A stretch of DNA of 64,000 nucleotides from an uncultured Actinomycetes bacterium. Its GTDB lineage: Bacteria; Actinomycetota; Acidimicrobiia; IMCC26256; PALSA-610. The translations under genes were made by a program, and so were the position numbers. The notes beneath the pieces were generated by a model. The model saw nothing but the letters and a program-made list of their open reading frames with translations, did no database searches and had not been told where the DNA came from. Below are positions 1-64,000 of this stretch, in pieces. The stretch lies in contig CAWIJC010000002.1 of NCBI GenBank assembly GCA_963836365.1, positions 617,058-681,057 of the forward strand, written 5' to 3'. Numbering within the stretch: the first letter of the stretch is position 1; each line of letters opens with the position of its first letter.

Positions 1-512
1 GGGCGAGGTCGTCTACCCCTTGCCGACCCGACCACAGGTGCTGCGTGACGGTGACGTGATCTGGGTCGACACCGGCATCAATCTGCACGGCTACGCATCT
101 GACTTCGGCGCCACGTGGATCGTCGGTGAGACGCCCGAGCATGCGCACGCGTGCAGTTCGCACAGTGGCGTGACGTCGTCGACCACGCGCTTACGGTCGT
201 GCGTCCGGGCGCGACGGCGGCCGATCTCGACGCGTGCGGCCGGCACAGCATCACGGCGCACTGCCCTGGTTGTCGTATTTCTACCTCGCACACGGGTGCG
301 GTACCGACAGCGCAGAGATGCCGTTCGTCGGCACCGACCTCGGCGACGACTTCGACGCGTCGCTCGTGATAGCGCCGGGCATGGTGCTCGTGCTCGAGCC
401 GGTGATCTGGGACGACGGCTACGCCGGTCACCGCTCCGAAGAGATCGTCGCCGTCACCGACGACGGATACACACGGCTGTCGTCCCGTGCCGAGCTCGAC
501 GAGTTCGCGTGA
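1..512 (+). pseudogene. M24 family metallopeptidase (Xaa-Pro aminopeptidase/creatinase-like), C-terminal portion entering from upstream of window; reading frame changes twice
   Basis: Frame 2 (1-150) reads DGDVIWVDTGINLHGYASDFGATWIVGETPEHAHA. Frame 1 (151-240) reads QFAQWRDVVDHALTVVRPGATAADLDA. Frame 3 (234-512) reads GMVLVLEPVIWDDGYAGHRSEEIVAVTDDGYTRLS. All are typical M24 catalytic-domain motifs; stop at 510-512. Confidence 0.55.
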
Positions 513-1526
513 GCGAGCGTCGGGAGCCGGAGCCGGAGCCGGAGCTGGAGCTGGCGCTCGACGTGATGGCGCGGCGCGGCATCGACGTGATGATGCTCGG
601 GCGCGAGGCGAACGCGCGCACCGTCGCGGGAACGACGCGCTTGTGGCTGGCGGGAACCCGCCCGTTCTCTCCCGGCTGCGTCGTCGTGCGCGACACGGGT
701 GCGGTGCACGTGTTGTCGAACAGCGACGACGCGGTGCCGGACGGCTTCCCCTTCGAGCGGCTGTTCGGCATCACGTGGAACCCGGCGAAGCTCGTCGCCG
801 CGCTCGCGTCGATTCCGGGCGTGCTCGACGCGCGCCGAATCGCAGTCGACGGCATGACGCCGATGATGCCGGCGCTGCTCGAGCAAGTCGCTCCCGGCGC
901 CGAGCTCGTCGATGCCGCGTGCGTGTTCGCGGAGCTGCGCGGCGACCGATCCCGCGCGCGCCGGCGGCGTGCGCGCCGCATCAGAGGTCGCATCGGCAGG
1001 ATTGCTCGCGATGGCCGATGCCCTACGCCCGGGGATACACCCGCGCACGTTGCGTGGCGCGTGCGCGGCGGCGTTCGCGATCTTCGGCGTGACCACGCCT
1101 GCGTTCGAAGGTGTCGCGTGCGCGCTCGGCGGCAGCGCCTCGACGTGGCTGCCGCCCGACCGTGTCTTCGTGGAGGACGATCGGGTCGTGTTGCGCGCCG
1201 GCGCGTTGCGCGACGGTTGGGAGGCGTCGTTCGCGCGCACCTACCGCGTCGGGCACCGCGCCTCTGCGGCGCTCGAACCGCCCCCGGGCTGGCACGCGCT
1301 CGTCGGCGCCTGCACGGCCGGCACGACCGCCGGTGCACTGCGGACGCGCGGCGCGCTCGTGCACGGCGTCGGGCGCGGCGTGGAACCGTGCGACGACGAC
1401 ACGGTGTTGACGCCCGGCATGACAATCGCCCTCGAGCTCGGCGGCCGCGACCGGGTGCACCAGGACATCGTCGAGATCGCGGGGTCGGGCACAGCTCACG
1501 CGCTACGCGTCGAGCCCCCGGGGTAG
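509..1526 (+). CDS. M24 family peptidase with creatinase-type N-terminal domain; one frameshift near 930-975
   Basis: GTG 509 overlaps the upstream stop. The N-terminal domain reads LDVMARRGIDVMMLGREANARTVAGTTRLWL...VLDARRIAVDGMTPMM. The C-terminal part is in frame 3 (912-1526): PGIHPRTLRGACAAAFAIFG...TVLTPGMTIALELGG. Confidence 0.6.
521..553 (+). repeat. hexanucleotide tandem repeat (GGAGCC/GGAGCT x5) encoding an (EP)n(EL)n tract at the peptidase N-terminus
   Basis: The repeat gagccggagccggagccggagctggagctgg is seen directly in the sequence. Confidence 0.7.
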
Positions 1527-3041
1527 CCACCACCACCGAAGTCCGCGTCGAGTGTGTCGTAGTCGGGGTCGGCACCGACTCGAGGAATTGCCTCGACGAA
1601 CACGATGTCGCGGGGCTTCTTGTACGACGCGATCCGCGCCTTGCAATGCGCGATGAGCTCGTCGACCGTCGCGGCACGGTCGTCACGCAGGACGACGACG
1701 GCCTTGACTGCCTGCACCCAGGTGTCGTCGGGTACACCGATCACCGCGCAGTCCGCGACCGCCGGATGCTGCTTGATGCAGTTCTCGACCTCGATCGGGT
1801 AGATGTTCTCCGCAGCCGACTTCAACATGCGCGTCTTCGGTCCGACGAAGGTGAACGATCCGTCGACTTCGAACCGGCCGAGGTCGTTCGTGTGGTGCCA
1901 GCCGTTCCGCGACCGGAACACGTTCAGCTCGGGCCGGTTCCAGTAGCCGCACATCACGGTCGTGCCACGCACTGCGATCTCGCCCACCTCGCCCGGATCG
2001 ACGTCGCGATCGCCCGGGTCGACCACGCGTACGTCGACGACCGGCGACGTGCGGCCGTGCAGGCCGATGGCGTCGGCACCGAGCAGGTTGAACGTCGCGA
2101 AGCCCATCACCTCACTCTGGCCGTACCCCCCTGCCCGCCGACCCCACGCGCTGTCGTCGCCCCGCACCCACGCGTCGAAGGTCGGGTTGCCGCGCTTCCC
2201 CCGCAACGACGACAAGTCGTAGCGTCCGTCCGCATTGGCGGCGACAATCGCGTCGACCATCGGGCCGACGACGAAGGCTCCAGTGCATCGATTGCGTTCG
2301 ATCGCGGCACACATCTCCGCACCGTCGGAACGGCGCACGAACACATTGGTGCCGCCGCTCACGAACGTCGAGAGGTTCGGCATGAACGTTCCGATGTGGA
2401 ACAGCGGGCCCGAGTTCAAGAACACGTAGCCGGCGTCAATCTCGGACCACGGCGCCATAAGCGCACCCTGCGCGATCAGCGCGCGAGACGGCAGCATCGC
2501 CGCGTTCGGGCGGCCGTCGAACGCGGCCGTGTAGATCAACAACAATGGTTCGGCGTCGTCGGCGTCAGCATCGGGATCGTCGATGTCGCGCCAGCACGCG
2601 TCCGACCCATGCCTCGTACTCGCCGTCGTCGTGCGCGATCCAGAGCGAATTCGTGTGCGTCGCGGCGGCACGCCCCGCGTGCACGGTTGCGTCGACCTCC
2701 TCGTGCTGCCACACGACGACACGTGGCTCGAGATCGTCGATGACGAACGCGAGTTCCTCGGGCTGCTGGCGCCAGTTCGCCGGGCAGAACAGCGCGCCGA
2801 GCTTGCAGCAGGCGAGCAGCAGTTCTTGGAGGCGAAACGAATTCTGTCCGAGCCACAACACACGATCGCCGTGACCGACGCCTTCGCCTCGCAAGGCGTG
2901 CGCGACGCGACTGGCGCGTTCGTTGGCGGCCCGCCACGTGAACGTCGTCTCGCCTTCGACGAGCGCAACGCCGTCGGGCCGTGAGCGCGCGTGACTGCGA
3001 AGCACGTCCGCCAGTGTCCGCCGTCCCGTACCGTTGCTCAT
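1496..3041 (-). CDS. AMP-dependent acyl-CoA synthetase/ligase (FadD-like); frameshift near 2570-2600
   Basis: The N-terminus (ORF 2565-3149, from MSNGTGRRTLADVLRSHARSRPDGVALVEGETTFTW) is the AMP-binding N-terminal region. The C-terminus (ORF 1496-2968) carries GYGQSE, GEIAVRGTTVMCGYWNRPE and KKPRDIVFVEAIPR motifs. Confidence 0.65.
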
Positions 3042-3114
3042 TCCGCTCCGCTCCCGACGTCCTCTCCACGACTCGCGCGGGCACTTCCCGAACGGTCGCG
3101 CCGCGCCTGGCTGC

Positions 3115-3537
3115 TCACAAGCGGAAGACCGGGATCGTCGTGCCGTCACGCACGTCGTACCAGTCGAGCGTCACGGGCGCGCCGATGCGCACGTCTTGCG
3201 GCTCGCAGTCGACGATGTTGGCGACGAGCCGGCACCCGTTCGTGTTCGGCAGCTCGATCACCGCGGCAACGAGGGGGAGCGCGTCGCGCACGGGTGGGAT
3301 GACCGCGTGCCGGATGACCGTGTACGAGTACACGGTGCCGTTGCCGACGTGCTCGACCCAGTCGAGGCCCTGGGCGCGGCACTTCCAACAGAACGGCGAG
3401 GGCGGCAGGCGGAACGTGCCGCATGTCGTGCAGCGCGGCACGACGAGACGATGTTGCGCGGTTGCCGCCCAGAACGGCTCGGTCGACGGACTGGGCGAGA
3501 GTTGGATCAGGTCTCCCGGCAACACGCCGTTCATCAC
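3115..3537 (-). CDS. DUF35 Zn-ribbon/OB-fold protein (thiolase partner subunit)
   Basis: MNGVLPGD...RCTTCGTFRLPPSPFCWKCRAQGLDWVEHVGNGTVYSYTVIRH shows the Cys4 ribbon plus OB fold typical of Ltp-associated DUF35 proteins. It lies directly downstream of ltp. Confidence 0.75.
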   Translation of the reverse strand: MMNGVLPGDLIQLSPSPSTEPFWAATAQHRLVVPRCTTCGTFRLPPSPFCWKCRAQGLDWVEHVGNGTVYSYTVIRHAVIPPVRDALPLVAAVIELPNTNGCRLVANIVDCEPQDVRIGAPVTLDWYDVRDGTTIPVFRL

Positions 3538-4727
3538 GCCCTCCTCAAGATCAGCGACGACACCGGGATCGACGCGGGGCCGCCGGTGACGAGCGCGATC
3601 TCCGCGTCCTCGACCTGGTTGATCGCGGCGCCTCGCATCTGCTCGACGGCTTCCATCACGTGGGTCATGCCGATGATGTACGCCTCGGAGAGGTTGCCGC
3701 CGTGCGTGTTGACCGGCAGCGAGCCGCCGGGCCACCGAATGTTGCCGTCACCGACGAACGGGCCGCCTTCACCGACCTTGCAGAACCCGTAGTCCTCGAG
3801 CTGCAGGATGACCATCGGGCTGAAGTGGTCGTAGACCAGCGCGACGTCGACGTCCTGGGGCGTCACGCCTGCCATCTCGTAGAGACGCCGGGCGACCGGG
3901 CGGTGTCCCGACGACGTGAACTCGTCGTCCGGCATGCCCATCCATGTGATCGCTTGCCCCCAACGACCGTGGCCTCCGTGTGCGGACGCCATCACGTACA
4001 CCGGCGGGTGCTCGAGGTCGCGCGCGCGCTCCGCACTGGTCGTGATCACCGCGACCGCGCCGTCGCATTCCAGGCAGAAGTCGTAAAGGCACAAGGGATC
4101 GGAGATCATCCGCGCGTTGAAGTAGTCGTCGCGCGTCAAGGGCTCCTTCATCAGCGCGTTCGGGCGGCGGATCGCGTTGTTGCGGGTCGAGATCGCGACC
4201 TCGCAGAAGTGCTCACGCGTTGTGCCGTACAGGTGCATGTGGCGCTGCGCGAGCACCGCGAACATCTGACCCGGCGCCATCAAGCCCGAAGGTTGGATGA
4301 AGTTGCCTTCGGGCGACGGGGGCGCGCTGTAGACCGCGCCCTTCTGACCGCGCGGCGCGAACGACGCGCCGAAGCGGCTCGCGGCTTGCTGCAACGTCAT
4401 CACCGACACGACACACTCGGCCATGCCGCTGTGGATCGCGGCGGCCGCCAGACCGACCGACCCTGCTGCGCCGCCTCCCCCGCCGGTGAGCATCGCGGTG
4501 AACCGCACGTCGCGCACGCCGAGCCATTGCGCGAACAGCGAGGTGTCGAAGCCCATGCTGTAGAGCGCGAACCCGTCGAGGTCGTCGACTGCGAGTCCCG
4601 CGTCCGCGAGGGCCGCCAGCGTGGCCTTTCCGGCGAGCTCCATCGCCGTCTGCGGCAACGACTCGCCACGCCGGTAGTACGGCGTCGCCCCCACCCCGAC
4701 CACCGCGGCCTTGTCCTTCAACGTCAC
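3534..4727 (-). CDS. SCP-x-type thiolase-like lipid-transfer protein (Ltp, nonspecific thiolase family)
   Basis: 398 aa from GTG 4727. VTLKDKAAVVGVGATPYYRRG...CLYDFCLECDGAVAVITTSAERARDL...NTHGGNLSEAYIIGM are thiolase-fold motifs. RBS GGAGGGG lies upstream. Confidence 0.8.
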   Translation of the reverse strand: MTLKDKAAVVGVGATPYYRRGESLPQTAMELAGKATLAALADAGLAVDDLDGFALYSMGFDTSLFAQWLGVRDVRFTAMLTGGGGGAAGSVGLAAAAIHSGMAECVVSVMTLQQAASRFGASFAPRGQKGAVYSAPPSPEGNFIQPSGLMAPGQMFAVLAQRHMHLYGTTREHFCEVAISTRNNAIRRPNALMKEPLTRDDYFNARMISDPLCLYDFCLECDGAVAVITTSAERARDLEHPPVYVMASAHGGHGRWGQAITWMGMPDDEFTSSGHRPVARRLYEMAGVTPQDVDVALVYDHFSPMVILQLEDYGFCKVGEGGPFVGDGNIRWPGGSLPVNTHGGNLSEAYIIGMTHVMEAVEQMRGAAINQVEDAEIALVTGGPASIPVSSLILRRA

Positions 4728-4739
4728 GCCGCATCCCCT

Positions 4740-4843
4740 CCAACAGTTGGCAGCGAAATCCGCGGTATGCGCGGGTTTTCCTGCCAACAGTTGGCAGCGA
4801 AAACCGCGGTATGCGCGGGTTTTCCTGCCATCAGGCGGTTGAA
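4740..4843. promoter_or_regulatory. candidate operator region: two 44-bp tandem units (4741-4784, 4785-4828) each containing the palindrome CCAACAGTTGG (4740-4750, 4784-4794; second copy extends to TGCCAACAGTTGGCA) plus an internal imperfect inverted repeat centred on GTAT; degenerate third copy 4821-4843
   Basis: Direct reading of the sequence. The first palindrome abuts the ltp RBS and start; the centres are 44 bp apart. Confidence 0.6.
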
Positions 4844-5940
4844 ACGCCGTACAGGCGACCGGCGTTGCCGCCGACGATCGCTTGCATCTCTTCCTCGGGC
4901 ACGCCGGCGAAGATGCGGGCGACGACTTCCTGGCTGTGCGGGAACGTGCCTTCGGGATGTGGATAGTCGCTGGCCCACAGCAACGGCTCGACACCGGTGA
5001 TCTCACGCGTCAGCAACGGCGCCCGGTCGGCGCCGAGCGTCACGTAACACTGGGTCCTCGCGTAGTGGCTCGGCGGTGCTGCGAGCTTCGGCTTCACCCA
5101 TTGCTCGTGCTCCTCGAACGCTTCGTCCATGCGCTCGCAGCAATACGCGAACCACCCCGCGCCGGTCTCGACGAACACCAGCCGCAGCCGCGGGAACCGT
5201 TCGAGCGCGCCCGACGCGCTGAAGTAGCACAGCGTCTCGGCCGAGAGCAGCCCCACCCTGGTGTAGTTGATCACCGCGCCACCCGGCCCGCGCTCGAACT
5301 GCGGCAGCGCGCCGGTGCCGGTGTGCAACGACAACGGCATCCCGGCCGAGCTCGCGATTTCCCACAGCGCGTAGTACTCAGGACGGTTGTACGGCAGGCC
5401 ATCGGGCGGCGACGTCGGGATCATCGCCGCCTTGAACCCGAGCTCGGCAACGCGCGCCAACTCCGCCGTCGCCGACGCGACGTCGCGCACCGGCACGACC
5501 GCGGCAGGAATGAACACGTCGGGACGCGCGAGGAACGACTCCGCGAGCCAGTCGTTGTACACCTGCGCGCACGCCATCTGGAGATCGGCGGCCGGGATCA
5601 TGTCGATGAACAATCCGAAGGTCGGATAGATCACCTCGGCGACGACGCCGTCGAGCGCCATGTCGCGCAGCCGCTGACCGAGGTCGGATGCGCCGGCCCC
5701 GAACCGGGGCCCGTGGCCACCACTGCCGCTCGCGCCGCCCACGTCGCCGTCGACGCGCGTCAGCTTGCGGTCGGGCATGCCCTCGATCGCCATCACGATC
5801 CACTCACCGCGGGTTTCGACACGCGGCCCCCGCGCCCGGAACGTCGGCGGCAAGCGCTCCTGCCACAGCGTCACCGGTTCGAACACATGATTGTCCGCGC
5901 TGATCAACGAACGCCGTTTCGTTTCCGTCGTCGTCACCAC
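4831..5940 (-). CDS. amidohydrolase family 2 (PF04909) metal-dependent hydrolase
   Basis: VVTTTETKRRSLISADNHVFEP...GFKAAMIPTSPP...LSLHTGTG...LWASDYPHPEGTF shows the HxH...D signature of amidohydrolase_2. Confidence 0.75.
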   Translation of the reverse strand: MVTTTETKRRSLISADNHVFEPVTLWQERLPPTFRARGPRVETRGEWIVMAIEGMPDRKLTRVDGDVGGASGSGGHGPRFGAGASDLGQRLRDMALDGVVAEVIYPTFGLFIDMIPAADLQMACAQVYNDWLAESFLARPDVFIPAAVVPVRDVASATAELARVAELGFKAAMIPTSPPDGLPYNRPEYYALWEIASSAGMPLSLHTGTGALPQFERGPGGAVINYTRVGLLSAETLCYFSASGALERFPRLRLVFVETGAGWFAYCCERMDEAFEEHEQWVKPKLAAPPSHYARTQCYVTLGADRAPLLTREITGVEPLLWASDYPHPEGTFPHSQEVVARIFAGVPEEEMQAIVGGNAGRLYGVSTA

Positions 5941-6566
5941 ACCACTCCTCCGTCTTCGATCTCGCCGCGCACCGCAGTCGGGGTCCGTTCGAACTGCTGC
6001 GCGCGTGGTTGCCGTGCGCTCACCACGATGCGGCCGTCGTCGACGTCGACCGACCACTCGTCGGCCGCGACGCGTGCAGGTGCGCCGGGTGCGCGCCCGA
6101 TCGCAACCGCGGGCGCGCACAACACGAAGCGCGTCGCCGCGATGCCGGCGCGCTCCAGCCGCTCGTACGCGCCCGGGTGGGCAGCAACGACGCGCACGCC
6201 GGCGAACAGATCGTCGTAGGCGCGCCCGCTCTCGTCGATCCCGTCGAGGAGCCCTTCGGTGATTCCGAACACCGCGTCGAACTCCATGAGCCGCAAGAAC
6301 ATCGCGACGCGTGCCGCCTCGCCCGCGGTCGCGTCCGCGCACGACAACCGTCCGCGGCAGAGAAACGTCCCGCACACGTAGGGCCAGAAGCTGCCCGCCT
6401 GCGACAGCATCGAGCACCACAGCACGCCGCGTCCCGCGATGTCGAGCATGCCGAGCACGTTCGTTGCCGATCCGATGTCGCGGTTGATCTCGTCGTGCGA
6501 GATACGCCACGGCACGCGCCGGCCGGCAGCGTCGACATACGAACCGATCCCCCACAGCGCGGTCAT
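5934..6566 (-). CDS. hypothetical protein (210 aa) translationally coupled to upstream PaaK-like ligase (ATGA overlap)
   Basis: ORF MTALWGIGSYVDAAGRRVPWRISHDEINRD...GEIEDGGVVW has no domain recognised by eye. Its start overlaps the PaaK-like stop, and it overlaps the amidohydrolase start. Confidence 0.45.
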   Translation of the reverse strand: MTALWGIGSYVDAAGRRVPWRISHDEINRDIGSATNVLGMLDIAGRGVLWCSMLSQAGSFWPYVCGTFLCRGRLSCADATAGEAARVAMFLRLMEFDAVFGITEGLLDGIDESGRAYDDLFAGVRVVAAHPGAYERLERAGIAATRFVLCAPAVAIGRAPGAPARVAADEWSVDVDDGRIVVSARQPRAQQFERTPTAVRGEIEDGGVVW

Positions 6567-7858
6567 TGCCGGGCCACTCGCGGGATCTTGTGCGGCGGGC
6601 CGAGCCGCAGCAGCGCCGCGTCCGGCACGAGCTCGACGTCGGGTTCGACACCGGCCGCGTCCAGCACCGCCGCGCGCACTGCCTCGCCGACCTGCGGCAC
6701 ACGATCCGCCCACTCGGGCGCGTAGCCCACACGCAATCGCAGCCGGTCGACCGCGCGTGCCCCTCGCACCACCTGGAAGAGGCCCATCGCGGACGCGTCG
6801 ACGGTCTCGATCGCCGCCCATACGTCGACCGGCAACACCGACACGCCGTCGACGACGACCTCGTCGCTCTTGCGGCCGAGCGGCCACATCCGCGCGTGGG
6901 TGCGTCCGCAGGCGCAGCGTTCGGTCGTGAGGCGCACGATGTCGTCGGAGCGATACCGCACCAGCGGCGCGATGCGATTTTCGAGCGACGTCGCGACGAG
7001 CTCGCACCGATCGCCGTCGGCATCGACGCCTTCGACGAAGACCGTGTCCTCCCAGAAGTGGAGACCGTCGTGCGCGACGCACTCGAACGAACCGGTGACG
7101 TCGCCGACGTTGCCGTGCTCGAACAGCTCGATGCCCCAGCTCTCCGCGAGTGCACGCGCACGGGGCGACAGCGGCTCGCCGGCGAACGTGACGCCCCGGT
7201 ACGACGAGAACACGTCGCGCGGATCGAGGCCGCGCCGGTCACATGCGTCCTTCACCGCGTTGACGAGCACCGAGCCGAAGTTGTAGACGGCCGTCGGGCG
7301 GTATTCGAGCGACAGCTCGCAGAACCGCTCCATCTCGTCGGGATCGAAGTCGAGGAGAATCGGCGTCGTGCCGAGCGATCCCTGGAAGAGTCCGTACGTC
7401 GGTCCGCGGAACGTGAACAACACGAGCGCGACGTAGTCACCGGGCCGCACGCCCCAGCCCCAGAGATCGCGCGTGATGATCGACGGTGTGCCGCCGTTGC
7501 CGCCCCACTGCTCGGGGACGAGCGTCGGATCCCCGGTCGTGCCCGACGTCGAGCTCGCGCCGGTGAGCTCCGATGGCGGGACGCAGAGCAGGCCGCCGTA
7601 GGGATCACCGTGATCGTCGCGGAAGTGGCGCACCGTGTCCTTGTCGGTGAACGGCACACGCTCGCGGAAGTCTTCGAGCGACCGAATGTCGCGCGGCTGC
7701 ACATTGGCGGCGTCCCACACCGACCGGATCAGCGTCGAGCGCTCGTACGCGTACGGCAGCAGCTCGGCGAGGCGCGTCCACTGCAGCTCCTCGAGCTCGG
7801 CGCGTGGCATGGTCTCGATCTCGGGGGCGTAGTACTGCTGATCGCGCGGCAGGCTCAC
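6563..7858 (-). CDS. phenylacetate-CoA ligase-like adenylate-forming enzyme (PaaK / coenzyme F390 synthetase family)
   Basis: YYAPEIETMPRAELEELQWTRLAELLPYAYERS...TSGTTGDPTLVP...YRSDDIVRLTTERCACGRT matches the PaaK family. Confidence 0.75.
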   Translation of the reverse strand: MSLPRDQQYYAPEIETMPRAELEELQWTRLAELLPYAYERSTLIRSVWDAANVQPRDIRSLEDFRERVPFTDKDTVRHFRDDHGDPYGGLLCVPPSELTGASSTSGTTGDPTLVPEQWGGNGGTPSIITRDLWGWGVRPGDYVALVLFTFRGPTYGLFQGSLGTTPILLDFDPDEMERFCELSLEYRPTAVYNFGSVLVNAVKDACDRRGLDPRDVFSSYRGVTFAGEPLSPRARALAESWGIELFEHGNVGDVTGSFECVAHDGLHFWEDTVFVEGVDADGDRCELVATSLENRIAPLVRYRSDDIVRLTTERCACGRTHARMWPLGRKSDEVVVDGVSVLPVDVWAAIETVDASAMGLFQVVRGARAVDRLRLRVGYAPEWADRVPQVGEAVRAAVLDAAGVEPDVELVPDAALLRLGPPHKIPRVARQ

Positions 7859-8433
7859 GAAAGCGCGCCGATCACGGGCGCGCAGAACCGCAATACATGC
7901 GCCTTCGCGTGCTCGCGCGTGATCGCGCCACCGGCGAGCCGCTCGGCGACGAGTGCCCATGCGATCGCGTGGATCGTGCGCGCGTCACGCGCGGGGTCCG
8001 TGGTCGGAAACGCCTGCAAGACGTCGGCCAGCGCACCGACGACGTCATCGACGATCGTCGCGAACTGACGTGGAAACTCGGCTTGCAGCCGCAGTCCTTC
8101 CTTGGCGAGCGGACGCGTCCGACGCGCACGGCGCGCATCGAAGCCCAACGCGAGCGTCTCGTCGAGCCACACGTCGAGCGCGTCTCGTGCGGACGCCGCG
8201 GCCGCCATTCGCTCGCGCAGTCGCGTCTGCGTGGCGCGGGCGTCGTGCTCGTAGATCGCGAGCACGAGTTCGTCCTTCGACGAGAAATGGCGGTAGAACG
8301 CGCGCGTCGACAGCCCTGCCTCTGCGAGCACGTCAGCCACGGTGAGGCTCGCCGAACCCTGCCGGCGGAGCACCGCGAGACCGGCGTCGATCAGCGCGCT
8401 GCGCTCGTCGAGCTGCGTCGTAGAGCCTGCCAC
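7855..8433 (-). CDS. TetR family transcriptional regulator
   Basis: N-terminal HTH LTVADVLAEAGLSTRAFYRHFSSKDELVLAI; GTG start at 8433. Confidence 0.8.
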   Translation of the reverse strand: MAGSTTQLDERSALIDAGLAVLRRQGSASLTVADVLAEAGLSTRAFYRHFSSKDELVLAIYEHDARATQTRLRERMAAAASARDALDVWLDETLALGFDARRARRTRPLAKEGLRLQAEFPRQFATIVDDVVGALADVLQAFPTTDPARDARTIHAIAWALVAERLAGGAITREHAKAHVLRFCAPVIGALS

Positions 8434-8438
8434 AGCGC

Positions 8439-8455
8439 TGAAAATGGCATTTTCA
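8439..8455. promoter_or_regulatory. AT-rich perfect inverted repeat TGAAAATG-G-CATTTTCA immediately upstream of the TetR start; candidate operator
   Basis: Seen in the sequence. It is AT-rich within a 70% GC background. Confidence 0.5.
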
Positions 8456-8474
8456 CACCTGCAAAGTCAAGGCC

Positions 8475-9274
8475 TTACGACTGAATTTGCCGCCGCCCGC
8501 GCTCGACGACCTTCAGCCGCCGCGCTTCGATCGACGCGGGGTCGAAGCCGGGCCCTTCCCACTCGCGGCTCACGCGCGACTCGATCTTCCAGCCTTCGTC
8601 GACCGTCGTGCCGGTGACCTCGTTGTACGTCTGGAGCATGCGCCGCACACCGGGCTGGTCGTTCGACACGATGTCGGCGGCGAGCGCCCGGCAGAACGGC
8701 AACAAGTCGTCGTGCGGGACCACCTCGTTCACCAGCCCCCATTCGAACGCGCGGCGCGCGTCGATGTAGTTGCCGGTCGCGCTCATCTGCTTCGCCCGCC
8801 CGACACCGATGCGTTGCGCGAGCAGCACTGTGAGTCCCCAGCCGGGCATGACCCCGACGCGCGAGTGCGTGTCGGAGAAGCGCGCTCGCTCCGACGCGAT
8901 CAGGAAGTCGCAGTTCAACGCGACCTCGAAGCCTCCGGTGACCGCAGCGCCGTTGATCGCGCCGATCAGCGGCTTCGTGTGCGGCGGCAGCGCGCCCGGA
9001 ACGACCCGCGCCCGTCTCCGACCTCGGCAAAACCCTCGCCCGGCTCGATCTGACCCGAGCCGAACTCCTTCAGGTCGACACCCGCGCAGAACGCCGGATC
9101 GGCGCCGGTGAGAATCATGACGTCGACGTTGTCGTCACCGTCGCCGCGCGAGATGGCCGCCGGCAGCGCGCGCCGCACGGCGCGGTTCAATGCATTCCGC
9201 TGCGCGGGCCGGTGCAGCGTGATGACGGCGACGCGATCGGCGACGTCGACCAGCACGACGTCGTCTTCAGACAT
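8475..9274 (-). CDS. enoyl-CoA hydratase/isomerase (crotonase family); frameshift near 8920-8990
   Basis: The N-terminal ORF 8966-9325 (MSEDDVVLVDVADRVAVITLHRPAQRNALN...ILTGADPAFCAGVDLKEF) and the C-terminal ORF 8475-8918 (ALNCDFLIASERARFSDTHSRVGVMPGWG...) are in different frames. Confidence 0.7.
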
Positions 9275-9391
9275 GACGGCACGATGATGCACGAGGGCGT
9301 CGCGGAGCGAGGAGCGCGAGCGCAACGACTGGCGGGAGCGACGAGCGTCCGCGAGGCCGGTATCCGGCCGCGCAGCGAGTGCGACTCGAAA

Positions 9392-10621
9392 TCATCGAAA
9401 GTCGAATGCGACTTTGATCGCGCCCGACTGCTCTTGCGTTGCGAGCGCGCCGAACGCGTCGCGCCAGTCGTCGAGCGCGAACGTGTGCGTGAGCATGCCG
9501 GTGAGGTCGACCCGCCCGTCGTGCACGAGATCGAGGTAGTGCGCGATGCCGTGCTGGCGCACGCCGTCGACCTCCTCGAACCCGAATGCGTTCGAACCGA
9601 CCATCGAGATCTCCTTGAAGTACAGCGGCGTGTCCTCCCACCACGTCGGACCGTGCACGCCCGCCTTCACGAGCGTGCCGCGCGCGCGGAGGACGCGCGT
9701 GCCGACCTCGAACGTCTCCCGCTTGCCGACCGTGTCGTACACGACGTCGATCGCGCCCGGAAACGCCATCGGCAGCCCGTCGCTGTCGCGCAACTTGCCG
9801 CCCGACCACGCGGTCGCTTCTTCGATCACGCGCAACGCGGGCTCGTGACCGATCACCGTCGCGCCGAGCTTCCGCGCGAGCTCGGCCTGCGTGTCGAAGC
9901 GCGCGACGACGAGCACTTCGACGTCGGGATAAAGCGCGCGCAGCACGGCGACCGCACACGTACCGAGCGCCCCGGCGCCGTACACCATCACCTTGGCGCC
10001 CGGGGGCGGCGGATGGCGCGTGACCGAGTGCATCGACACCGCGAACGGGTCGGCGAAGACGGCCAGCTCGTCGGCAACGTCGTCGGGAACCTTGAACAAC
10101 TGCGTGTCGTGCGCGGGCATGAGCTGCGCGTAGCCGCCGTTGACGTCGCGCGCGGTACCGATGTGGATCCCGGGCGGGATCGGCCCGACGTCGAACGACC
10201 AACACAAGCTGTAGTCGCCGTTCTCGCACGCCGGACACACCGGCGACACGCCGCGCGGCGCGCACGACAGCCACGGGTTCAACACGACGCGGTCGCCGAT
10301 CTCGAGCCCTTCGGCGTCGGGCCCGAGGGCGACGACATCCGCGACGACTTCGTGTCCCAGGACCTGGGGTAGAGAAAAAAATCCCTTCATCGGGTTGTCG
10401 GCGGACGCGACGTCTCCCCAATCCATGAAGACCTGCTTCGCATCCGACCCGCAAACGCCGGTGAGGCGGGGTCGCATCACGACCCAATCGGGTAACGGTG
10501 GTGTCGGTTCGTCGAGATCGACGAGCCGCATCGGCGTCTGCGCGAGGTTGCGCAGCAGCATGTTGTCGGTGTCAGGAACTGGATGAGATTCCGGCGCGAC
10601 GCCGTACAGCAGCGCTTTCAC
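9392..10621 (-). CDS. zinc-dependent alcohol dehydrogenase (MDR superfamily)
   Basis: GVCGSDAKQ...GHEVVADVVALG...CENGDYSLC...VMVYGAGALG are zinc-ADH motifs; 409 aa, intact. Confidence 0.8.
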   Translation of the reverse strand: MKALLYGVAPESHPVPDTDNMLLRNLAQTPMRLVDLDEPTPPLPDWVVMRPRLTGVCGSDAKQVFMDWGDVASADNPMKGFFSLPQVLGHEVVADVVALGPDAEGLEIGDRVVLNPWLSCAPRGVSPVCPACENGDYSLCWSFDVGPIPPGIHIGTARDVNGGYAQLMPAHDTQLFKVPDDVADELAVFADPFAVSMHSVTRHPPPPGAKVMVYGAGALGTCAVAVLRALYPDVEVLVVARFDTQAELARKLGATVIGHEPALRVIEEATAWSGGKLRDSDGLPMAFPGAIDVVYDTVGKRETFEVGTRVLRARGTLVKAGVHGPTWWEDTPLYFKEISMVGSNAFGFEEVDGVRQHGIAHYLDLVHDGRVDLTGMLTHTFALDDWRDAFGALATQEQSGAIKVAFDFR

Positions 10622-10667
10622 ACCGCGGAATCTACCGCGTTCCCGCCGGCTGCCTTCGGACCGGCCG

Positions 10668-11408
10668 TCAGGCCCGATCGCCCTGCACGCTGCGCAGATG
10701 CATCGGCCGGCGGTCGGCGCCGGGCCGCGCCTCGTCGCGCACGTCGTCGGGTTGCGCGAGGCAGAACCCGATCCCCCGCGACGTCAACAGGAACTTCGGT
10801 CGCGACGGCTCTTCTTCGATACGACTGCGGATCCGGCGAATGTGGGCCACGAGCCGCTCACCCGCGTCGGGTGGTTCGTTCGGCCAGATCGCCTTCTGGA
10901 GATCGACTTTCGACACGACGGCGCCCTCGGCGCGCACGAGCGTGACGAGAATGTCGAACTGTGTCTGTGTCAGCGAGCACAGCGAACCACGCCAGCGGGC
11001 TTCGCGCCGGGCGAGATCGAGCCGCAGCGGACCCCAGCTCAACACCTGCGCCAGACCACGCTCCCCACGGAGCGCGAGCAGCGTCAGCGCGCGGGAAAGC
11101 ACCTCGTCGGGCACGTCGGGCGGCACGATCGCGTGCACGTCGGGCGGCGCGAGCCGGTGCGGCTCGGTGACGAACACGCGAATCGTGTCCTGCAACGTGC
11201 CCGCCTGCTGCAGCATCCGCCCGTCGGGATCGATCGAATCGTCGGTCACCACGACTTCGGCAGTACGCGCGAAATCGATGATCTGGTCGCTGGTAAAAGC
11301 AAGCAAAGGCGCGAAACCCGCGTTCGCGAACAAGTTGGCCAGCGGCAACGGCTCCGCTACTGCGACCAAAACCCCGCGCGCTGAGCCCACTGCGCGAACC
11401 CGATCCAT
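10668..11408 (-). CDS. OmpR/PhoB-family winged-helix transcriptional regulator with an atypical (probably non-phosphorylatable) receiver-like N-terminal domain
   Basis: The C-terminal trans_reg_C domain reads LTQTQFDILVTLVRAEGAVVSKVDLQKAIWPNEPPDAGERLVAHIRRIRSRI...LLTSRGIGF. The N-terminal 120 aa are REC-like but lack the usual acidic pocket. Confidence 0.65.
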   Translation of the reverse strand: MDRVRAVGSARGVLVAVAEPLPLANLFANAGFAPLLAFTSDQIIDFARTAEVVVTDDSIDPDGRMLQQAGTLQDTIRVFVTEPHRLAPPDVHAIVPPDVPDEVLSRALTLLALRGERGLAQVLSWGPLRLDLARREARWRGSLCSLTQTQFDILVTLVRAEGAVVSKVDLQKAIWPNEPPDAGERLVAHIRRIRSRIEEEPSRPKFLLTSRGIGFCLAQPDDVRDEARPGADRRPMHLRSVQGDRA

Positions 11409-11641
11409 GTCCCCACTCCCGTCGCCCCCGGACAACACCCGACAGGTGCTCCCCCTACGCGCGCACACTAACGCGAAAACGCGCGGAATCCGATACCCCG
11501 TGTAGGACAACCGTCGCGATGCTGGCTCCCCTTTGTACTTCCGTTCCTTGCCGCGTTCTGTTTGTGTCTCCCTGCGCTCGATGAGCGCGCCGAGCGCCTG
11601 GCGGTCGGTGATTCGTGCACGAAGACAGGGAGGATGCCTCA

Positions 11642-12514
11642 GTGAAGGCAACGGGCAAGTGGAAGGCAACACTGGCGACGACGGTGGCGGCGGCCTCGTC
11701 GGTGGCGATGGCCACTGGGGCGTCGGCGAACAGCTCGAAGATCTGGAACGACGCGGATGTGCATGTTGATCAGCACAGCTCCGTGCAAACGGACCAGTTC
11801 GGGCTCTCCAACAGCGGCTTCAATCACGCGGGGTCGTTCGTTGCGGGCGTCAACTACAGCGACCAGCTCGCCGACGGCAGTGCCGGCGACGGCAACATCA
11901 GCAACTACGGGGCCAACGGCAACAACACCGCTGGCAACCTCGGCGCTCCGGCGACCAACGACAACACCGGTACGAACGACGGCGACTCCAGCGCCTCGGT
12001 GAAGACCGGCAAGGCGAAGGCCGACAACTACTCGGACACCAAGGTCAGCCAGAACAACGGCGGTGGTGCGGACGCCTACACGGGTGCCAAGGGTGCGACG
12101 ATCAGCGGTGGCGGTGGCATTTCCAACAACGCCGACCTCTCCGTCGACCAGGACTCGCACGTGCGTACGGAGCAAGCAGCGGTTGCGAACTCCGGTTTCA
12201 ACTCCGCAAAGTCGGGCGTGATCGGCGCGAACCTGAACGTTCAGAGCGCGTACGGCAACGCCAACGGCGGCGACATCAACAACAATGGCGCCGACGGTAC
12301 GAACACCGCAGGCAACTCTGCGGGTGCGGCGTCGAACACCAATGCCGGTTCCAACACCGGCAAGTCGTCGGCCTACGTGCAGACGGGTGACGCATCGGCG
12401 AGCAACTCGAGCAAGACGAACGTCTCGCAGAACAACTCCGGTTCCGCGAACGCTTCGACTGACGCCGAGGGCGCGACGATCAGCGGTTGGAACGACAACC
12501 ACCTGAACTGGTAA
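11642..12514 (+). CDS. secreted Asn/Gly/Ser/Ala/Thr/Asp-rich repeat protein (no anchor); paralogous to the downstream LPXTG protein
   Basis: GTG 11642 with RBS GGGAGGA at 11626-11632. Signal peptide KWKATLATTVAAASSVAMATGASA. Internal repeats with SNSGFN / TGDASASNSSKTNVSQNNSG motifs; low-complexity composition. Confidence 0.65.
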   Translation: MKATGKWKATLATTVAAASSVAMATGASANSSKIWNDADVHVDQHSSVQTDQFGLSNSGFNHAGSFVAGVNYSDQLADGSAGDGNISNYGANGNNTAGNLGAPATNDNTGTNDGDSSASVKTGKAKADNYSDTKVSQNNGGGADAYTGAKGATISGGGGISNNADLSVDQDSHVRTEQAAVANSGFNSAKSGVIGANLNVQSAYGNANGGDINNNGADGTNTAGNSAGAASNTNAGSNTGKSSAYVQTGDASASNSSKTNVSQNNSGSANASTDAEGATISGWNDNHLNW

Positions 12515-12525
12515 TCGTTGGGAAT

Positions 12526-12553
12526 CAGGGGAGGAGCTCTTGCTCCTCCCCTG
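12526..12553 (+). terminator. perfect hairpin CAGGGGAGGAGC-tctt-GCTCCTCCCCTG downstream of the secreted-protein gene (intrinsic-terminator-like, no U tract)
   Basis: 12-bp perfect stem with a 4-nt loop, seen in the sequence. Confidence 0.6.
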
Positions 12554-12653
12554 GTTGTCTTCGTAGAGTCGGGCGGCCACCCGCAGTCACGGAGAGGACG
12601 CGGGGGACGTTCGACGCACACCGTCGGTCGTCAACACTGAAGGAGCAGTAGTC

Positions 12654-14819
12654 GTGGTCGTGGCATCCGCGAAGCTCGGGCTTCGCATGCTGTTCGCAGC
12701 AACGCTCGTGTTCATCGCGTTGTTGCTGTTCGCGGGCCACGCCCACGCGGACGAAGCCGCCACCACGCCGGCACCCGAAACCACGACCGCGGTTGCACCC
12801 GACAACACTGCGACCGATCCGGCACCGGCGACGTCGACGCCGGCGACCGACAGCACCACCGCGCCGGCCGACACGGGAACGACGCCGCCGCCCACCGACA
12901 CCTCGACGCAGGCACCGGCGCCGCAAGACCAGAGCGCGATGCCCCCCACGCCGCCGCAGGCCGAGCCGACGCCGCCGACACCGGCCGGCGCGCCCGGGCC
13001 CACCCCCCCGAACAACACGAACGACCAGAACGCCGACGTCGGCACGACCGGCACCGGCGTCGCGAACACCGGCGGCAACGCGGCCGGCGCGCAGAGCAAC
13101 TCCGGCACGCAGACCAGTGGTACGCCCGGCGCGAACAACGGGTCGGCGACAGCAGGCACGTCGTCCGGCGACTCGTCCGCCGTCGGCACCAACAGCAACA
13201 GCACGATCGGTCAGCAGGCCCACGCCGAAGCGACCGGCTTGGGCACCGTCGACATCTTGCAGATCGCGCTCGTCGTCAACATCGGCGTCGCCAACTCGAA
13301 CACCGGCAGCAACGTCGTGGGTGCGGGCGGCGCGGGCACGTCGGGCATCGGCACGATCAAGTCGAGCATCAAATCCGGCAACGCGAGTGCGCTCGGCAAC
13401 AACTCCAAGACCGGTATCAAGCAGAGCGCGATCATCAAAAACGGTGAGCAGAGCAATCAGAAGGCCGTCGTCGTCAACGTCGGTATCGCGCTCGGCAACA
13501 GCGGTCTGAACATCACGATCGGCACGCTCGGCACCGACGGCCTGCCCGCGTCGACGCAGGCGGTCACGACCGGCGCGTCGAACGGCCAGATCTACACCGG
13601 CGACGCGAGCGCGATCGGCGACCGCTCGAATTCTGCGATCAATCAGTCGGCGAACGGCACGGCGAGCGGCATCGCCACCTTGGTGATCGACCAGCGGGCC
13701 GTGATCGTGAACTTCGGGACCGCGCTCGCGAACTCCGGCGGCAACGTGGCGCTCGCCTCGTTCGACCCGAGCAACCTGACGAGCGAGGAAGCCGAGATCG
13801 TCTACGCGGTGCTCAGCGCGTTGGCGCCGCTGTTCGGCCCGCCCCAGACCGGCGTCCAGAACTCGCTCGGCGGGACGACCGCGAGCATCGGCACCGGTAA
13901 CGCGAGCGCGATCGGCAACTCGTCGGCGACCGAGATCGATCAGAACGTCGAAGGCAGCGTGCACGGCGACGGGAACGCGTCGGCGACGCAAACCGCGGTC
14001 GTCGGCAACCTCGGTGTTGCGCTCGCGAACACCGGCTTCAACGGTGCGTTGGCAGGCGTCACGCTCGACGGGCTCACGCAAGCGCATCCCGAGCTCGTGG
14101 GTGCCGGCGACGCGCTCACGCAATTCCTCGCGCTGCTGACCAACCTCTCGTGGCTCGACAGCGCGAACCCGTTCGCACAGTTCGCGCAGTCGATCGACAT
14201 CGGCGGCGTCACGCTCGACCTGGGCGGCACGCTGAGCGGTTCCGAGTTCTTGCTCGGTTGGGACAGTGCGATCGCCCCCGACGGCGGCCCGCTTCCCGGT
14301 GGCGTGCGCGTGCGTCAGATCAGCGGCGTGTTGAACATCGGCTTCAGCACGTCCGACTCGGGCCACAACACGGTCGTCGCCATCGTGACCGGCTCGAACG
14401 GGAGCGGCGGCGACGTGAAATCGGCCAAGAGCGCGACGCAGGTGAAGAGCGGCTCGCCCGACGTGTTGGCCCAGGTGTTCTCGGGCAACGCGCTCGCGAT
14501 CGGCAACAACGCCGTCGTGACTGTGTGCCAGACGTTCCACGACACCGTGGACTGCTTCACCCCGAAGCCCACGCACCACCCGACGCCGCATCCGAAGCCC
14601 GCTCCGGCACCGCGGCCCCATACTCCTTCGGAGCCCCCGGTCGTCGTTGTGTCGGCGAACGAGGAATTGCCGCCCGCCTCGCCGACCGCCGCGACGACCT
14701 CGGGCTCCGAGGAGCTGCCGTTCACGGGCTCCGACCCGCAGGCATTGATCGCGATTGCCGGCACGATGCTCGCCGCGGGCGCGGCGCTCTCACGCCGCAG
14801 GCGCGCCGAACGCGTCTGA
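12654..14819 (+). CDS. LPXTG-anchored cell-surface repeat protein (sortase substrate): signal peptide, Pro/Thr-rich stalk, about 60-aa Asn/Gly/Ser-rich repeats, LPFTG + TM + RRRRAERV tail
   Basis: N-terminus MVVASAKLGLRMLFAATLVFIALLLFAGHAHA. Repeats of type TG[DN]ASAIGN.S...QS...Q.AVVVN.G.ALANSG.N. The C-terminus EELPFTGSDPQALIAIAGTMLAAGAALSRRRRAERV is a classic cell-wall sorting signal (LPFTG at 14715-14729). Confidence 0.75.
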   Translation: MVVASAKLGLRMLFAATLVFIALLLFAGHAHADEAATTPAPETTTAVAPDNTATDPAPATSTPATDSTTAPADTGTTPPPTDTSTQAPAPQDQSAMPPTPPQAEPTPPTPAGAPGPTPPNNTNDQNADVGTTGTGVANTGGNAAGAQSNSGTQTSGTPGANNGSATAGTSSGDSSAVGTNSNSTIGQQAHAEATGLGTVDILQIALVVNIGVANSNTGSNVVGAGGAGTSGIGTIKSSIKSGNASALGNNSKTGIKQSAIIKNGEQSNQKAVVVNVGIALGNSGLNITIGTLGTDGLPASTQAVTTGASNGQIYTGDASAIGDRSNSAINQSANGTASGIATLVIDQRAVIVNFGTALANSGGNVALASFDPSNLTSEEAEIVYAVLSALAPLFGPPQTGVQNSLGGTTASIGTGNASAIGNSSATEIDQNVEGSVHGDGNASATQTAVVGNLGVALANTGFNGALAGVTLDGLTQAHPELVGAGDALTQFLALLTNLSWLDSANPFAQFAQSIDIGGVTLDLGGTLSGSEFLLGWDSAIAPDGGPLPGGVRVRQISGVLNIGFSTSDSGHNTVVAIVTGSNGSGGDVKSAKSATQVKSGSPDVLAQVFSGNALAIGNNAVVTVCQTFHDTVDCFTPKPTHHPTPHPKPAPAPRPHTPSEPPVVVVSANEELPPASPTAATTSGSEELPFTGSDPQALIAIAGTMLAAGAALSRRRRAERV

Positions 14820-14821
14820 TC

Positions 14822-14849
14822 GTCGAAGGGGGGCATTCCCCCCTTCGAC
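14822..14849. terminator. perfect hairpin GTCGAAGGGGGG-catt-CCCCCCTTCGAC between convergent genes
   Basis: 12-bp perfect stem, seen in the sequence. Confidence 0.6.
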
Positions 14850-14875
14850 GCTACCCCCGCAGTTGCGCGTCGCTG

Positions 14876-15694
14876 CTACAGCGTGAAGGCCATGTGGTCG
14901 ACGACGCGGTTGCCGAGCGCCTGGTTGCCCTCCACGCGCACAGCCCCCATTCGGCGGGCCTGAGCGCCGTCCCATCGACCGCCGGCGAGGCGCGCGAACG
15001 TGCGGCGGTCGAGGGTGATGTGCGTGGTCGGCTCGGTGGGCGCGTCGGCGATGAGCTTGGCGCGACCTTCGGGTGGCACCGCGATGGTCGCGGTGACCGG
15101 TGGATTGCCGATCACGTCGAACACGACTGTGCTGTTCGGCGGGGTGCCCGCCTTCTTGCCGACCACGTAGCCGAGGGCCTTGCGCACGATGCGCTCGACC
15201 GACGCGTCGGCGATCACTCCCTCGAGCAAGCCGGGCCGGTCGAGAGCTTCGCGGATGTCCTGGTCGTGATACCAGCAGTCGAACACGCGTATTTCCATGA
15301 ACTGCCGGTACGGCCCGGGGCCTTCGGGTGTGAATCCTTCACGATCCCAGTCGGCCGGGGTCAGTGCGCGCAGTTGGTCGAGCCGTCGCGCCGTGACCGA
15401 GCGGAACTCGTCGAGCAGCTTCGTACCGTCCCATCCACGGTACGCGTCGATCCACCGTTCGTTCGCCCTGCCGATGTCGTTGCGGACATACGGCTTGTCG
15501 CCGGCGCCTGACGGCGCACTCGTTTGCTCGCCCATCAGCATCCGTTCGGTGCCGATCATGTGCGCGACGTTGTCGTGCACGCTCCAGCCCGGGCAATCGG
15601 TCGCGGTGTGCCACTGCGTGCTGTCGAGTCCGTCGCACATGTCGACGATGTCGCGCCAGATTGCTTCGAGATTCGCGATGACCGGCTCCGTCAT
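14876..15694 (-). CDS. mycothiol-dependent maleylpyruvate isomerase N-terminal-domain family protein (TIGR03083-like, DinB fold + SCP2-like C-terminus)
   Basis: MTEPVIANLEAIWRDIVDMCDGLDSTQWHTATDCPGWSVHDNVAHMIGTE is the hallmark of the actinobacterial MDMPI_N family. Confidence 0.65.
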   Translation of the reverse strand: MTEPVIANLEAIWRDIVDMCDGLDSTQWHTATDCPGWSVHDNVAHMIGTERMLMGEQTSAPSGAGDKPYVRNDIGRANERWIDAYRGWDGTKLLDEFRSVTARRLDQLRALTPADWDREGFTPEGPGPYRQFMEIRVFDCWYHDQDIREALDRPGLLEGVIADASVERIVRKALGYVVGKKAGTPPNSTVVFDVIGNPPVTATIAVPPEGRAKLIADAPTEPTTHITLDRRTFARLAGGRWDGAQARRMGAVRVEGNQALGNRVVDHMAFTL

Positions 15695-15725
15695 GCCTTC
15701 CGCTCCGGCCTCGGTTGTGCTCGGC

Positions 15726-16754
15726 TCATGGTGCGAACGTACTCGGCGGTTCGCAGGCGGCGACAACCTGTCGGCACCACTCCTGGATGGCCTCGAGATG
15801 ATCGGCCGTCGAGCGCCCGAACCGCACGAACACGAGGTCGAGGCTCGGCACGATCACGACACGTTGACCCTCGTAGCCGCGGGCGTAGAACGAGTCGGCG
15901 GCTCCGCGCAGGATCCACCAGTGCGCGCCGTACGGGCGTCCGTCGGCCGGATCGATCGAGCGCGGCCTGCGCCCGTGATCCACCCAGCCTGCGGGGACGA
16001 CACGACGGCCGGCGATCACGCCGTCGCGGAGATAGCACTGCCCGAAGCGCACCCAGTCGTGTGCGGTCGCGTACACGTACGACGAACCGATGAACGTGCC
16101 CGCGTCGTCGACGCGCACGGTCGCCGACGACATGCCGATCGGATCGAACACTGCGTTGCGAAGGAACTCGATCGTCGCGTCGCCGGCGCCGACGACGTCG
16201 GCGACGAGACGAGCGACGATGTTCGACGACCCCGACGAGTAGTTGAACGTGCTGCCCGGCGTGTGCGCCAGTTCGCGGTCGGCCGCGAAGTGAGCGACGT
16301 CGTGGCGACCAGTGCCGAACAGCATGTCGATGACGTCCGAGCGATCGGCATCGACGTAGTCCTCGCGGAAGTCGAGGCCGTCGCGCATCGCGAGCAGGTG
16401 CTCGAGCGTGATCGCTCGACGCGGATCGCCCCCCACCGACCATTCACGCACGCGGGGTGGCGCATCGAGCTCGAGCCGGTGCTCGCCGACGAGCACACCG
16501 ACCGCGGCGTGCAACACGGATTTCGCGACCGACCACGACAGCAGTCGTGTATCAGGACCGACGGGTTCGTCGCGACCGTCGAAGTGCGGAAGCGCACCGC
16601 CGTAGCGCTCGGCGAGCACCTGGCCGCGTCCCTCGACGCGCGCGGCATACGTGACGCCGTAGCGCGCCTCGTCGGCGAACATCGCGTCGACCAGCGAGGT
16701 CGGATCGGCGAACGGCGGCACGAGCGCACGGTAGACCTGCCATGGGAGACTCTT
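15726..16754 (-). CDS. serine hydrolase / beta-lactamase-family esterase
   Basis: SWSVAKS (SxxK) motif, YSSGSSN, and a HWW region. The start is uncertain (GTG 16754, or ATG about 16682). Confidence 0.65.
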   Translation of the reverse strand, partial: KSLPWQVYRALVPPFADPTSLVDAMFADEARYGVTYAARVEGRGQVLAERYGGALPHFDGRDEPVGPDTRLLSWSVAKSVLHAAVGVLVGEHRLELDAPPRVREWSVGGDPRRAITLEHLLAMRDGLDFREDYVDADRSDVIDMLFGTGRHDVAHFAADRELAHTPGSTFNYSSGSSNIVARLVADVVGAGDATIEFLRNAVFDPIGMSSATVRVDDAGTFIGSSYVYATAHDWVRFGQCYLRDGVIAGRRVVPAGWVDHGRRPRSIDPADGRPYGAHWWILRGAADSFYARGYEGQRVVIVPSLDLVFVRFGRSTADHLEAIQEWCRQVVAACEPPSTFAP

Positions 16755-16756
16755 CA

Positions 16757-17471
16757 CATGCCAGAGGCGATCACGTTCTACTTCGACCCGATGTGCCCCT
16801 ACGCGTACCAGACGTCGATCTGGATCCGCGACGTGCGCGCGCAAGTCGACGGCGGCCTCGACATCACGTGGAGGTTCTTCTCGTTGGAGGAAGTGAATCT
16901 CGCCGCCGGCAAACGGCACCCCTGGGAACGCTCGTGGTCATACGGCTTCGGGCAGATGCGCGTCGGTGTGCTGATCCGCCGTGAGCTCGGCAACGACGCG
17001 CTCGACCGCTGGTACGACGCGATCGGACACGCGTTCTTCTACGACGGTGTGAAAACCCACGTACCCGAGCAGCACGCGAAGGTGATCGACGCGGCTGGAT
17101 TCGACCCGGTGTTCGTCGAGCGCGCGTTGGCGGACGACACGACGCTCGACGAGGCACGCATCGAGCACCAGGCGGCGGTCGCGAACCACGGCGCCCACGG
17201 CGTGCCCACGATCGTGTTCACGCCTCGGCCCGAGCGGCCCGACGGAGCGGAAAACGACGGCTATGCGGTGTACGGCCCGGTCGTCGTGCCCGCGCCGACC
17301 GGTGACGATGCGGTCGCGCTGTGGGAGCTCACGAAGTCGATGTCTCGCTTTCCGCATCTCTATGAGCTGCGACACCCGAAGAAGACCGACGACCTGCTCC
17401 ACGTCGCCGAACATTTCCACACGTACCTGACAACGCGCGATTGGCAGACGGTCGAGAACCCCGCGCCGTAG
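16757..17471 (+). CDS. DsbA-like thioredoxin-fold protein (2-hydroxychromene-2-carboxylate isomerase / DsbA oxidoreductase family)
   Basis: MPEAITFYFDPMCPYAYQTSIWIRDV...GAHGVPTIVF. Only the last 238 aa of the 724-aa ORF are credible. Confidence 0.7.
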
Positions 17472-17498
17472 CCGACCGCTCGGATGCTTTCCCGCGCC

Positions 17499-19934
<2,436 letters not shown>

Positions 19935-20004
19935 CCCATTCCTCCCCGGGCGTGTGCAGGGGTGCGTCTGCGACACCCCACACACGCCCCCGTGCGCCCC
20001 GACG

Positions 20005-21990
20005 TCAGACGTCGAGGAAGCGTGCGTCCTTGGCGTTCTGTTGGATCCAGGTGCGGCGGGCTTCGACGTCGTCGCCCATCAGCTTCGACAAGATCTCGTC
20101 GGCGATCGCGGCTTGGTCTACGTCGAGCTGCACCAGGTGCCGCGTCGCGGGATCCATGCACGTCTCTCGCAACTCTGGCGGGTCCATCTCGCCGAGACCC
20201 TTGAACCGCGCGAATGCAAGCTGACGGTTCGGGTGCTCGTCCATCACGCGCAGCCGCGCCGCGTCGTCGGGCACGTACACCTTCTGCCCAACGATCTCGA
20301 CCGAGTAGAGCGGCGGCTGGGCGACGTACAACCGGCCCGCCTCGACGAGCGGTGTCATGTGCCGGTAGAAGAATGTGATCAGGAGCGTGCGGATGTGCCC
20401 GCCGTCCACATCGGCGTCGGCCAGCACGATCACCTTGCCGTAGCGCACCTTGGCGATGTCGAAGTCGGGGCCGATGCCGCCGCCGATCGCCGCGATCAGC
20501 GACTGGATCTCCTGGTTCGCGACGACCTTGTCCATCGATGCGCGCTCGACGTTCAGGATCTTGCCGCGCAACGGCAGGATCGCCTGCGTCTTCGGATCGC
20601 GCGCGTCACGCGCCGAACCGCCCGCCGAGTCACCCTCCACCAGGAACAGCTCGGCTTCGTCGCGCGTGCGCGACGAGCAGTCGGCGAGCTTGTCGGGCAT
20701 GCCGACGCCGTCGAGCGCGGTCTTGCGGCGGGTGAGGTCGCGGGCCTGCTTCGCCGCGCTGCGCGCCTTGGCGGCGTTCGCGGCCTTGGCCACGATCGCC
20801 TTCGCCGGGTTCGGGTGCTCCTCGAGCCAGTGCCCGAAGTTCTCGTTGGTCGCGCGCTCGACCAGCGAACGGATCTCGGTGTTGCCGAGCTTCGCCTTCG
20901 TCTGCCCTTCGAATTGCGGGTCGCGCAGCCGCACCGACACGATCGCGGTCAGTCCCTCGCGCACGTCGTCGCCTTGGAACGTCGCGTCCTTGCCCTTCAC
21001 GAGGTTACGACCCTTCGCGTAACGGTTCACGGCCTGCGTCAGCGCGCGCTTGAAGCCCTCGGCGTGCATCCCGCCTTCGGTGGTGGAGATTCCATTGGCG
21101 AACGAGTGCAAGCCTTCGTGGTAGCCGTTGTTCCACTGCCACGCGACCTCGACCTCGCCTTCGGCTCCCTTGTCGGCGAAGTATCCGACGTCTTTGAACA
21201 GCGGCTCCTTCGACGCGTTGAGGTGCCGCACGAAGTCCACGAGACCGCCTTCGAACATGAACGTCTCGGATTGCTTGCGGCCCGGGCGCTCGTCGGTGAG
21301 CACGATCATGAGCCCGCGATTGAGGAACGCCATCACTTGCAGCCGCTCGGCCGCGGTGGCCCAGCGGAACTCGGTCTCTTCGAAGACGTCGGGGTCGGGC
21401 CAGAACGTGACCGCGGTGCCGGTGTGCCCGCGCTTGGACTGCGCGACGGCCTTGAGCTTTCCTTGTGGCACGCCCGGCTTCAGAGTGCGTCCGAGCTTTT
21501 CGGCCTTGTATTCCTGGCGCCAGGTCTTGCCGTCGCGATCTACCTCGAGCAGGACGCGCGTCGACAGCGCGTTCACAACCGAGACGCCGACGCCGTGCAG
21601 ACCGCCTGACATCTTGTAGCCGCCGCCGCCGAACTTGCCGCCCGCGTGCAGCGTGGTCATCACGATCTCGGCCGCCGACTTGCCCTTGTACTGCGGGTGC
21701 TCGTCGACGGGGATGCCACGCCCGTTGTCGCTGACGCGCACCGCGCCGTCGGCGCACAACACCACGTCGATGCGCGTGCAATAGCCGGCCATCGCCTCGT
21801 CGACCGCGTTGTCGACCACTTCCCAGATCAGGTGATGCAGGCCGGTCGGACCGGTCGAACCGATGTACATACCGGGCCGCTTGCGCACGGGGTCGAGCCC
21901 CTCGAGGACCTGTATGTGCTCGGCCGAATAGTCGCCGTTGCCGCGGGTGCGGGCCATGCGAAATACGGTAGGTGACGGCTGCGCCGCCAT
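20005..21990 (-). CDS. type IIA DNA topoisomerase subunit B (GyrB/ParE family, 661 aa)
   Basis: YSAEHIQVLEGLDPVRKRPGMYIGSTG, the GHKL motif LHHLIWEVVDNAVDEA, and the Toprim EGDSAGGS. Confidence 0.85.
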   Translation of the reverse strand: MAAQPSPTVFRMARTRGNGDYSAEHIQVLEGLDPVRKRPGMYIGSTGPTGLHHLIWEVVDNAVDEAMAGYCTRIDVVLCADGAVRVSDNGRGIPVDEHPQYKGKSAAEIVMTTLHAGGKFGGGGYKMSGGLHGVGVSVVNALSTRVLLEVDRDGKTWRQEYKAEKLGRTLKPGVPQGKLKAVAQSKRGHTGTAVTFWPDPDVFEETEFRWATAAERLQVMAFLNRGLMIVLTDERPGRKQSETFMFEGGLVDFVRHLNASKEPLFKDVGYFADKGAEGEVEVAWQWNNGYHEGLHSFANGISTTEGGMHAEGFKRALTQAVNRYAKGRNLVKGKDATFQGDDVREGLTAIVSVRLRDPQFEGQTKAKLGNTEIRSLVERATNENFGHWLEEHPNPAKAIVAKAANAAKARSAAKQARDLTRRKTALDGVGMPDKLADCSSRTRDEAELFLVEGDSAGGSARDARDPKTQAILPLRGKILNVERASMDKVVANQEIQSLIAAIGGGIGPDFDIAKVRYGKVIVLADADVDGGHIRTLLITFFYRHMTPLVEAGRLYVAQPPLYSVEIVGQKVYVPDDAARLRVMDEHPNRQLAFARFKGLGEMDPPELRETCMDPATRHLVQLDVDQAAIADEILSKLMGDDVEARRTWIQQNAKDARFLDV

Positions 21991-22020
21991 CGTGCCAACT
22001 CGTTCGGAGCCGGCGGCCGC

Positions 22021-24090
22021 TCAGGCTCGCCCCAGGAACTCGGCAACCTCATCGGGCCGGATCGTCGGACCGAACGCCATGCCCGATCCGACGTCACAGC
22101 CGAGCTCGTGCAAGCGGCGCGCGTGGCTCGCGCTTTGCACGCCCGTCGCGACAACGACGCGTCCGAGCGCGCGGGCGTACTGCACGATCGCGCCGAGCAG
22201 TGCACCGCTCACATCGTCGACGGCCTCGTTCACCGCCGCGACGAGCGGGCCCGCGACCGTGATCGCCGGCGTCGGCAGCGTTCGCAGTTGCTGCAACGAC
22301 GACACGGCCGAGCCGAAGTCGCGCAGCGCGACGCCGAGACCGAGCTCGCCGAGTGCGCTCGCGCCACGCGATGCGGCATCGACGTCGTGCGCGACAGCCG
22401 CCTCGGGCACGCCGATCCAGCAACGCGTCGGCGTGACGTTGCTGCGCTGCAACATGTCGCGCACGAGCCCGGGAAACAGCGGCGAGAGCGCGCCCGAACG
22501 CGTCAGCGTGATGCCGAGCCCGGGGATGATCGGTCCCGGTGGGTGCGCCTCCCACTCGGCGAGCTGCGACACGACCGTGCGCACCAGCGCGACATCGAGC
22601 GCGCGCGCAATGCCCGCTTGCTCGACGACCTGTTCGATCGCATCGCCCTCGCGCAACCCCGCGCGCTCCCAGTCGACCGCGCAGTCGAAGCCCATCAGCG
22701 CGCCGGTCGAGAGTTGCGCGATCGGCGTGCACAGCATGGGAAGCCGCGGCTCGTCGAGCAATCGCGTCACAGTGCGTGCGATGCGGCGGCCTTGCGCGAG
22801 CTGGCGGCGGACGCCTTCGTCGAACAGCTCGACGCGACCGCGTCCCAACCGCTTCGCCCGATACGTCGCGAGGTCCGCGTTCGAGAGCAACTGGTCGGCC
22901 GAGAGCGGATCGTCACCGCGCGCACTCGCGATTCCGATGCTGGCGCCGATCAACACCTCGTGCCCGTGAATGTCGTAGGGATCGCTGACGGTTGCGAGCA
23001 AGCGGTCGGCGAGCGTCGACGCCGGCGTGACACCGTCCATGTCGGGACAGCACACGACGAACTCGTCGCCGCCAAGTCGTACACACAGATCGCCGTCGCG
23101 TACCGCGCCGCGTAACCGTTCCGCGACGTGCACGAGCAGCTCGTCGCCGGCTGCATGTCCGAGCATGTCGTTGACGCGCTTGAAGCCGTCGAGGTCGATG
23201 AACAAGAGCGCGATGCCCTGACCGCTGCGACGCGCGCGACCGAGCGCGGCGTTCAACTCTTCGACGAGCAGTGCGCGGCTGCCCAACCCCGTGAGTCGAT
23301 CGTGCGTCGCGTCGTACTCGAGGCGTTCCTCGAGCCGCTGCCGCTCGGTGACATCCTCGAGCGTGCCGAGGAAACCGCTCAGCGAACCGTCTTCTCGGCG
23401 CAACGGCACCCACCGCGCGCTCACCCACCGCATGACGCCCTCGGTCGTCGTCAGCCGGACCTTGGACGGCTTCGCATCGCCGCCCTGGGCCGCGTGACGT
23501 TGTTGGGCGCGCATCGCTTCCAGGTCGGCGGGGTGAATCGCCGCGCACCACCCGCCGCCCAGCGCCTCCCCTGCCGACAGTCCGGTGAGCCGCTCGAAAG
23601 CGTGGTTCACGAACACGCATGTGTCGTCGGCTTCGATCTCGCAGATGCCGATCGGGCTCTCGGCCACGAGCGTCTTCCATCGCGCCTCGCGCTCGAACAC
23701 CGTGTGGTCGATGACGCGTACGAGGATCCCCTGCACGTCGGGATGATCGAGCAGGTTGCGGAACGCGAGCGTCATCGTGTGCCAGCCGTCGAGGTCGTTG
23801 CGAACGCGGGCGCGCACCTCGACGTCGAGGCCCGGCAGCGCTCGGCTCTCGTCGAGCGCGGCTTGGATCGGCCCGTAGTCGTCCTGGTGCACCCAGTCGG
23901 CGAGCCGGCCCGTGAGATCGGCGCGGCTGAAGCCGCCGCGCATGCCGAGCTCGCCGAGCAACATGCGCGGCCGCAGGTCGGCGCCGAGGATCGCGATTGC
24001 ATCCGAGAGCGCGTCGAGCACGCCCGGATCCCGGACGTCGAGCGGTTGGACCGCGGCGCGTGCCGCGATGGTTGGCGGCACCCCGGCCAT
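22021..24090 (-). CDS. PAS-PAS-GGDEF-EAL signalling protein; GGDEF intact (RLGGDEFVV), EAL domain degenerate (no EAL / DDFGTGYSS motifs)
   Basis: Domain motifs are read from the translation; 689 aa, intact. Confidence 0.75.
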   Translation of the reverse strand: MAGVPPTIAARAAVQPLDVRDPGVLDALSDAIAILGADLRPRMLLGELGMRGGFSRADLTGRLADWVHQDDYGPIQAALDESRALPGLDVEVRARVRNDLDGWHTMTLAFRNLLDHPDVQGILVRVIDHTVFEREARWKTLVAESPIGICEIEADDTCVFVNHAFERLTGLSAGEALGGGWCAAIHPADLEAMRAQQRHAAQGGDAKPSKVRLTTTEGVMRWVSARWVPLRREDGSLSGFLGTLEDVTERQRLEERLEYDATHDRLTGLGSRALLVEELNAALGRARRSGQGIALLFIDLDGFKRVNDMLGHAAGDELLVHVAERLRGAVRDGDLCVRLGGDEFVVCCPDMDGVTPASTLADRLLATVSDPYDIHGHEVLIGASIGIASARGDDPLSADQLLSNADLATYRAKRLGRGRVELFDEGVRRQLAQGRRIARTVTRLLDEPRLPMLCTPIAQLSTGALMGFDCAVDWERAGLREGDAIEQVVEQAGIARALDVALVRTVVSQLAEWEAHPPGPIIPGLGITLTRSGALSPLFPGLVRDMLQRSNVTPTRCWIGVPEAAVAHDVDAASRGASALGELGLGVALRDFGSAVSSLQQLRTLPTPAITVAGPLVAAVNEAVDDVSGALLGAIVQYARALGRVVVATGVQSASHARRLHELGCDVGSGMAFGPTIRPDEVAEFLGRA

Positions 24091-24131
24091 TCTCCGGTCA
24101 TCGGCATCGGGCAGGCCCAGCCTGAGACGCA

Positions 24132-24608
24132 GTGACTAGCGTCCGGTTCATGACTACGACGACCTTCGGCTCGCCCAAGGAACTCCTCGACGCAACCGGC
24201 ACCCAGCTCGGACCGACCGCCTGGATCACGATCACCCAGGATCAGATCAACAAATTCGCCGAAGCCACGCTCGACAACCAGTGGATCCACGTCGACACCG
24301 AGCGGGCCAAGGCCGGCCCGTTCGGCGCACCCATCGCCCACGGCTACCTGACGATGTCGTTGGCGTCGCACTTCCTCGGACAGCTCGTACGCGTCAGCAA
24401 CATCTCGATGGGCATCAACTACGGCACCGAGAAGGTGCGGTTCCCGTCGCCGGTGCCCGTGGGCTCCCGGCTGCGCGGCCGGGGCGAGATCCTCGACGCC
24501 AAGGAGGTGCCGGGCGGCGTACAGGCGACGACGCGCATCACGATCGAGCGCGAGGGCGGCGACAAGCCCGCAGCCATCGTCGACGCCGTGTCCAGATACG
24601 TTTCGTGA
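24132..24608 (+). CDS. MaoC-like (R)-specific enoyl-CoA hydratase, hotdog fold
   Basis: [46 protein letters not shown]. Confidence 0.75.
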
Positions 24609-25396
24609 GCGTCCTCGACGCGTTCATGCTCGACGGCAAGGTCGCGATCGTCACCGGTGGCGGGAGAGGGATCGGCGCCGCGATCGCGCGCACATTCGCC
24701 GACGCCGGTGCCGACGTCGCGATCGCGTCGCGCACGAAGGAGCAGCTCGACGAGGTTGCGGCCGACATTCGTTCCGCCGGCCGCAACGCGCTGGTCATCC
24801 CGTGTGACGTGAACGACAACGCGGCCCTCGAGCGGATCGCCGAACAGACCGCGGCTGAGCTCGGTCACATCGACGTCGTCGTCAACAACGCCGGTGGTTC
24901 GATGCCTCAGCCGTTCCTCAGCACGAGCGCAGGCGCATTCGAGCGTGCGTTCCACTTCAACGTGACGACCGCGTTCGTGTTGACGAAGGCCGCGACGCCG
25001 CACCTGCTCGAGACCGGCGCGGGCGCCGTGATCAACATCTCCTCGGCGATGGGGCGTCTGTCGGATCGCGGCTACGCCGCGTACGGCACGGCCAAGGCCG
25101 CGCTCGCGCACCTGACACGCCTGCTGGCCGTGGACCTCGCGCCCAAGGTGCGCGTGAACGCGATCGCGGTCGGATCGGTCGCGACCAGCGCACTCGAGAT
25201 CGTGCTCGAGAATCCCGAGCTGCGCGACGCGATGGTGAGCCGCACCCCGCTCCGGCGCCTCGGCGAGCCCGAAGACATCGCGCTGTGCGCGCTCTACCTC
25301 GCGTCGAGGGCCGGCGGCTTCGTCACCGGCAAAGTCGTCGAGGTCGACGGCGGTATCGAGTACCCGAACCTGGAACTCGGCCTCCCCGACCTCTGA
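24605..25396 (+). CDS. SDR family oxidoreductase (3-oxoacyl-ACP reductase-like)
   Basis: GTGA overlap with the maoC stop. [20 protein letters not shown], and the Y...K active site ([10 protein letters not shown]). Confidence 0.8.
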
Positions 25397-25415
25397 TCCC
25401 GCGGATGCGTGAGTG

Positions 25416-25433
25416 AGGGTCGGAAAACGACCC
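25416..25433. terminator. hairpin GGGTCG-gaaaa-CGACCC between convergent genes
   Basis: 6-bp stem with a 5-nt loop, seen in the sequence. Confidence 0.4.
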
Positions 25434-25470
25434 CCCAGTGACGCCCCGGCGACGTCGCACGGGGGCGGGG

Positions 25471-25872
25471 TCAGCCGTCGAGGCGGTGGCGGATCTCTTC
25501 GGGCAACGCGAAGCCGTCGTCGCCGCGCGTCCACGGCACCGCGTCGACGACTGCATCGACGGCTATCGGGCCGTACACGTGCGGGAAGTCGCCCGCGAAT
25601 GCGTCCGCTGACGGCTCCCACCGGAGCTCCGACGTCAAGCGGCCCGGATCGACGCACAGCAACACGAGGTCGGGAACGTCGCGGTAGAACCAATCGGCGA
25701 CGTGCGTCACCTGGGTCGGCAACGAGCAGTGGATGAAGCCCTCGTCGTCGAGGCTCGTCGCGCGGTACTCACCCGCGGTCCGGGCGTTCTCCCACTCGGG
25801 CTCGGTCGTGATGTGCAGGATCAGTCGCGTCACCGCCGTCCAGCATGACACGACAGCGCGGACGCGTGGCAT
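25471..25872 (-). CDS. DUF952 family protein
   Basis: LILHITTEPEWENARTAGEYRATSLDDEGFIHCS. Confidence 0.6.
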   Translation of the reverse strand: MPRVRAVVSCWTAVTRLILHITTEPEWENARTAGEYRATSLDDEGFIHCSLPTQVTHVADWFYRDVPDLVLLCVDPGRLTSELRWEPSADAFAGDFPHVYGPIAVDAVVDAVPWTRGDDGFALPEEIRHRLDG

Positions 25873-25876
25873 TTTG

Positions 25877-27076
25877 CTATGAAGCGCGCGGCTGCGCGAG
25901 CTCGAGTGCGTTCTCCCGCATCACCAGCCGCACTTCGCCCTCGGAGAAACCGGGCAGGTCGTCGACGAACGACTTCGGATCGGCGAGCCCTTCGGCGTGC
26001 GGATAATCGGAACCGAAGATCATCCGAGTCGCTCCGAGCTCGTCGCGGAGCTCGGGGAGGTCGTCCTCGTAGTACGGCGACACCCACACGTGCGCGCGCA
26101 CCTGCTCGACCGGGTCGGCGTGCTCGTACGCCGCCGGCAGCTGCCCGTACGACTTCTTCAGCGCCTTGAGCAACAACGGCATCCAATCCGAGCCGCTCTC
26201 TATCGTCGCGACACGTAGGTTCGGATGGCGCCGCATCACGCCGTGGCACACGAGCGCCGCGATCGTGTCGTAGATCGGGCGGTGCCCCGACGTGACGCTG
26301 CGGAAAGGGTCGTTGCGGAACGCCTGGAAGTCGCCACCCTGATGGGCATCGGACATGGCCCACTCGTCGGCGTAGCGGTTGTAGCCCGCGTCACCAGAGT
26401 GGTACGCCGCGAGGATCCCGGCCTCGGCGATGCGCGCCCACACGCGGTCGTACATCGGGTCGCCGGGCGTGCGTGAAAAGCCCGGACCACGCACCGGGCC
26501 CGCGCGCATCACGACGACGTGCGCGCCGTTCGCGAGGGCGTACTCGACCTCCTGCTCCGCGCGCTTCGGATCCTGCAGCGGGATGTACGGCGCCGCGTAG
26601 ATACGGTCGCGATAGTTGAACGTCCAGTCGTCGCGCATCCACTGGTTGAACGTGTGGAACACGTCGTGCAGCGCATCGGGATCGTGAAGCAGCGCTTCTT
26701 CGACACCGACGCCGAGCGTCGGGAACAAGAAGCAGCCGAGCAGCCCTTGCGCGTCCATCAACTTCATGCGCGCCGCGGGGTCACGGTACGCGGGGTTGAT
26801 CGGCTCGAGCTCGCCGAACGCGTCGCGAATGTCGTCGCCCGCCTTCTTGCCGCGGAAGTACTCGTCGAGGCAGCCGGGCCGCGCGACCGGATCGAATGTG
26901 GGGTTCGGGATGAAGCGAAAGACCTTGTTGTCGACGACCATGCGCTGCTTGCCGCCGATCTCGGCCCACTGCACGAGCTTCACGCGGCGCGGCGGCAGAT
27001 GACGGATGAACGCGTCGGTCGCCTCGTAGTAGTGGTTGTCCGCGTCGAAGACGTCGAAATCGACGGTGCCTGCCAT
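25877..27076 (-). CDS. amidohydrolase family 2 (PF04909) hydrolase, second copy
   Basis: MAGTVDFDVFDADNHYYE...MIFGSDYPHAEG; 399 aa, intact. Confidence 0.75.
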   Translation of the reverse strand: MAGTVDFDVFDADNHYYEATDAFIRHLPPRRVKLVQWAEIGGKQRMVVDNKVFRFIPNPTFDPVARPGCLDEYFRGKKAGDDIRDAFGELEPINPAYRDPAARMKLMDAQGLLGCFLFPTLGVGVEEALLHDPDALHDVFHTFNQWMRDDWTFNYRDRIYAAPYIPLQDPKRAEQEVEYALANGAHVVVMRAGPVRGPGFSRTPGDPMYDRVWARIAEAGILAAYHSGDAGYNRYADEWAMSDAHQGGDFQAFRNDPFRSVTSGHRPIYDTIAALVCHGVMRRHPNLRVATIESGSDWMPLLLKALKKSYGQLPAAYEHADPVEQVRAHVWVSPYYEDDLPELRDELGATRMIFGSDYPHAEGLADPKSFVDDLPGFSEGEVRLVMRENALELAQPRAS

Positions 27077-27123
27077 CGGAACCCCCGGGGACGGAGTAGG
27101 CCGAAATAGAATCAGGTTCTACT

Positions 27124-28569
27124 TTATTCCTTCACCCGTTCGGCACGCAACGCCGAACGCCGGAGCTTCCCGGCGTCGTCACGCAGCGGCGCGTCGGTGA
27201 ATTCGAACGTGCGGGGGATCTTGTAGCGCACGAGCCGGTCGGCGAGGTGCGCTCGCAGCTCGTCGACGTCGATCGGCGTGCCGTCGTCGGTGTGGACGAT
27301 CGCGTGGACACGATTGCCGAGGTCGTCGTCGGGCAAGCCGATCACCGCGCAGGACCGCACCCGCGGATGCTCGTCGACCGCCGCCTCGACCTCGGCCGGG
27401 TAGATGTTCGCACCGCCGGCGAGGATCATGTCGGTCCGGCGGTCGCTGAGATAGAGGTAGCCGTCGGCGTCGATCATTCCCATGTCACCGAGCGATTCCC
27501 AGCCGCCGGCGATGCGCCGCGCGTGCGTGCCGACGTAGCGGTACGTCCGCACGCTCTCGTCGGCCGACGGCCGCATGAACACCTCGCCGACCTCGCTCTG
27601 ATCGGCGTCGGAACCGTCGGCGCGCATGATCTTGAACTGCTCGCGATCGACCTTGCCGACCGACCCGCGATGTTCGAGCCACTCCACACCGTTGATGATC
27701 GTCGCCGCCTGCGCTTCGGTCCCGGCATACAGCTCCCAGATCACCGGCGCGCCCAGCCACTCGATCCATTCTTCCTTCAACCACGCTGGGCAGGGCGCCG
27801 CGAGGTGCCACACGACCTTCAGCGACGACACGTCGTAGCGATCGCGCACGGCGCGCGGCAGCTTCGAGATGCGCGCCATCATCGTCGGTACGACGTACAT
27901 CGAATCGGGATGGTGCGTGTCGATCAGTGCGAGCGTCTTTTCGGCGTCGAATGCGCCGCCGAGGATCACGTGGTTCCCCGCGAGCAATGCGGTCATCGTC
28001 CACACGAAGGGGCCGTTGTGATAGAGCGGTCCGGGCATCAGATGCGTGCCGTCGAGCTTCATCATCAGCAGCGGCGGCGCGTCGGGATCGATCACACCGC
28101 GCACGCTGGCTTCGATGAGCTTCGGACGCCCGGTCGACCCGCCCGACGTCATCGCCTTCCACGGCTCGGAGACTGCGTCGGGCAGTGGGCCGTCGTCGAA
28201 GCCGTCGACTGCGAGCGGCTCGCCGACGACGACCCGGGGATGCGCGAGCGCGATGATCGCGTCGAGCTCGCGCTCGGGAAGACGCGACGACACTGGTTGT
28301 GGCGTCGCTCCGAGCTTCAGGCACGCGATCACCGCGGCGACGAAATCCACCGAGTTCGGCAACGCGATCGTGAGACGATCACCCCGTTGCACGCCCTTGG
28401 CCCGGAGCGCGCGTGCGGCGCGATTCGCATACCGTTCGAGCTCGCCGCGCGTCACCGTGCGTTGTGGGTCGGTGATCGTGGGACGATCGGGAGCAGCCGT
28501 CGCATGAACGCGGAGCCGCTGCGCGTACGAGATCAGAGCCACAAGCGGGATTCTGCCTGATTTCCCCAT
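27124..28569 (-). CDS. AMP-dependent acyl-CoA synthetase/ligase
   Basis: MGKSGRIPLVAL...MTSGGSTGRPK...YAGTEAQA...GDMGMIDADGYLYLSDRRTDMI...YKIP. Confidence 0.8.
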   Translation of the reverse strand: MGKSGRIPLVALISYAQRLRVHATAAPDRPTITDPQRTVTRGELERYANRAARALRAKGVQRGDRLTIALPNSVDFVAAVIACLKLGATPQPVSSRLPERELDAIIALAHPRVVVGEPLAVDGFDDGPLPDAVSEPWKAMTSGGSTGRPKLIEASVRGVIDPDAPPLLMMKLDGTHLMPGPLYHNGPFVWTMTALLAGNHVILGGAFDAEKTLALIDTHHPDSMYVVPTMMARISKLPRAVRDRYDVSSLKVVWHLAAPCPAWLKEEWIEWLGAPVIWELYAGTEAQAATIINGVEWLEHRGSVGKVDREQFKIMRADGSDADQSEVGEVFMRPSADESVRTYRYVGTHARRIAGGWESLGDMGMIDADGYLYLSDRRTDMILAGGANIYPAEVEAAVDEHPRVRSCAVIGLPDDDLGNRVHAIVHTDDGTPIDVDELRAHLADRLVRYKIPRTFEFTDAPLRDDAGKLRRSALRAERVKE

Positions 28570-28778
28570 CCCGCGGCATCGGGCGCGCCCGGCCCGGCGC
28601 ACCGCCGCACCGCCGCCTTCAACCAGCGCAGCGTTTGGAGCTCTGCATCACACGCTCCACATCCGTCGAGGTGTGCCGCGATCGTCAGCATCGTCACGAC
28701 GTCGCACTCACAGTCGACATAGCACTGAATGATCGCGAGCACCTCTCGACACGAAGGGTCATTCGGCTCGCTCGCTGC
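28533..28778 (-). CDS. ZAS-family zinc-binding anti-sigma factor (RsrA/RshA-like), apparently without an adjacent ECF sigma gene
   Basis: SCREVLAIIQCYVDCECDVVTMLTIAAHLDGCGACDAELQTLRWLKAAVRRCAG shows HxxxCxxC plus conserved upstream Cys. The exact start is uncertain. Confidence 0.6.
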   Translation of the reverse strand, partial: AASEPNDPSCREVLAIIQCYVDCECDVVTMLTIAAHLDGCGACDAELQTLRWLKAAVRRCAGPGAPDAAGWGNQAESRLWL

Positions 28779-28840
28779 CACGAGGAGGGCCAACGGCACG
28801 AAGGGCGGCGTGATTCCCCGGTGACTTACGATGCGCCGCC

Positions 28841-29605
28841 ATGCAGCTCGCAAACTCCACTGCGATCGTCACCGGCGGCGCTTCCGGCATGGGAGAGGCC
28901 TCGGCCCGCCGCTTGTCGCACGCCGGCGCCACCGTCGTCATCGTCGACCGCGACGCCGGCAAGGGCGAGAAGGTCGCGTCCGGACCTCGGCGGCCGGTTC
29001 GTCCGAGCCGACGTCACCAACGAACACGACGTCAGCGCGGCCGTCGCCGCCGCGACGGCGCTCGCGCCGCTGCGCGCGTGCATTCACTGCGCGGGCATAG
29101 GGTGGGCGGAGCGCACGATCAATCGCGAGGGCGGCCCGCACTCGCTGGACTCGTTCCGCAGCGGTCATCGAGATCAACTTGATCGGCACGTTCAACGTGT
29201 TGCGGCTCGCGGCGTCGGGGATGTCGGCGAACGACCCCGACGCGCGAAGGCCAGCGCGGCGTGATCGTGAACACCGCATCGATCGCCGCGTTCGACGGCC
29301 AGATCGGCCAGGCCGCGTACTCGGCCTCGAAGGGCGGCGTCGTCGCGCTCACGCTGACCGCAGCGCGCGACCTTTCTGCCGCCGGCATCCGCGTCTGCAC
29401 GATCGCGCCGGGCTCATCGACACGCCGCTGCTCGGCGGGCTGCCCGCAGACGCAGCGCGACGCGCTGGCGAAGTCGGTGTTGTTCCCGAAGCGTCTCGGC
29501 GTTCCCGACGACTTCGCGTCGCTCGCGATGGAGATCGTGCGCAACGGCTACCTCAACGGCGAAGTGATCCGAATGGACGCCGGCATCCGAATGCCGCCGA
29601 AGTAG
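28841..29605 (+). pseudogene. SDR family oxidoreductase (3-hydroxyacyl-CoA dehydrogenase type), at least three frame changes
   Basis: MQLANSTAIVTGGASGMGEA (frame 2), ELGGRFVRADVTNEHDV...CIHCAGIG (frame 3), [30 protein letters not shown]...[10 protein letters not shown] (frame 2). Confidence 0.6.
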
Positions 29606-29672
29606 CGTGTGCGCTCGCGTCCGCCGGCTGCGCCTCTGGCCTCCCGGCCCCGAAGTTTGCAACACTGCCCAG

Positions 29673-30895
29673 ATGCCGAATCACGAGCAACGGGACGACA
29701 TCGATCTTCTCGAAGGGTCGTTCTACGTCGACAACCCGCGCGAGAAGTACGCGTGGATGCGGGAGCACGCGCCGGTGTACTTCGACGCCCGCAACGGCGT
29801 GTGGGGCATCGCGACCTACGACGCGTTGCTGGCGGCCGAGAAGAACCCGACGACGTTCTCGAACGCGGGCGGGATCCGCCCCGACAACGGGCCGATCCCG
29901 ATGATGATCGACATGGACGATCCCGAGCACTGGAAGCGACGCAAGCTCGTGAACAAGGGCTTCACGCCGCGGCGCGTGCGCGACAGTGAAACCGAGATCC
30001 GCGCGGTGTGCGACCAGATCATCGACTTCGATCTGCGAGCGCGGCGAGTGCGACTTCGTCAACGACATCGCGGCGCCCCTGCCGATGATCCTGATCGGCG
30101 ACATGCTCGGCGTCGAGCCCGAAGGATCGCGGCGACCTGCTGCGATGGTCCGACGACATGGTCGAGCGTGCTGAGCGGCAGCGCGACCGAGGAGCAGCAG
30201 ATGCGCTCGATCGCGGCGATGGAGGGCTACATCGGGTTCTGCACGCACGCGGTCGCGCAGCGGCAAGCCGCACCGACCGACGACCTCATGAGCGTGCTCG
30301 TGCACGCCGAGGTCGACGGCGACCGTTTGACCCCCGACGACGTGCTGCACGAGTCGTTGCTGATCCTCATCGGCGGCGACGAGACGACGCGCCACGTCAT
30401 CAGCGGCGGCATGGAACAGCTGATGTTGCAACCCGAGCAACACAGGCTGCTCGTCGACGACCCGAGCAAGATCACGGTGGCGGTCGAAGAGATGCTGCGG
30501 TGGGTATCGCCGATCAAGAACATGTGCCGCACGGTCACGCACGACACCGAGTTCTGGGGCGAGCAACTCTCACGCGGGACAGAAGTGCATGTTGCTGTTC
30601 GAGTCCGCGAACCTCGACGAGGGGAAGTTCGACGAGCCCGAGCGCTTCGACGTCGAGCGGCACCCGAACGAGCACGTCGCGTTCGGGTTCGGCACGCACT
30701 ACTGCCTCGGTCAGGCGCTCGCGCGCCTCGAGCTGAAGGTGATGTTCGAGCAGCTGCTGACGCGGCTCCCCGACCTCGAGCTCGCTGCCGATCCCGCGGC
30801 AGCTGCCCCGCCGCCGTGCGAATTTCATCAGCGGCTTGGAGAAGATGCCGGTCACGTTCTCGCCGTCGCGGCCGCTCGCACGCGCATCGGCATGA
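29673..30895 (+). CDS. cytochrome P450; at least three frameshifts (about 29985, 30130, 30600-30840)
   Basis: ExxR motif VEEMLRWVSP, heme loop FGFGTHYCLGQALARLE, and the end ...FISGLEKMPVTFSP in a +1 frame. The stop TGA overlaps the next ATG (ATGA). Confidence 0.7.
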
Positions 30896-31330
30896 ACACC
30901 CGCGAGCTCGTCGAACGGTTCTGGGGCGACCTGTACCGCCGCGACTTCGACGCGGTCGGCGCGTACTTCGCCGACGACGGCGAGTACACCGACATGCCGA
31001 CGCCGGCCGAAGACGTCGCACGCGGTCCTGCACAGATCGCGGCCCGACTGCGGCTCGGTCTCGAGCCACTCGAGTCGATCTCGCACGACATCCGCGTGAT
31101 CGTGTGCGAGGGCGACACCGCGGTGACCGAGCACGTCGAGCACTGGGCGTGGCCCACCGGGGAACGCGCGAGCTTGCCGTTCGTCTCGGTGCAGCAGTTC
31201 CGTGAGCGGCAAGATCGTCCGGTGGTGGGACTACTGGGACCTCGCCACGCTGATGAACGCCGCGCCCGCGTGGTGGGTCGAGCACATCATGAGTGAGAGC
31301 GCGCGCGTCGGCCTGCGAGACGACACAGCA
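30892..31330 (+). CDS. SnoaL-like / NTF2-like (limonene-epoxide-hydrolase fold) protein; frameshift near 31200; 3-prime end uncertain
   Basis: MNTRELVERFWGDLYRRDFDAVGAYFADDGEYTDMPTPAE..., then after a frame change GKIVRWWDYWDLATLMNAAPAWWVEHIM. Confidence 0.6.
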
Positions 31331-31388
31331 GCCCTGACGGCGATTGCGGCATTCGGTGTCTCGGGCGCGGCATCGTTATCCTCGCCCC

Positions 31389-31763
31389 ATGGCGAGCGAG
31401 GGCTACCACGAGCCAATCGAAGCGTTGTCGGCCGACGTGCTCGATCGGCACCGGGCGATCACGTCGTTGAAGGAAGAGCTCGAGGCCGTCGACTGGTACG
31501 ACCAACGTGTCGCGGCCACCGGCGACGACGAGCTGCGCAGCGTGCTCGCGCACAACCGCGACGAGGAAAAAGAGCACGCGGCGATGACGCTCGAGTGGCT
31601 GCGGCGCAACGACGCCAAGTGGGACGAGGTGCTGCGCACCTACCTCTTCACGAGCCGCCCGATCGTCGAGGTCGAAAAGGAAGCCGACGCAGAGACGGAG
31701 AGTGGGAACGCTGCCGCCCGGCAGGGCCCCGCGCCCGGGCGACTTGCGGAAGGAGCCACCCCG
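31389..31763 (+). CDS. encapsulated ferritin-like protein (EncFtn); ORF continues in-frame without stop into the encapsulin shell gene
   Basis: MASEGYHEPIEALSADVLDRHRAITSLKEELEAVDWYDQRVAATGDDELRSVLAHNRDEEKEHAAMTLEWLRRNDAKWDEVLRTYLFT matches EncFtn, followed by an E/A/G/P-rich 37-aa linker. Confidence 0.8.
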
Positions 31764-32568
31764 ATGAACCACCTGCGCCGCGAGCTCGCGCCGATCTCCG
31801 ACGCCGCGTGGGCCGAGATCGACGAAGAGGCCGAGCGAACGCTGAAGCACTTCCTCACCGCACGCCGACTCGTCGACTTCGCCGGCCCGCTGGGATGGTC
31901 GACCGACGCAGTGTCGCGCGGTCACGTCGACGACATCACGCAGGCACCGGCCGGAGTCGGCGGGCGCATCCGCGTCACGCAACCGCTGCTCGAGTATCGC
32001 GCCGAGTTCTGGGTGGCACGCGCCGAGCTCGACACGATCGACCGCGGCGCGCGCGACGCCGACCTCGATCCGGTACGCGACGCGGCCCGGCGGCTCGCGC
32101 TCGCCGAAGACGAAGCGATCTTCCATGGCAACCATTCGGCGTCGATCACCGGCATCACCGAGGGTTCGCATCCGAAGCTGCCGATCAGCGACGACTACCG
32201 CGACTATCCGCAATCGGTGGCGCGGGCGGTCGCGATGCTGCAGTCCTCGGGCATCGCGGGCCCGTACGCGGTCGCGCTCGGTCCGCGCTGCTATACAGGC
32301 GTGATCGAGACGACCGAGATGGGCGGCTATCCCGTTCTCGAGCACCTGCGCCTGATCGCGGGCGGGCCCGTGTTGTGGGCGCCGTCGGTGGACGGCGGAG
32401 TCGTGCATATCACTGCGCGGCGACGACTACCTGCTGAGCGTCGGCGAGGACACCGCGATCGGCTACCTCGACCACGACGACACGAACGTGCACCTCTACT
32501 TCGAGGAGTCGTTCACGTTCCAGGTCTTCACGCCCGAAGCCGCGGTGCACCTCAGCTACGGCGCTTGA
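31764..32568 (+). CDS. family 1 encapsulin nanocompartment shell protein (linocin M18-like); one frameshift near 32410
   Basis: ATG 31764 with RBS GGAAGGAG 8 nt upstream. MNHLRRELAPISDAAWAEIDEEAERTLKHFLTARRLVDFAGPLGWS...GGPVLWAPSVDGGVV, then after a frame change ...SLRGDDYLLSVGEDTAIGYLDHDDTNVHLYFEESFTFQVFTPEAAVHLSYGA; stop 32566-32568. Confidence 0.85.
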
Positions 32569-32606
32569 GTCACACAGATCTTGCATTTCTGCATGATCTG
32601 TGTGAC
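32569..32606. terminator. perfect 12-bp inverted repeat GTCACACAGATC-(14 nt)-GATCTGTGTGAC immediately after the encapsulin stop
   Basis: Seen in the sequence. Confidence 0.55.
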
Positions 32607-32615
32607 TCATAGGTC

Positions 32616-32904
32616 GTGATCCTCGTCGACCGGGCGCGGTGGGCCGGTCGGGACGACCTGCAGGTTCGCGCACCTGGTCAGCGACACGTCGTACGACGAG
32701 CTGCACGCGTTCGTTGCCGGGCTTGCGACACCGCGACCTCTGCGCTTCCACCGCGACCATTACGACGTGCCCGCGCCGTGGTGGCAGACGGCGGTCGACG
32801 CGGGCGCGCGGGTGGTCGCAACGCGCGAGATCGTCGCGCGGCTGCGGGCCGCCGGTTTGCGCACGACTTCGGCGGGAACCGCACCACGCGGTCGCGACGG
32901 ATGA
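32616..32904 (+). CDS. DUF4031 domain protein; frameshift near 32650
   Basis: VILVDRARWAGR, then in the other frame RFAHLVSDTSYDELHAFVAGLATPRPLRFHRDHYDVPAPWWQTAVDAGARVVATREIVARLRAAGL. Confidence 0.6.
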
Positions 32905-32940
32905 CTTCGCAGTTCGAGGTCGCGGTCCTCGACGCGTCCG

Positions 32941-34015
32941 CTACGAGGACGATGTTGCCCACGATATGCACAGACGCTCAACCAGCGCCGGCGCTCCGGC
33001 GAGTACGACGTACTCGACGTTGCGTGTGTGCGACACACGCCCGACCTTCTTCCCACCGGGATCGTGGATGCCGATCATCGCGCCGACGTAACGACGGGAA
33101 TCGAACGCGAGCACACCGACCGCGTCGCCGCGGGCCGCGCACATTGCTTCCAGCTCCTCGCGCGTGATCCACGCTTCGTTGTTGTACGAGACCACGACGA
33201 GCTCGGCGTCGACGTCGCGGACGACTTCGCGCGAGCGCGCCGGGCATCGCCCGGCGCTCGTTGAACACGCTCTTCGTCGCGGGATCACGAGCGTCGATTC
33301 GCTTGCACGCGACGCCATAGTGATCGGGCGCGTCCCACGCGACGATCGTTTCCCACACGTGGTAGTTCGTGAAGTAGCGGTGCTGGTTGTACGGCGGGTC
33401 GAGATACGCGAGGTCGAACTGCCCGAGCGCGCGCACCGCCTGGCGCGCGTCGGCCCGTACTGCCGCACCTTCACCGGCGACCAGCTCGGGTACGCGTAAG
33501 GTGAGCGGTTGGAACGAGCGCGGCGCCCACTGCTTCACGTACGCCATCTGCACACCGGTGGTCGAGTCGACACGGTCGGCCGCCTCGATCAGGCTGGTCA
33601 ACAGCACCGGGTACAGCCACTCGCTCTTGTAGTCGCGCTCGATCGCATCGCGGATCGCGTCGATGCGACGGCCGTTGTGCGGTTGGAAGAAGCGTGATCG
33701 CCGGCAGAACGTCTCGGTGACATAGCCGTCGAGCCGGGCGCGTCGCCGAAGTCGCGGAGCGCATCATCGAGCTCCGAGCGATTCGACCGTGTCGGCGTCG
33801 AGCGCCACATAGCACTGCGCGAACACCTCCGCGTAGCGGGCGGTGTCGACCGCGGTCACGTGCGTGCCTTGCCGCTTGAACGCCTGCGCGACCCGGGTCG
33901 TGCCGGTGAACAGGTCGATTGCCCGCCGGGCACCGGCGCGAGCGCAGATGTCGCCGAGCACCGGCACGAGCCGCCGTTTGGAACCGATGTACTTGATCAG
34001 GCTTCGGGACCGTAG
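32941..34015 (-). pseudogene. Dam-family (D12 class) N6-adenine DNA methyltransferase, at least three frame changes
   Basis: N-terminal YIGSKRRLVPVLGDICARAGARRAIDLFTGTTRV (motif I), DPPY motif FDLAYLDPPYNQHRYFTNYHVWETIVAWD, and the C-terminal VVVSYNNEAWITREELEAM...RVSHTRNVEYVV, each in a different frame. Confidence 0.65.
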
Positions 34016-34018
34016 TCT

Positions 34019-34290
34019 TCACGCTGTGGCAAGGGTTGTATCCCACTCGGTGAACGGCCAGATCCTGGTACAGGTCGAGATGCCCGGCCTCAACCCCGAG
34101 ACCGACGTGAAGATCGAGTTGCGCGCGGGCGCGCTCGCGCTCGAGATCCGCCACCGTCGAAGCAGGGCGCACCGAGAGGTCTCGCAGGTGATCTCGATCC
34201 CCGCGGGCGTCACCGCCGACGATCTCAAGATGTCGCGCACCGACGACGGCATGGAGATCCGGATCTCACCGCCCGGATCGAACGAGTTGC
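34019..34290 (+). pseudogene. possible Hsp20/alpha-crystallin-domain remnant
   Basis: VNGQILVQVEMPGLNPETDVKIELRAGALALEIRHRR...REVSQVISIPAGVTADDLKMSRTDDGMEIRISPP resembles an alpha-crystallin domain core. It lacks an N-terminal region and overlaps the P450 3-prime end on the other strand. Confidence 0.3.
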
Positions 34291-34315
34291 CCACACGCGC
34301 AGTAGCTGCCGGCGT

Positions 34316-35528
34316 TACTTCTCGGCGCTGAACACGAGCGGGAGCTGATCCGCCTGCCGGATGCCCGGCGAGAAATGGATGTCGTCGCGCCGCGAGGTCG
34401 TAGCGCGGGATGCGCCGGTGGAACTCCTCGAGCGCGACGCGCAGCTCCAGCCGGGCGAGGTGCGAGCCGAGGCAGCGGTGTGCACCGCCGCCGAACGCGA
34501 GGTGGCGGTTCGACTCGCGGTCGAAGCGCACGTCGGCGTGGTTCTCGAACTCGTCGGCGTCGGCGTTGGCCGCGCCGATGAGCAGCGTGGCATGGTCGCC
34601 GGCCTTGACCTGCATGCCGCCGATCTCGTGATCCTGTGCGACGAGGCGCGGCACCATCATCACCGGCGTCTGGTGGCGCAGGAGATCCTCGACTGCGTGG
34701 GGCGATGCACGACGGATCCGCCGCGAGCGCGTCGCGGCGGTCGGGATGGCGCGCCAGGTACGTGATCATGCAGTCGAGCGTGGCGGTGACGGTGTCGAGA
34801 CCACCGAGCAGCAACAGGTGGCATGCGCCCAACAGCTCGGCACGCGTCAAAGGACGACCATCGACCGTGCCTTGCACGAGCCTGCTGAAGAGGCGGTCGT
34901 CGGGGTTCCGGCGCTTCTCCTCGAGCGCAGCTTCGAAGTACTCCTCGATCGCGCGGCCGGCTTCCTTGCGGATGCGGTCTTCTTCCTCCATCGTCCGTGC
35001 GTCGGGACGGATCGTGTCGTCCCGCCACTTCAAGAACTGTGGAAGGTCCTCGTGCGGCAGGCCCGTGAGCGCGAGGAAGAACGTCGACGGCAACGGTGAC
35101 GCGAACTCTTCGTGGAAGTCGCACTCTCCGCGGTCCGCGAACGTGTCGATCGTCTCGTTGACGAACTTGCGCATCTCGTCTTCGAGCTGAGCCATTCTTC
35201 GCGGCGCGAATTCGGGGTCCATCAAGCGCCGATACTTCGCGTGATCCGGCGGGTCGACCGACAACGGGATCAGCGGGAACTCGCCGCCGATGTCGACGAC
35301 ACCCTTCGACGAGTAGTACTCGGGGTGCTTCAGCGCCCACAGCACATCTTCATAGCGCGACAGCAGCACTTCCTTGTTGCCGAACATCGTCGTGTGGCGC
35401 GAAACAGGACACTGCGCGTGCATGTCCGCGTACACATCGTGCGGCGCATCGGCGCAACGATCCGAGAAGATTCGATCGACGATCTGAGGCCGGTCGTTCT
35501 CTTCGCCGTGCGTCTCTTGGGTGTACAT
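34316..35528 (-). CDS. cytochrome P450, second copy; frameshifts near 34690 and 34330-34400
   Basis: N-terminal 280 aa in ORF 34266-35528. Heme loop FGGGAHRCLGSHLARLE in ORF 34019-34663, with the C-terminal tail in a third frame. Confidence 0.7.
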
Positions 35529-37255
35529 CAGGACTCCTTCGCATGAACTGTTCGCGTGTCGCGACCGCTGCGCAGCACGACGCCCGGCGTCGCACTCGTG
35601 TAGGCCCCGTCACGAACAGTTTCGGTGCCGCCGACGAGCACGTGGTGCACGCCATGCGACTCGGCAACAATTCGATGTGCGTTGCCCGGCAGGTCGTCGA
35701 ACGTTCGCTCGCCCGCGGGCCCAACGGTGGCCGGATCGAAGCACACGATGTCGGCGTGCGCTCCGGGTTCGAGACGGCCCCGGTCGCGCAGCCCGTAGAG
35801 GCGCGCCGGAACGTCGGTGAGCAGGTGTACCGCCTCCTCCAACGACACGTGGCCGTTGCGGACGGCGTCACCGACGACGAATGTCGTGTAGCTGGCGCCC
35901 GACATCATGTCGAGGTGCGCGCCGGCGTCGGATCCGCCGATGACCGCGCGGGAGTCGCGCCACACTTCGGCGCGCATCTTCCACACGTCGTCGGGTTCGG
36001 GACCGCCGAAGTCGGGGCGCAGCCCGGTGCGCAGCCCGTCGGCGACGACGATGTCGCACAACGTGTCGAACGCGTTCGCGTTGCTCTCGCGCGCGATCTC
36101 GCCGATCTTCCGCCCTTCGAGCTTGCGCGTCTCGTCGGTGAAGCCCTCGACGATCTCGAGCCGCTCCCAGCGCGCGAGCCCCGCGAGCAGGCCTGCCTCC
36201 GGCGAGTGCGCCCGCTCGTCGAGCTGCGTGCGGACCTCGGGGTCGCAGAGCGCGCGCATCCGTTCCTCGATCGGCAGCGCGAGCGTCTCTCTCCACCCCG
36301 GAAGGCCGTCGAGAACGAAACCGGTGTGGAACGAGAGACGGATCCGCATGCCCTGTGGGAGCGTGAGGGCGACGACGCGTGCGCCTCGAGCCTTCGCGTG
36401 GCTCCCGGCCTCGAGCTGACGCTCGTGCATGCCCCCGGACGCGACGCCGAGCACGTTCCAGTTGAGTGGACGATCGGCCGCGAGCGACATCTCGGTGAGC
36501 AGCTCGACCTCGTCGTCGGTGAAGCCGTTGAGGCAGCCCGCGATGATCAGCTCGAGCTGCGTCCCCTCATGGTCGCGTGCGACCGCGGCGAGGCGGAGCA
36601 GCTCTTGCTTCGTGGCCGCGCGCGACGGCACGGGGTTGCCGTCGCCGTCGTTGTGCGTGGGTGCCTGCGACGTCGAGAAGCCCATCGCGCCCGCGGTGAG
36701 CGCGTCGTGCAGCAACTGCTCCATGCGCGCGATCTGCTCGTCGGTCGCAACGTGTCCGACCGCGTCGTCGCCCATGACGACGCGCCGCAACGCCGAGTGA
36801 CCGCAGAGGAAGCCCGCGTTGACCGCCGTGCCGTGCTGCTCCACTCGATCGAGGTACTCGGCGAACGTCTGCCAGTCCCACGGCACGCCCTGTTGCAGCG
36901 CGGGCAGCGGAATGCCCTCGACGCGTGCCATCAAGCGCGAGAGGTAGTCGACGTGCGCGTCGCCTCCGGGCGCGAGCGTGAAGCCGCAGTTGCCGCCGAA
37001 GACCGTCGTGACGCCGTGCAGCGGTGACGGGCTCGCGGTCGCGTCCCAGAGAAGCTGCGCGTCGTAGTGCGTATGGAGATCGACGAAGCCGGGCGCGACC
37101 ACGAGGCCGTCGGCGTCGATCGTGCGCGTGGCCGTGTCGTCGACCTCGCCGATCGCGACGATGCGGCCGGTGTCGATCGCGACATCGGCGTGCCGGGCCG
37201 CGACGCCGGTGCCGTCGACGACCGTGCCGCCCGTGATGATGAGGTCGACGGTCAC
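35528..37255 (-). CDS. N-acyl-D-amino-acid deacylase (D-aminoacylase) family amidohydrolase (Amidohydro_3)
   Basis: GTG 37255 overlaps the upstream stop (GTGA). VTVDLIITGGTVVDGTG...APGFVDLHTHYDAQLLWD...; 575 aa. Confidence 0.75.
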   Translation of the reverse strand: MTVDLIITGGTVVDGTGVAARHADVAIDTGRIVAIGEVDDTATRTIDADGLVVAPGFVDLHTHYDAQLLWDATASPSPLHGVTTVFGGNCGFTLAPGGDAHVDYLSRLMARVEGIPLPALQQGVPWDWQTFAEYLDRVEQHGTAVNAGFLCGHSALRRVVMGDDAVGHVATDEQIARMEQLLHDALTAGAMGFSTSQAPTHNDGDGNPVPSRAATKQELLRLAAVARDHEGTQLELIIAGCLNGFTDDEVELLTEMSLAADRPLNWNVLGVASGGMHERQLEAGSHAKARGARVVALTLPQGMRIRLSFHTGFVLDGLPGWRETLALPIEERMRALCDPEVRTQLDERAHSPEAGLLAGLARWERLEIVEGFTDETRKLEGRKIGEIARESNANAFDTLCDIVVADGLRTGLRPDFGGPEPDDVWKMRAEVWRDSRAVIGGSDAGAHLDMMSGASYTTFVVGDAVRNGHVSLEEAVHLLTDVPARLYGLRDRGRLEPGAHADIVCFDPATVGPAGERTFDDLPGNAHRIVAESHGVHHVLVGGTETVRDGAYTSATPGVVLRSGRDTRTVHAKES

Positions 37256-38446
37256 GGTTTGCGCAGCTCCTCGGGAACCGGGTGGCGGAAGAGCTTCGAC
37301 GCGTTCTCCCACGTGACCTTGCGGATGTCGTCGTCGGCCACGCCGACGAGGCCGTCCGCGGCAAGGAGCTGTGTGTCGGGCCAGGTCGAGTCGGCGTGCG
37401 GGTAGTCGCTCTCGATACAGATGTGGTCGATGCCGATGTGCGCTCGCAGCGCGAACGTCGAACCGAGATCGATCGTGCAGAACCAGAAGTTGCGGCGCAG
37501 CGCGTCGACGGGCGACACGTTCGGATCGTCCCAGCCGTGGGAACCCACGGCGGAATGGTCGAGCACGTAGTCGATGCGGTCGATCAGCATCGGCACCCAG
37601 CTGATGCCGCCTTCGGAGAACGCAATCTTGATGTTCGGAAAGCGGGTGGGGATCTTCGCCCACAGCCAGTCGGCCGCGGTCACGAGCGCGTTCACCGGGA
37701 ACAGGCTCGTGTACAGCTCGAGCGGCGCGCCCGGCGACCGGGCCGCGGTCCAGCTCGACGACGCGTTGTGCAAGCAGACGACGGTCTCTGTCTCTTCGCA
37801 CGCGCGCAGGAACGGATCCCAGTAGGTGTCGAGCATCGGCGGCAGGTCGAGCCCGAGGTCGACGGGGTTCTCGACGAAGCTGACCGCGCGGGCACCGCGC
37901 TCGGCGTTCACGTACACGTCGTCGGCGGCGATCTCCGGATCGTTCACCCACGCGAGCTGCAGCGGGATCACACGACCCGGATACGTGCCGGCCCACTCGT
38001 CGAGATGCCAGTCGTTCCACGCCCGCAGGCTCGCGAGCCCGAGCTCCCGGTCCGTGCTCTTCGCGAACACCGTGCCCGCGAAGCCCGCGATCAACGAGGG
38101 AAAGCAGAGGCTCGCGTACACGCCGTCGAGGTCCATGTCGGCGGATCCGAGCATGGATGTCGTAACAACCGCGGCGCATCTCGTCGAAGCGCGCCGGTTC
38201 CATGCTCCACTCGCTCTTGTCGCGTCCGGCGACCGCGTTGAGCCCGACCTGCGGGTACAGGCCGTCCTCGTACACCCACGTTTCCTTGCCGTTTTCGAGT
38301 GTGACAACCTTCGGCGCGCGCTCTTGCAGGTGTGCCGGCATCCGGCCGTCGAAGAGATGCGCGGGCTCGATCAGGTGATCGTCGACCGAGATGATCGTGT
38401 ATTGGCGCGGGCGCGCCTCGGGATCGGGGAGCAGCGTCGCGGTCAT
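37252..38446 (-). CDS. amidohydrolase family 2 (PF04909), third copy; frameshift near 38140
   Basis: N-terminus MTATLLPDPEARPRQYTIISVDDHLIEPAHLFDGRMPAHLQERAPKVV (ORF 35528-38446 frame). C-terminus ...FSEGGISWVPMLIDR...ESDYPHADSTWPD (ORF 37252-38307). Confidence 0.65.
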
Positions 38447-39019
38447 GAGCGCACCACGCCGTGGGCGCAGAAGTTGTAGAGGTATTCCGCGTGCGAGTGC
38501 GAGTCGGTGACATTGCCGACGAGGACCTCGTAGATGCCACCGAGCAACACCGTGAACGTCGTCAGCGCGTCGCGTTGCGGCTGCTCGGTGCTGAGATGGC
38601 CGGCGAGCAGGTCGAGCATCGGCGCGATCGCCGCGAACTGTTGTTCACCGTGGTGCTCGTTCAGACGCAGGTACTCGCGCACGAGCACCTCGGCGTATCC
38701 CTTCGCCTCCGGAATCGAGACCAGCTCGAACAACTCGGTCACATAGGCGTGCAACCCCTCGGCGCCGGTGCGATCGCCGATCCGTTGGGCGAGGACGTCG
38801 GCACCGAGCTGACTGTCGGCGGCGATGCAGCGCGATGAGCAGCTCGTCCTTCCCTCTGAAACATCGGTAGAAGCTCTTCAACGAGAGCTCGGCCTTGGCG
38901 GTGACCTGGGCGACCGTGAACGCGGCCCCGCCGGTCTCGTTGGCGAGATCGCGCGCGGCCCCGACGAAGCGGTCGGGCCTGGCGTCGAGCTCGCTCGGGG
39001 CAACCGTAGAGAACGACAT
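38443..39019 (-). CDS. TetR family transcriptional regulator; frameshift near 38760-38830
   Basis: HTH FTVAQVTAKAELSLKSFYRCFRGKDELLIAL (ORF 38645-39019), with the C-terminus in ORF 38443-38754. Confidence 0.65.
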
Positions 39020-39107
39020 TCTCCACCATTATCGTCCTCGCCGCCGCCGTAGACAACGACATTCTCCGAGAGCCGCGCGGCCGCCGCCCCGGGAGGTTGC
39101 ATCGCGC

Positions 39108-39155
39108 AAGCAGATACCGACGGGCAGATACCGACGGGCAGATACCGACGGGCAG
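39108..39155. repeat. 14-bp direct repeat GCAGATACCGACGG x3 (plus degenerate 4th unit) in the divergent TetR / PAS-GGDEF intergenic region; plus 13-bp direct repeat AACGACATTCTCC at 39012-39024 and 39054-39066
   Basis: Seen in the sequence. Confidence 0.7.
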
Positions 39156-39238
39156 GTCCCCGCGCCCACGACCGCCGAGGACGACCCGCCGGTCAACATC
39201 ACGTTGAGGAACCGGACGCGCCGGTCGATACGCGGAGG

Positions 39239-40261
39239 ATGGTCCCGGTCTCCGCGTCCGAAGCTCGCGAACGCCACGTCGTGGAGTCCCGGCTCGACGC
39301 CTTCGCGGACGGCGACGTGACGGAACGCCAGCTCGCCGAGGCCAGGCTGCGCGCGGCCGAACAGCGCTTCCGTGTGATCTTCGAGCACGCACCGCTCGTG
39401 ATATCGATCGTCGACCTGCACGGCGACATCGTCGACATCAACCCCGCCGGGTGCGCCATGCTCGGACGTTCGCGCGGCGAGCTGCTCGGAACGCCGGCAG
39501 ACCTCTCGATACACCCCGACGATCGCCAGCGGGCGATCGACCGGACGACGGATCAGCTCGGCGGCAACCAGTCGGCGGTCGAGTTCCGCGTCCGCAACAC
39601 GCGGGGCGACACAGTTCCGGTCCTTTCGCAAGCATCCCTCATCGACGCATGCGACGCCGGCGAGCCGCCGTATGTGATCACCTTCCAGCTGGACATCAGC
39701 GACCGCAAACGCCTGGAAGCCGAGCTCGAGTCGCGTGCCGCCCACGACTTCCTGACCGGCGTGCACAATCGCTGCTTCCTCAACGAGCATCTCGCGCACA
39801 CGTTGCGGCAACGCACGACATCGACCCTGGCGGTGATGTTCATCGACCTGGACAATTTCAAGGACATCAACGACGGACTCGGGCACGACGCAGGCGATGC
39901 GGCACTCGTGCACGTCGCCCAACGCATCAAGGACAACGTGCGAAGTGGCGACCTGGCCGCACGCTTCGGAGGCGATGAATTCGTCTTCGCATGTTTCGTC
40001 GAAAGCGCGGCGGACGCTCGCACCATCGGTGAACGCCTGCGCCTCGCGATACGAGACGGCTTCCAGTATGCCGACCGTCCCATCACGATTGCCGCCAGCA
40101 TCGGCATCGCACTGTCGCAGGCCGGTGACACGCCGTCGGCGCTGCTCCGGCGGGCCGACACCGCGGCGTACGTCGCCAAGCAAACCGGCAAGGCGCGGAC
40201 TGAGATGCTCGCGGCCGAGTCCTTCGAGCCGCCTACCGGCATCGAGGACGCGACGTCGTAA
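39239..40261 (+). CDS. PAS-GGDEF diguanylate cyclase
   Basis: PAS region followed by the GGDEF domain with RFGGDEFVF; 340 aa. Confidence 0.8.
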   Translation: MVPVSASEARERHVVESRLDAFADGDVTERQLAEARLRAAEQRFRVIFEHAPLVISIVDLHGDIVDINPAGCAMLGRSRGELLGTPADLSIHPDDRQRAIDRTTDQLGGNQSAVEFRVRNTRGDTVPVLSQASLIDACDAGEPPYVITFQLDISDRKRLEAELESRAAHDFLTGVHNRCFLNEHLAHTLRQRTTSTLAVMFIDLDNFKDINDGLGHDAGDAALVHVAQRIKDNVRSGDLAARFGGDEFVFACFVESAADARTIGERLRLAIRDGFQYADRPITIAASIGIALSQAGDTPSALLRRADTAAYVAKQTGKARTEMLAAESFEPPTGIEDATS

Positions 40262-41423
40262 CGGGCTTGGTGCGGATCACGACGGCTCGCGCGCGAAACA
40301 CTCCCATCGCGAAGTACTGCGCGGCGCCGCCGTACGCCTGCGCGAGCGCGGTTCGGGCACCGTCGACCTGGTGTTCACCCGCGAGGCCGCGGACCTGAAG
40401 GGCGGCTTCGGCGAAGCGGAGCATGCCGGACGCGCCGATGGGGTTCGACGAGAGCACGCCGCCGCTCGGGTTCACCGGGAACGAGCCGGTGAGCTCCGTC
40501 TCGCCACTCTCGACCATCTTCCAGCCCTCCCCGGGACCGGCGATGTCGTGGCCCTCGAGCCACATCGGCTCGTACCAGCTGAACGGCACGTAGAGCTCGG
40601 CGACGTCGATCTCTTGGCGCGGCACGTTGATGCCCGCGCGGCGATAGACGTCGTGCGCGCATTCGACTCCGGCCTGCGGCCTCACGGGATTGCGGCCCGG
40701 GAATTGGCCGAGCTCGCTGCGGACGGCTGTCGCTTCGAGCCACGCCGCGGGCTTCGCGGCGCGGCGGCCGCCGGATTCGTCGGTCAGCACGACGGCGCAC
40801 GCACCATCGGACGACGGGCACGACTCGAGGAACCGCAGCGGGTCCCACAGCATCGGTGACTCCTTGACCTTCTCGATGCTGATGTCGGCGATCTTCAAGT
40901 GCGCGTACGGGTTCTTCAGCGCGTTGAGGCGGTCCTTCACCGCAACTTGCCAGCCGATGTAGTCGGGCGCGCCGGTCTGCTCGATGTACGCGCGTATCCA
41001 CGGCGCGAACGCGCCGCCGGCGCCGATGCCGCGGGAGCGTCCGCCCGCGAGACCCCACTGCGCGTTGCCCTCGCTCTGCTTCTCCCAAGCGATCGCGAGC
41101 ACGCGCGCATGAATGCGCGACTCGACGAGGTGCGCGCCGACGACGAACGTCGAGCCACCCACGGAACCAGCTGTGTGCACGCGCAGCATCGGCTTGCCGG
41201 CGGCGCCCAACGCGTCGGCGAGGAACAGCTCGGGCTGTACGATGCCTTCGAACGCGTCGGGCGCCTTGCCGATGACCAGGGCGTCGATGTCGGCGAAGGT
41301 CATCTCGGCGTCGGCGAGCGCGCGCAACGCCGCCTCACGCAACAACCCCGGGATCGAGACGTCGTCGCGCCGCTTCTTGTGGTGGGTCTGGCCGACGCCG
41401 ACGACCGCGCAACGCTCCGGCAT
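40233..41423 (-). CDS. thiolase-like lipid-transfer protein (Ltp family), 3-prime end uncertain
   Basis: MPERCAVVGVGQTHH...SVGGSTFVVGAHLV...VNPSGGVLSSNPIGASG. Confidence 0.7.
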   Translation of the reverse strand: MPERCAVVGVGQTHHKKRRDDVSIPGLLREAALRALADAEMTFADIDALVIGKAPDAFEGIVQPELFLADALGAAGKPMLRVHTAGSVGGSTFVVGAHLVESRIHARVLAIAWEKQSEGNAQWGLAGGRSRGIGAGGAFAPWIRAYIEQTGAPDYIGWQVAVKDRLNALKNPYAHLKIADISIEKVKESPMLWDPLRFLESCPSSDGACAVVLTDESGGRRAAKPAAWLEATAVRSELGQFPGRNPVRPQAGVECAHDVYRRAGINVPRQEIDVAELYVPFSWYEPMWLEGHDIAGPGEGWKMVESGETELTGSFPVNPSGGVLSSNPIGASGMLRFAEAALQVRGLAGEHQVDGARTALAQAYGGAAQYFAMGVFRARAVVIRTKPVTTSRPRCR

Positions 41424-42481
41424 CACTCCCCCTCGACGACGCACACCATGTTGTGCTGCAACACCTGGCCGCCGGTTGCGTGCGCGATCCCCCGATTCGC
41501 CGCGCCCGACATGATCCGCTGCGCGACCTCGACGAAGCGGATCAGCCCGGTCGCCATCACCGGGTTCGCCGCCAGCGGACCGCCCGACGGGTTCACTTTC
41601 GTACCTGCCGGCAAGCCCAGCGCCTCACGCAGGATCGGCTCCTGCGGGCTGAACGTGACCGAGAGCTCTGCGACGTCGACCGGTCCGCCGTCGTAGCCCG
41701 CTTTGCGCGCGGCCAACGTGGTCGACGACGACGTCGTGAGGTCGCGCATGCCGGGTTGATGCGGTTCGATGCGATGGTCGAGCCCCCTGATCCACGCGGG
41801 CCGCTCGCACAGCGCTCGCGCCCGATCACCGCGCGCCAACACGACGGCAGCCGCGGCGTCAGAGATCGGCGGCAGGTCGTGGCGCCGCAGCGGCGCGCGC
41901 ACATACGGCTCGCGTAGCAGGTCGTCGACGTTCGCGTCGCCTCGCACCTGCGCGTTCGGGTTGTCGAGAGCGTCGTGGCGGTTGCGCACGGCCACCTCGG
42001 CGAACGCGCGCTCCGACGATTTGCCTTTGTCGAGCAGCTTGCGCGCCTGCAAGCCGGCGAGCGTCACGGGATCGACGCCGAGCGGCGCGAGGTAGTACGG
42101 GTCGAGCTGCTGAGCCCAAACTTCTGCCGGCTGCGACGGCGACGACTTGCCCGAGCCGAACACGAGCGCGGTGTCGATGTCGCCGTGCTGCAGACGCACC
42201 CAGGCTTCGTACAGCGCCCACGCGCCGTCCATCTCGACGTGCGACTCCGAGATCGGCGGCCACGCGCCCGCGGCTTCGAGGTTCTGTACGAACGCGAACG
42301 GGCCGCCGGTGAGGTAGTCGCAGCTTCCCGCGCACGTGAAGCCGATCTCACGCCGGTCGAGCCCCGCGGCCCGCAACGCGCCCGCAACAGTCGGCACGAG
42401 CAGCTGCACCTCGCTCTCGAGCGCGCTGCGCACCGACGGTGTCTGCGCGTACCCGACGATCGCAACGTCGTTCGATGCCAT
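41423..42481 (-). CDS. thiolase-like lipid-transfer protein (Ltp family), second subunit
   Basis: MASNDVAIVGYAQTP...CAGSCDYLTGG...VNPSGGPLAANPVMATG. Confidence 0.7.
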   Translation of the reverse strand: MASNDVAIVGYAQTPSVRSALESEVQLLVPTVAGALRAAGLDRREIGFTCAGSCDYLTGGPFAFVQNLEAAGAWPPISESHVEMDGAWALYEAWVRLQHGDIDTALVFGSGKSSPSQPAEVWAQQLDPYYLAPLGVDPVTLAGLQARKLLDKGKSSERAFAEVAVRNRHDALDNPNAQVRGDANVDDLLREPYVRAPLRRHDLPPISDAAAAVVLARGDRARALCERPAWIRGLDHRIEPHQPGMRDLTTSSSTTLAARKAGYDGGPVDVAELSVTFSPQEPILREALGLPAGTKVNPSGGPLAANPVMATGLIRFVEVAQRIMSGAANRGIAHATGGQVLQHNMVCVVEGE

Positions 42482-42619
42482 GTCATCCGCTCCCGGCGCT
42501 TCGCGCCGGGCCCCTGCGCCGCCCCCCGACCCCTCCCACCACCCCATTTGGAGCGGCTTCGCCGCACGTTCTCGTGCTCGCTGCCGGGGCGGATACCGCC
42601 CTCGCGCTCGCTCGTCTCA

Positions 42620-43162
42620 TCAGAAAATGTGCTCCTGGAACCTCTCGCGGTCCATATCGGGCTCGCCGTTCGGCTCGAATCCCTCGATCACCGAGCCGAC
42701 GCCACCCCAACCACGGTTGCCGACGCCTTCCGCACTGCGCTTGTTCCTGTCCTTCCATATCGCACGTACGCGCAGGCCCGAGCGCACTTGGTCGTGCGGG
42801 ATCCCGACGATGTCCTGGCCGCCGAGGTTGGTGTCGGCGCCGTCGAGCAACACCGACGCGTACACGAACGGCTCGGTCTCCTTCTGGCCGTAGTACGGGA
42901 CCGGTGTGATGATCGTGAAGCCGGTGACGGTGCCGTTGTCGGACACCTCGACTTCGTCGTCGTCACCGGTCGCGACGACACAGAGGGGGCAGTAGCCGCG
43001 GCCCGGGATGTACACTCGCCGGCACTGCGGGCACTTGTGGCCAACGATGCGCCCTTCGAGCAGCGCATCGACGTAGCGATCGAGGATCGGCGTGAGCGGC
43101 TCCTCGTACGTGAGCGCGACGTGGTGCTCCATCACCAACGTTTCCTTCTTTTCATCACTCAT
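42620..43162 (-). CDS. DUF35 Zn-ribbon/OB-fold protein
   Basis: MSDEKKETLVMEHHVALTYEEP...GHKCPQCRRVYIPGRGYCPLCVV...GTVTGFTI. Confidence 0.7.
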   Translation of the reverse strand: MSDEKKETLVMEHHVALTYEEPLTPILDRYVDALLEGRIVGHKCPQCRRVYIPGRGYCPLCVVATGDDDEVEVSDNGTVTGFTIITPVPYYGQKETEPFVYASVLLDGADTNLGGQDIVGIPHDQVRSGLRVRAIWKDRNKRSAEGVGNRGWGGVGSVIEGFEPNGEPDMDRERFQEHIF

Positions 43163-43292
43163 GACTTGCCCCTTGCGCCAACGGCGCGGTGAGCCCCGCT
43201 CGCGCACGCTCACTCATGCGGCTCCGACCTCCGGCGCTCCATCACGGCGACGCATCGCTCGACGGTCCGCGCCTGCGTCTGCGCCCGGCTGC

Positions 43293-43721
43293 TCATGCCG
43301 GCTCCCATGCTTCGAGGTCGTCGACGCGGTTCTTGGCTTCTGCGCGCCAGCGCGGTGTCACGCGCATGCCGGTCGACATGTTGTCGATGCTGCCGGCGTC
43401 GACCGCGTGGACCATCGCGGTATCGGCGCCGTCGGGCCGTATCAGCGCGAACGCGAACGGCTTCGGCAACGGATGCTTCGACGTCGGCGCCGCGACCCAC
43501 GTCCACGACTCGACGGTCCCTTCGGGGCCGACTTCGACGAGGTCGGTGAGCGTCTCACCGGTGTTCGGGTCGTACTCCAACGGCGGGACGAGCACCTTGC
43601 CGTCGCGCGTGCGGATGCCCTGCAGCCGATGCTGCTTCAACCCCGCGAAGAACGCGCCGACGACCGGCCCGACCGTGCGCGAGTAGGGGAACTCGAGCGT
43701 ATTCTTCGTCACCCTGGTCAT
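43293..43721 (-). CDS. DUF35 OB-fold domain protein (second copy)
   Basis: MTRVTKNTLEFPYSRTVGPVVGAFFAGLKQHRLQGIRTRDGKVLVPPLEYDPNTGETLTDLVEVGPEGTVESWTWV. Confidence 0.65.
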   Translation of the reverse strand: MTRVTKNTLEFPYSRTVGPVVGAFFAGLKQHRLQGIRTRDGKVLVPPLEYDPNTGETLTDLVEVGPEGTVESWTWVAAPTSKHPLPKPFAFALIRPDGADTAMVHAVDAGSIDNMSTGMRVTPRWRAEAKNRVDDLEAWEPA

Positions 43722-43798
43722 GTAGCTCGCTTTTGTCGTCTTCGACGACAGGCCGCGGGTCCCAGCCGCGCGGGCGCTCGGCTCGGGCCGCACGCTAA

Positions 43799-45225
43799 TC
43801 ACCGACGAGCGATCAGCGCACGCGTGTCGACCTTGCCCATCGCCGTGAGCGGCAGCGCGTCGAGCAGCTCGAGCCGGTCGGGCGCCTTGTAGTCGGCGAG
43901 TATGGCCCGGCAGTGCGCGCGCAACCGTTCGAGATCGGGCGCGGCGCCGTCGGCCGCGACGACGTACGCAACGCCGATCTCGCCGAGCACACGGTCGGGA
44001 ACGCCGACCACTGCGACGTGCGCAACGTCGGGATGCGCCGCCAGCACCTGCTCGACCTCGACGGGGTAGACGTTGTAGCCACCGCGGATGTACATCTCGG
44101 TGCGGCGGCCCACGAGCGTCAGGTAGCCGCGCTCGTCGAGCGACCCCATGTCGCCGGTCGACAACCAGCCCTCCGCGTCGATGACCTCGGCCGTGCGCGC
44201 GGGATCCCGCCAGTACGCCGCGCATCACCGCCGCCGACCGGCAGCGCACGCGACCCGATCGCGCCGGTTGCGAGCGGTACTCCGGCATCATCGACGACTT
44301 GGAGCTCGACGTTCTCGCGTGCGCGCCCGACCGTGCGCGCGAGAACTTCGGGTGCGTCTCCGGGCACCGTACCGGTGGTGATCGCCGCTTCCGTGCTCGT
44401 GTACCCGATGACGACCGGGCAGCCGAGCCGTCGTTCCATCTCGCGCACGAGCTCGGGCGGCACCGCGGCGGCGCCGGTGCCCGCGATACGCAACGAGGAG
44501 ACGTCGGTGGCCTCGAACGAGGGATGGTCGAGCACGAGTCGCCATTGCGTCGGCACGCCCTGTCCGACAGTGACGCGCTCGGACGCGATGAGCTCCAGCG
44601 TCTCGGCGGCCGTCCACGGTGTCGACGGGATGATCGTCGTGATGACGTTCTCGATCTCCTCCCATGGACGCGACATGTACGCGACGTGCGCGAAAGGCAG
44701 GGGGCTGAGCCGGCGGTCGAACCGCGCGCCGAGATCGCCGCCACCGATCGCGACCGCGGCGAGGCTCTCGTGCGCGAACACCGCACCTTTTGGCATCCCG
44801 GTGGTCCCGCTCGTCCACACGATCGCAACCGGGTCGTCGGCGCGCGGCTGTGGCAGCACCCCCGGCGAGCGCTCGTACGCATTGCGCAACTGTGCGAGAT
44901 CGGGTTCGCGCACGACGACGCGAGGCTGCGTACGTTCGAGAATGCTGGTGATCTCCGCGGGGCCGAGCCGCGGATTGATTCCCGTCGTGATCGCGCGCAA
45001 CCGCATCGCGGCCTGGTAGCACACCGCGTAGTCGATCGACGACGGCACAAGCAGCGCGACGACGTCGCCGGGCTCGACACCCATTGCGTGCCATTGCGTT
45101 GCGAGGCCGTCGGCGGCGCGGCTCCATTCACCGAACGTCATCCGCCGGCCAACGTGTACGTACGCCTCGCGCTCGCCGTGCGTCTCGGCAATGGCGCGAA
45201 GCAGGTCGACGGCAGTCTTCGTCAT
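43799..45225 (-). CDS. AMP-dependent acyl-CoA synthetase/ligase; frameshift near 44150-44200
   Basis: N-terminal MTKTAVDLLRAIAETHGEREAY...WTSGTTGMPKG (ORF 44119-45471). C-terminal DMGSLDERGYLTLVGRRTEMYIRGGYNVYP...YKAP (ORF 43799-44164). Confidence 0.7.
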
Positions 45226-45263
45226 GCGGATGCGGGCCACGCCCCGAGCGATAGCGTGGCCGG

Positions 45264-45941
45264 GTGCCTCCGTCGAAGCAAGCACGGGCGCGCCAGGCAC
45301 GCCAGAAACAACGCCTGGCAGTCGCGGCCGCCAAGCGGCAACGTGTGCAGCGGCGGCGGGTGGGTGCTGTGATCTTCGTCGCCATCTTCGTGTTGATCGT
45401 CGTCGTGTTCGGTGCATTCGTGCTCGTGGGGAACACGCACAACGACTCCGCGACGCCACCGCCCACGACACCGAACAACATGTCGTCGACGACCGCCGCG
45501 CCGGCGTCGGCCAAGGGGAAGCCGTGCGTCGCGGCCAAGGGTCTGCCGAAGGGCGCGCCTGCCGTTCCGGTGCAGGTCGGCCCGCCGCCGAAGAAGCTCG
45601 TCATCAAGGATCTGAAGGTGGGCTCCGGCGCAGAGGTGAAGGCCGACGACACGATCAGCGCCGATTACATCGGGGTGTTCTGCTCGACCGGGAAAGTGCT
45701 CGGTTCGTCGTACGGCGGCGGTCAAGCGATCGAGGGTCCGGTCAGCCAGTTCATTCCCGGTTGGATACAAGGCATCCCCGGCATGAAGGTCGGCGGCCGG
45801 CGTCTCCTCGGGATTCCGTACGACTTGGCCTACGGCGCCGAGGGGCGTCCGCCGAACATCGCTCCCTACGAAGCGTTGTGGTTCGTCGTCGACGTGACGA
45901 AGGCGGCCGTGACACCCACGACCACGTTGCCGGGCGGTTAG
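45264..45941 (+). CDS. membrane-anchored FKBP-type peptidyl-prolyl cis-trans isomerase
   Basis: N-terminal TM helix; FKBP domain ISADYIGVFCSTGKVLGSSYGGGQAIEGPVSQFIPGWIQGIPGMKVGGRRLLGIPYDLAYG. Confidence 0.8.
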   Translation: MPPSKQARARQARQKQRLAVAAAKRQRVQRRRVGAVIFVAIFVLIVVVFGAFVLVGNTHNDSATPPPTTPNNMSSTTAAPASAKGKPCVAAKGLPKGAPAVPVQVGPPPKKLVIKDLKVGSGAEVKADDTISADYIGVFCSTGKVLGSSYGGGQAIEGPVSQFIPGWIQGIPGMKVGGRRLLGIPYDLAYGAEGRPPNIAPYEALWFVVDVTKAAVTPTTTLPGG

Positions 45942-45947
45942 CTGCGG

Positions 45948-46364
45948 TCAGATCCCCCGTGCGCACGCGATCGCGGCCCAGACTGCTTTTGCGGTTCCGT
46001 GCGTCTGCGTGCCCCACGTCTCGGCGATCGCTTCGACCATGTGCAGGCCGTAGCCGCCGCCCCCGAACGCGACGTCGCGCGGCCTCACGTTGGTCGCTTT
46101 GCCGTCGCTCACTTCGACGATCGTCTCCGTCGTGTCGACGTCGATCGCGCGCGTGATAGGGCGGCGCCGCGTGCAGGAGCGCGTTCGTTGCCAGCTCACT
46201 CATCACGAGAGTGACGGCGCGAATGTGCGCCGGTGACCTCCCGAGGGGCCGCAGCGACACCAGCGTGTCGGCGCGCAGGCGCGTGAGATCCTCGACGCCG
46301 ACGAACGGCGAGTCGTACACACGGTCTCGCTGGCGCCGGCCGTGTGGCGACTGGAAGTCGACGC
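45948..46364 (-). CDS. RsbW/SpoIIAB-like anti-sigma factor serine kinase (HATPase_c); frameshift near 46150
   Basis: N-box VTLVMSELATNALLHA and G-box GGGGYGLHMVEAIAETWG lie in different frames. Confidence 0.5.
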
Positions 46365-46493
46365 GCGGCATGCGTTGGCGATACCCGCGCCGGCGCGTCG
46401 GGTCACCTCGCGCAGGCAGTTTCGGGCCCGAGGCCCCGGAAACCGGATCGTTCGTCGGACGGAAAGCGTGCCGGCGACCGCGCGGGGCCGGAT

Positions 46494-46735
46494 CTACGAG
46501 CCGACAGGCCGTGCCGGCAGGATGGCCTCGATGCGCAGGACGTCGTCGGATGTCGTGCCGTAGAAGTGCGCGAGCTGATCGGCGAGGCTGCGAATCGTTC
46601 GCAGCAATGTCGTCATCAACGCGAGCGCGTCGCCGTCGAACGCGTCGTACGCGAGCCGCCGCAGTTTCTGATCGTCGATGGGTTCGTCGTCGACTGCGTG
46701 GAACAGCTCCATCAGGCAATCGCTGTGCACCATGC
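46494..46735 (-). CDS. hypothetical small protein (80 aa)
   Basis: ORF MVHSDCLMELFHAVDDEPIDDQKLRRLAYDAFDGDALALMTTLLRTIRSLADQLAHFYGTT...; no family recognised. Confidence 0.35.
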
Positions 46736-47225
46736 AGGTTCTCCTCGATCCACGTTTCGGGTCCAGGTTTATCCTGTTGGCGACGCTCACGTCGAGGCGC
46801 GCGCAGAATCGCAGGGGCGTCGCCGCGACCGGCGACACGCAAGGGGGCACATTGGGCGTACGTGTGAACGGCGCTCGCGCATCGCGCACCCACGCCCGGC
46901 TGCTGTTCGACAACAACGTGCGGTCGCTCTGTTCGAGGCCTCGTCGAGCGCCGGGGGCCATCGCTCGATTCTCGGTGTGCTGAGGCACATCGGCGGCTGG
47001 CTGCACGTGTATCACTCCTACGCGTTCGACGAAGCACCCACGCATTGGAGCCACACGTCGTGGCCGCGCGGGCTGCGAGACACCGTCGAGACCACACCCG
47101 ACTATCTGCAAGAACTGGTGGCGTCACGGCGTGCGGCCCGGGTGGATGAGCGACGCGCACGCGCCGCGCCACGAAGGCGCGCTGCGGGCCGCGCACGACC
47201 CGCGCCGGACCGGCGCATAGCGGAC

Positions 47226-48991
47226 TCAGCGGTACGCGGCGGCCTGGATGCCGTAGAGCTCGGCGTAGGGCCCGTTGCGCGCCATGAGATCGTCGTGGCC
47301 GCCGACCTCCACGACGCGTGCGCCGTCGAGCACGACGATCAGGTCGGCCATGCGCACCGTGCTGAAGCGGTGCGACACGAGGATTGTGATCCGGCCGTCG
47401 TCCGTCTCGCCGCGCCCGCCCGCCGCGTAGCGCTCGAACAACGCGTGCTCGGTTTCGGCGTCGAGCGCGGCCGTCGGCTCGTCGAGCACGAGCAGCAGCG
47501 GCACGTCACGCATGAATCCGCGCGCCAATGCAAGCTTCTGCCACTGTCCGAACGACACCTCGACACCGTCGGGCCACGTCGGTCCGAGCTGGGTGTCCAA
47601 TCCCGACGACGAGCTTGCGCGACGACGTCGTCGGCGCCGGCGCGACCGACCGCGGTCGACGACCGCGGGCTGGTCGTCGAGACGCGGGATGTCGCCGACG
47701 CCCACGCTGTGGCGCGCGCGGAACTCGAAGCGGAAGAAGTCTTGGTACGCGCCCGGAGAGTCGACCACGCCATTCGTCGGTCGGGCATGCGCGCGAGCTC
47801 GGCGCCGTCGACGAGGATCCGACCCGCACGTCGGCTCGTAGAACTTCGACAGCAACTTCACGAGCGTGGTCTTCCCGGCGCCGTTCTCGCCGACGATCGC
47901 GACGACCGCACCCGCGGGCAGCGTGAGATCGACGTCTTGCAACACGAGGCGATCGGTCCCCGGATACGCGAACGAAACGCCCTCGAGAGTGATCCCGTCG
48001 CGCAGGCGCGTCGGCACCGCGACGTCGTTGTGCGATCTCGAGCGACGCCGCGTAATCCTCGAGCCACGCGAGCCGGCGCGAGCCGTCGAGCCAGATCCCG
48101 CGGAGGAATCCGATCTCGCCGACCGTCGCCGCCGATGTACTGCGACAGGCGCGCGCCGGCGGCGAGCACGAGCAACACGTCCTGCGGCGGCGCGTCGATG
48201 CCCGACGCCACGAACACGACCGCGCCGACGAAACCCGCACCGAAGATCGCCCATCCGAGCGTGTGCCAGATCGCGGAGTGCGATCCGCGCGGCGCGCGAC
48301 CGGCCCGTACCAACGCTCCCACGCGTCGCGGCCGGTCGGTCGGCGAGCTTGGTGCCGATGCGCGTGACGCGTACTTCCTTGCCGGGCGGTGCGGTCGTCG
48401 CGGTCGTGAACAGGTGGTGCGAGAGCCGCTCGTTCGAGCGCGACGCGTTCCTGCGCGTCGCGCTCGACGGCCGGCCGCCACGACGACGTCAAGACCGTAG
48501 GGAGTGCGAACACGGCGAGCAACACGAGCACGGGACTGATCGACGCGAGGAGCAGCACGGTGACGCCGAGTCGCAGGATCCAGCCTGCCGTCGAGAAGAC
48601 CGACATGTACATGTGGTCGAGCACGAAGATCTGATCGCGCAGCACCGAGAGCCGGTCGAGGTAGTCGGGACGCTCGTGGTGGGCGACGGTGACGATCGAC
48701 GCTTGCAAGCGCGCAACGTGCGATTCGAGCGCGATCGTGACCTTGTCGCGGAACCGGCGCTGGATACGCGTCGAGACCGTCGTGAGGAACCACGTCGCGG
48801 CGGCCGAGCACGGCGAGTCCCATCGCGGCCGTGCGGACGAGCCCGCTGTGGTGGTCGACGATGCCCTCGCCGAGGAACTTGAACCACACGGCCAGCAGCG
48901 CGTCGGGAAGCGCGGCGAGCAGCGCGAGCAGGAATGCCACGAACATGAGCGCGGGCTCGTGCTGGTAGCCGAGCTTGCACAGCCGCCACAT
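47226..48991 (-). pseudogene. ABC exporter, fused TMD-NBD half-transporter, multiple frameshifts
   Basis: Walker [15 protein letters not shown], signature SFGQWQKLALARGF, Walker B LLVLDEPTAALD, and the TM region. It is scattered over three frames. Confidence 0.6.
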
Positions 48992-49067
48992 CGACGACAG
49001 TGCGGGCGGGAGCTCGTCGTCGCGGAACGGCGCTCTTCTTGCGCAGGTTACGAGAGGACATCGAAGA

Positions 49068-50866
49068 TCACCTCCTCCTCGCCATCTTCGGCTCGGCCGG
49101 AGGCGAAGCGCTGCGCCTGCAAGCTCGAACATCGTGCGGTAACGACCGCCGAGCTGCCATCAGCTCGTCGTGCGTGCCGAGCTCGATGACACGACCGTGC
49201 TCGAGCACGCAGATGCGGTCGGCGTGCCGCACCGTCGAGAACCGGTGGGAGATCAAGATCGTCGTCGTCTCGCCGCGTCGCGGCAAGGATGCGGTCGAAG
49301 ATCTCGGCCTCCCCGCGCACGTCGAGCTGTGCGGTCGGCTCGTCGAGCAGCACGAGACCCGCACCCAGCTCGACCGCGCACAACGCGCGCGGCGAGAGCG
49401 ACGCGTTGCCACTGCCCGCCGGAAAGGTCGGTGCCGCCCTCGTAGCCCTTCGACAACGGCGTGTCGAGCGACGCGAGGTCGCGCGCGCCCGCCGCGCCGA
49501 GCGCGACGAGCACGACTTCGTCGGGCGCGCCACGCGGCGCGACGTTGTCGCGCAACGGCCGTTCGAACTTGATGAAGTCCTGGAACACCGCGGTGATGCG
49601 CGCGCGCCATCCGTCGATGTCGAAGTCGTGTAGGTCGACACCGTCGACCTCGATCGAGCCGGACTGCGGGTCGTAGAGGCGGCACAAGAGCTTCGCGAGC
49701 GTCGTCTTGCCGGCGCCGTTCTGTCCGACGATCGCCAGCGACGAACCGGCGGGAATGGTGAGGTCGAGATGCTCGAGCACCGGTGCTTCGTGCGTTGCCG
49801 GGTATGCGAACGTCACGTCGCGCAGACGGATCTCCCGGGTGGGCATTCCCGTCGCCGCCCGCTCGCCGGCGGGCAGCGCGCCGAGCACGCTCGTCTTGGG
49901 TTTGATGCGCAGCACGGCCGCCACCGGTGCGGCGGCGCCGTCGAGCGCCCAGTTCAGACCGCCGAACGCGATCATCGACGTGCCGATCGCCGCCTGTGCG
50001 AAGACGACAGCCGCGCCGAGCCCGATGCGGCCGTCGATCGCGGCCGCCGCGATCGACCAGAACACGAGCACGTTCGCGGCGAGCACAAGGAGCAGGCTGC
50101 CGAGCACCGAGCGCTCGCGCATGCGCGTCGCCTGATATTGCAGCGTGTGCAGCAGCGTGCGCCGCTCGACGAAGCGGTCGATCGTCCACGGCCCGAGCCC
50201 GAACATCCGCAGCTCTTTGCTCGCGGGCGGATCGACCGCGAGCCGGTAGGCGTAGTCGGCATCGCGTTGCGCGGCACGTACCTCTTCGGTGTTGCGGTCG
50301 CGCCAGATGGCGCTTTCCTTCAGCAGCCAGTGCGTCGCAAGCCACGCGCCGGCGAGCGGAAGCGGCGCCCACCACGCGTACCCGAACAGGACCGCCGCGG
50401 ACGCGAGACCGCCGATCATCTGCGCGAGCCCGTCGGCGATGAAGTCGAGCGAGATCGACAGCGGCGGGCCGGTCATGCCGAGATCGAAGTCGCGCGCAAC
50501 CTGCAGGTCGCTCGCGAGCTCCGGGTCTTCGAGATGACCCATGCCGGGCGGCTCGACGCACGCGTCGGTGAGCTGGTCGTAGAGCCACGCCGCGGTGCGG
50601 TCGCCGAGGTTGCCGCTGATCGCCGTGTGGATCGGGTTGAGCACCTGCAGCAGCACGAAGACGATGCCGACGGCGGTGAGCGGGAGCGCGAGCGCGTCGC
50701 CGTGCTGCACCGCGCCGACGAGCACACCCATCGCGATCGCGAAGGCCGCCGGCAGCACTCCACGCAACACGAGGACCAGCCACCAGGCGACGGCCAACGG
50801 GAGGTCGGCCTTGTGCAGTACGCCGAAGAACTTCAATTCCTGGCGCTCTCGGAGACGAGCGATCAT
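49068..50866 (-). CDS. ABC exporter half-transporter (TMD-NBD); C-terminal frameshift
   Basis: TM region followed by [26 protein letters not shown] and [10 protein letters not shown]. Confidence 0.65.
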
Positions 50867-50985
50867 GCAGCAAGTCTGCTGCAGCCTCACCCCCCGCGTC
50901 TTGTACGAATGCGAACTACCGCTCGGTCCGGTGACGAGGCCCGCGTGAACAGGCCGAACGCTGCGGGGGCGCCGGGGGCCTGGTG

Positions 50986-52871
50986 TCAGGCGACGTCCAC
51001 GTCGACGTCGACGATCGGTGCGACGAATTGCGAGTTGTAGAGCCGCGAGTAGGGGCCGTCGTGCGTCAGAAGCTCGTTGTGCGATCCCTGCTCGACGATC
51101 TGGCCGTTCTCCATCACGAGGATTATGTCGGCGCCGCGAATCGTCGACAACCGGTGCGCGATCACGAAGCTCGTGCGCTCGTGACGGAGCGCGTTCATCG
51201 CCTCCTGGATGAGCACCTCGGTGCGCGTGTCGACCGAGCTCGTCGCTTCGTCGAGGATGAGGATCCCCGGATCGGCGAGGAACGCTCGTGCAATTGTCAA
51301 AAGCTGCTTCTGGCCCGCGCTGATGTTGTCGCCTTCCTCGTTGATCATCGTGTCGTAGCCGTCGGGAAGCGAGTGCACGAAGCGGTCGACGTACGTGGCG
51401 CGCGCGGCTTCGAGGATCCGGTCCTCGGTCGCGTCAGGGTCGCCGTAGGCGATGTTGTCGCGGATCGTGCCGCCGAACAGCCACGTGTCCTGCAGCACCA
51501 TGCCGACCGACGATCGCAGCTCCGAGCGCGGCATCGAAGAGATGTCGCGGCCGTCGAGCGTGATCATGCCGCCGTTCAGCTCGTAGAAACGCATGATGAG
51601 GTTCACGAGCGTCGTCTTGCCGGCACCGGTCGGGCCGACGATCGCGATCGTCTGGCCCGGTTCGGCAACGAGCGACAGGTGCTCGATCAGCGGCCGGTCG
51701 GGGTCGTACGCGAACGTGACGTCGCGGAACTCCACCCGGCCGATCACTGGTGCGGGATTCATGGTCGCTGCGGCCTCGGCACTCTGCTCGTCGGCGTCGA
51801 GGAACTCGACGACTCGCTCGAACGATGCGATCCCCGACTGGAAGACATTCATCATCGAGGCGAGCTGCGTGAGCGGCATCGAGAAGTTCCGGGAGTACTG
51901 GATGAACGCCTGGATGTCGCCGACCGTGATCGCGCCGTTCGCGACGCGTAACCCACCGACGACGGCGACGATCACATACTGGATGTTGCCCATGAACATC
52001 GTGAAGGGCTGCATCACGCTCGACATGAACTGGGCGCCGAATGACGACTCGTAGAGCTCGTCGTTGGTCTCGCGGAAGCGCCGCTCGACCTCGCGCTGGC
52101 GGCCGAACGCCTTCACGACGGCGTGACCGGTGAAGGTCTCTTCGATCTGCGCGTTCAGGATGCCCGTGCTCTTCCATTGCGAGATGAATCGCGGCCGCTG
52201 CCCTTCGCGCGAGGACGCGCATGCCGTAGACCGACACCGGCACAGTCGTCAGCGCAACGAGCGCGAGCAGCGGCGAGATCGTGAACATCATGATCGCGAC
52301 TCCCAGCAGCAGCAGCACCGACGTGAGCATCTGGCTGAGCGTCTGTTGCAGGCTCTGCGCGACGTTGTCGATGTCGTTGGTGACGCGGCTGAGCAGATCG
52401 CCGCGTTGCTGCTTGTCGATGTAGCTGAGCGGAAGGACGTTGACCTTGTCCTCGACGTCGGATCGCAGCTTGTACATCAACCGCTGGATGACCCCGGCGA
52501 GCGTGTACGCGGCGACGATCTGCAGCAGCGACGAGCCGACGTAGAGCGCGATCGCCTCGAGCAGCACGTGGTGGAGGGCGCCGAAGTCGATCCCGCGATG
52601 GCTGATCACGCCGCGGACGATGATGTCGGTGCCATGCCCGAGCACACGCGGGCCGTATACGTTGAGCACGACGCTCGCGATCGCGACGACGAACACGAAC
52701 ACGAGCACGATCCACATCGGGCCGAGCATGCGCGAGGCGTGCGAGGGCGCTCTTGAAGTCCTTCGACCGCTCGCCCGGAACGCCCGCGGAGTTCCATCGA
52801 CCGGTCGGGCGTGTCTCGGGGGCGGCGAGATCGAGTTCCTGGTCCTCGTACTCGTCGTCGATGATCGTCAC
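50986..52871 (-). CDS. ABC exporter half-transporter (TMD-NBD); frameshift(s) in TMD
   Basis: [32 protein letters not shown] and [12 protein letters not shown]; TMD in ORF 51434-52729. Confidence 0.65.
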
Positions 52872-54601
52872 GCCGCGCTCTTCTCGCCGATCTGCGACTG
52901 GACGATCTCGGCATATGTCGGGCAGTCACACAACAGCTCGTCGTGCGTACCGTGCCCGATGATGGCGCCGTCTTCGAGGACGATGATGTTGTCGGCGGTT
53001 GAAATCGTCGAGACACGCTGCGCAACGATGACGACCGCTGCATCCTTCGTGTACGGGCCGAGCGTGGCGCGCAGCCGCGCGTCGGTTGCCAGGTCGAGCG
53101 CCGAGAACGAGTCGTCGAACACGTAGATGTCGGGCTTGCGGATCAGCGCCCGCGCGATAGACAGACGCTGGCGCTGGCCGCCCGAGACGTTCGTGCCGCC
53201 CTGCTCCACGCGGGCGTGCAGCCCGCCGGGCATCGCGCGCACGAAGTCGCTCGCCTGCGCGACGTCGAGTGCGGCCCACATCTCCTCCTCGGTCGCCTCC
53301 ACCTTGCCGAACTGCAAGTTGCTCGCGACCGTGCCCGAGAAGAGATACGGCCGCTGCGGCACCATTCCGATCGTGCTCCACAGCACGTCGGGATCGAGCT
53401 CGCGCACGTTCACGTCGCCGACGAACACCGAGCCTTCGGTGCTGTCGAACAGGCGCGCGACCAGGTTCACGAGCGTGGTCTTGCCCGCGCCGGTGCTGCC
53501 GACGATCGCCGTCGTCTGTCCGGGCCGCGTGACGAACGAGATGTCGGTGAGCACGGCGTGCTCGGCGCCGGGATAGCGGAAGCCCACGTCGCGGAGCTCG
53601 AGAGCGCCGTGCGTCCTCACGTCGCGCACCGGATCTTCGGGCGGCGCGACCGTCGGGTCGGTGTCGAGGACTTCCTGGATGCGGTCAGCCGAGACCGACG
53701 CGCGGGGGATCATCGAGATCATGAACGTTGCCATGACCACCGACATGAGGATCTGCACGAGGTACGTGAGGTATGCGACCAACGTGCCGACCTGGATCTC
53801 GCCCGAGTTCACGCGGCTCGCACCGAGCCAGATGACGGCGACGCTCGACGCGTTGATCATCAGGTTCACGGTCGGGAACATCGACGACATCAGTCGCCCG
53901 GCGCGCAGCGACACCTCGGTCAGCTCGCGGTTCGCGGCACCGAAGCGGCGCGCTTCCTGCGGTTCGCGTACGAACGCGCGCACGACTCGTACGCCGGTGA
54001 TCTGCTCGCGCAGCACCCGGTTCACCTGGTCGATGCGCTCTTGCATCAACCGGAAGGCGGGCACCATCTGCGAGACGATCAGCCCGAGCACGACCCCCGC
54101 GAACGGCATCGCGAACACGAGCACCACGGACAGCCCGACGTCCTGCCGCAGCGCCATGATCACGCCGACGACCATCGTGATCGGTGCCGCAATCGCCATC
54201 GTGCAGCCCATCACGACGAGCATCTGCACTTGCTGCACGTCGTTGGTGATGCGCGTGATCAGCGACGGCGCGCCGAAGGCACCGACTTCCCGGGCGGAGA
54301 AGTCGGTGACCTGGTGGAAGAGATTCTTTCGTAGGTCGCGCCCGAAGCTCATCGCGACCTTGCCGCCGTAATAGACCGCCGCGACCGCGAACACAATCTG
54401 GACGAGCGCGAAGAGGAGCATGATCGCGCCCCACGTATAGATGTAGCCGATGTTGCCGGGCAGCACGCCGTTGTCGATGATGCGGGCGTTGATCGTCGGC
54501 AGCGTCAGCGCGGCCGACGTCTGCACGGTCTGCAATGCGACGATCAGCAGCAGTGTGTTGCGGTACGGACCGAGATGCGAGCGCAGCAACCGCCTCAGCA
54601 C
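52868..54601 (-). CDS. ABC exporter half-transporter (TMD-NBD), intact
   Basis: TMD followed by [29 protein letters not shown] and IYVFDDSFSALD. Confidence 0.75.
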   Translation of the reverse strand: MLRRLLRSHLGPYRNTLLLIVALQTVQTSAALTLPTINARIIDNGVLPGNIGYIYTWGAIMLLFALVQIVFAVAAVYYGGKVAMSFGRDLRKNLFHQVTDFSAREVGAFGAPSLITRITNDVQQVQMLVVMGCTMAIAAPITMVVGVIMALRQDVGLSVVLVFAMPFAGVVLGLIVSQMVPAFRLMQERIDQVNRVLREQITGVRVVRAFVREPQEARRFGAANRELTEVSLRAGRLMSSMFPTVNLMINASSVAVIWLGASRVNSGEIQVGTLVAYLTYLVQILMSVVMATFMISMIPRASVSADRIQEVLDTDPTVAPPEDPVRDVRTHGALELRDVGFRYPGAEHAVLTDISFVTRPGQTTAIVGSTGAGKTTLVNLVARLFDSTEGSVFVGDVNVRELDPDVLWSTIGMVPQRPYLFSGTVASNLQFGKVEATEEEMWAALDVAQASDFVRAMPGGLHARVEQGGTNVSGGQRQRLSIARALIRKPDIYVFDDSFSALDLATDARLRATLGPYTKDAAVVIVAQRVSTISTADNIIVLEDGAIIGHGTHDELLCDCPTYAEIVQSQIGEKSAA

Positions 54602-55215
54602 GACGCGTCCTTCCCCGGCGCGCCCTGCGTCTCCTGTTCGCCCTGTGCGCGGCCGACGCCGTGCAGGAACAGCTGCACGGTGTCGTCCGGCGACCGCGGC
54701 TCGTCGGCGAGCATCGGATGCGTCGTCGACATCGTCAGCGCGCGCAGCAAGCGTGCGGCGGCAATCGGCTCGACCGAGATGTGCCGCGTGTTGGCTTCGA
54801 AGATGCGTACGAGCGCGCCGCTGTCGGGCATCGGCCGGCGCGTCATCTCGTGAAAGCGTGTGCTCACGCTCGACACGAGCCGCCAGACGTCGATCACACG
54901 CTGTTGCATGATCACGACCGCGGCCGCGAGCGCGTCCTCGAAGGGTGCCGTCGGGATCTCCGACAGCGCAGCCTCGAGCGGCGCCTGGTCGAGCGCGGAC
55001 TCGATGACCGCGGCGATGACCTCGTCCTTCTCGGCGAAGACCCGGAAGATCGTGCCCTCCGCGATCCCTGCCGCTTCCGCGATCTGGCGGCTGGTCACAC
55101 GATCGCCGTGCACGAGCAGCAGCGGCAACGTCGCGGCGACGATCGCGCCGCGCCGCTCGTCGGGCGGCATCGCCGCCGCCCGCCCCGTCTTCACGGCCGC
55201 GGCCCGCTCCGTCAC
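54595..55215 (-). CDS. TetR family transcriptional regulator (leader gene of the ABC exporter cluster)
   Basis: HTH VTSRQIAEAAGIAEGTIFRVFAEKDEVIAAV. Confidence 0.75.
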   Translation of the reverse strand: MTERAAAVKTGRAAAMPPDERRGAIVAATLPLLLVHGDRVTSRQIAEAAGIAEGTIFRVFAEKDEVIAAVIESALDQAPLEAALSEIPTAPFEDALAAAVVIMQQRVIDVWRLVSSVSTRFHEMTRRPMPDSGALVRIFEANTRHISVEPIAAARLLRALTMSTTHPMLADEPRSPDDTVQLFLHGVGRAQGEQETQGAPGKDASC

Positions 55216-55230
55216 AGCCGTCGACCCTAC

Positions 55231-55250
55231 CTGAGTGAGCCCTCACTCAG
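55231..55250. promoter_or_regulatory. perfect inverted repeat CTGAGTGAG-cc-CTCACTCAG 16 bp upstream of the TetR start; candidate operator
   Basis: Seen in the sequence. Confidence 0.55.
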
Positions 55251-55655
55251 CGAGCACCGTCGGGAACTTCGAGGTGATCCCGCGCGAGAAAGCCGCCTAC
55301 GACTGTGTTCTCGGCCACCGCCTACCACTGGATCGCATCCGGCTCCGCCGACGATGCTGTGACCTGCGGTGATGCAGACGATCGGCTGCTGACCTGCACC
55401 GTCGGATCACGGTGGGCCACGCACATGACCACTCGATCCCACACTCTCGCGGCCTGGCCGCGGCCTACGCCCATCGGCCGCGACGACTTCGAAGCAGCAG
55501 CTCAACTCCGTCGACGCGAGTGCCATCCAACACCACACATGAGGGACGCTCGGCGTCACCGCCGATGTCGACTTCGTGCGCGCCGGGGGCCGAGGCCTGA
55601 CGGTTGAGGTCGGCGACGCCGGCGGGCACTGCCACCGAACGCCGTCCCTGAGTGG

Positions 55656-56216
55656 TCAGGTCGAGACGCGGTAGCGGAGGTGAACGACGCCGTTGCCGAA
55701 TCGGTGCTCGTCCAAGAGCTCGAGGTCGGTGCGGACGCCCACCGGGAGCGCCGACTTGCCACCGCCGAGGATCATGGGCCAAACGAAGAGCTGGCACTCG
55801 TCGACCAGGCCGGCTTCGAAGGCCCGAGCAGCGAGGTTCGCCCCGCCGATGGTGAGGTTGGTGGTGGTTTCGGCCTTCAGCTCGTGCACGGCCGCGGAGT
55901 CGAAGCGGTGTTCGAGGCGTGTAGTCGCTGTAGAGACTGCGGTCAGGGTGGTGGAGTAGACGACCTTGTCCGCCGCACGCCAGGCACTCGCGAAGTCGGC
56001 GGTGAGGTCTGACTGCTCGGCGAGGGCCGGGTTCGTCTCCCAGACGGCCATCGTCTCGTAGAGCCGCCGCCCGTAGAGGAACGTGCCGACGGATCTCAGC
56101 AGGGAGGTTGTGGCTGCGAACACGTCGTCGTCCGGCGGAGCCCAGTCGAAGGCGCCGTGTGCGTCCTCGATGTAGCCGTCGAGGGACACGTTGGTGGCGT
56201 AGATGAGCGTGGCCAT
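55656..56216 (-). CDS. dihydrofolate reductase family protein (RibD C-terminal domain type)
   Basis: MATLIYATNVSLDGYIEDAHGAFDWAPPDDDVFAA...LFVWPMILGGG. Confidence 0.7.
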   Translation of the reverse strand: MATLIYATNVSLDGYIEDAHGAFDWAPPDDDVFAATTSLLRSVGTFLYGRRLYETMAVWETNPALAEQSDLTADFASAWRAADKVVYSTTLTAVSTATTRLEHRFDSAAVHELKAETTTNLTIGGANLAARAFEAGLVDECQLFVWPMILGGGKSALPVGVRTDLELLDEHRFGNGVVHLRYRVST

Positions 56217-56220
56217 GCCG

Positions 56221-56877
56221 CTACACCTCAGCGTCGGTTGCGGCGGCCTGGATGTGCAGCAACGTGGCGTCCAGCTTCTCGAGGGCCTCGAGCCGCCCCT
56301 GGTTGCTGGGCGCGGCCAGGTGCGCGGGCAGCCACTGTCGGATCTCGATTCGGGTCCGTCCGTGGGGCTCGTCGTGGAACTCGACTCGGAATCTCGTTTC
56401 GAACGGCTCAATGTCGTCCTGCAGTTGGCCGGTGACGTGCATGACGCCTTCGAGCAGGTCGCGATCGGCGACGTCAGTGAGATCAATGCGAATGTGGACG
56501 CGGAGTTCGGGCTGGGCAGCGGAGACCTCCGTCCACCGCTGGAAGCCGCCAGGTCGCACGTCGAACTCGATCTCGTCTCGTGGGAGCGTGGTGCCGCTCC
56601 TCGGGCCCGGGTTGGCGCGCTTCGCGACTCGCCAGGGCGTCGTGGTCAGATCTACATAGGTGCTCGCGAGTCCGAGGCCGTGCCCGCCGAAAGTTGACTC
56701 GCCGCGATAGAGCAGCGAGTAGCCGGCATCACGACTACCCCCGAGTGCCTTCGCGACCCGTTCGGCGGCCTGCGCGACGATGAATCGGTCTTCGTCGACT
56801 CCGCGCGCCTCGATCATCTGCCTGAGGTCGGCGAGCTCGGAGTTCGCATCGATCAGCTTCCGTTGATTCGCCTGCAT
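56221..56877 (-). CDS. SRPBCC / AHSA1-like (activator of Hsp90 ATPase homolog) domain protein
   Basis: WRVAKRANPGP...EFDVRPGGFQRWTEV...TRIEIRQ. Confidence 0.5.
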   Translation of the reverse strand: MQANQRKLIDANSELADLRQMIEARGVDEDRFIVAQAAERVAKALGGSRDAGYSLLYRGESTFGGHGLGLASTYVDLTTTPWRVAKRANPGPRSGTTLPRDEIEFDVRPGGFQRWTEVSAAQPELRVHIRIDLTDVADRDLLEGVMHVTGQLQDDIEPFETRFRVEFHDEPHGRTRIEIRQWLPAHLAAPSNQGRLEALEKLDATLLHIQAAATDAEV

Positions 56878-57170
56878 GTCACGTTCGGCTCGTGCGGGGC
56901 CAACAGGTGCTCGAGCGTGCGGTGCCCCGCCACGTGCGGGTACAGACCCGTGAACATCGAGATACGGCTCTGAGCGCACACGCTGTGCTGTGAGTACACG
57001 TTCGTGAACCGAACGCCCCGCGCAGCGAGTGCGTCGAGCGCCGGCGTATGCACGACACCGTTACCGAACACGCCGACGCAGTCCGCGCGGAGCTGATCCG
57101 GCATGAACAACAACAGGTTCTGCGTCACTGGTTCAGCATGGCGCACCAGTGACGCCACTGGCATGTCGTC
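56853..57170 (-). pseudogene. sulfatase family N-terminal fragment (truncated, about 100 aa)
   Basis: NLLLFMPDQLRADCVGVFGNGVVHTPALDALAARGVRFTNVYSQHSVCAQSRISMFTGLYPHVAGH. The catalytic C-x-P-x-R is altered to CAQSR, and the remainder is missing. Confidence 0.5.
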
Positions 57171-57420
57171 GACCACGGCGTCGGCCACATCTACATCAAC
57201 CCCTTTACTCCGCGCCTCAACAGCAAGGTCAAGCGATCGCACCGCATCGACAGCGAAGAGTTCTACCGACGGCTCGACCGTGTCGTGATCGACGACACCG
57301 AGCTCTTCAACGAGAAGCTCCAGCTCTCCCTCAGCGGCGCACCTGCTCGAGAAGGCCCATGTCGTCCCGGCACGCCCAGTGCTCGACGATCATGGCCGAC
57401 ACCAGAACCGTGCTCCTGGT
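57160..57420 (+). pseudogene. DDE transposase C-terminal fragment (integrase-core, IS481/IS3-like) relic
   Basis: VGHIYINPFTPRLNSKVKRSHRIDSEEFYRRLDRVVIDDTELFNEKLQ is a typical rve C-terminus. There is no upstream catalytic region and the downstream sequence is degraded. Confidence 0.5.
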
Positions 57421-57794
57421 ACAGCGCCGAACGAACGTTGAAGCGACGAACAGTCCGCTCAACCATTGGTCATTCGCCAGAAGCAGGCTCATGACCAGCG
57501 CAGATGCGCGACGCCCACTGGCGTAGCCGCGGCCAGGCCGCGACGTACCACGATCGAGCGTGAAGTCTGGCGACGTGCAAGCAGCGCGAGCAGCGCTCTG
57601 ACCAGCACAAACGCATGCCCGCCCTCGCCGACGAAGGACTTCTCGGCCTCTCGTGGGCCTGCGCGCTTCGTTCGAAGGCCGCGCCGGCTGCGATCGCGGC
57701 ACCGAGTCCGATGATGGCGGCTCGTTTCACCAGGGGAGCTTGCACCCTGTCGGCGTCGAGTGGGTGAGCGACATCAGTCTTCCTGAGAATCCTC

Positions 57795-57844
57795 TTGACA
57801 CGCTTGGCTAAGTAACTTAGCTTTTTAGCTATCACTACTAGCTA
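57795..57844 (+). promoter_or_regulatory. AT-rich promoter-like region: TTGACA (57795-57800) - 17 bp - TAGCTT, overlapped by perfect palindrome CTAAGT-A-ACTTAG (57808-57820) and inverted repeat TAGCT-(9 nt)-AGCTA
   Basis: Seen in the sequence. It lies upstream of a membrane-protein/TetR operon with RBS GGGGA. Confidence 0.5.
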
Positions 57845-57872
57845 GTTCGGCCAGGGCCGAAAGGGGACTCCG

Positions 57873-58523
57873 ATGACCGCCACCATGACACTTCAAGGAA
57901 CCGCCACCACCGAGCGCAACGCCCGCGACTGGCCGAAGATCGCCGGGCTCACCTACGTCGGCGCTTGGGTCGTCGGCCTCACTGCCTTCGGCGTCGGCCC
58001 GGCCTCGAACGCGTCCGACACCGAGATCGCCCGTTACTTCGCCGACCACCGAGCGGTGAGCACGGTCCAGTCGCTCCTCATCCACGGCGTCGCCGCCGTC
58101 GCGCTCCTCGGGGTGCTGGCGGCGGTGCAGCGCGTTGGTCGCTCGACGCGGATGGCGTATCGCGCCGGCCTGACCGCTATCGGCTTGTCGCTCGTGCAGT
58201 GCGTCCTCGATGTGTACCGCAGCGTCGTTTCGACCGGGTCCACGACCGCGACGCTGGTCCACACGATCGACCGCATCGACGGGTTCAAGATGTTCGCCTT
58301 GGCAGTGATGATCGCCGCGAGCGTGAGCGTCTTCCGTTCGACCGGGTTGATCGGCAGGAAGATCACGATCACGGGCAAGGTTGCCGTCCCCGCCCTCGTT
58401 GTGTCCGGCATCGCGTACGCCACCGCTACCACCGCGCTGTTGGTGTCGGCTGAGCTGTCGCTCGTGCTGCTCTTGGTCTGGGTCGGCTACACGGGCGTTG
58501 CCGCCGGACGCCAGAGTCACTGA
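57873..58523 (+). CDS. integral membrane protein (about 5 TM helices), function unknown
   Basis: Hydrophobic segments through a 216-aa ORF. Co-directional with the downstream TetR and abutting it. Confidence 0.55.
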   Translation: MTATMTLQGTATTERNARDWPKIAGLTYVGAWVVGLTAFGVGPASNASDTEIARYFADHRAVSTVQSLLIHGVAAVALLGVLAAVQRVGRSTRMAYRAGLTAIGLSLVQCVLDVYRSVVSTGSTTATLVHTIDRIDGFKMFALAVMIAASVSVFRSTGLIGRKITITGKVAVPALVVSGIAYATATTALLVSAELSLVLLLVWVGYTGVAAGRQSH

Positions 58524-59095
58524 TGCCGCGCGCCGGACTCACGAGCGAGCGGGTTGTCACGGAGGCCGCGATCGTCGCCGACGAGGTCGGTCTCGAGCAG
58601 CTCACCCTTGCGGCCGTCGCGCAACGATTCGGTGTCGCGCTCCCCTCGCTGTACAAGCACATCGAAGGACTTGACGGTCTGCAGCGAGATTTGGCCGTCC
58701 TCGGCATGCGACACCTGGCCGCCGCCCTCAGCAGGGCGGCGGTCGGGCGTTCCGGAAGAGATGCGCTCGAGGCGGTCGCGCACGCCTACCGCGCGTTCGC
58801 GAAGGAACGACCCGGCCTCTACACCGCGACCATGCGAGCACCGAGCCCCGACGACGAGGAGCACACCGCCGTGAGTCAAGACGCTCTCGACGTCGCGATC
58901 GCGGTCATGCGCGGCTATCGCATCGAAGGCGTCGACGCCGTGCACGCCATTCGCATGTACCGCTCCGCGCTGCACGGCTTCGTTGCCCAAGAAGCCAGCG
59001 GCGCGTTCGGCATGCCCGAGAGCGTCGAAGAGTCGTTCCGGGTGATGAACGCTGCCCTCGACATCGCCTTCACGAACTGGTCGACGCTGCGCTGA
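58523..59095 (+). CDS. TetR/AcrR family transcriptional regulator
   Basis: LTLAAVAQRFGVALPSLYKHIEGLDGL. Confidence 0.7.
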   Translation: MPRAGLTSERVVTEAAIVADEVGLEQLTLAAVAQRFGVALPSLYKHIEGLDGLQRDLAVLGMRHLAAALSRAAVGRSGRDALEAVAHAYRAFAKERPGLYTATMRAPSPDDEEHTAVSQDALDVAIAVMRGYRIEGVDAVHAIRMYRSALHGFVAQEASGAFGMPESVEESFRVMNAALDIAFTNWSTLR

Positions 59096-59230
59096 ACGCG
59101 AGCCCGCATGACCGAACAATTCAGCGAGCGCGACACTCCCCTATCACGCCCCCGAACAACGCACCTCGTCGCGTTGTCGATCGCCGGACAGAACGTGGCG
59201 CGGTTGGAGTTTGAGCGCGTCGTGCGATCG

Positions 59231-59851
59231 TCAACTCGTCGAGGTGTGTTGTCCGCCGGTTCCGTAGGCCGACAGGACGACGTCGACGGTGCGTTCCGCG
59301 TCACCGGGTTCGAGGTGTTCGCCGCGAACGAGAACGCGGTAGAAGAGCGGCCCGGTGAGCAGGTCGGAGACGAACGCGAAATCGATATCGGCTTGAAGCT
59401 CTCCCCGGTCGATACCGCGCTGCAGCGCGTCCCATACTGATTGCCGGCGGGGTGCGATGTAGTCGGTGAGGTACGTCTCGGCGAGCTCGGGGTCGGCCGT
59501 GAGGTCGGCGACGAGTCCGGGCGTGATGCGACGGAAGCCGTTGGAGTTCATAAGTGTCACCTGGTGGTCCTGCACGGCGATGAGGTCACCGCGCAGCGAA
59601 CCGGTGTCGGGGGCAGGGGCAAGCCCGGTGCTGCGGGCCAGGGCCGCGACGACCAACGCAGGTTTCGAGGGCCAGCGTCGGTAGATGGTGGGGCGGCCGA
59701 CGTTGGCGCGGGCCGCGACGCCGTCGATCGTCAAGCCCGGGTAGCCGTCCTCGACGAGGATCGCCATCACCGCGTCAAGGATCCGATCGTCGTAGGTCTC
59801 GTTGCGGGGCCGGCCCGGGCCGCGTTTCTCGGTGGTTGAGTTGACGGCCAT
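59231..59851 (-). CDS. TetR family transcriptional regulator
   Basis: GRPRNETYDDRILDAVMAILVEDGYPGLTIDGVAARANVGRPTIYRRWPSK. Confidence 0.8.
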   Translation of the reverse strand: MAVNSTTEKRGPGRPRNETYDDRILDAVMAILVEDGYPGLTIDGVAARANVGRPTIYRRWPSKPALVVAALARSTGLAPAPDTGSLRGDLIAVQDHQVTLMNSNGFRRITPGLVADLTADPELAETYLTDYIAPRRQSVWDALQRGIDRGELQADIDFAFVSDLLTGPLFYRVLVRGEHLEPGDAERTVDVVLSAYGTGGQHTSTS

Positions 59852-59941
59852 GAGAAATACGTTACACGCCCTTGCGTAATAGGTCGAGGAGGTTTAGGGT
59901 GGCCGAGTAACGATACACACTGTACGGAAAGGACCGGTCCG

Positions 59942-60779
59942 ATGACCGCAACTCTCACCACACCCGTGATCTCCACCAGGCCGATGCCGAAGCTCTGGGC
60001 CAAGCTCCCGATCCGGACCGGCAACATCATCCAACTCAGCAGCATCGCCGCCGGGGCCGCACTGCTGGTTGCGGCGGCGCACCTGCACGCCGCCAGTGGC
60101 ATACGGATCGGCCTGCTCGCCGTCGGATGGCTCGCCATCTACTTGTGCAGCCACGCCATCGCCCACGTCGCAGTCGGCCACGCCGTCGGTATCCGCTTCC
60201 GCGCCTACGGCGTACGCGGTACCGACCATCCCGAGAACTACCCGCCCGGAGTACGCCAGGTCATGAGCGCGCTGCCGATGTGGTCCGCGCTCACCGACAA
60301 GGACTCGATGCGCCAAGCCAAGCCCTGGGCCAAAGCCGCCATGTTTTCCGCCGGCGAAACATCCACCACCATCGTGTCGATCACGTCCGCGGCGTACGCC
60401 GCCCACGCGGGTATCCCGGGCGGTCACGCACTGCTGACCGGCAGCGTCTTGTGGGGACTCGCAGCCACCATCACCGTCGCGGTCGTCGCCAAAGGCGACT
60501 ACACCAAAGCCATGCGCGCCCTCGGATGGCGCAAGCCCACCTCGGTCAAGACCGCCGAGTTCTCCCACGAGCGGACCACCAGACCGAACCGGCGAGGCCC
60601 ACCGCGGCAACGAACTCCGCAACGCCATCATCGGCTGGACCCTCGTCAACCTCGCACTCGTGGCCCTGTGGGCCGTCAACGGTGCCGGCTCGCCGTGGTT
60701 CGCGTTCGTCACCGTCCCCTCCGTCATCGGCGTGAGCAGCTGGGCCCGCCAGGGTCGCCGAGAGGCAACAGTCCGATGA
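59942..60779 (+). CDS. integral membrane protein; frameshift near 60580; stop overlaps next start (ATGA)
   Basis: TM-rich ORF 59942 onward. Its C-terminus lies in a second frame: ...WTLVNLALVALWAVNGAGSPWFAFVTVPSVIGVSSWARQGRREATVR. Confidence 0.45.
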
Positions 60780-61063
60780 CGAACCCCAACTACTCCACGT
60801 TCCTCGGCACCGCGACACAACTCCAACGCTGGCGAGACTTCAAAGCCCACGCAACCGCCTACTCAGTCTTCAATCTGATCTTCATCGCCATCTGGGTCGC
60901 GACCGGAGGGCCGTTCTGGCCCGCGTTCCCACTCATCGGATGGGGCATCGGCCTCACCTTCCAACATCACGCCAACACGCTCACCGGTCCCATCACCCAA
61001 GAGCAGGTGCGCGAACGAATGCAACCACACGAGGCCGGACTGGTTGAGCCATCGCGTGCATGA
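60777..61063 (+). CDS. 2TM domain-containing small membrane protein
   Basis: MTNPNYSTFLGTATQLQRWRDFKAHATAYSVFNLIFIAIWVATGGPFWPAFPLIGWGIGLTFQHHAN. Confidence 0.55.
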
Positions 61064-61275
61064 CTCCTCGAGATAGGTCAACCAATCCTTCGACCAGCGA
61101 TACTGTCCGCGACCGATCCGACACCATGCGCCCACCCAACCCGTGGGAACAGAAGGAAGGTTCTCTCCCCCACCTGTCTCGGCAGGTCAGCGCACCAAAC
61201 CGAAGCGGCAGAACACGCCACCTCTCTGCGGTACGTTCTCTCCACCGTCTACAACCCAGGCGGGCAGGCCCTCGT

Positions 61276-61348
61276 GGCCCTCGTAGCTCAGGGGATAGAG
61301 CATCGGTTTCCTAAACCGTGTGTCGCAGGTTCGAATCCTGCCGGGGGC
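61276..61348 (+). tRNA. tRNA-Arg (anticodon CCT), 73 nt, no encoded CCA
   Basis: Acceptor GCCCTCG/CGGGGGC, D-arm GCTC-AGGGGATA-GAGC, anticodon arm TCGGT-TTCCTAA-ACCGT (one U-U at 27-43), T-arm GCAGG-TTCGAAT-CCTGC. Confidence 0.7.
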
Positions 61349-61452
61349 GCTCTTCTGACCAGCACGTATGGACTGCAACGGACGGGGTGGACGCGGTGGA
61401 CGGCGGGTTGCCCATCCACTTGCCCATCCTTCGCGCGACGCAGACTGTTCGC

Positions 61453-62614
61453 ATGCAGGGATCGATACGGCAGCGCGGACAACAGTCGTGGGAGCTGCGC
61501 GTCCACGCCGGCCGCGACGCGCTGACGGGTCGCAAGACGTACGTGCAACGAACCGTGCGCGGCACGAAGCGCGACGCGGCGAACGCACTGGCGCGGCTCG
61601 TCACATCGGTGAACGACGGCGCGCACTCGACGAAGAAGAGCGGCACCGTCGGCGAACTGCTCGAGCAGTGGTTCAGCCACAACGAGGCCGACTGGTCCCC
61701 CACCGTCGTTCACAACTACCGGCGGATCATCGACCGGCACCTTGTTCCGCGCTTCGGTCGCACGCCGCTGCGGCGGTTGACAACGGCCGACATCGATCGG
61801 TTCTACGCGCAGCTGCGCAAGCGCGGTGGTGCCAATGGTCGGCCCTTGTCGCCCGCGTCGGTGAAGCGCGTGCACGCGGTGTTGCGGCGCGCGCTCGCGC
61901 AAGCCGTCAAGTGGGGTGACCTGACGATCAATCCCGCGGTGAACGCGTCGCCGCCCGCGCGAACCGCGCCACGAGGTGGCCCCGCCCGATCCCGCCGATG
62001 TGGCGCGCTTGATCGCGCACGCCGATGAGACCAATGCACCGGTCGGCTGCTTCCTTCGGCTTGCTGCGACATCTGGCGCGCGTCGCGGTGAGCTGTGCGC
62101 GTTGCGCTGGAAGCACGTCGATCTCGACAAGGGCGCGCTCCTCATCCAGCGATCGATCGTCGAGAACGGAAAGGGTGAACTGGTCGAGAAGGACACGAAG
62201 ACGCACGCCGCGCGCCGGCTTCGCCTCGACGCGGGAACAGTCGAGCGCTTGCGAGAGCACCGCGCCGAGCGCGAGGGTACGGCACCGAGCTCCGCCGGAT
62301 CGTGCACGCCGACGACTTCGTGTTCTCGCACGATCCCGCCGGCACGGACGCCCTGGCGTCCGGGATACGTCACGCTCGCGTTCTGCCGACTGCGCGATGA
62401 CGTCGATCTCGGCGGAGTTCGGCTCCACGATCTCCGTCACTTCGCCGCGACGATTCTTCTCTCCGGCGGCAAAGACGTGAAGACGGTGAGCGGCCGCCTC
62501 GGCCACGCGAACGCGGCGACGACCCTCGGCGTGTACGCCCACTTCGTCGAAGCAGCCGACGCCGACGCAGCCGACCACCTCGCATCAATTCTCGACACTG
62601 CCAGCTCGTCATGA
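61453..62614 (+). pseudogene. tyrosine-type site-specific recombinase (phage integrase); two frame changes (about 61975, about 62290)
   Basis: N-terminal SAM-like MQGSIRQRGQQSWELRVHAGRDALTGRKTYVQRTVRGTKRDAANALARL. Catalytic R (ATSGARRGELCALRW), HxxR (LHDLRHFAAT) and Y (LGVYAHF) lie in shifted frames. Confidence 0.7.
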
Positions 62615-62734
62615 CACACGTCCGCCGAGCCGCTACGCGACAGACTGCAGCATCACTTCAGATCGCGCGAGCGACCGGGGTAAGCGTCACACCCTCTTCG
62701 TACGATGAAGCGCCTATAGACCGGGAGAGCGACC

Positions 62735-63487
62735 ATGGGTGACCACAGCGCGATCGAGTGGACTGAAGCAACCTGGAACCCAACAACGGGCTGCGATAAG
62801 ACGTCGCCCGGGTGCGACAACTGCTACGCGCTTACCCTCGCCAAAGCGACTCAAGGCGATGCGTCAACCAAAGTACCAGCGCGACGGTGATTCCCGGACA
62901 AGCGGGCCCGGCTTCGCCTTGAGTATCCATCCCGACACGCTCGACATCCCGCGATCGTGGAACGCACCGCGCGTGATCTTCGTGAACTCCATGAGCGACT
63001 TGTTTCACCCGAGCGTTCCACTTGGCTACATCCGCGATGTCTTCGACGTCATCGAGGACACGCCTCAACACACCTACCAAGTGCTCACCAAACGTTCGAA
63101 GCGGCTCGCGGAGCTCTCTGATCGGCTTCGCTGGCCCGCCAACCTATGGATGGGCGTCAGCGTCGAAAGCATGCGGTACTCGTTCCGAATCGACCACCTT
63201 CGCGACGTAGATCCTGCAGTGCGTTTCGTCAGCGCCGAGCCTCTGCTTGCCCCGCTACCGACGCTCGACCTCACCGGTATCCATTGGCTGATCGCCGGTG
63301 GCGAGAGCGGTCCCAACGCTCGACCTATGGATCGGCTCGTGGGTGGCGAGCCTACGCGACCAATGCGAGCGCTGCCGGCGTTCCCTTCTTCTTCAAGCAG
63401 TGGGGTGGACGCACGCCAAAGGCCGGCGGCCGAGAACTCGACGGCCAACTCCACGACGGGATGCCGCTCGTCCTCGCGATCGCGTGA
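62735..63487 (+). CDS. DUF5131 (phage Gp37/Gp68 family) protein with three-Cys motif; two frameshifts
   Basis: [32 protein letters not shown] (C-x5-C-x2-C), then [69 protein letters not shown] and [10 protein letters not shown]. Confidence 0.7.
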
Positions 63488-63488
63488 T

Positions 63489-64000
63489 GTGACCCGCTAC
63501 TGGGGCTTCTGGACCCGCGGCAAGCTCGAGTTGTTGCGCCGATACCTCGATGCCTTCACGACGACGACCAAGAACAAGGCAACCGAACGGCTCTACCTCG
63601 ACATCTTCGGCGGCCAACCCGAGAACCGCGATCGCCTCACCTACGATCTGCTCGACGGTTCGGCGCGGATCGCGCTGTCGATCGACGATCCGCCGTTCAC
63701 ACGGCTCCGATTCCTGGAGCTCGATCCCTACGCAACACGGCTCAGAACCGCTCTGGAGCAGGACTTCTCCGGTCGAGACTTTGAAGTGATCGCCGGCGAT
63801 TGCAACACGACGATTCACACGACGCTGCAGGAGCTCGCGCATCTCAGCTGGGCACCGACGTTCGCGTTCGTCGATCCGAACGGCCCCGACACTCATTGGT
63901 CCAGCATCGAGGCACTCGCGAACTTCAAACGCAAGGACCGACCGAAGGCAGAGAGTCTGGCTTCTACTCGCCGCGGGAATGTTCATCCGGATGCTCCCGA
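63489..64000 (+). CDS. three-Cys-motif partner protein TcmP (TIGR04474-like), 5-prime partial at window end
   Basis: GTG immediately after the DUF5131 stop. VTRYWGFWTRGKLELLRRYLDAFTTTTKNKATERLYLDIFGGQPEN...FVDPNGPDTHW. Confidence 0.55.
   Translation, partial: MTRYWGFWTRGKLELLRRYLDAFTTTTKNKATERLYLDIFGGQPENRDRLTYDLLDGSARIALSIDDPPFTRLRFLELDPYATRLRTALEQDFSGRDFEVIAGDCNTTIHTTLQELAHLSWAPTFAFVDPNGPDTHWSSIEALANFKRKDRPKAESLASTRRGNVHPDAP

Follow-up and report, generated by a model that had tools for sequence, protein, structure and literature searches.

One-base insertions that interrupt roughly one gene in three of a 64-kb metagenomic window are very probably long-read consensus errors

Genes whose protein products are split over successive reading frames are encountered in several described settings. 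Textbook Nanopore error consists of deletions that fall in homopolymer runs all along the genome; Mycobacterium leprae exemplifies the pseudogene-rich genome under reductive evolution, and real pseudogenes carry nonsense codons too; programmed +1 ribosomal frameshifting of the prfB type occurs at sites that are single, conserved in orthologues and set in a specific slippery or stop context. In the pseudogene-rich, reductive genomes of Candidatus Burkholderia leaf-nodule symbionts, interrupted frames are many and affect accessory and catabolic functions most, the pseudogenes of these high-GC bacteria carrying 300 insertions versus 396 deletions over a broad size range, with indels arising ~10x less often than substitutions (PMC6054270). 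Among long-read metagenomes, Nanopore bins below ~40-fold depth require short-read polishing (PMC9262707), frameshift errors are more numerous in soil Nanopore assemblies than in HiFi ones (PMC13087279), and the Microflora Danica genomes were produced with metaFlye and one Medaka round, without short reads (PMC12313526).

The window analysed here, a stretch of 64 kb, shares features with each of these systems. As with the frameshift errors of Nanopore-only metagenome-assembled genomes, detected by IDEEL-type truncated-protein tests, adjacent ORFs lie in different frames while the encoded protein is conserved, and the breaks are absent from related short-read assemblies although Microflora Danica sisters are affected, even in gyrB. 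Unlike the textbook Nanopore case, the window shows almost exclusively one-base insertions, outside homopolymers, in patches reaching 10 per kb, a pattern that speaks against reading the breaks as error. The many interrupted frames and their concentration in accessory and catabolic functions recall the leaf-nodule symbionts, but the deletion excess, many indel sizes and relaxed selection of real pseudogenes (PMC6054270) are lacking. The frame changes of the window are most probably an artefact of a known kind.

A preliminary description had reported that about 20 of roughly 65 genes contain internal frame changes, and it had left open whether these were uncorrected indel errors in G/C homopolymers or genuine pseudogenisation. 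Events were called from a codon-usage frame path, a custom frameshift-aware protein-to-DNA aligner supplied with orthologues from related genomes, and Pfam searches of the stitched or corrected proteins. Together these methods bear out the reported extent, placing ~58 frame-changing events in 22-23 of ~64 protein genes, about a third, and the same broken ORFs are present in the public record (a single 1,203,248-bp contig at NCBI and ENA). When corrected window proteins were aligned as a control to orthologous loci from short-read assemblies or viral collections, 0 events were found in 15.2 kb, versus 43 events in the identical 14 genes of the window. The frame changes are confirmed as genuinely present in the sequence, well beyond chance, and correction yields a full-length, stop-free protein for each broken gene. 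Those lying outside the encapsulin locus and the 3' part of the window are:

1-509, plus strand: C-terminal part of M24 peptidase no. 1, which extends past the window start; ~148 (-1), 229 (+1) and 251 (+1) by frameshift-aware alignment to L007 and L005 orthologues; corrected, Peptidase_M24 68-208/208 in one stretch.
509-1514, plus strand: M24/creatinase-like peptidase no. 2; one event at ~937, net +1 (either +1 or -2; L002 and L007 orthologues); corrected, Creatinase_N and Peptidase_M24.
1499-2978, minus strand: FadD-type AMP-binding ligase no. 1; one +1 at ~2588 (frame path -f3 to -f2); stitched, AMP-binding 9-384/384, a single stretch over the junction.
8478-9268, minus strand: enoyl-CoA hydratase; one -1 at 8996, the junction being identical with four independent orthologues (L002, L005, L006, L007); corrected, ECH_1 5-223/251.
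28844-29602, plus strand: SDR; five events, at 28982, 29163, 29242 (+1), 29410 (-1) and 29443 (+1), against L081 and L006 orthologues, with single extra bases in the nucleotide alignment; corrected, adh_short_C2 3-235/236.
29673-30889, plus strand: cytochrome P450 a; five +1 (30027, 30124, 30164, 30573, 30802); corrected, 404 aa versus 404 aa in the L081 orthologue, 80% identity, no stops.
30889-31324, plus strand: SnoaL-like protein; one +1 at 31207 (L081 orthologue); corrected, SnoaL_2 1-102/102.
32616-32901, plus strand: small gene that we take, from a recognised motif, to be DUF4031-like; one +1 near 32650 (f3 to f1), by six-frame reading only.
32944-34000, minus strand: D12-class N6-adenine DNA methyltransferase; 33787 (+1), 33751 (-1) and 33229 (+1); corrected, 339 aa versus 339 aa in L081, MethyltransfD12 20-253/253.
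34318-35528, minus strand: cytochrome P450 b; two +1 (34703, 34390; L081 orthologue); its 420-aa read-through product is found in a public collection as P0241.
37255-38446, minus strand: Amidohydro_2 protein; one +1 at 38143 (L081 orthologue, 87% identity).
38455-39019, minus strand: TetR regulator; one +1 at 38827 (L081 orthologue).
43808-45231, minus strand: FadD-type ligase no. 3; two +1 (44256, 44219; L081 orthologue); corrected, AMP-binding 3-384/384.
45999-46320, minus strand: RsbW-like HATPase_c_2 protein; one +1 at ~46149 (L081 orthologue); stitched, HATPase_c_2 8-110/127 in one stretch.

In the small gene at 32616-32901, the N-terminal VILVDRARW is continued by ...CRFAHLVSDTSYDELHAF in the next frame; a Pfam search gave no confirmation of its DUF4031 assignment.

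The encapsulin locus contains two broken genes:

31389-31767, plus strand: encapsulated ferritin (EncFtn); one +1 between ~31713 and ~31740.
31764-32562, plus strand: encapsulin shell protein; one +1 at 32406 (L081 orthologue); corrected, Linocin_M18 1-253/253.

The true C-terminus of EncFtn, GDLRKEPPR followed by a stop, lies in frame f1, where its TGA overlaps the encapsulin ATG, and stand-alone EncFtn homologues of 120 aa (L081) and 122 aa (P0243) share this terminal peptide. The apparent EncFtn-encapsulin "fusion" arises because a single base has been inserted upstream of an ordinary ATGA overlap of stop and start codons.

Towards its 3' end the window contains the most heavily affected gene, ABC exporter A, together with those of a mobile element:

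47229-49027, minus strand: ABC exporter A; 14 inserted bases (48808, 48438, 48341, 48331, 48294, 48278, 48130, 48039, 47828, 47785, 47754, 47658 and two at 47611), five independent soil-metagenome orthologues being concordant; corrected, ABC_tran 1-137/137.
49051-50896, minus strand: ABC exporter B; four +1 (49390, 49272, 49154, 49123), six orthologues being concordant.
50995-52900, minus strand: ABC exporter 2; 52734 (net +1) and 52198 (+1), L082 orthologue; corrected, ABC_membrane 2-274/274; its partner exporter at 52871-54604 is intact.
59942-60779, plus strand: membrane protein whose C-terminal segment is 2TM-like; one +1 near 60580.
61378-62611, plus strand: tyrosine integrase; ~61959 (+1), 62275 (-1) and 62365 (+1) by frame path; stitched, Phage_integrase 6-167/172 in one stretch over two junctions, plus a SAM-like domain.
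62735-63484, plus strand: DUF5131 protein; three +1 (62843, ~63336, ~63370).
63486-64000, plus strand: presumably a TcmP-like gene, recognised by eye; possible +1 at ~63954, a weak call at the window edge, by frame path only.

The best 12 of 80 viral-contig references for the DUF5131 protein give the identical three sites at ~68% identity without stops, and Pfam matches its N- and C-terminal pieces. The open frame at 59942-61063 is uninterrupted throughout yet conceals both a +1 and a natural gene boundary. Specifically, within 60581-60733 frame f2 reads as Arg/Pro-rich out-of-frame sequence while f3 encodes a transmembrane segment, and a distinct 2TM gene of 95 aa (60776-61063) begins with an ATG at 60776 that overlaps the f3 stop TGA (60777-60779); the 373-aa "membrane protein" is two genes.

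With these features in hand, most of the previously described inventory of split genes stands, namely two M24 peptidases, the enoyl-CoA hydratase, one SDR, both P450s, the SnoaL, encapsulin and DUF4031 proteins, the D12-class (Dam-like) methyltransferase, one Amidohydro_2 protein, one TetR, the RsbW-like protein, three ABC exporters, the integrase, DUF5131 and one membrane protein. It erred in counting three broken FadD/AMP-binding ligases where two of three are affected (1499-2978 and 43808-45231, with 27127-28542 intact), and it omitted the broken EncFtn gene. The long genes described as intact, GyrA, GyrB, PAS-GGDEF-EAL and the large repeat protein ("LPXTG"), indeed contain no events and no stops.

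Analysis of the spectrum and placement of the events has revealed several consistent characteristics. Firstly, one-base insertions outnumber one-base deletions 53 to 5 (binomial p = 3.5e-11). The alignment moves on exactly one residue at every event and corrected proteins match their orthologues in length (251/252, 404/404, 339/339, 403/402), and the prevailing events are therefore +1 insertions and not -2 deletions. Secondly, the events are strongly clustered (index of dispersion 4.6, p = 2e-16), with densities of 3.2 per kb at 28.9-34.8 kb and 10 per kb at 47.6-49.4 kb, the latter patch spanning the boundary of exporters A and B; all exporter B events fall within the last 340 nt of that gene, adjoining exporter A, and its remaining 1.5 kb is event-free. 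Thirdly, one long stretch is untouched:

9000-28900: event-free stretch of 20 kb with ~16 intact genes, including ADH, a repeat protein, GyrA, GyrB, PAS-GGDEF-EAL, MaoC, SDR, amidohydrolase and FadD no. 2 (27127-28542).

Alignments to L004, L005, L006, L007 and L081 show neither events nor stops at 9.0-28.9 kb, where Pfam architectures are full; at a uniform event rate such a gap has P = 1.4e-8. The stretch holds the same sorts of accessory and dispensable genes as the error-dense blocks, and event placement tracks position rather than gene. An error-free gyrase block beside dense accessory blocks is also expected from selection on essential genes, and to that extent weighs against error as the source.

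Comparison with related genomes, one of the checks proposed in the preliminary description, found orthologues uninterrupted at every site in short-read assemblies (L081, L082, L004, L007, L083-L089) and in the viral-contig DUF5131 references. The closest relatives of the window are Nanopore-only Microflora Danica genomes, L006 being the closest, and similar +1 breaks occur in these sisters: four in L005 (two in gyrB), one in L006, and a broken gyrB in L042. The +1 sites of these sister long-read assemblies differ from those of the window. Setting aside a gyrB N-terminal event, no breaks were found in ~30 kb of short-read loci (L001, L003, L004, L007, L008). That event, one apparent instance each in L004 and L007 and also seen in L006, was judged an artefact of the N-terminal extension of the window query. 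A further short-read locus, L010, has gyrB split over two frames, and such breaks are therefore not exclusive to Nanopore assemblies.

The interrupted genes are otherwise intact and under normal purifying selection. No corrected gene contains an in-frame nonsense codon, and corrected proteins give full-length, single-stretch Pfam matches. The proposed dN/dS calculation returned 0.173 for 12 broken genes versus 0.132 for 7 intact neighbours, with dS ~0.7 in both. Exporter A, despite its 14 insertions, retains 254 of 261 columns that are invariant in 48 orthologues, and 4-5 of the 7 differing columns adjoin insertion sites according to our own coordinate mapping.

Judged from sequence comparisons, the frame changes are very probably consensus errors of a long-read metagenome assembly rather than mutations of the organism, in keeping with the insertion bias, the lack of nonsense codons, the low dN/dS, the boundary-crossing clusters, the intact short-read orthologues and the similar breaks in sister Nanopore-only genomes. 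Single extra bases (53 of 58 events) would have entered the consensus in patches of the contig, which may represent stretches of poorly supported consensus. The source would be a Nanopore-only metagenome-assembled genome of the Flye/Medaka type, a platform that we infer rather than take from the record; a further megabase contig, which carries the same source labels, bears a Flye-style name, contig_56821. A likelier origin than plain low depth is that collapsed strain variants were written as two bases in succession, since raw-read-like sequence would be expected to carry deletions too. Because the evidence indicates assembly errors, gene splits and fusions in the window, including the encapsulin "fusion", are not trustworthy; the lengths of ORFs and the number of genes are unreliable, as are apparent fusions and pseudogenes, and chimeric products of this kind are already present where the public 1.2-Mb contig has been annotated automatically.

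Genuine pseudogenisation, in which an accessory or catabolic region decays through fixed frameshift mutations, is very unlikely. As decay would have it, most broken genes are accessory (ligases, P450s, exporters, mobile-element genes) and the gyrase genes and 20-kb block are intact, but that block contains the same dispensable gene classes, and the clusters cross gene boundaries and touch only part of exporter B. Neither relaxed selection, given the low dN/dS near that of intact neighbours and the invariant columns kept in exporter A, nor nonsense codons and varied deletions with a deletion bias were found: nonsense codons number 0 among 58 events, for which P <= 0.003 even at a tenth of the frameshift frequency, and the insertion:deletion ratio of 53:5 compares with 0.76 in real pseudogenes (PMC6054270). 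Some real decay does exist in the window and counts against a reading purely as error: near 57 kb lie the true remnants of two genes, one a fragment of a sulfatase (Pfam positions 1-66 of 301), the other possibly from a transposase. An integrative element is present as well, at a tRNA: tRNA-Arg(CCT), at 61277-61350, adjoins the tyrosine integrase.

Classical homopolymer error, the miscounting of bases in G/C runs, is very unlikely, and this part of the earlier indel-error proposal, which is otherwise upheld, is refuted. The genome is 68% G+C, the phenomenon is well documented in Nanopore assemblies (PMC9262707), and the deletion at 29410 shortens CCC to CC. Nevertheless, the proposed homopolymer check finds no enrichment of runs at the sites: within 4 nt, the longest run averages 2.23 versus 2.24 at random positions, runs >= 4 occur at 3 of 47 sites versus 5.8% expected (~2.7 sites), none of the 10 runs of 6 or more carries a frameshift, and no event lies at a run >= 5. 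The events are overwhelmingly insertions rather than classical homopolymer deletions, and their sequence contexts are mixed (GTG[C]TCG and ACG[T]GCG, for instance). In long-read soil genomes, frameshift errors can also lie outside homopolymers, and this check alone would have falsely indicated real decay.

It is highly improbable that modification-induced miscalls at a methylation motif, for example the GATC of the window's own D12-class methyltransferase, account for the events. CGCG lies within 8 nt of insertions 24 times versus 12.4 expected (p = 2e-4, uncorrected for ~96-136 4-mers), but it barely passes multiple-testing correction and could be a simple consequence of inserting G/C into G+C-rich sequence. 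Events and random positions do not differ in their distance to the nearest GATC (median 30.5 versus 34.5 nt, p = 0.27), and a motif effect would not spare the 20-kb block when 625 GATC sites are distributed window-wide.

Equally hard to credit is that the extra bases are real, arising from context-independent, insertion-biased mutation in patches of an Acidimicrobiia genome or being read through +1-shifted decoding; the organism would then have dozens of genes that are interrupted and yet perfectly conserved in every other respect. Programmed +1 frameshifting of the prfB type or transcript slippage has a negligible probability, for although the events are, with few exceptions, +1 and the genes look functional once corrected, there are many sites per gene (as many as 14), no common sequence context and no frameshift at the window's sites in orthologues, including the closest relative L006, with different +1 sites in the sister long-read assemblies. 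A few single events, such as the one-base losses at 8996 and 29410, could nonetheless be true mutations of the strain, the second of the two having been seen at the nucleotide level.

Approximately 58 events, each one extra base (+1) or one missing base (-1) changing the reading frame inside a gene, were located in 22-23 of approximately 64 protein genes, close to the figure of about 20 of 65 reached in a preliminary description of this DNA. These frame changes are very probably consensus errors of a long-read metagenome assembly rather than mutations of the organism. The genes referred to individually are as follows:

31389-31767 (+), encapsulated ferritin (EncFtn)
31764-32562 (+), encapsulin shell protein
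47229-49027 (-), ABC exporter A
49051-50896 (-), adjoining ABC exporter B
59942-60779 (+), membrane protein, with one extra base near 60580 and its stop codon, TGA, at 60777-60779
60776 (start ATG, +), 95-aa protein with two transmembrane segments, a gene separate from the frameshifted membrane protein

The G+C content of the window lies between 64 and 70% throughout (68% overall), and because long ORFs occur in all six frames at such a value, raw ORF lists are uninformative; a first screening based on raw ORFs and GC3 produced too much noise, and off-frame ORFs of relatives gave matches as well. Frame changes were located using a codon-usage hidden-state path across six frames, a purpose-written frameshift-aware protein-to-DNA aligner given orthologues encoded at syntenic positions in related genomes, and Pfam searches with stitched or corrected proteins. 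Reference loci came from short-read assemblies (L081 and L082 (all genes intact), L004 and L007), from Nanopore-only assemblies (L002, L005 and L006) and from soil-metagenome contigs (L083-L089), with 80 viral contigs added for DUF5131; L082 and a further locus, L163, have nothing but the TetR-ABC-ABC block in common with the window and provide no references outside of it. Several junctions in the codon-usage path were rejected by homology as ordinary gene boundaries or noise (24590, between MaoC and SDR genes; 3546, 5939, 6574, 7861, 28535, 43810, 54604 and 60733; and an antisense excursion at 12758-13205). Also dropped were apparent events at the very N-terminal ends of reference ORFs defined from stop to stop, where the alignment ran through non-coding sequence, among them 28595, 28815, the gyrB N-terminus and, in exporter A, 49032-49123 and 49070.

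Identical junctions were recovered by the aligner using independent references, and the corrected proteins are of orthologue-like length and free of stop codons. Pfam domains became full-length in a single stretch upon correction (Linocin_M18, 1-253 of 253; AMP-binding, 3-384 of 384; ABC_membrane, 2-274 of 274; adh_short_C2, 3-235 of 236), while ORFs at 32.4-33.2, 46.5-47.1 and 57.1-57.8 kb gave no Pfam match. The comparison with orthologues that had been proposed as a check was run as a control: corrected window proteins aligned to orthologous reference loci revealed 0 events in 15.2 kb, whereas the 14 genes concerned carry 43 in the window. The list of broken genes in the preliminary description was largely upheld, except that the second FadD gene (27127-28542) is intact, EncFtn is also broken, and the membrane ORF must be read anew.

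The main value of recognizing the artefact lies in what it invalidates. L081 encodes encapsulated ferritin (120 aa) and encapsulin (267 aa) in two distinct genes with a four-base overlap. The window has one extra base near 31713-31740, which shifts the EncFtn tail into frame f1, where it reads PGDLRKEPPR and terminates at a TGA that overlaps the start codon of encapsulin (ATG at 31764), as in relatives; a near-identical C-terminal peptide, which is taken here to be a cargo-targeting peptide, ends both the L081 EncFtn and the 122-aa public protein P0243. Were frame f3 not open by chance for 50 nt, there would be no apparent fusion ORF (public protein P0242, 407 aa); the EncFtn-encapsulin "fusion" is thus the product of one inserted base. 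Similarly, the open ORF of 373 aa at 59942-61063 comprises two genes, the stop of the first and the start of the second sharing an ATGA overlap.

Single extra bases outnumber single missing bases by 53 to 5 (p = 3.5e-11), two of the 53 (937 and 52734) being alternatively readable as two-base deletions. Of the five deletions, three have an insertion 30-90 nt away (29410/29443, 33751/33787 and 62275/62365). Nucleotide alignment to L081 displays lone extra bases with aligned sequence on either side, and at the codon level the insertions of exporter A occupy mixed contexts, for example GTG[C]TCG, ACG[T]GCG and ATG[C]CCG.

Every test that was run, whether of stops, insertion bias, selection, invariant residues or gene classes, points to error. 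Genuine pseudogenisation, in which real frameshifts would have become fixed in a decaying accessory region, is highly improbable. Firstly, nonsense codons are absent from all corrected genes, an outcome with a probability of 0.003 even if nonsense mutations were only a tenth as frequent as frameshifts. Since indels are approximately 10 times rarer than substitutions (PMC6054270), a gene drifting to 14 indels should be full of substitutions, stops included. Secondly, pseudogenes of high-GC Burkholderia contain 300 insertions and 396 deletions of many sizes (PMC6054270), whereas the 53 insertions and 5 deletions of the window are nearly all of one base. Thirdly, dN/dS against orthologues, a measure that had been suggested for detecting pseudogenisation, stands at 0.173 across 12 broken genes, compared with 0.132 across seven intact neighbours, with dS ~0.7 in both, and does not bear out decay; amino-acid identity to L081 is also alike (broken ~0.82, intact ~0.81, rough averages taken by hand). 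Finally, exporter A departs from its orthologues at 7 of 261 columns invariant among 48 of them, the references themselves ranging up to 4.5%, and by manual coordinate mapping 4-5 of the seven columns adjoin insertion sites, where the position of the extra base is only approximate in the alignment.

Strong clustering is evident (index of dispersion 4.6, p = 2e-16): 18 events fall within 47.6-49.4 kb (10 per kb) and 19 within 28.9-34.8 kb, while 9.0-28.9 kb contains none (P = 1.4e-8 under a uniform rate). The densest cluster takes in the whole of exporter A and just the final 340 nt of exporter B, indicating that density tracks position and not gene. The event-free block of 20 kb carries the same dispensable gene classes (ADH, SDR, amidohydrolase, FadD ligase) as the error-dense blocks.

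Of the two interpretations first offered, error is therefore supported in substance and decay, given the lack of stops, the 53:5 bias and the dN/dS values, is not; the proposed homopolymer mechanism also falls. Within 4 nt of the sites, the longest run has a mean length of 2.23, compared with 2.24 for randomly chosen positions, and the 10 runs of at least 6 in the window include no frameshift site. Dam-type modification fares no better, the sites being no nearer GATC than chance. A k-mer scan around insertions returned only a marginal signal, a CGCG excess (within 8 nt of 24 of 43 insertion sites, with 12.4 expected by chance; p = 2e-4, uncorrected for multiple testing).

Intact window proteins were also aligned to eight closely related loci, and +1 breaks were found only in Nanopore-only genomes of the Microflora Danica project: four in L005, two of them in gyrB (8041 and 8501), and one in L006. 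The five short-read loci (~30 kb) contain no +1 break, except for a common alignment artefact at the gyrB N-terminus. Of the full set of 80 related loci, a split gyrB occurs in L005 and L042 (8043-8552), both from Microflora Danica, and in L010 (7226-7783), where it lies in two overlapping frames despite a short-read assembly; in L163, a megabase contig of another long-read genome of the clade whose source labels match those of the window's contig, a sulfatase is split into 171 and 310 aa (21101-21734). Microflora Danica genomes were assembled using metaFlye and one Medaka round without short reads (PMC12313526), short-read polishing is needed for Nanopore bins below ~40-fold depth (PMC9262707), and frameshift errors are commoner in soil Nanopore than in HiFi assemblies (PMC13087279). 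Contig size, source labels and relatives suggest that the window derives from a Nanopore-only assembly of the metaFlye/Medaka type.

The artefact is of a known kind but has an unusual signature. Plain low depth fits poorly, as raw-read-like sequence would have deletions besides insertions. One idea is that at strain SNP sites the consensus step might write both alleles in succession, leaving an extra base; this would match the insertion-only, non-homopolymer, patchy pattern. At 47828, the window has ACG[T]GCG where relatives show TCC or CGC.

Database proteins encoded on a single contig of 1,203,248 bp (NCBI, ENA) match two intact proteins of the window with 100% identity. By exact look-up, that contig also carries the broken products (the 420-aa read-through P450, the 407-aa "fusion" and the 373-aa membrane ORF), and the window is thus a faithful copy of the public record. 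The GyrA-like protein of the window most resembles one from an uncultured actinomycete genome of the Microflora Danica project (85% amino-acid identity), the remaining relatives being Acidimicrobiia-type metagenome-assembled genomes. A plasmid origin was rejected, megablast of 24 kb against PLSDB giving only short gyrA-level matches.

Real decay is not wholly absent from the window, as indicated by genuine-looking truncations at 56881-57326, a lesion type distinct from the frame changes. Of a sulfatase, only Pfam positions 1-66 of 301 are present in the fragment at 56881-57188, and the adjoining 46-aa piece (57189-57326), without a Pfam match, is taken by eye to be a transposase C-terminus; both are probably gene remnants from rearrangement. 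At 61277-64000, where G+C is ~64%, a few points lower, a tRNA-Arg(CCT) is directly followed by a tyrosine integrase, DUF5131 and a last gene, presumably TcmP-like as judged by eye. The arrangement resembles that of an integrative or prophage-like element with the tRNA as its insertion site.

At 11506-11620, ~110 nt that either begin a repeat-protein gene (11528-12511) or precede it exhibit high protein-level conservation with L006, with one extra base in the window at ~11613; the segment, which matches no Rfam family, could be coding or a conserved leader. A gene of ~1 kb at 15738-16757 (-), assumed by eye to be beta-lactamase-like, is shared with L006 and absent from L002, L004 and L007, in which the flanking genes adjoin. 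L081 possesses additional alcohol dehydrogenase and SDR genes (12942-14024 and 15330-16076), and at the corresponding places the window carries a DUF4031-like gene and an Hsp20-like ORF.

Follow-up and report, generated by a model that had tools for sequence, protein, structure and literature searches.

The window, a 64,000-nucleotide stretch of DNA from an uncultured Acidimicrobiia bacterium, contains five co-directional genes on the + strand that Pfam and NCBIfam assign to an SDR, a cytochrome P450, a SnoaL/LEH-like protein, an encapsulated ferritin (EncFtn) and a Family 1 encapsulin (Table 1). An initial annotation made from the sequence had named these families and their co-directional adjacency, and both are borne out. 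The genes stand in a larger catabolic neighbourhood that includes an acyl-CoA synthetase, a MaoC hydratase, amidohydrolases, a second P450 and a TetR regulator. On the minus strand lie a zf-HC2 small ORF and then the acyl-CoA synthetase gene. The zf-HC2 ORF, which has an orthologue in the related genome L008, scores 33.9 bits against TIGR03988, under the cut-off of 62.5. Downstream of the encapsulin gene, tblastn matches in two frames mark a frameshifted DUF4031 gene, and PF13223 is found on its orthologue in the related genome L001.

Table 1. Genes and sequence features of the SDR-to-DUF4031 region, in window coordinates.
Feature	Position	Strand	Basis
zf-HC2 small ORF (RsrA-like, HxxxCxxC), divergent, upstream of SDR	28536..28853	-	PF13490, 22.6 bits
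SDR (type-II 3-hydroxyacyl-CoA dehydrogenase, HSD10/Rv1144-like)	28841..29605	+	Pfam, PDB matches
CYP142-family P450 (predicted steroid C26-monooxygenase orthologue)	29673..30895	+	PDB match, heme-ligand motif
SnoaL/LEH-like NTF2-fold gene	30892..~31337	+	Pfam, PDB, homologue ends
TATCCT, predicted -10-like hexamer (TANNNT)	31377..31382	+	read from sequence
EncFtn (encapsulated ferritin) cargo gene	31389..31767	+	PF22277, TIGR04535
Family 1 encapsulin shell gene (Linocin_M18)	31764..32568	+	PF04454, NF041155
Strong hairpin, 20-nt arms	32566..32609	+	dG -40.4 kcal/mol, z = -7.6
DUF4031 gene, frameshifted	32616..33091	+	tblastn with L001 DUF4031 protein, matches in two frames

Two of the gene pairs overlap by 4 nt as ATGA. 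The SnoaL start (ATG 30892-30894) overlaps the P450 stop (TGA 30893-30895), as had been annotated, and this overlap is valid only in the corrected frame; the shell start (ATG 31764-31766) overlaps the EncFtn stop (TGA 31765-31767) in the same way. The SDR stop and the P450 start are separated by 67 nt, SnoaL and EncFtn by ~50-60 nt in the window, and neither of these pairs is coupled. The tight packing reported for the locus thus stands for P450-SnoaL and EncFtn-encapsulin and fails at the two gaps, so that overlapping or near-zero spacing does not extend across all five genes. The initial annotation also remarked that the SnoaL frame runs without a stop into the EncFtn region. Its first stop is indeed at 32437; however, such a run is uninformative in DNA of 68% G+C, where we count 95 ORFs ≥60 aa long within 13 kb. 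An in-frame fusion of EncFtn and encapsulin, raised by a frame (31344-32612) that spans both genes, was ruled out, as the EncFtn tail and stop lie in the +1 frame and the ATGA overlap is that of all relatives.

None of the five genes has an intact ORF in the window. Using a GC3 frame plot together with frameshift-aware alignment to intact orthologues, we placed ~13 single-base events within 28.8-32.6 kb, nearly all of them +1 insertions; the initial annotation had read its genes straight through them without remark. The SDR gene carries +1 events at ~28982, 29163, 29242 and 29443 and a -1 event at 29415, the P450 gene five +1 events (30027, 30124, 30164, 30573 and 30802), the SnoaL gene one at 31207 and the encapsulin gene one at 32406. 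The EncFtn tail has a single +1 event at ~31737-31742, just ahead of the targeting peptide, located by eye in the three-frame translation. Reference proteins were taken from L008, a short-read MAG with intact ORFs. L001 was rejected as a clean shell reference, its shell gene being garbled in the middle by compensating frameshifts, and none of the 80 genome matches contains the locus at ≥95% identity. Two intact proteins of the window, looked up by exact sequence, gave no match.

The SDR matches Pfam adh_short/adh_short_C2 and, among PDB entries, 4xgn (E 6.6e-82) and Rv1144 (6ujk, E 1.7e-73); its corrected protein shows 91% identity to its counterpart in L008. Over 394 aa the P450 shares 59.6% identity with M. 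tuberculosis CYP142A1 (PDB 8a6w/2xkr, E ~6e-156), and its corrected translation contains the heme-ligand motif FGFGTHYCLG. By the 40% identity rule and the heme-thiolate motif this sequence is a member of the CYP142 family. Steroid C26-monooxygenase activity is predicted from this orthology, with a sterol as the presumed substrate. The P450 had been described as part of an oxidative tailoring module; the PDB matches and the identity to CYP142A1 point instead to a catabolic CYP142 module for sterol side chains.

The SnoaL protein matches Pfam SnoaL_2 (3.6e-17), SnoaL (1.5e-14) and LEH (6.5e-7, 30 bits), as well as limonene epoxide hydrolases in the PDB with E values from 1e-8 to 1e-5. AlphaFold models it with confidence as an alpha+beta cone (pLDDT 92.9) in which the tail extends the last helix (residues 126-138) and the ~5 terminal residues are disordered. 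The subfamily is marked by the motifs RWWDYWD and EHVEHWxW and by this C-terminal helix extension, and subfamilies differ at the tail, which reads ...SARVGLR[DE] in P450-linked proteins and ...HIMQGYT in the other. A further extension of roughly 40 aa had been proposed as a non-canonical targeting sequence. This claim has to be dropped, as the extension occurs in none of the 1163 SnoaL homologues found, all of which measure 142-151 aa and terminate 1-2 residues, in rare cases as many as 12, past ...ESARVGLR[DE]. Even homologues 88-90% identical to the SnoaL protein stop 1-2 residues after ...ESARVGLRE/D. The residues DTAALTAIAAFGVSGAASLS... are translated intergenic spacer, and SARVGLRD is the true conserved tail. 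The true stop is out of frame in the window; the gene most likely ends at TGA 31335-31337, which would need one further +1 insertion in 31322-31334.

EncFtn and the shell together form what by sequence is a canonical Family 1 pair, with a shell of the right family, an adjacent EncFtn cargo gene and a targeting peptide on the cargo. EncFtn matches PF22277 (4.6e-41) and TIGR04535 (146 bits, cut-off 125). The frame-corrected shell matches PF04454 (1.1e-80, 271 bits) and NF041155 (299 bits, cut-off 100), contains no in-frame stop and is 80% identical to its L008 orthologue. The targeting peptide appears as ...GPAPG/DLRKEPPR*, and removal of the one inserted base gives the tail ...GPAPGDLRKEPPR*. 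A matrix derived from the EncFtn tails of 11 relatives of this clade, which end in DLxLGDLR[KRE]EPPR* with the ATGA overlap onto the shell gene, gives the window peptide 25.5 bits; this peptide is a variant lacking the upstream Leu/Ile pair. The Shine-Dalgarno sequence of the shell gene (GGAAGGAG) falls within the codons of the EncFtn tail. A strong hairpin, also detected as inverted repeat I1, starts at the encapsulin stop codon; it has no second copy in the window, is absent from all 166 related loci and is probably the 3′ end or a stabiliser of the encapsulin transcript.

The junction between SnoaL and EncFtn carries features of both one transcript and two. There is no Shine-Dalgarno sequence before the EncFtn ATG in the window, and a TATCCT box of the TANNNT type lies 6 nt before it, within a block conserved with L001, which can be aligned with the window throughout this spacer. 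The missing Shine-Dalgarno and the position of the box together suggest that EncFtn has its own leaderless start and, presumably, its own promoter; the box itself, a motif of only 6 nt, is a predicted candidate promoter for a leaderless EncFtn-encapsulin mRNA. In relatives, the EncFtn gene is preceded by a conserved promoter/operator-like sequence (GTCACGYTTACCCA-N11-13-GGGTA). A scan with the sigma-70 consensus found no promoter-like sites in the region, and the only terminator-like site in the scan lies within the P450 gene, on the minus strand. As the SnoaL-EncFtn spacer contains no terminator-like hairpin (z = -0.33), read-through transcription from SnoaL into EncFtn may also occur. The length of this spacer ranges from 16 to 509 nt among relatives, six of which have an antisense ChaB-like gene inside it.

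We compared 34 related species genomes that carry the CYP142-SnoaL block. The slot after SnoaL is occupied by EncFtn-encapsulin in 11 of them and by a DyP peroxidase in 7, and is empty in the remaining 16. Scored for adjacency only, the block is therefore without a neighbouring shell gene in 23/34. When the slot is empty, DUF4031 follows SnoaL directly at a distance of 10-30 nt; DUF4031 is thus the far-side marker of a variable slot, and this short distance places the slot inside the co-directional gene string. The DyP gene, where present, starts 5 nt after SnoaL and encodes an untargeted protein, which hints that oxidative-stress functions have been recruited to the CYP142-SnoaL operon. Every encapsulin relative of ≥67% identity with enough upstream flank has SnoaL/P450 upstream, and none at ≤62% identity does. 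Distances between encapsulins co-vary with those between P450 modules (r = 0.91, Mantel p ~2e-4), and at least four clades have kept the adjacency, at up to ~32-38% protein divergence. The adjacency of CYP142 and encapsulin is therefore old, vertically inherited and dispensable, and its retention could reflect more than trivial shared ancestry, namely selection. Synteny had been put forward as a check on the linkage: the 11 genomes in which EncFtn-encapsulin follows SDR-P450-SnoaL keep it from being fully refuted, while the 23 lacking an adjacent encapsulin speak against a fixed association.

Altogether, we think it likely (probability about 0.7) that the window contains two separate and ordinary modules that have long been neighbours, with nothing showing that they work jointly. 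One would carry out sterol or lipid side-chain oxidation through the type-II 3-hydroxyacyl-CoA dehydrogenase, CYP142 and the LEH-like SnoaL protein, the latter two translationally coupled through their ATGA overlap. The other would be a canonical Family 1 encapsulin system for iron storage, in which EncFtn oxidises Fe(II) and its C-terminal peptide ...GDLRKEPPR anchors it within the shell; shell translation would be linked to that of EncFtn by the stop-start overlap and by a ribosome-binding site within the EncFtn tail codons. The encapsulin cassette probably entered the SnoaL-DUF4031 slot in the ancestor of a clade of uncultured Acidimicrobiia and was then inherited vertically and lost repeatedly, with a DyP peroxidase coming to occupy the slot in one subclade. 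The broken frames and the long SnoaL "extension" would be single-base insertion errors of a long-read assembly and not biology.

The slot could instead be a selected position for protection. Either EncFtn-encapsulin, which sequesters Fe2+, or DyP, which removes peroxide, would there be expressed together with the P450 operon, with no encapsulation of its enzymes, and would limit Fenton damage from P450 uncoupling or buffer the iron/heme supply. We consider this rather doubtful; it is a modest lead pointing to a role in protection from oxidative stress or iron. The retention and co-divergence of the adjacency in at least four clades are consistent with it, as are the constant location of the clade's encapsulins (≥67% identity, given sufficient upstream flank), the closely spaced DyP genes of seven genomes, the co-directional string around the slot, the terminator-free spacer and the RsrA-like redox-type zinc-finger ORF divergently upstream. 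However, in 16 of the 34 relatives the module is present but the slot is empty, the spacer is highly variable in length and interrupted by the antisense ChaB-like gene in six relatives, and the promoter/operator-like sequence of relatives and the -10-like box of the window argue for separate expression. A literature search likewise returned engineering papers and reviews only, and no native association of a P450 with an encapsulin.

That the P450, SnoaL and/or SDR are themselves encapsulin cargo, so that their oxidation chemistry is encapsulated and targeted through the SnoaL C-terminus, is exceedingly unlikely. The conserved tail ...SARVGLR[DE] occurs in the P450-linked SnoaL subfamily only, the model shows disorder at its ~5 final residues, and we take it to resemble loosely the h-G-h-R core of the Thermotoga maritima targeting peptide GGDLGIRK. 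Yet the matrix of EncFtn tails finds no targeting motif in the SDR, CYP142 or SnoaL, whose scores of -2.8, 1.2 and -0.6 bits, the last covering the sequence with the supposed extension, are no better than those of shuffled sequences; the proposed search of the P450 and SnoaL C-termini for targeting peptides thus gives values far from the 25.5 bits of EncFtn. The SnoaL tail is conserved equally well or better in genomes without an adjacent encapsulin, has eroded in several lineages that carry the encapsulin (AAADAGLRGA, AAAAAGLGEG, SQSTAD) and prolongs a helix in the model with no flexible linker, the 40-aa extension is found in no homologue, and the SDR and CYP142 ends resemble those of non-encapsulated homologues. 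The three proteins thus have neither a terminal targeting peptide nor a consistently adjacent shell gene, and the encapsulated small-molecule oxidation suggested by the initial annotation loses its footing with a shell missing beside the block in 23/34 genomes. A more limited idea, that ...SARVGLR(D/E) is a minimal linker-less docking peptide bringing SnoaL, and perhaps CYP142 through it, to the inside of the encapsulin or to a different partner, is highly improbable as well; if it holds, sterol oxidation would be physically tied to an iron-sequestering compartment. The remaining alternative is that the frameshifts are real and that SDR-CYP142-SnoaL-EncFtn-encapsulin and the downstream genes to ~39 kb form a decaying pseudogene tract. 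Their density is uneven, with none in ~6.3 kb upstream (gyrB, MaoC, SDR1, amidohydrolase, acyl-CoA synthetase) against ~13 in the next 3.7 kb, and the cassette is missing through loss in many relatives. Nevertheless, we judge decay very improbable: 17/19 of the events called in window genes are +1, the aligned genes contain no in-frame stops, nonsense substitutions or deletions >1 nt, identity holds at 80-91% on either side of every frameshift, and third-position G+C stays at 0.85-1.0 throughout all shifted segments. Unrelated window genes at ~2.6, 38.1, 38.8 and 44.2 kb are frameshifted too, and other nanopore MFD MAGs show the same +1 excess in the same genes at different positions (L044 27/29, L039 10/11, L030 16/22 plus four +2), whereas the short-read MAG L009, aligned against the L008 proteins, has zero frameshifts. 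Since +1 events dominate in nanopore MFD MAGs and none are seen in short-read MAGs, we infer that the insertions are long-read assembly errors and the genes are not pseudogenes. Dam/GATC methylation was set aside as the cause of the errors; GATC is present in some insertion contexts and absent from most.

Single-base insertions, together with reading frames poor in stops, readily create false "extensions", "fusions" and "couplings" in long-read MAGs of high G+C, which calls for caution when reading from sequence alone. The lead that remains is a clade of uncultured soil Acidimicrobiia whose CYP142-type sterol-oxidation operon has had EncFtn-encapsulin or DyP in one slot since its common ancestor. 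If selection maintains this arrangement, P450-driven lipid and sterol catabolism would be linked to iron and peroxide management, much as the mycobacterial DyP-encapsulin is reported to act in oxidative stress.

The two modules resemble known systems to different extents. As in the Family 1 systems of Rhodospirillum rubrum and Haliangium ochraceum, EncFtn lies directly upstream of and tightly coupled to a Linocin_M18/HK97-fold shell and has a short targeting peptide of the ...LG(D/S)LR... type at its C-terminus. Unlike in those systems, the peptide of the window and of L001 (GPAPGDLR[KN]EPPR) lacks the two upstream hydrophobic residues (LxLGDLR in relatives), and the cassette sits within a co-directional string of catabolic genes and is not standalone. 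The P450 is close over its full length, including the heme-Cys motif, to mycobacterial CYP142 (Rv3518c), the cholesterol side-chain C26-monooxygenase, and the accompanying acyl-CoA synthetase, type-II 3-hydroxyacyl-CoA dehydrogenase and MaoC hydratase are of the kinds that act in steroid side-chain beta-oxidation, as in the mycobacterial cluster. It differs in its host, an uncultured Acidimicrobiia lineage, in its ATGA coupling to an LEH-like SnoaL gene with a conserved ...ESARVGLRE tail and in the encapsulin or DyP slot that follows; to our knowledge, such a slot after CYP142 has not been described for mycobacteria. The SnoaL protein shares its Pfam families and its cone-shaped model with LEH/SnoaL NTF2-fold enzymes, including M. 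tuberculosis EphG (Rv2740), but is weakly similar to the characterised LEHs (E 1e-8 or worse). Peroxide defence tied to lipid or sterol metabolism is a theme common to M. tuberculosis Cfp29-DyP, Rhodococcus jostii DypB and the DyP-bearing slot of the seven relatives. The slot DyP, however, ends in ...IEAMGDVFG with no C-terminal targeting extension and has no adjacent shell. Classical DyP-encapsulin pairs occur among the more distant matches (L109, L165 and L166), and the slot DyP is ~36% identical to the DyPs that adjoin shells.

Five plus-strand genes, assigned by Pfam and NCBIfam, encode an SDR, a cytochrome P450, a SnoaL/LEH-like NTF2-fold protein, an EncFtn ferritin (TIGR04535, 146 bits, cut-off 125) and a Family 1 encapsulin shell (NF041155, 299 bits, cut-off 100); gene content and shared orientation are as the initial annotation described. 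We read them as two ordinary modules that are probably neighbours by descent (probability about 0.7), in which the encapsulin pair is self-contained and the P450 module does without it in most relatives. After removal of single-base insertions, the P450 carries the heme motif FGFGTHYCLG and is 59.6% identical over 394 residues (E ~6e-156) to M. tuberculosis CYP142A1, a steroid C26-monooxygenase; on this match we assign it to the CYP142 family. The SDR is a type-II 3-hydroxyacyl-CoA dehydrogenase, HSD10/Rv1144-like (E 7e-82), whereas the resemblance of the SnoaL protein to limonene epoxide hydrolases is remote (E ~1e-8). Around them lie a divergent acyl-CoA synthetase, a MaoC hydratase, another SDR, amidohydrolases, a second P450 and a TetR regulator, a neighbourhood that looks like sterol or lipid side-chain catabolism of the actinobacterial kind. 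The genes had been called an oxidative tailoring module, but they and their surroundings do not have the look of secondary-metabolite tailoring. Both the CYP142 module and the encapsulin pair are of already known kinds. Divergent from the SDR, a small zf-HC2 ORF that runs into the acyl-CoA synthetase gene has an RsrA-like HxxxCxxC motif (TIGR03988, 33.9 bits, under cut-off) and an orthologue in the short-read MAG L008; it could encode a redox-sensing regulator.

Coordinates of features in the window and in related loci (L numbers)
Feature	Location	Strand	Detail
Five-gene set	28841-32568	+	SDR, P450, SnoaL, EncFtn, shell
zf-HC2 ORF	28536-28853	-	
SDR events	~28982, 29163, 29242, 29443; 29415	+	29415 is -1
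P450 events	30027, 30124, 30164, 30573, 30802	+	
P450/SnoaL overlap	ATG 30892-30894; TGA 30893-30895	+	ATGA
SnoaL event	31207	+	
SnoaL TGA	31335-31337	+	
Shell Shine-Dalgarno	31745-31755	+	GGAAGGAG
Shell event	32406	+	
Hairpin	32566-32609		
D12 methyltransferase	32944-34042	-	Dam-like
Unrelated genes, +1	~2640, ~38143, ~38827, ~44190		both strands
L001 encapsulin ORF	1495-2298		267 aa
L008 ChaB-family ORF	7386-7856	-	
L011 DyP-type peroxidase	7441-8325		PF20628, ~295 aa; also L013, L015, L016, L023, L025, L032
L046 EncFtn-like ORF	4324-4617		97 aa

None of the five genes is an intact ORF: the ORF list divides each over two or three frames, and in a third-position G+C plot the coding signal switches frame within genes with no interruption. 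We aligned the window to intact orthologues by a frameshift-aware dynamic programme, with L008 and the closest relative, L001, as references. This placed single-base events in the SDR, P450, SnoaL and shell genes, one further +1 in EncFtn just upstream of the tail-peptide codons, and others in the downstream methyltransferase, second P450 and an amidohydrolase. Gene lengths match the count of frameshifts, the P450 span of 1223 nt being 406 codons plus 5 bases. Insertions of one base account for 17 of the 19 events called in window genes, no in-frame stop codon was found in the aligned genes, and identity to orthologues (80-91%) is unchanged on both sides of every shift. The orthologous genes of other nanopore "MFD" MAGs are likewise rich in +1 events, at differing positions (27 of 29 in L044, 10 of 11 in L039, 4 of 6 in L003, and 16 of 22 plus four +2 in L030); L007, also a nanopore MAG but probably one of better coverage, has two frameshifts, and the short-read MAG L009 has none against the proteins of L008, whose ORFs are intact. 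With +1 shifts also present in unrelated window genes, we therefore attribute the frameshifts, indirectly, to insertion errors of long-read assembly. Real gene decay would fit their very uneven density (none in ~6.3 kb of upstream genes, nor anywhere in 18.4-28.6 kb, versus ~13 in the next 3.7 kb), but the +1 excess here and in nanopore MAGs, its absence from L009, the lack of stops and the steady identity make decay very unlikely. Genes with +1 shifts at 28.8-39 kb and elsewhere also include DUF4031, the D12 methyltransferase, TetR and two acyl-CoA synthetase paralogues. In L001, the encapsulin is called as an intact ORF, yet residues ~58-183 are out of frame; two compensating frameshifts mean that this JGI contig also has indel errors.

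A 40-aa C-terminal extension of SnoaL had been proposed as a possible targeting sequence. It is absent from all 1163 homologues found (142-151 aa), the closest of which (88-90% identical) end one or two residues past ...WWVEHIMSESARVGLRE/D, and the alignment of the window with L001 holds through the SnoaL-EncFtn spacer as far as the EncFtn ATG. Removing one more inserted base would bring a TGA into frame, so that SnoaL would end ...GLRDDTAA* within the normal length range. The uncorrected frame is indeed open, to 32437, but this means little because the G+C content of the window is so high, at 68%; a stretch of 13 kb yields 95 ORFs of 60 aa or longer. In an AlphaFold model of the closest intact homologue (pLDDT 92.9), the conserved tail continues the last helix (residues 126-138), lacks a flexible linker and leaves only the final ~5 residues disordered. 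Only the SnoaL subfamily linked to the P450 carries this tail, ...ESAR[VI]GLR[DE]. A second subfamily (L050-L086, Acidimicrobiaceae/Acidimicrobiales) has the RWWDYWD and EHVEHWxW motifs in common with this one but ends ...HIMQGYT, and neither P450 nor SDR nor encapsulin genes lie near its members; this restricts the ...ESARVGLRE helix extension to SnoaL proteins linked to CYP142.

EncFtn and the shell form a textbook, self-contained canonical EncFtn system. In relatives, EncFtn ends in DLxLGDLR[KRE]EPPR* or GSLGIGDLRREPPR* and its stop overlaps the shell ATG; the corrected window EncFtn has the same layout, with a variant, GPAPGDLRKEPPR, common to the window and L001. The shell Shine-Dalgarno is encoded by the EncFtn tail codons ...LRKEPPR, which may help explain the strong conservation of residues past the targeting core. 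From the shell stop codon extends a hairpin with 20-nt arms (dG -40 kcal/mol, z = -7.6), which occurs once in the window and in none of the 166 related loci. The hairpin has two GATC sites, and the D12 methyltransferase gene is nearby.

Using the SnoaL alignment to scan outward in one genome per species (80 loci annotated by tblastn), we found the acyl-CoA synthetase(-)/SDR/CYP142/SnoaL block in 38 uncultured Acidimicrobiia/Actinomycetota genomes, in 34 of which the sequence reaches far enough downstream to show what lies in the slot between SnoaL and DUF4031. The slot holds EncFtn-encapsulin in 11 and a DyP-type peroxidase in 7, and is empty in 16, where DUF4031 lies within 10-30 nt of SnoaL. 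Linkage to encapsulin is thus kept in about a third of relatives, while in most the P450 module has none. In the reverse search of metagenomes with the shell protein, SnoaL (and P450) lay upstream of every relative of at least 67% identity with enough flank, and never upstream of those at 62% or below, some ten of which had 4.5 kb of sequence on that side. When SDR+CYP142+SnoaL are placed on a neighbour-joining tree, loci with the encapsulin cassette occur in at least four clades, the deepest included, and Enc+EncFtn distances track module distances (r = 0.91, Mantel p ~2e-4), arguing that the adjacency is old, vertically inherited and repeatedly lost. In L046, an EncFtn-like ORF after SnoaL, which has neither a targeting tail nor an accompanying shell gene, may be a cassette remnant.

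A 10-column targeting-peptide matrix from 11 EncFtn tails of the clade gave 25.5 bits for the window EncFtn versus 1.2 for CYP142, -0.6 for SnoaL including the proposed extension and -2.8 for the SDR, none of these three above shuffled sequence; the search of the SnoaL and P450 C-termini proposed in the initial annotation thus returned no match, and nothing in the three predicted enzymes resembles a targeting peptide. The SnoaL tail is at least equally conserved without an adjacent encapsulin and degraded in several genomes with one, and the extension is an artefact, all of which makes encapsulation of the P450, SnoaL or SDR very unlikely; we found no native P450-encapsulin link in the literature searched. 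The most credible non-trivial alternative, though an unlikely one, is that the slot is under selection as a site of peroxide or iron protection, as suggested by the DyP that fills it in another subclade. This DyP begins 5 nt past the SnoaL stop and lacks a targeting extension at its C-terminus; in the neighbour-joining tree, the clade of DyP and empty slots is the sister group of the clade that includes the window.

The ATGA overlap of P450 and SnoaL exists, only in the corrected P450 frame. "Tightly packed" suits the P450-SnoaL and EncFtn-shell junctions (-4 nt each) but not SDR-P450 (67 nt) or SnoaL-EncFtn (about 50-60 nt). The latter spacer is 16 to 509 nt in relatives and in six (L002, L007-L009, L044, L087) contains an opposite-strand ChaB-like gene (PF06150); the ORF, in a spacer of ~487 nt in several of these relatives, has a weak Rho_N match, and the gene is absent from the window and L001. 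We detected no hairpin or consensus promoter in the window's spacer, and read-through from the P450 operon into EncFtn could occur. An imperfect inverted repeat, ..GTCACG(Y)TTACCCA-N11-13-GGGTA(C/T).., is conserved 25-45 nt before the EncFtn ATG in L002, L007, L008, L009, L044, L087 and L093. It might serve as promoter or operator for the encapsulin operon; the window's spacer shows no evident copy. EncFtn has no Shine-Dalgarno in the window or L001. Both have a TATCCT (TANNNT) box 6 nt before its ATG, and in actinobacteria such a box ~6 nt before the ATG is the geometry of leaderless transcripts, as we predict for EncFtn here.

Follow-up and report, generated by a model that had tools for sequence, protein, structure and literature searches.

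Does this stretch of DNA end inside a mobile genomic island, are the genes at its border really broken in the organism, and what could the two genes behind the integrase be doing there? The window, by which we mean the whole analysed stretch of 64,000 nt, closes with a tRNA gene, a tyrosine integrase gene and a gene pair of the DUF5131 and TcmP families. The first-pass annotation had taken tRNA and integrase as the left end of an integrated element. We consider it probable that the locus indeed belongs to an integrative defence-type genomic island, of which the window shows the left, tRNA-proximal end, that the DUF5131-TcmP pair is cargo and that the frame breaks in this region are consensus errors. 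The following features are concerned:

61277..61350, + strand: tRNA-Arg (anticodon CCT), called by ARAGORN; presumed integration target and left (attL-side) island boundary
61351..61452, + strand: tRNA-integrase spacer, sequence read directly
61453..62614, + strand: tyrosine integrase of ~387 aa, ATG 61453, TGA 62612-62614; Pfam matches obtained with the frame-corrected protein
62735..63487, + strand: DUF5131 (Gp37/Gp68 family, PADLOC PDC-M41B), ATG 62735, TGA 63485-63487; matches PF07505 and PDC-M41B
63489..64000, + strand: TcmP (three-Cys-motif partner protein, PADLOC PDC-M41A), GTG 63489, runs past the window end; matches TIGR04474 and PDC-M41A

The tRNA-Arg(CCT) gene is the sole tRNA gene found by ARAGORN in the whole window. 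All of its 74 nt match the tRNA of the related locus L001 (100% identity), and identity drops sharply just 3' of the tRNA end. The integrase gene, which had been described as lying within 105 bp of the tRNA, starts with its ATG at 61453, i.e. after a gap of 102 nt, and an integrase likewise adjoins the tRNA 3' end in L001 and in three further loci (L088-L090). The spacer in between holds TTGCCCATCC twice, at 61408-61417 and at 61420-61429, and the second copy, TTGCCCATCCTTC, is kept in L001 despite the diverged flanking spacer. The repeated TTGCCCATCC may represent a candidate promoter, operator or arm-type site of the integrase. The frame-corrected integrase matches the Pfam families PF00589 (1.6e-19) and PF14659 (4.3e-10), while its match to PF22022 (3.3e-05) lies under the cut-off of that model. 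Its translations contain the stretches RGE, HDLRH and GVYAH, which, judged by eye, plausibly include the active-site residues of a tyrosine recombinase.

The family assignments that had been proposed for the two following genes were confirmed by HMM searches above the curated cut-offs (PF07505 and TIGR04474) and, in addition, by the PADLOC models of PDC-M41. The frame-corrected DUF5131 protein covers positions 2-243 of the 243 profile positions of PF07505 with 315.5 bits (3e-94; cut-off 28.9) and reaches 339 bits with PDC-M41B (3.2e-102). It is 85-89% identical to intact relatives of 249 aa. The cysteine motif needs a correction: it had been given as C-x5-C-x2-C, and while the family and the three cysteines stand, the first gap comprises six residues, so that the motif reads C20-x6-C27-x2-C30. 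All three cysteines are present in the window and are invariant across 34 relatives. The protein fold, modelled on close homologues, is predicted to be a radical-SAM-type partial TIM barrel with spore photoproduct lyase as its best structural match, where residues 21-61, i.e. the cluster region, are modelled with a pLDDT <50. Spore photoproduct lyase also appears next to DUF5131 in the classification of RadicalSAM.org, which assigns DUF5131 to Megacluster-5-2, adjoining spore photoproduct lyase in 5-3 (PMC9477430). The canonical radical-SAM motif C-x3-C-x2-C is not matched by C-x6-C-x2-C, but RadicalSAM.org still lists DUF5131 as a subgroup.

The TcmP-like gene begins, as had been observed before, 1 nt past the DUF5131 stop (GTG 63489), and the spacing of 1 nt is identical in L001. 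The window includes the N-terminal ~170 of its ~330 codons; these 170 residues score 110.2 bits with TIGR04474 (1.6e-31; cut-off 53), for which the intact L001 protein obtains 179.1 bits, and 74.9 bits with PDC-M41A (2.5e-21). The part inside the window is 92% identical to the homologue P0124. Modelled on a close homologue, TcmP is predicted to adopt a class I SAM-methyltransferase fold (Rossmann-type), with the rRNA adenine methyltransferase RlmJ as nearest structure. Two sequence motifs, D-x-F-x-G and DPNG, are similar to motifs I and IV of methyltransferases. They were placed by eye, as was the expected motif IV site, where the invariant D129-P130 is followed by the near-invariant N131-G132. 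No match to TcmP was found among the Pfam methyltransferase models.

The arrangement of this locus is not restricted to the window. The complete and intact order of tRNA-Arg(CCT), integrase, DUF5131 and TcmP was found on an unrelated metagenome contig (L001/L002), where TcmP is followed by an orphan gene for 236 aa, the PDC-M05 HEPN/NTase pair and Wadjet JetABCD; the 236-aa product gave no match with Pfam, NCBIfam or PADLOC. The order integrase, DUF5131 and TcmP is common to L003 and L004, and in L091 the integrase precedes a DUF5131 fragment. Furthermore, integrases with 55-57% identity reside at tRNA-Arg(CCT) without the pair (L088-L090), one of them (L089) followed by an SNF2 helicase, DUF1156 and AAA_21. 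Because the order of tRNA, integrase and pair recurs intact and because kin integrases at the same tRNA carry other cargo, we favour an integrative island with the pair as cargo, in agreement with the initial view of the locus. For the window copy itself we infer mobility from the architecture of the relatives, their variable cargo and the att repeats of its kin (see below). The element would have entered at the 3' end of the tRNA-Arg(CCT) gene through recombination by the tyrosine integrase, an event of a kind that regenerates the tRNA. The integrases at tRNA-Arg(CCT) that lack the pair also led us to reject the pair as core machinery of this integrase family. A prophage was rejected too, since no phage structural or replication genes occur among the 12 kb after the integrase in the intact relative L001. 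In this actinobacterial lineage, tRNA-Arg(CCT) appears as a hotspot to which one integrase family brings varied defence cargo.

The frame changes need to be considered separately. They had been noticed in the integrase and the DUF5131 gene, and three were found in each of them; the list was incomplete in that TcmP is frameshifted as well. By alignment with L001, L003 and L004, the integrase indels were placed at ~61957 (+1), 62305 (-1) and 62350 (+1). Three +1 insertions (~62841, 63336 and 63370), none of which occurs in the aligned relatives, disrupt the reading frame of DUF5131, and TcmP contains a +1 insertion at ~63955. Together these are seven 1-nt indels, six insertions and one deletion, which are all unique to the window in comparison with three intact relatives. 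The remaining window was screened for frameshifts by a frame-aware Viterbi model, the calls of which were checked via Pfam domains split across frames; this model superseded two screens of coding potential, a greedy ORF map and a segment-junction heuristic, both of which were too noisy for the purpose. At least nine other window genes have Pfam domains split across frames, and a tenth shows a partial domain only. A call of the model at 3547 was rejected as a normal gene boundary. According to the same model, hardly any frameshifts fall into one stretch of 25 kb. Outside the island, patches of frameshifts lie at 0-3, 28.9-34.7, 44-49.4 and ~52.2 kb of the window. The 1.2-Mb contig and the metagenome-derived origin of the nearest other GyrA matches point to a long-read metagenome assembly as source of the sequence. 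In the closest genomes, GyrA is ~91% identical.

The first-pass annotation had left open whether the frame changes reflect decay or sequence errors. If they were real, integrase, DUF5131 and TcmP would be pseudogenes, the island would be an immobile remnant and its cargo would be dead. This is unlikely in our opinion, despite some observations that speak for it: the seven frame-breaking indels fall into 2.55 kb, which gives 2.7 per kb and is several-fold the window average of ~0.75 per kb (an estimate from the frame model), gyrA, gyrB and other long window genes are intact, so that errors would have to be uneven across the window, and a fragmented integrase at tRNA-Arg(CCT) on another metagenome contig (L129/L130) indicates that remnants at this site do occur. 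However, frameshift patches of equal density are found in unrelated metabolic genes, such as those for P450s, encapsulin, ABC transporters and acyl-CoA ligases, and selection in the window lineage is not relaxed, with 56 synonymous and 11 non-synonymous changes compared to 62 and 17 in the intact relatives. The corrected proteins, moreover, keep nearly all invariant residues (113/114 in DUF5131 and 27/27 in TcmP). It is also known that bacterial pseudogene decay is biased to deletions of varied size, but the indels here are all of 1 nt and six out of seven are insertions. Frameshifts across the window and the selection that is not relaxed were likewise the grounds on which a decay specific for the island was rejected. 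Of the two options, errors are hence favoured by the window-wide frameshifts, the excess of insertions and the maintained selection, and the seven indels are most likely errors of the assembly consensus; in that case, the organism itself probably has intact genes for all three proteins. More generally, patchy 1-nt frameshifts exist in many genes of this window, and apparent pseudogenes should not be taken as biology without a check of the reads. A different objection regards the locus as a fixed chromosomal neighbourhood beside the tRNA, i.e. an old domesticated island or a case of vertical inheritance without current or recent mobility. The four-part order in several contigs could be explained by vertical inheritance within one lineage, and attR was not detected: the tRNA-Arg 3' end (…GTTCGAATCCTGCCGGGGGCG) does not recur within the window, which stops 2.65 kb past the tRNA, and 12 kb of L001 contain neither a further copy of the tRNA 3' end nor a relevant direct repeat. 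Nevertheless, we regard a fixed neighbourhood as quite improbable, given that no alignment is possible between the left flank in the window and that in L001, that other cargo is associated with related integrases at the same tRNA and that purifying selection keeps the integrase conserved. In addition, att repeats were found in relatives of the integrase family and in other DUF5131 islands: in L093, with an integrase of the same family, 37 nt from the 3' part of tRNA-Lys recur with one mismatch ~2.6 kb downstream, and the tRNA-Ser island L049 spans 11 kb, has a repeat of 57 nt and contains DUF5131.

With the mobile island as the preferred reading, the question arises what the pair contributes to it. 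The DUF5131-TcmP pair is already catalogued, by the curators' names TcmP and DUF5131 and by the PADLOC candidate PDC-M41, the adjacent components of which are matched by both window proteins, and with still higher scores by the L001 pair. It must be mentioned that PDC candidates are mostly unvalidated (PMC12988326). Our search of a literature library on TcmP, DUF5131, PF07505 and PDC-M41 returned one mention in a classification, a few in annotation tables and no paper on PDC-M41, and DUF5131 is named in a single paper of this library; among the reported genes is BCG_2748c of M. bovis BCG with a TcmP domain. A TcmP-like gene is situated <=300 bp from DUF5131 in 70 of 80 loci from species representatives, on the same strand in 41 and convergent in 29, which is consistent with the earlier description as a conserved two-gene module without assigned function. 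DUF5131 occurs mostly on chromosomes and in many phyla, and also in 181 phage records. In Gordonia phages, the pair is located between the integrase and the immunity repressor, and the 'methyltransferase' gp43 of Fairfaxidum is TcmP-like (8e-73). In the replication modules of three mycobacteriophages, DUF5131 stands alone, with no TcmP within 3 kb. The suspicion that the position close to the integrase is one for defence or anti-defence genes gained support from the defence genes beside the pair in the relatives and from this integrase-repressor location in Gordonia phages.

Radical-SAM-like or nucleic-acid-modifying chemistry had been suspected from family features, and the fold searches, with spore photoproduct lyase and RlmJ as matches, argue in the same direction. 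Because of the radical SAM and RlmJ-like folds, the near-constant adjacency and the site at the integrase end of defence-bearing islands, our analysis suggests SAM-dependent nucleic-acid modification as the function of the pair. Most likely, DUF5131 and TcmP would act jointly on DNA or RNA, TcmP could bind or present the target base, DUF5131 could perform SAM-dependent radical chemistry on it and the product would serve a defence or self-marking function for the island or prophage. The more specific proposal that a non-canonical radical SAM enzyme and an RlmJ-like base-binding partner install an undescribed DNA/RNA modification, with immune or self-marking use in islands and temperate phages, is put forward here only tentatively. 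If it were true, intact copies such as the one in L001 would offer a direct route into new radical-SAM nucleic-acid chemistry.

Two other functions have to be weighed against this proposal. The pair could be a module for DNA repair or damage response, in which a relative of spore photoproduct lyase acts on damaged DNA and which is a non-immune and incidental cargo of the island. The best structural match of DUF5131 fits this possibility, as does the lone DUF5131 among the replication and recombination genes of mycobacteriophages, and Rv2734 of M. tuberculosis is presumably a DUF5131 protein. The TcmP-domain gene Rv2735c of M. tuberculosis is co-transcribed with recA-recX (PMC3062782), and Rv2734, Rv2735c, recX and recA belong together in a cluster of genes that are differentially expressed under mitomycin C (PMC5057432). 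But, damage induction is equally typical of prophage-borne genes, and the pair adjoins defence systems in islands, sits between integrase and repressor in temperate Gordonia phages and is a PADLOC candidate, which makes a repair function doubtful. Alternatively, the pair could be a phage-derived anti-defence system that modifies the DNA of its own element or of the host for the evasion of restriction, similar to the hypermodification enzymes of phages. The 181 phage records with DUF5131, the temperate phages that carry the pair and the nucleic-acid methyltransferase fold of the partner TcmP are in line with such a role. It appears improbable to us, since the island lineage is without phage structural genes within 12 kb and has defence genes as neighbours, and since most occurrences are chromosomal and spread across many phyla.

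Compared with known systems, the locus itself adds little, because it is one more copy of an already named pair. Both components of PDC-M41 (PADLOC) are matched and adjacent in the window, but this copy differs by being frame-broken as written and by a TcmP that is cut by the window end. From the described pairing of PF07505 and TIGR04474, with which it shares scores above the cut-offs, the three-Cys motif and the adjacent partner, it does not differ in the tested features; what the window lineage adds is the fixed integrase-proximal site at tRNA-Arg(CCT) and the 1-nt spacer. The similarity to the spore photoproduct lyase/radical SAM superfamily is limited, as DUF5131 has C-x6-C-x2-C instead of C-x3-C-x2-C, shows ~10% sequence identity and is with 249 aa much smaller than spore photoproduct lyase. 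A weak local similarity exists to TIGR04471, the 'radical SAM mobile pair protein A' (1.8e-19), which is also one half of a pair; membership of DUF5131 in this family was rejected at 70 bits versus a cut-off of 355. RlmJ, the 23S rRNA m6A2030 methyltransferase, and Legionella LPL1258 (PDB 2oo3) have class I methyltransferase folds like the modelled TcmP, which differs from them by DPNG in place of DPPY (by eye), by an additional helical region at its C-terminus and by the sequence identity of ~15%. Finally, the window resembles the tRNA-targeting islands of tyrosine integrases, including defence islands, in its order of tRNA, integrase and then cargo, and the cargo of relatives at this tRNA comprises Wadjet, an HEPN/NTase pair, or helicase/DUF1156/AAA_21.

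The right end of the window carries an integrated element, in which a tRNA, a tyrosine integrase, a DUF5131 protein and a TcmP (three-Cys-motif partner) protein had been named by the first-pass annotation. All four were borne out by ARAGORN, PF00589, PF07505, TIGR04474 and PADLOC:

61277-61350, + strand: tRNA-Arg(CCT), the sole tRNA in the 64-kb window (ARAGORN)
61453 (ATG) to 62612-62614 (TGA): tyrosine integrase, starting 102 nt past the tRNA
62735 to 63485-63487 (TGA): DUF5131, stitched across three frames; PF07505 end to end, 3e-94
63489 (GTG), continuing past the window end: TcmP; TIGR04474, 1.6e-31

No single frame is open along the whole integrase gene; stitched from three frames, the protein has 388 aa and matches PF00589 (1.6e-19), PF14659 (4.3e-10) and PF22022. 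PADLOC models identified the DUF5131 gene as PDC-M41B (3.2e-102) and the TcmP gene as PDC-M41A (2.5e-21). The Cys motif of DUF5131 reads C20-x6-C27-x2-C30, which corrects the x5 spacing assigned before. In the spacer between tRNA and integrase (61408-61432), TTGCCCATCC is present twice, 12 nt apart, and the second copy (TTGCCCATCCTTC) is kept in the related contig L001, while the spacer around it has diverged; the repeated motif may represent an integrase promoter, operator or arm-type site. Directly upstream of the tRNA lies a 373-aa ORF (59942-61063) with a C-terminal 2TM domain (PF13239) and a start plausible for a membrane protein. Its Arg/Pro-rich middle looks out of frame and the frame model places a switch near 60581, so that it may be either one frameshifted gene or two genes. 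Because gyrA (17499-19937) and gyrB (20005-21990) are both intact, the window is chromosomal.

The closest DUF5131 proteins (84-89% identical, 249 aa) originate from metagenomes and Acidimicrobiia-type MAGs. One of them (P0005) is encoded on the 377-kb contig L001 (same region as L002/L087), where an intact 387-aa integrase, DUF5131 and TcmP come after tRNA-Arg(CCT) (8584-8657), with TcmP beginning 1 nt after the DUF5131 stop as in the window. The DNA of the window and L001 is 83% identical from the tRNA onwards and not alignable upstream of it. The order integrase, DUF5131, TcmP recurs on two further contigs (L003, L004), and L091 has a DUF5131 fragment after the integrase. Directly after TcmP, L001 (11762-12472) and L003 (2457-3152) encode a protein of 231-236 aa (236 aa in L001), for which no Pfam, NCBIfam or PADLOC match was found. 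It could be a third component of the module in this island lineage, and its counterpart in the window would fall beyond position 64000. Further along L001 follow a convergent HEPN/nucleotidyltransferase pair (PDC-M05) and a Wadjet-type JetABCD cluster (DUF2397, DUF2398, SbcC-like, DUF3323/DUF2399); this region, 12497-20750, forms a stacked defence island. L001 also has a further, shorter integrase-family gene (7659-8558, 299 aa, PF00589 1.1e-12) immediately upstream of its tRNA-Arg(CCT); nothing similar is present there in the window.

A metagenome-contig scan using the L001 integrase as query yielded 48 loci. Integrases of 55-57% identity occur directly after tRNA-Arg(CCT) without DUF5131 or TcmP in L088-L090. 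In L089 (12156-20108, integrase 55% identical) the cargo comprises an SNF2/ResIII helicase of 1316 aa that includes a NOV_C domain, a DUF1156 protein of 1013 aa and an AAA_21 ATPase, a set reminiscent of a DISARM-type system. More distant relatives are placed after tRNA-Lys, Thr, Met, Val, Cys, Glu and Tyr. In one locus (L093) the 3' part of tRNA-Lys is repeated approximately 2.6 kb downstream (37 nt, one mismatch), and in L049 (4515-15690) an 11-kb island reaches from tRNA-Ser(CGA) to a direct repeat of 57 nt from the 3' part of this tRNA. DUF5131 and, downstream of it, a TcmP-like ORF are accompanied there by an integrase, an AAA_25 protein and an AAA_21 ATPase. Taken together, these loci show that the integrase family targets tRNAs and brings variable, largely defence-type cargo, of which DUF5131-TcmP is one. 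What follows tRNA-Arg(CCT) in two other loci (L129 93-946, L130 9637-10490) is an integrase reduced to two short pieces, each in a different frame; this may be a remnant left at the same site in another metagenome. A second copy of the tRNA end was found neither in the window nor in the 12 kb of L001 at hand; an attR for this element would have to be sought past position 64000, and we infer the mobility of this copy. In its features the element matches a tRNA-integrated island of the defence type rather than a prophage.

The first-pass annotation had left open whether the element is decaying or the sequence contains errors. The frame changes are present in the sequence as given; alignment with three intact relatives placed seven single-nucleotide indels, each unique to the window, i.e. 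six insertions and one deletion:

Integrase: about 61957 (+1), 62305 (-1) and 62350 (+1)
DUF5131: about 62841, 63336 and 63370 (all +1)
TcmP: about 63955 (+1)

Real decay, which would be expected to favour deletions of varied length, was at first suggested as a local event by the intact state of gyrA, gyrB and other long genes with full domain coverage. However, in at least 9 genes that have nothing to do with the island a single Pfam domain is distributed over different reading frames, and one further domain is only partial:

20-512 and 524-1491: two M24 peptidase genes
1496-3040 and 43811-45243: two acyl-CoA ligases
8475-9307: enoyl-CoA hydratase
29667-30770 and 34388-35534: two P450s
31386-32565: encapsulin
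50989-52729: ABC transporter
about 33230-34000: D12 methyltransferase, partial domain

In the encapsulin, a frameshift near 32412 puts the final 34 profile positions into another frame; its shell protein (Linocin_M18) has an EncFtn-like N-terminal domain in the same reading frame. A frame-aware coding model, which made at least one false call, put the number of frame switches across the window at about 50, clustered in patches, with 3.6-28.8 kb, gyrB and gyrA included, almost clean. The frameshifts outside the island probably reflect assembly indel errors. The window GyrA is 100% identical to a protein encoded on a 1.2-Mb NCBI/ENA contig, and its next-best match (91%) is metagenome-derived, which suggests a long-read metagenome assembly. 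Named relatives further down the list are Acidimicrobiia/Actinomycetota MAGs.

Decay that had lasted long enough to accumulate seven indels would be expected to show many non-synonymous substitutions as well. After correction, 113 of 114 invariant residues are kept in DUF5131 and 27 of 27 in TcmP. With L001 as outgroup, synonymous to non-synonymous substitutions in the window lineage were 25 to 4 (DUF5131), 16 to 2 (TcmP) and 15 to 5 (integrase), compared to 18 to 4, 12 to 4 and 32 to 9 in the intact relatives. Since the invariant residues are kept and the synonymous excess resembles that of intact relatives, the island genes are without sign of release from selection. Together with the excess of 1-nt insertions and the hint of a long-read assembly, this favours consensus error as the probable source of the frame changes, and real decay is unlikely. 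The earlier interpretation is supported with three amendments: the spacing is x6, the frame changes are probably artefacts, and they are not peculiar to the element.

Among 80 species-representative DUF5131 genomes (mostly Actinomycetota, some Chloroflexota, Planctomycetota, Nitrospirota and others), an iterated TcmP profile found a TcmP-like gene within 300 bp of DUF5131 in 70, on the same strand in 41 and convergent in 29. A tyrosine integrase lies within 5 kb in 11 of the 80 and a tRNA in 12. The phage collection contains 181 records with DUF5131 and 7 with a recognisable TcmP. The pair stands between integrase and immunity repressor in Gordonia phages BaxterFox and Fairfaxidum, and Fairfaxidum gp43, annotated as 'methyltransferase', is TcmP-like (8e-73). 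Mycobacteriophages Squirty (L135), Nadezda (L136) and prophiGD43A-5 (L137) carry DUF5131 alone among replication/recombination genes, and nothing TcmP-like lies within 3 kb of it; these homologues are 46-52% identical and have a C-terminal extension. The enzyme may work without its partner in some phages.

No solved structural relative of DUF5131 or TcmP was detectable by sequence, and AlphaFold models were taken of close homologues. Two motifs are common to TcmP relatives: D-x-F-x-G, which is invariant, and D-P, likewise invariant, with a near-invariant N-G after it. Read by eye, they resemble methyltransferase motifs I and IV. In M. tuberculosis, Rv2734 is presumably a DUF5131 protein, and BCG_2748c is, by our own gene mapping, taken to be the BCG counterpart of Rv2735c. 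Rv2735c is co-transcribed with recA-recX, BCG_2748c is reported to contain a TcmP domain, and under mitomycin C Rv2734, Rv2735c, recX and recA fall into a single cluster of differentially expressed genes. These data are a lead towards DNA damage. RadicalSAM.org places DUF5131 in Megacluster-5-2, adjacent to 5-3 with spore photoproduct lyase. From pairing, phage context, folds, motifs and this placement together, we infer a joint SAM-dependent action of DUF5131 and TcmP on nucleic acid. Their function is better approached via intact copies such as that of L001 than via the window copy.

Compared to known systems, DUF5131 departs from the canonical radical-SAM Cys spacing and scores under the cut-off of TIGR04471, and TcmP, at what by eye would be the place of motif IV, has DPNG where amino-methyltransferases have DPPY. 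Most PDC candidates are reported to lack validation. The pair agrees with PF07505, TIGR04474 and PADLOC PDC-M41 in every testable feature, and the element is a further example of this already catalogued pair on an island.
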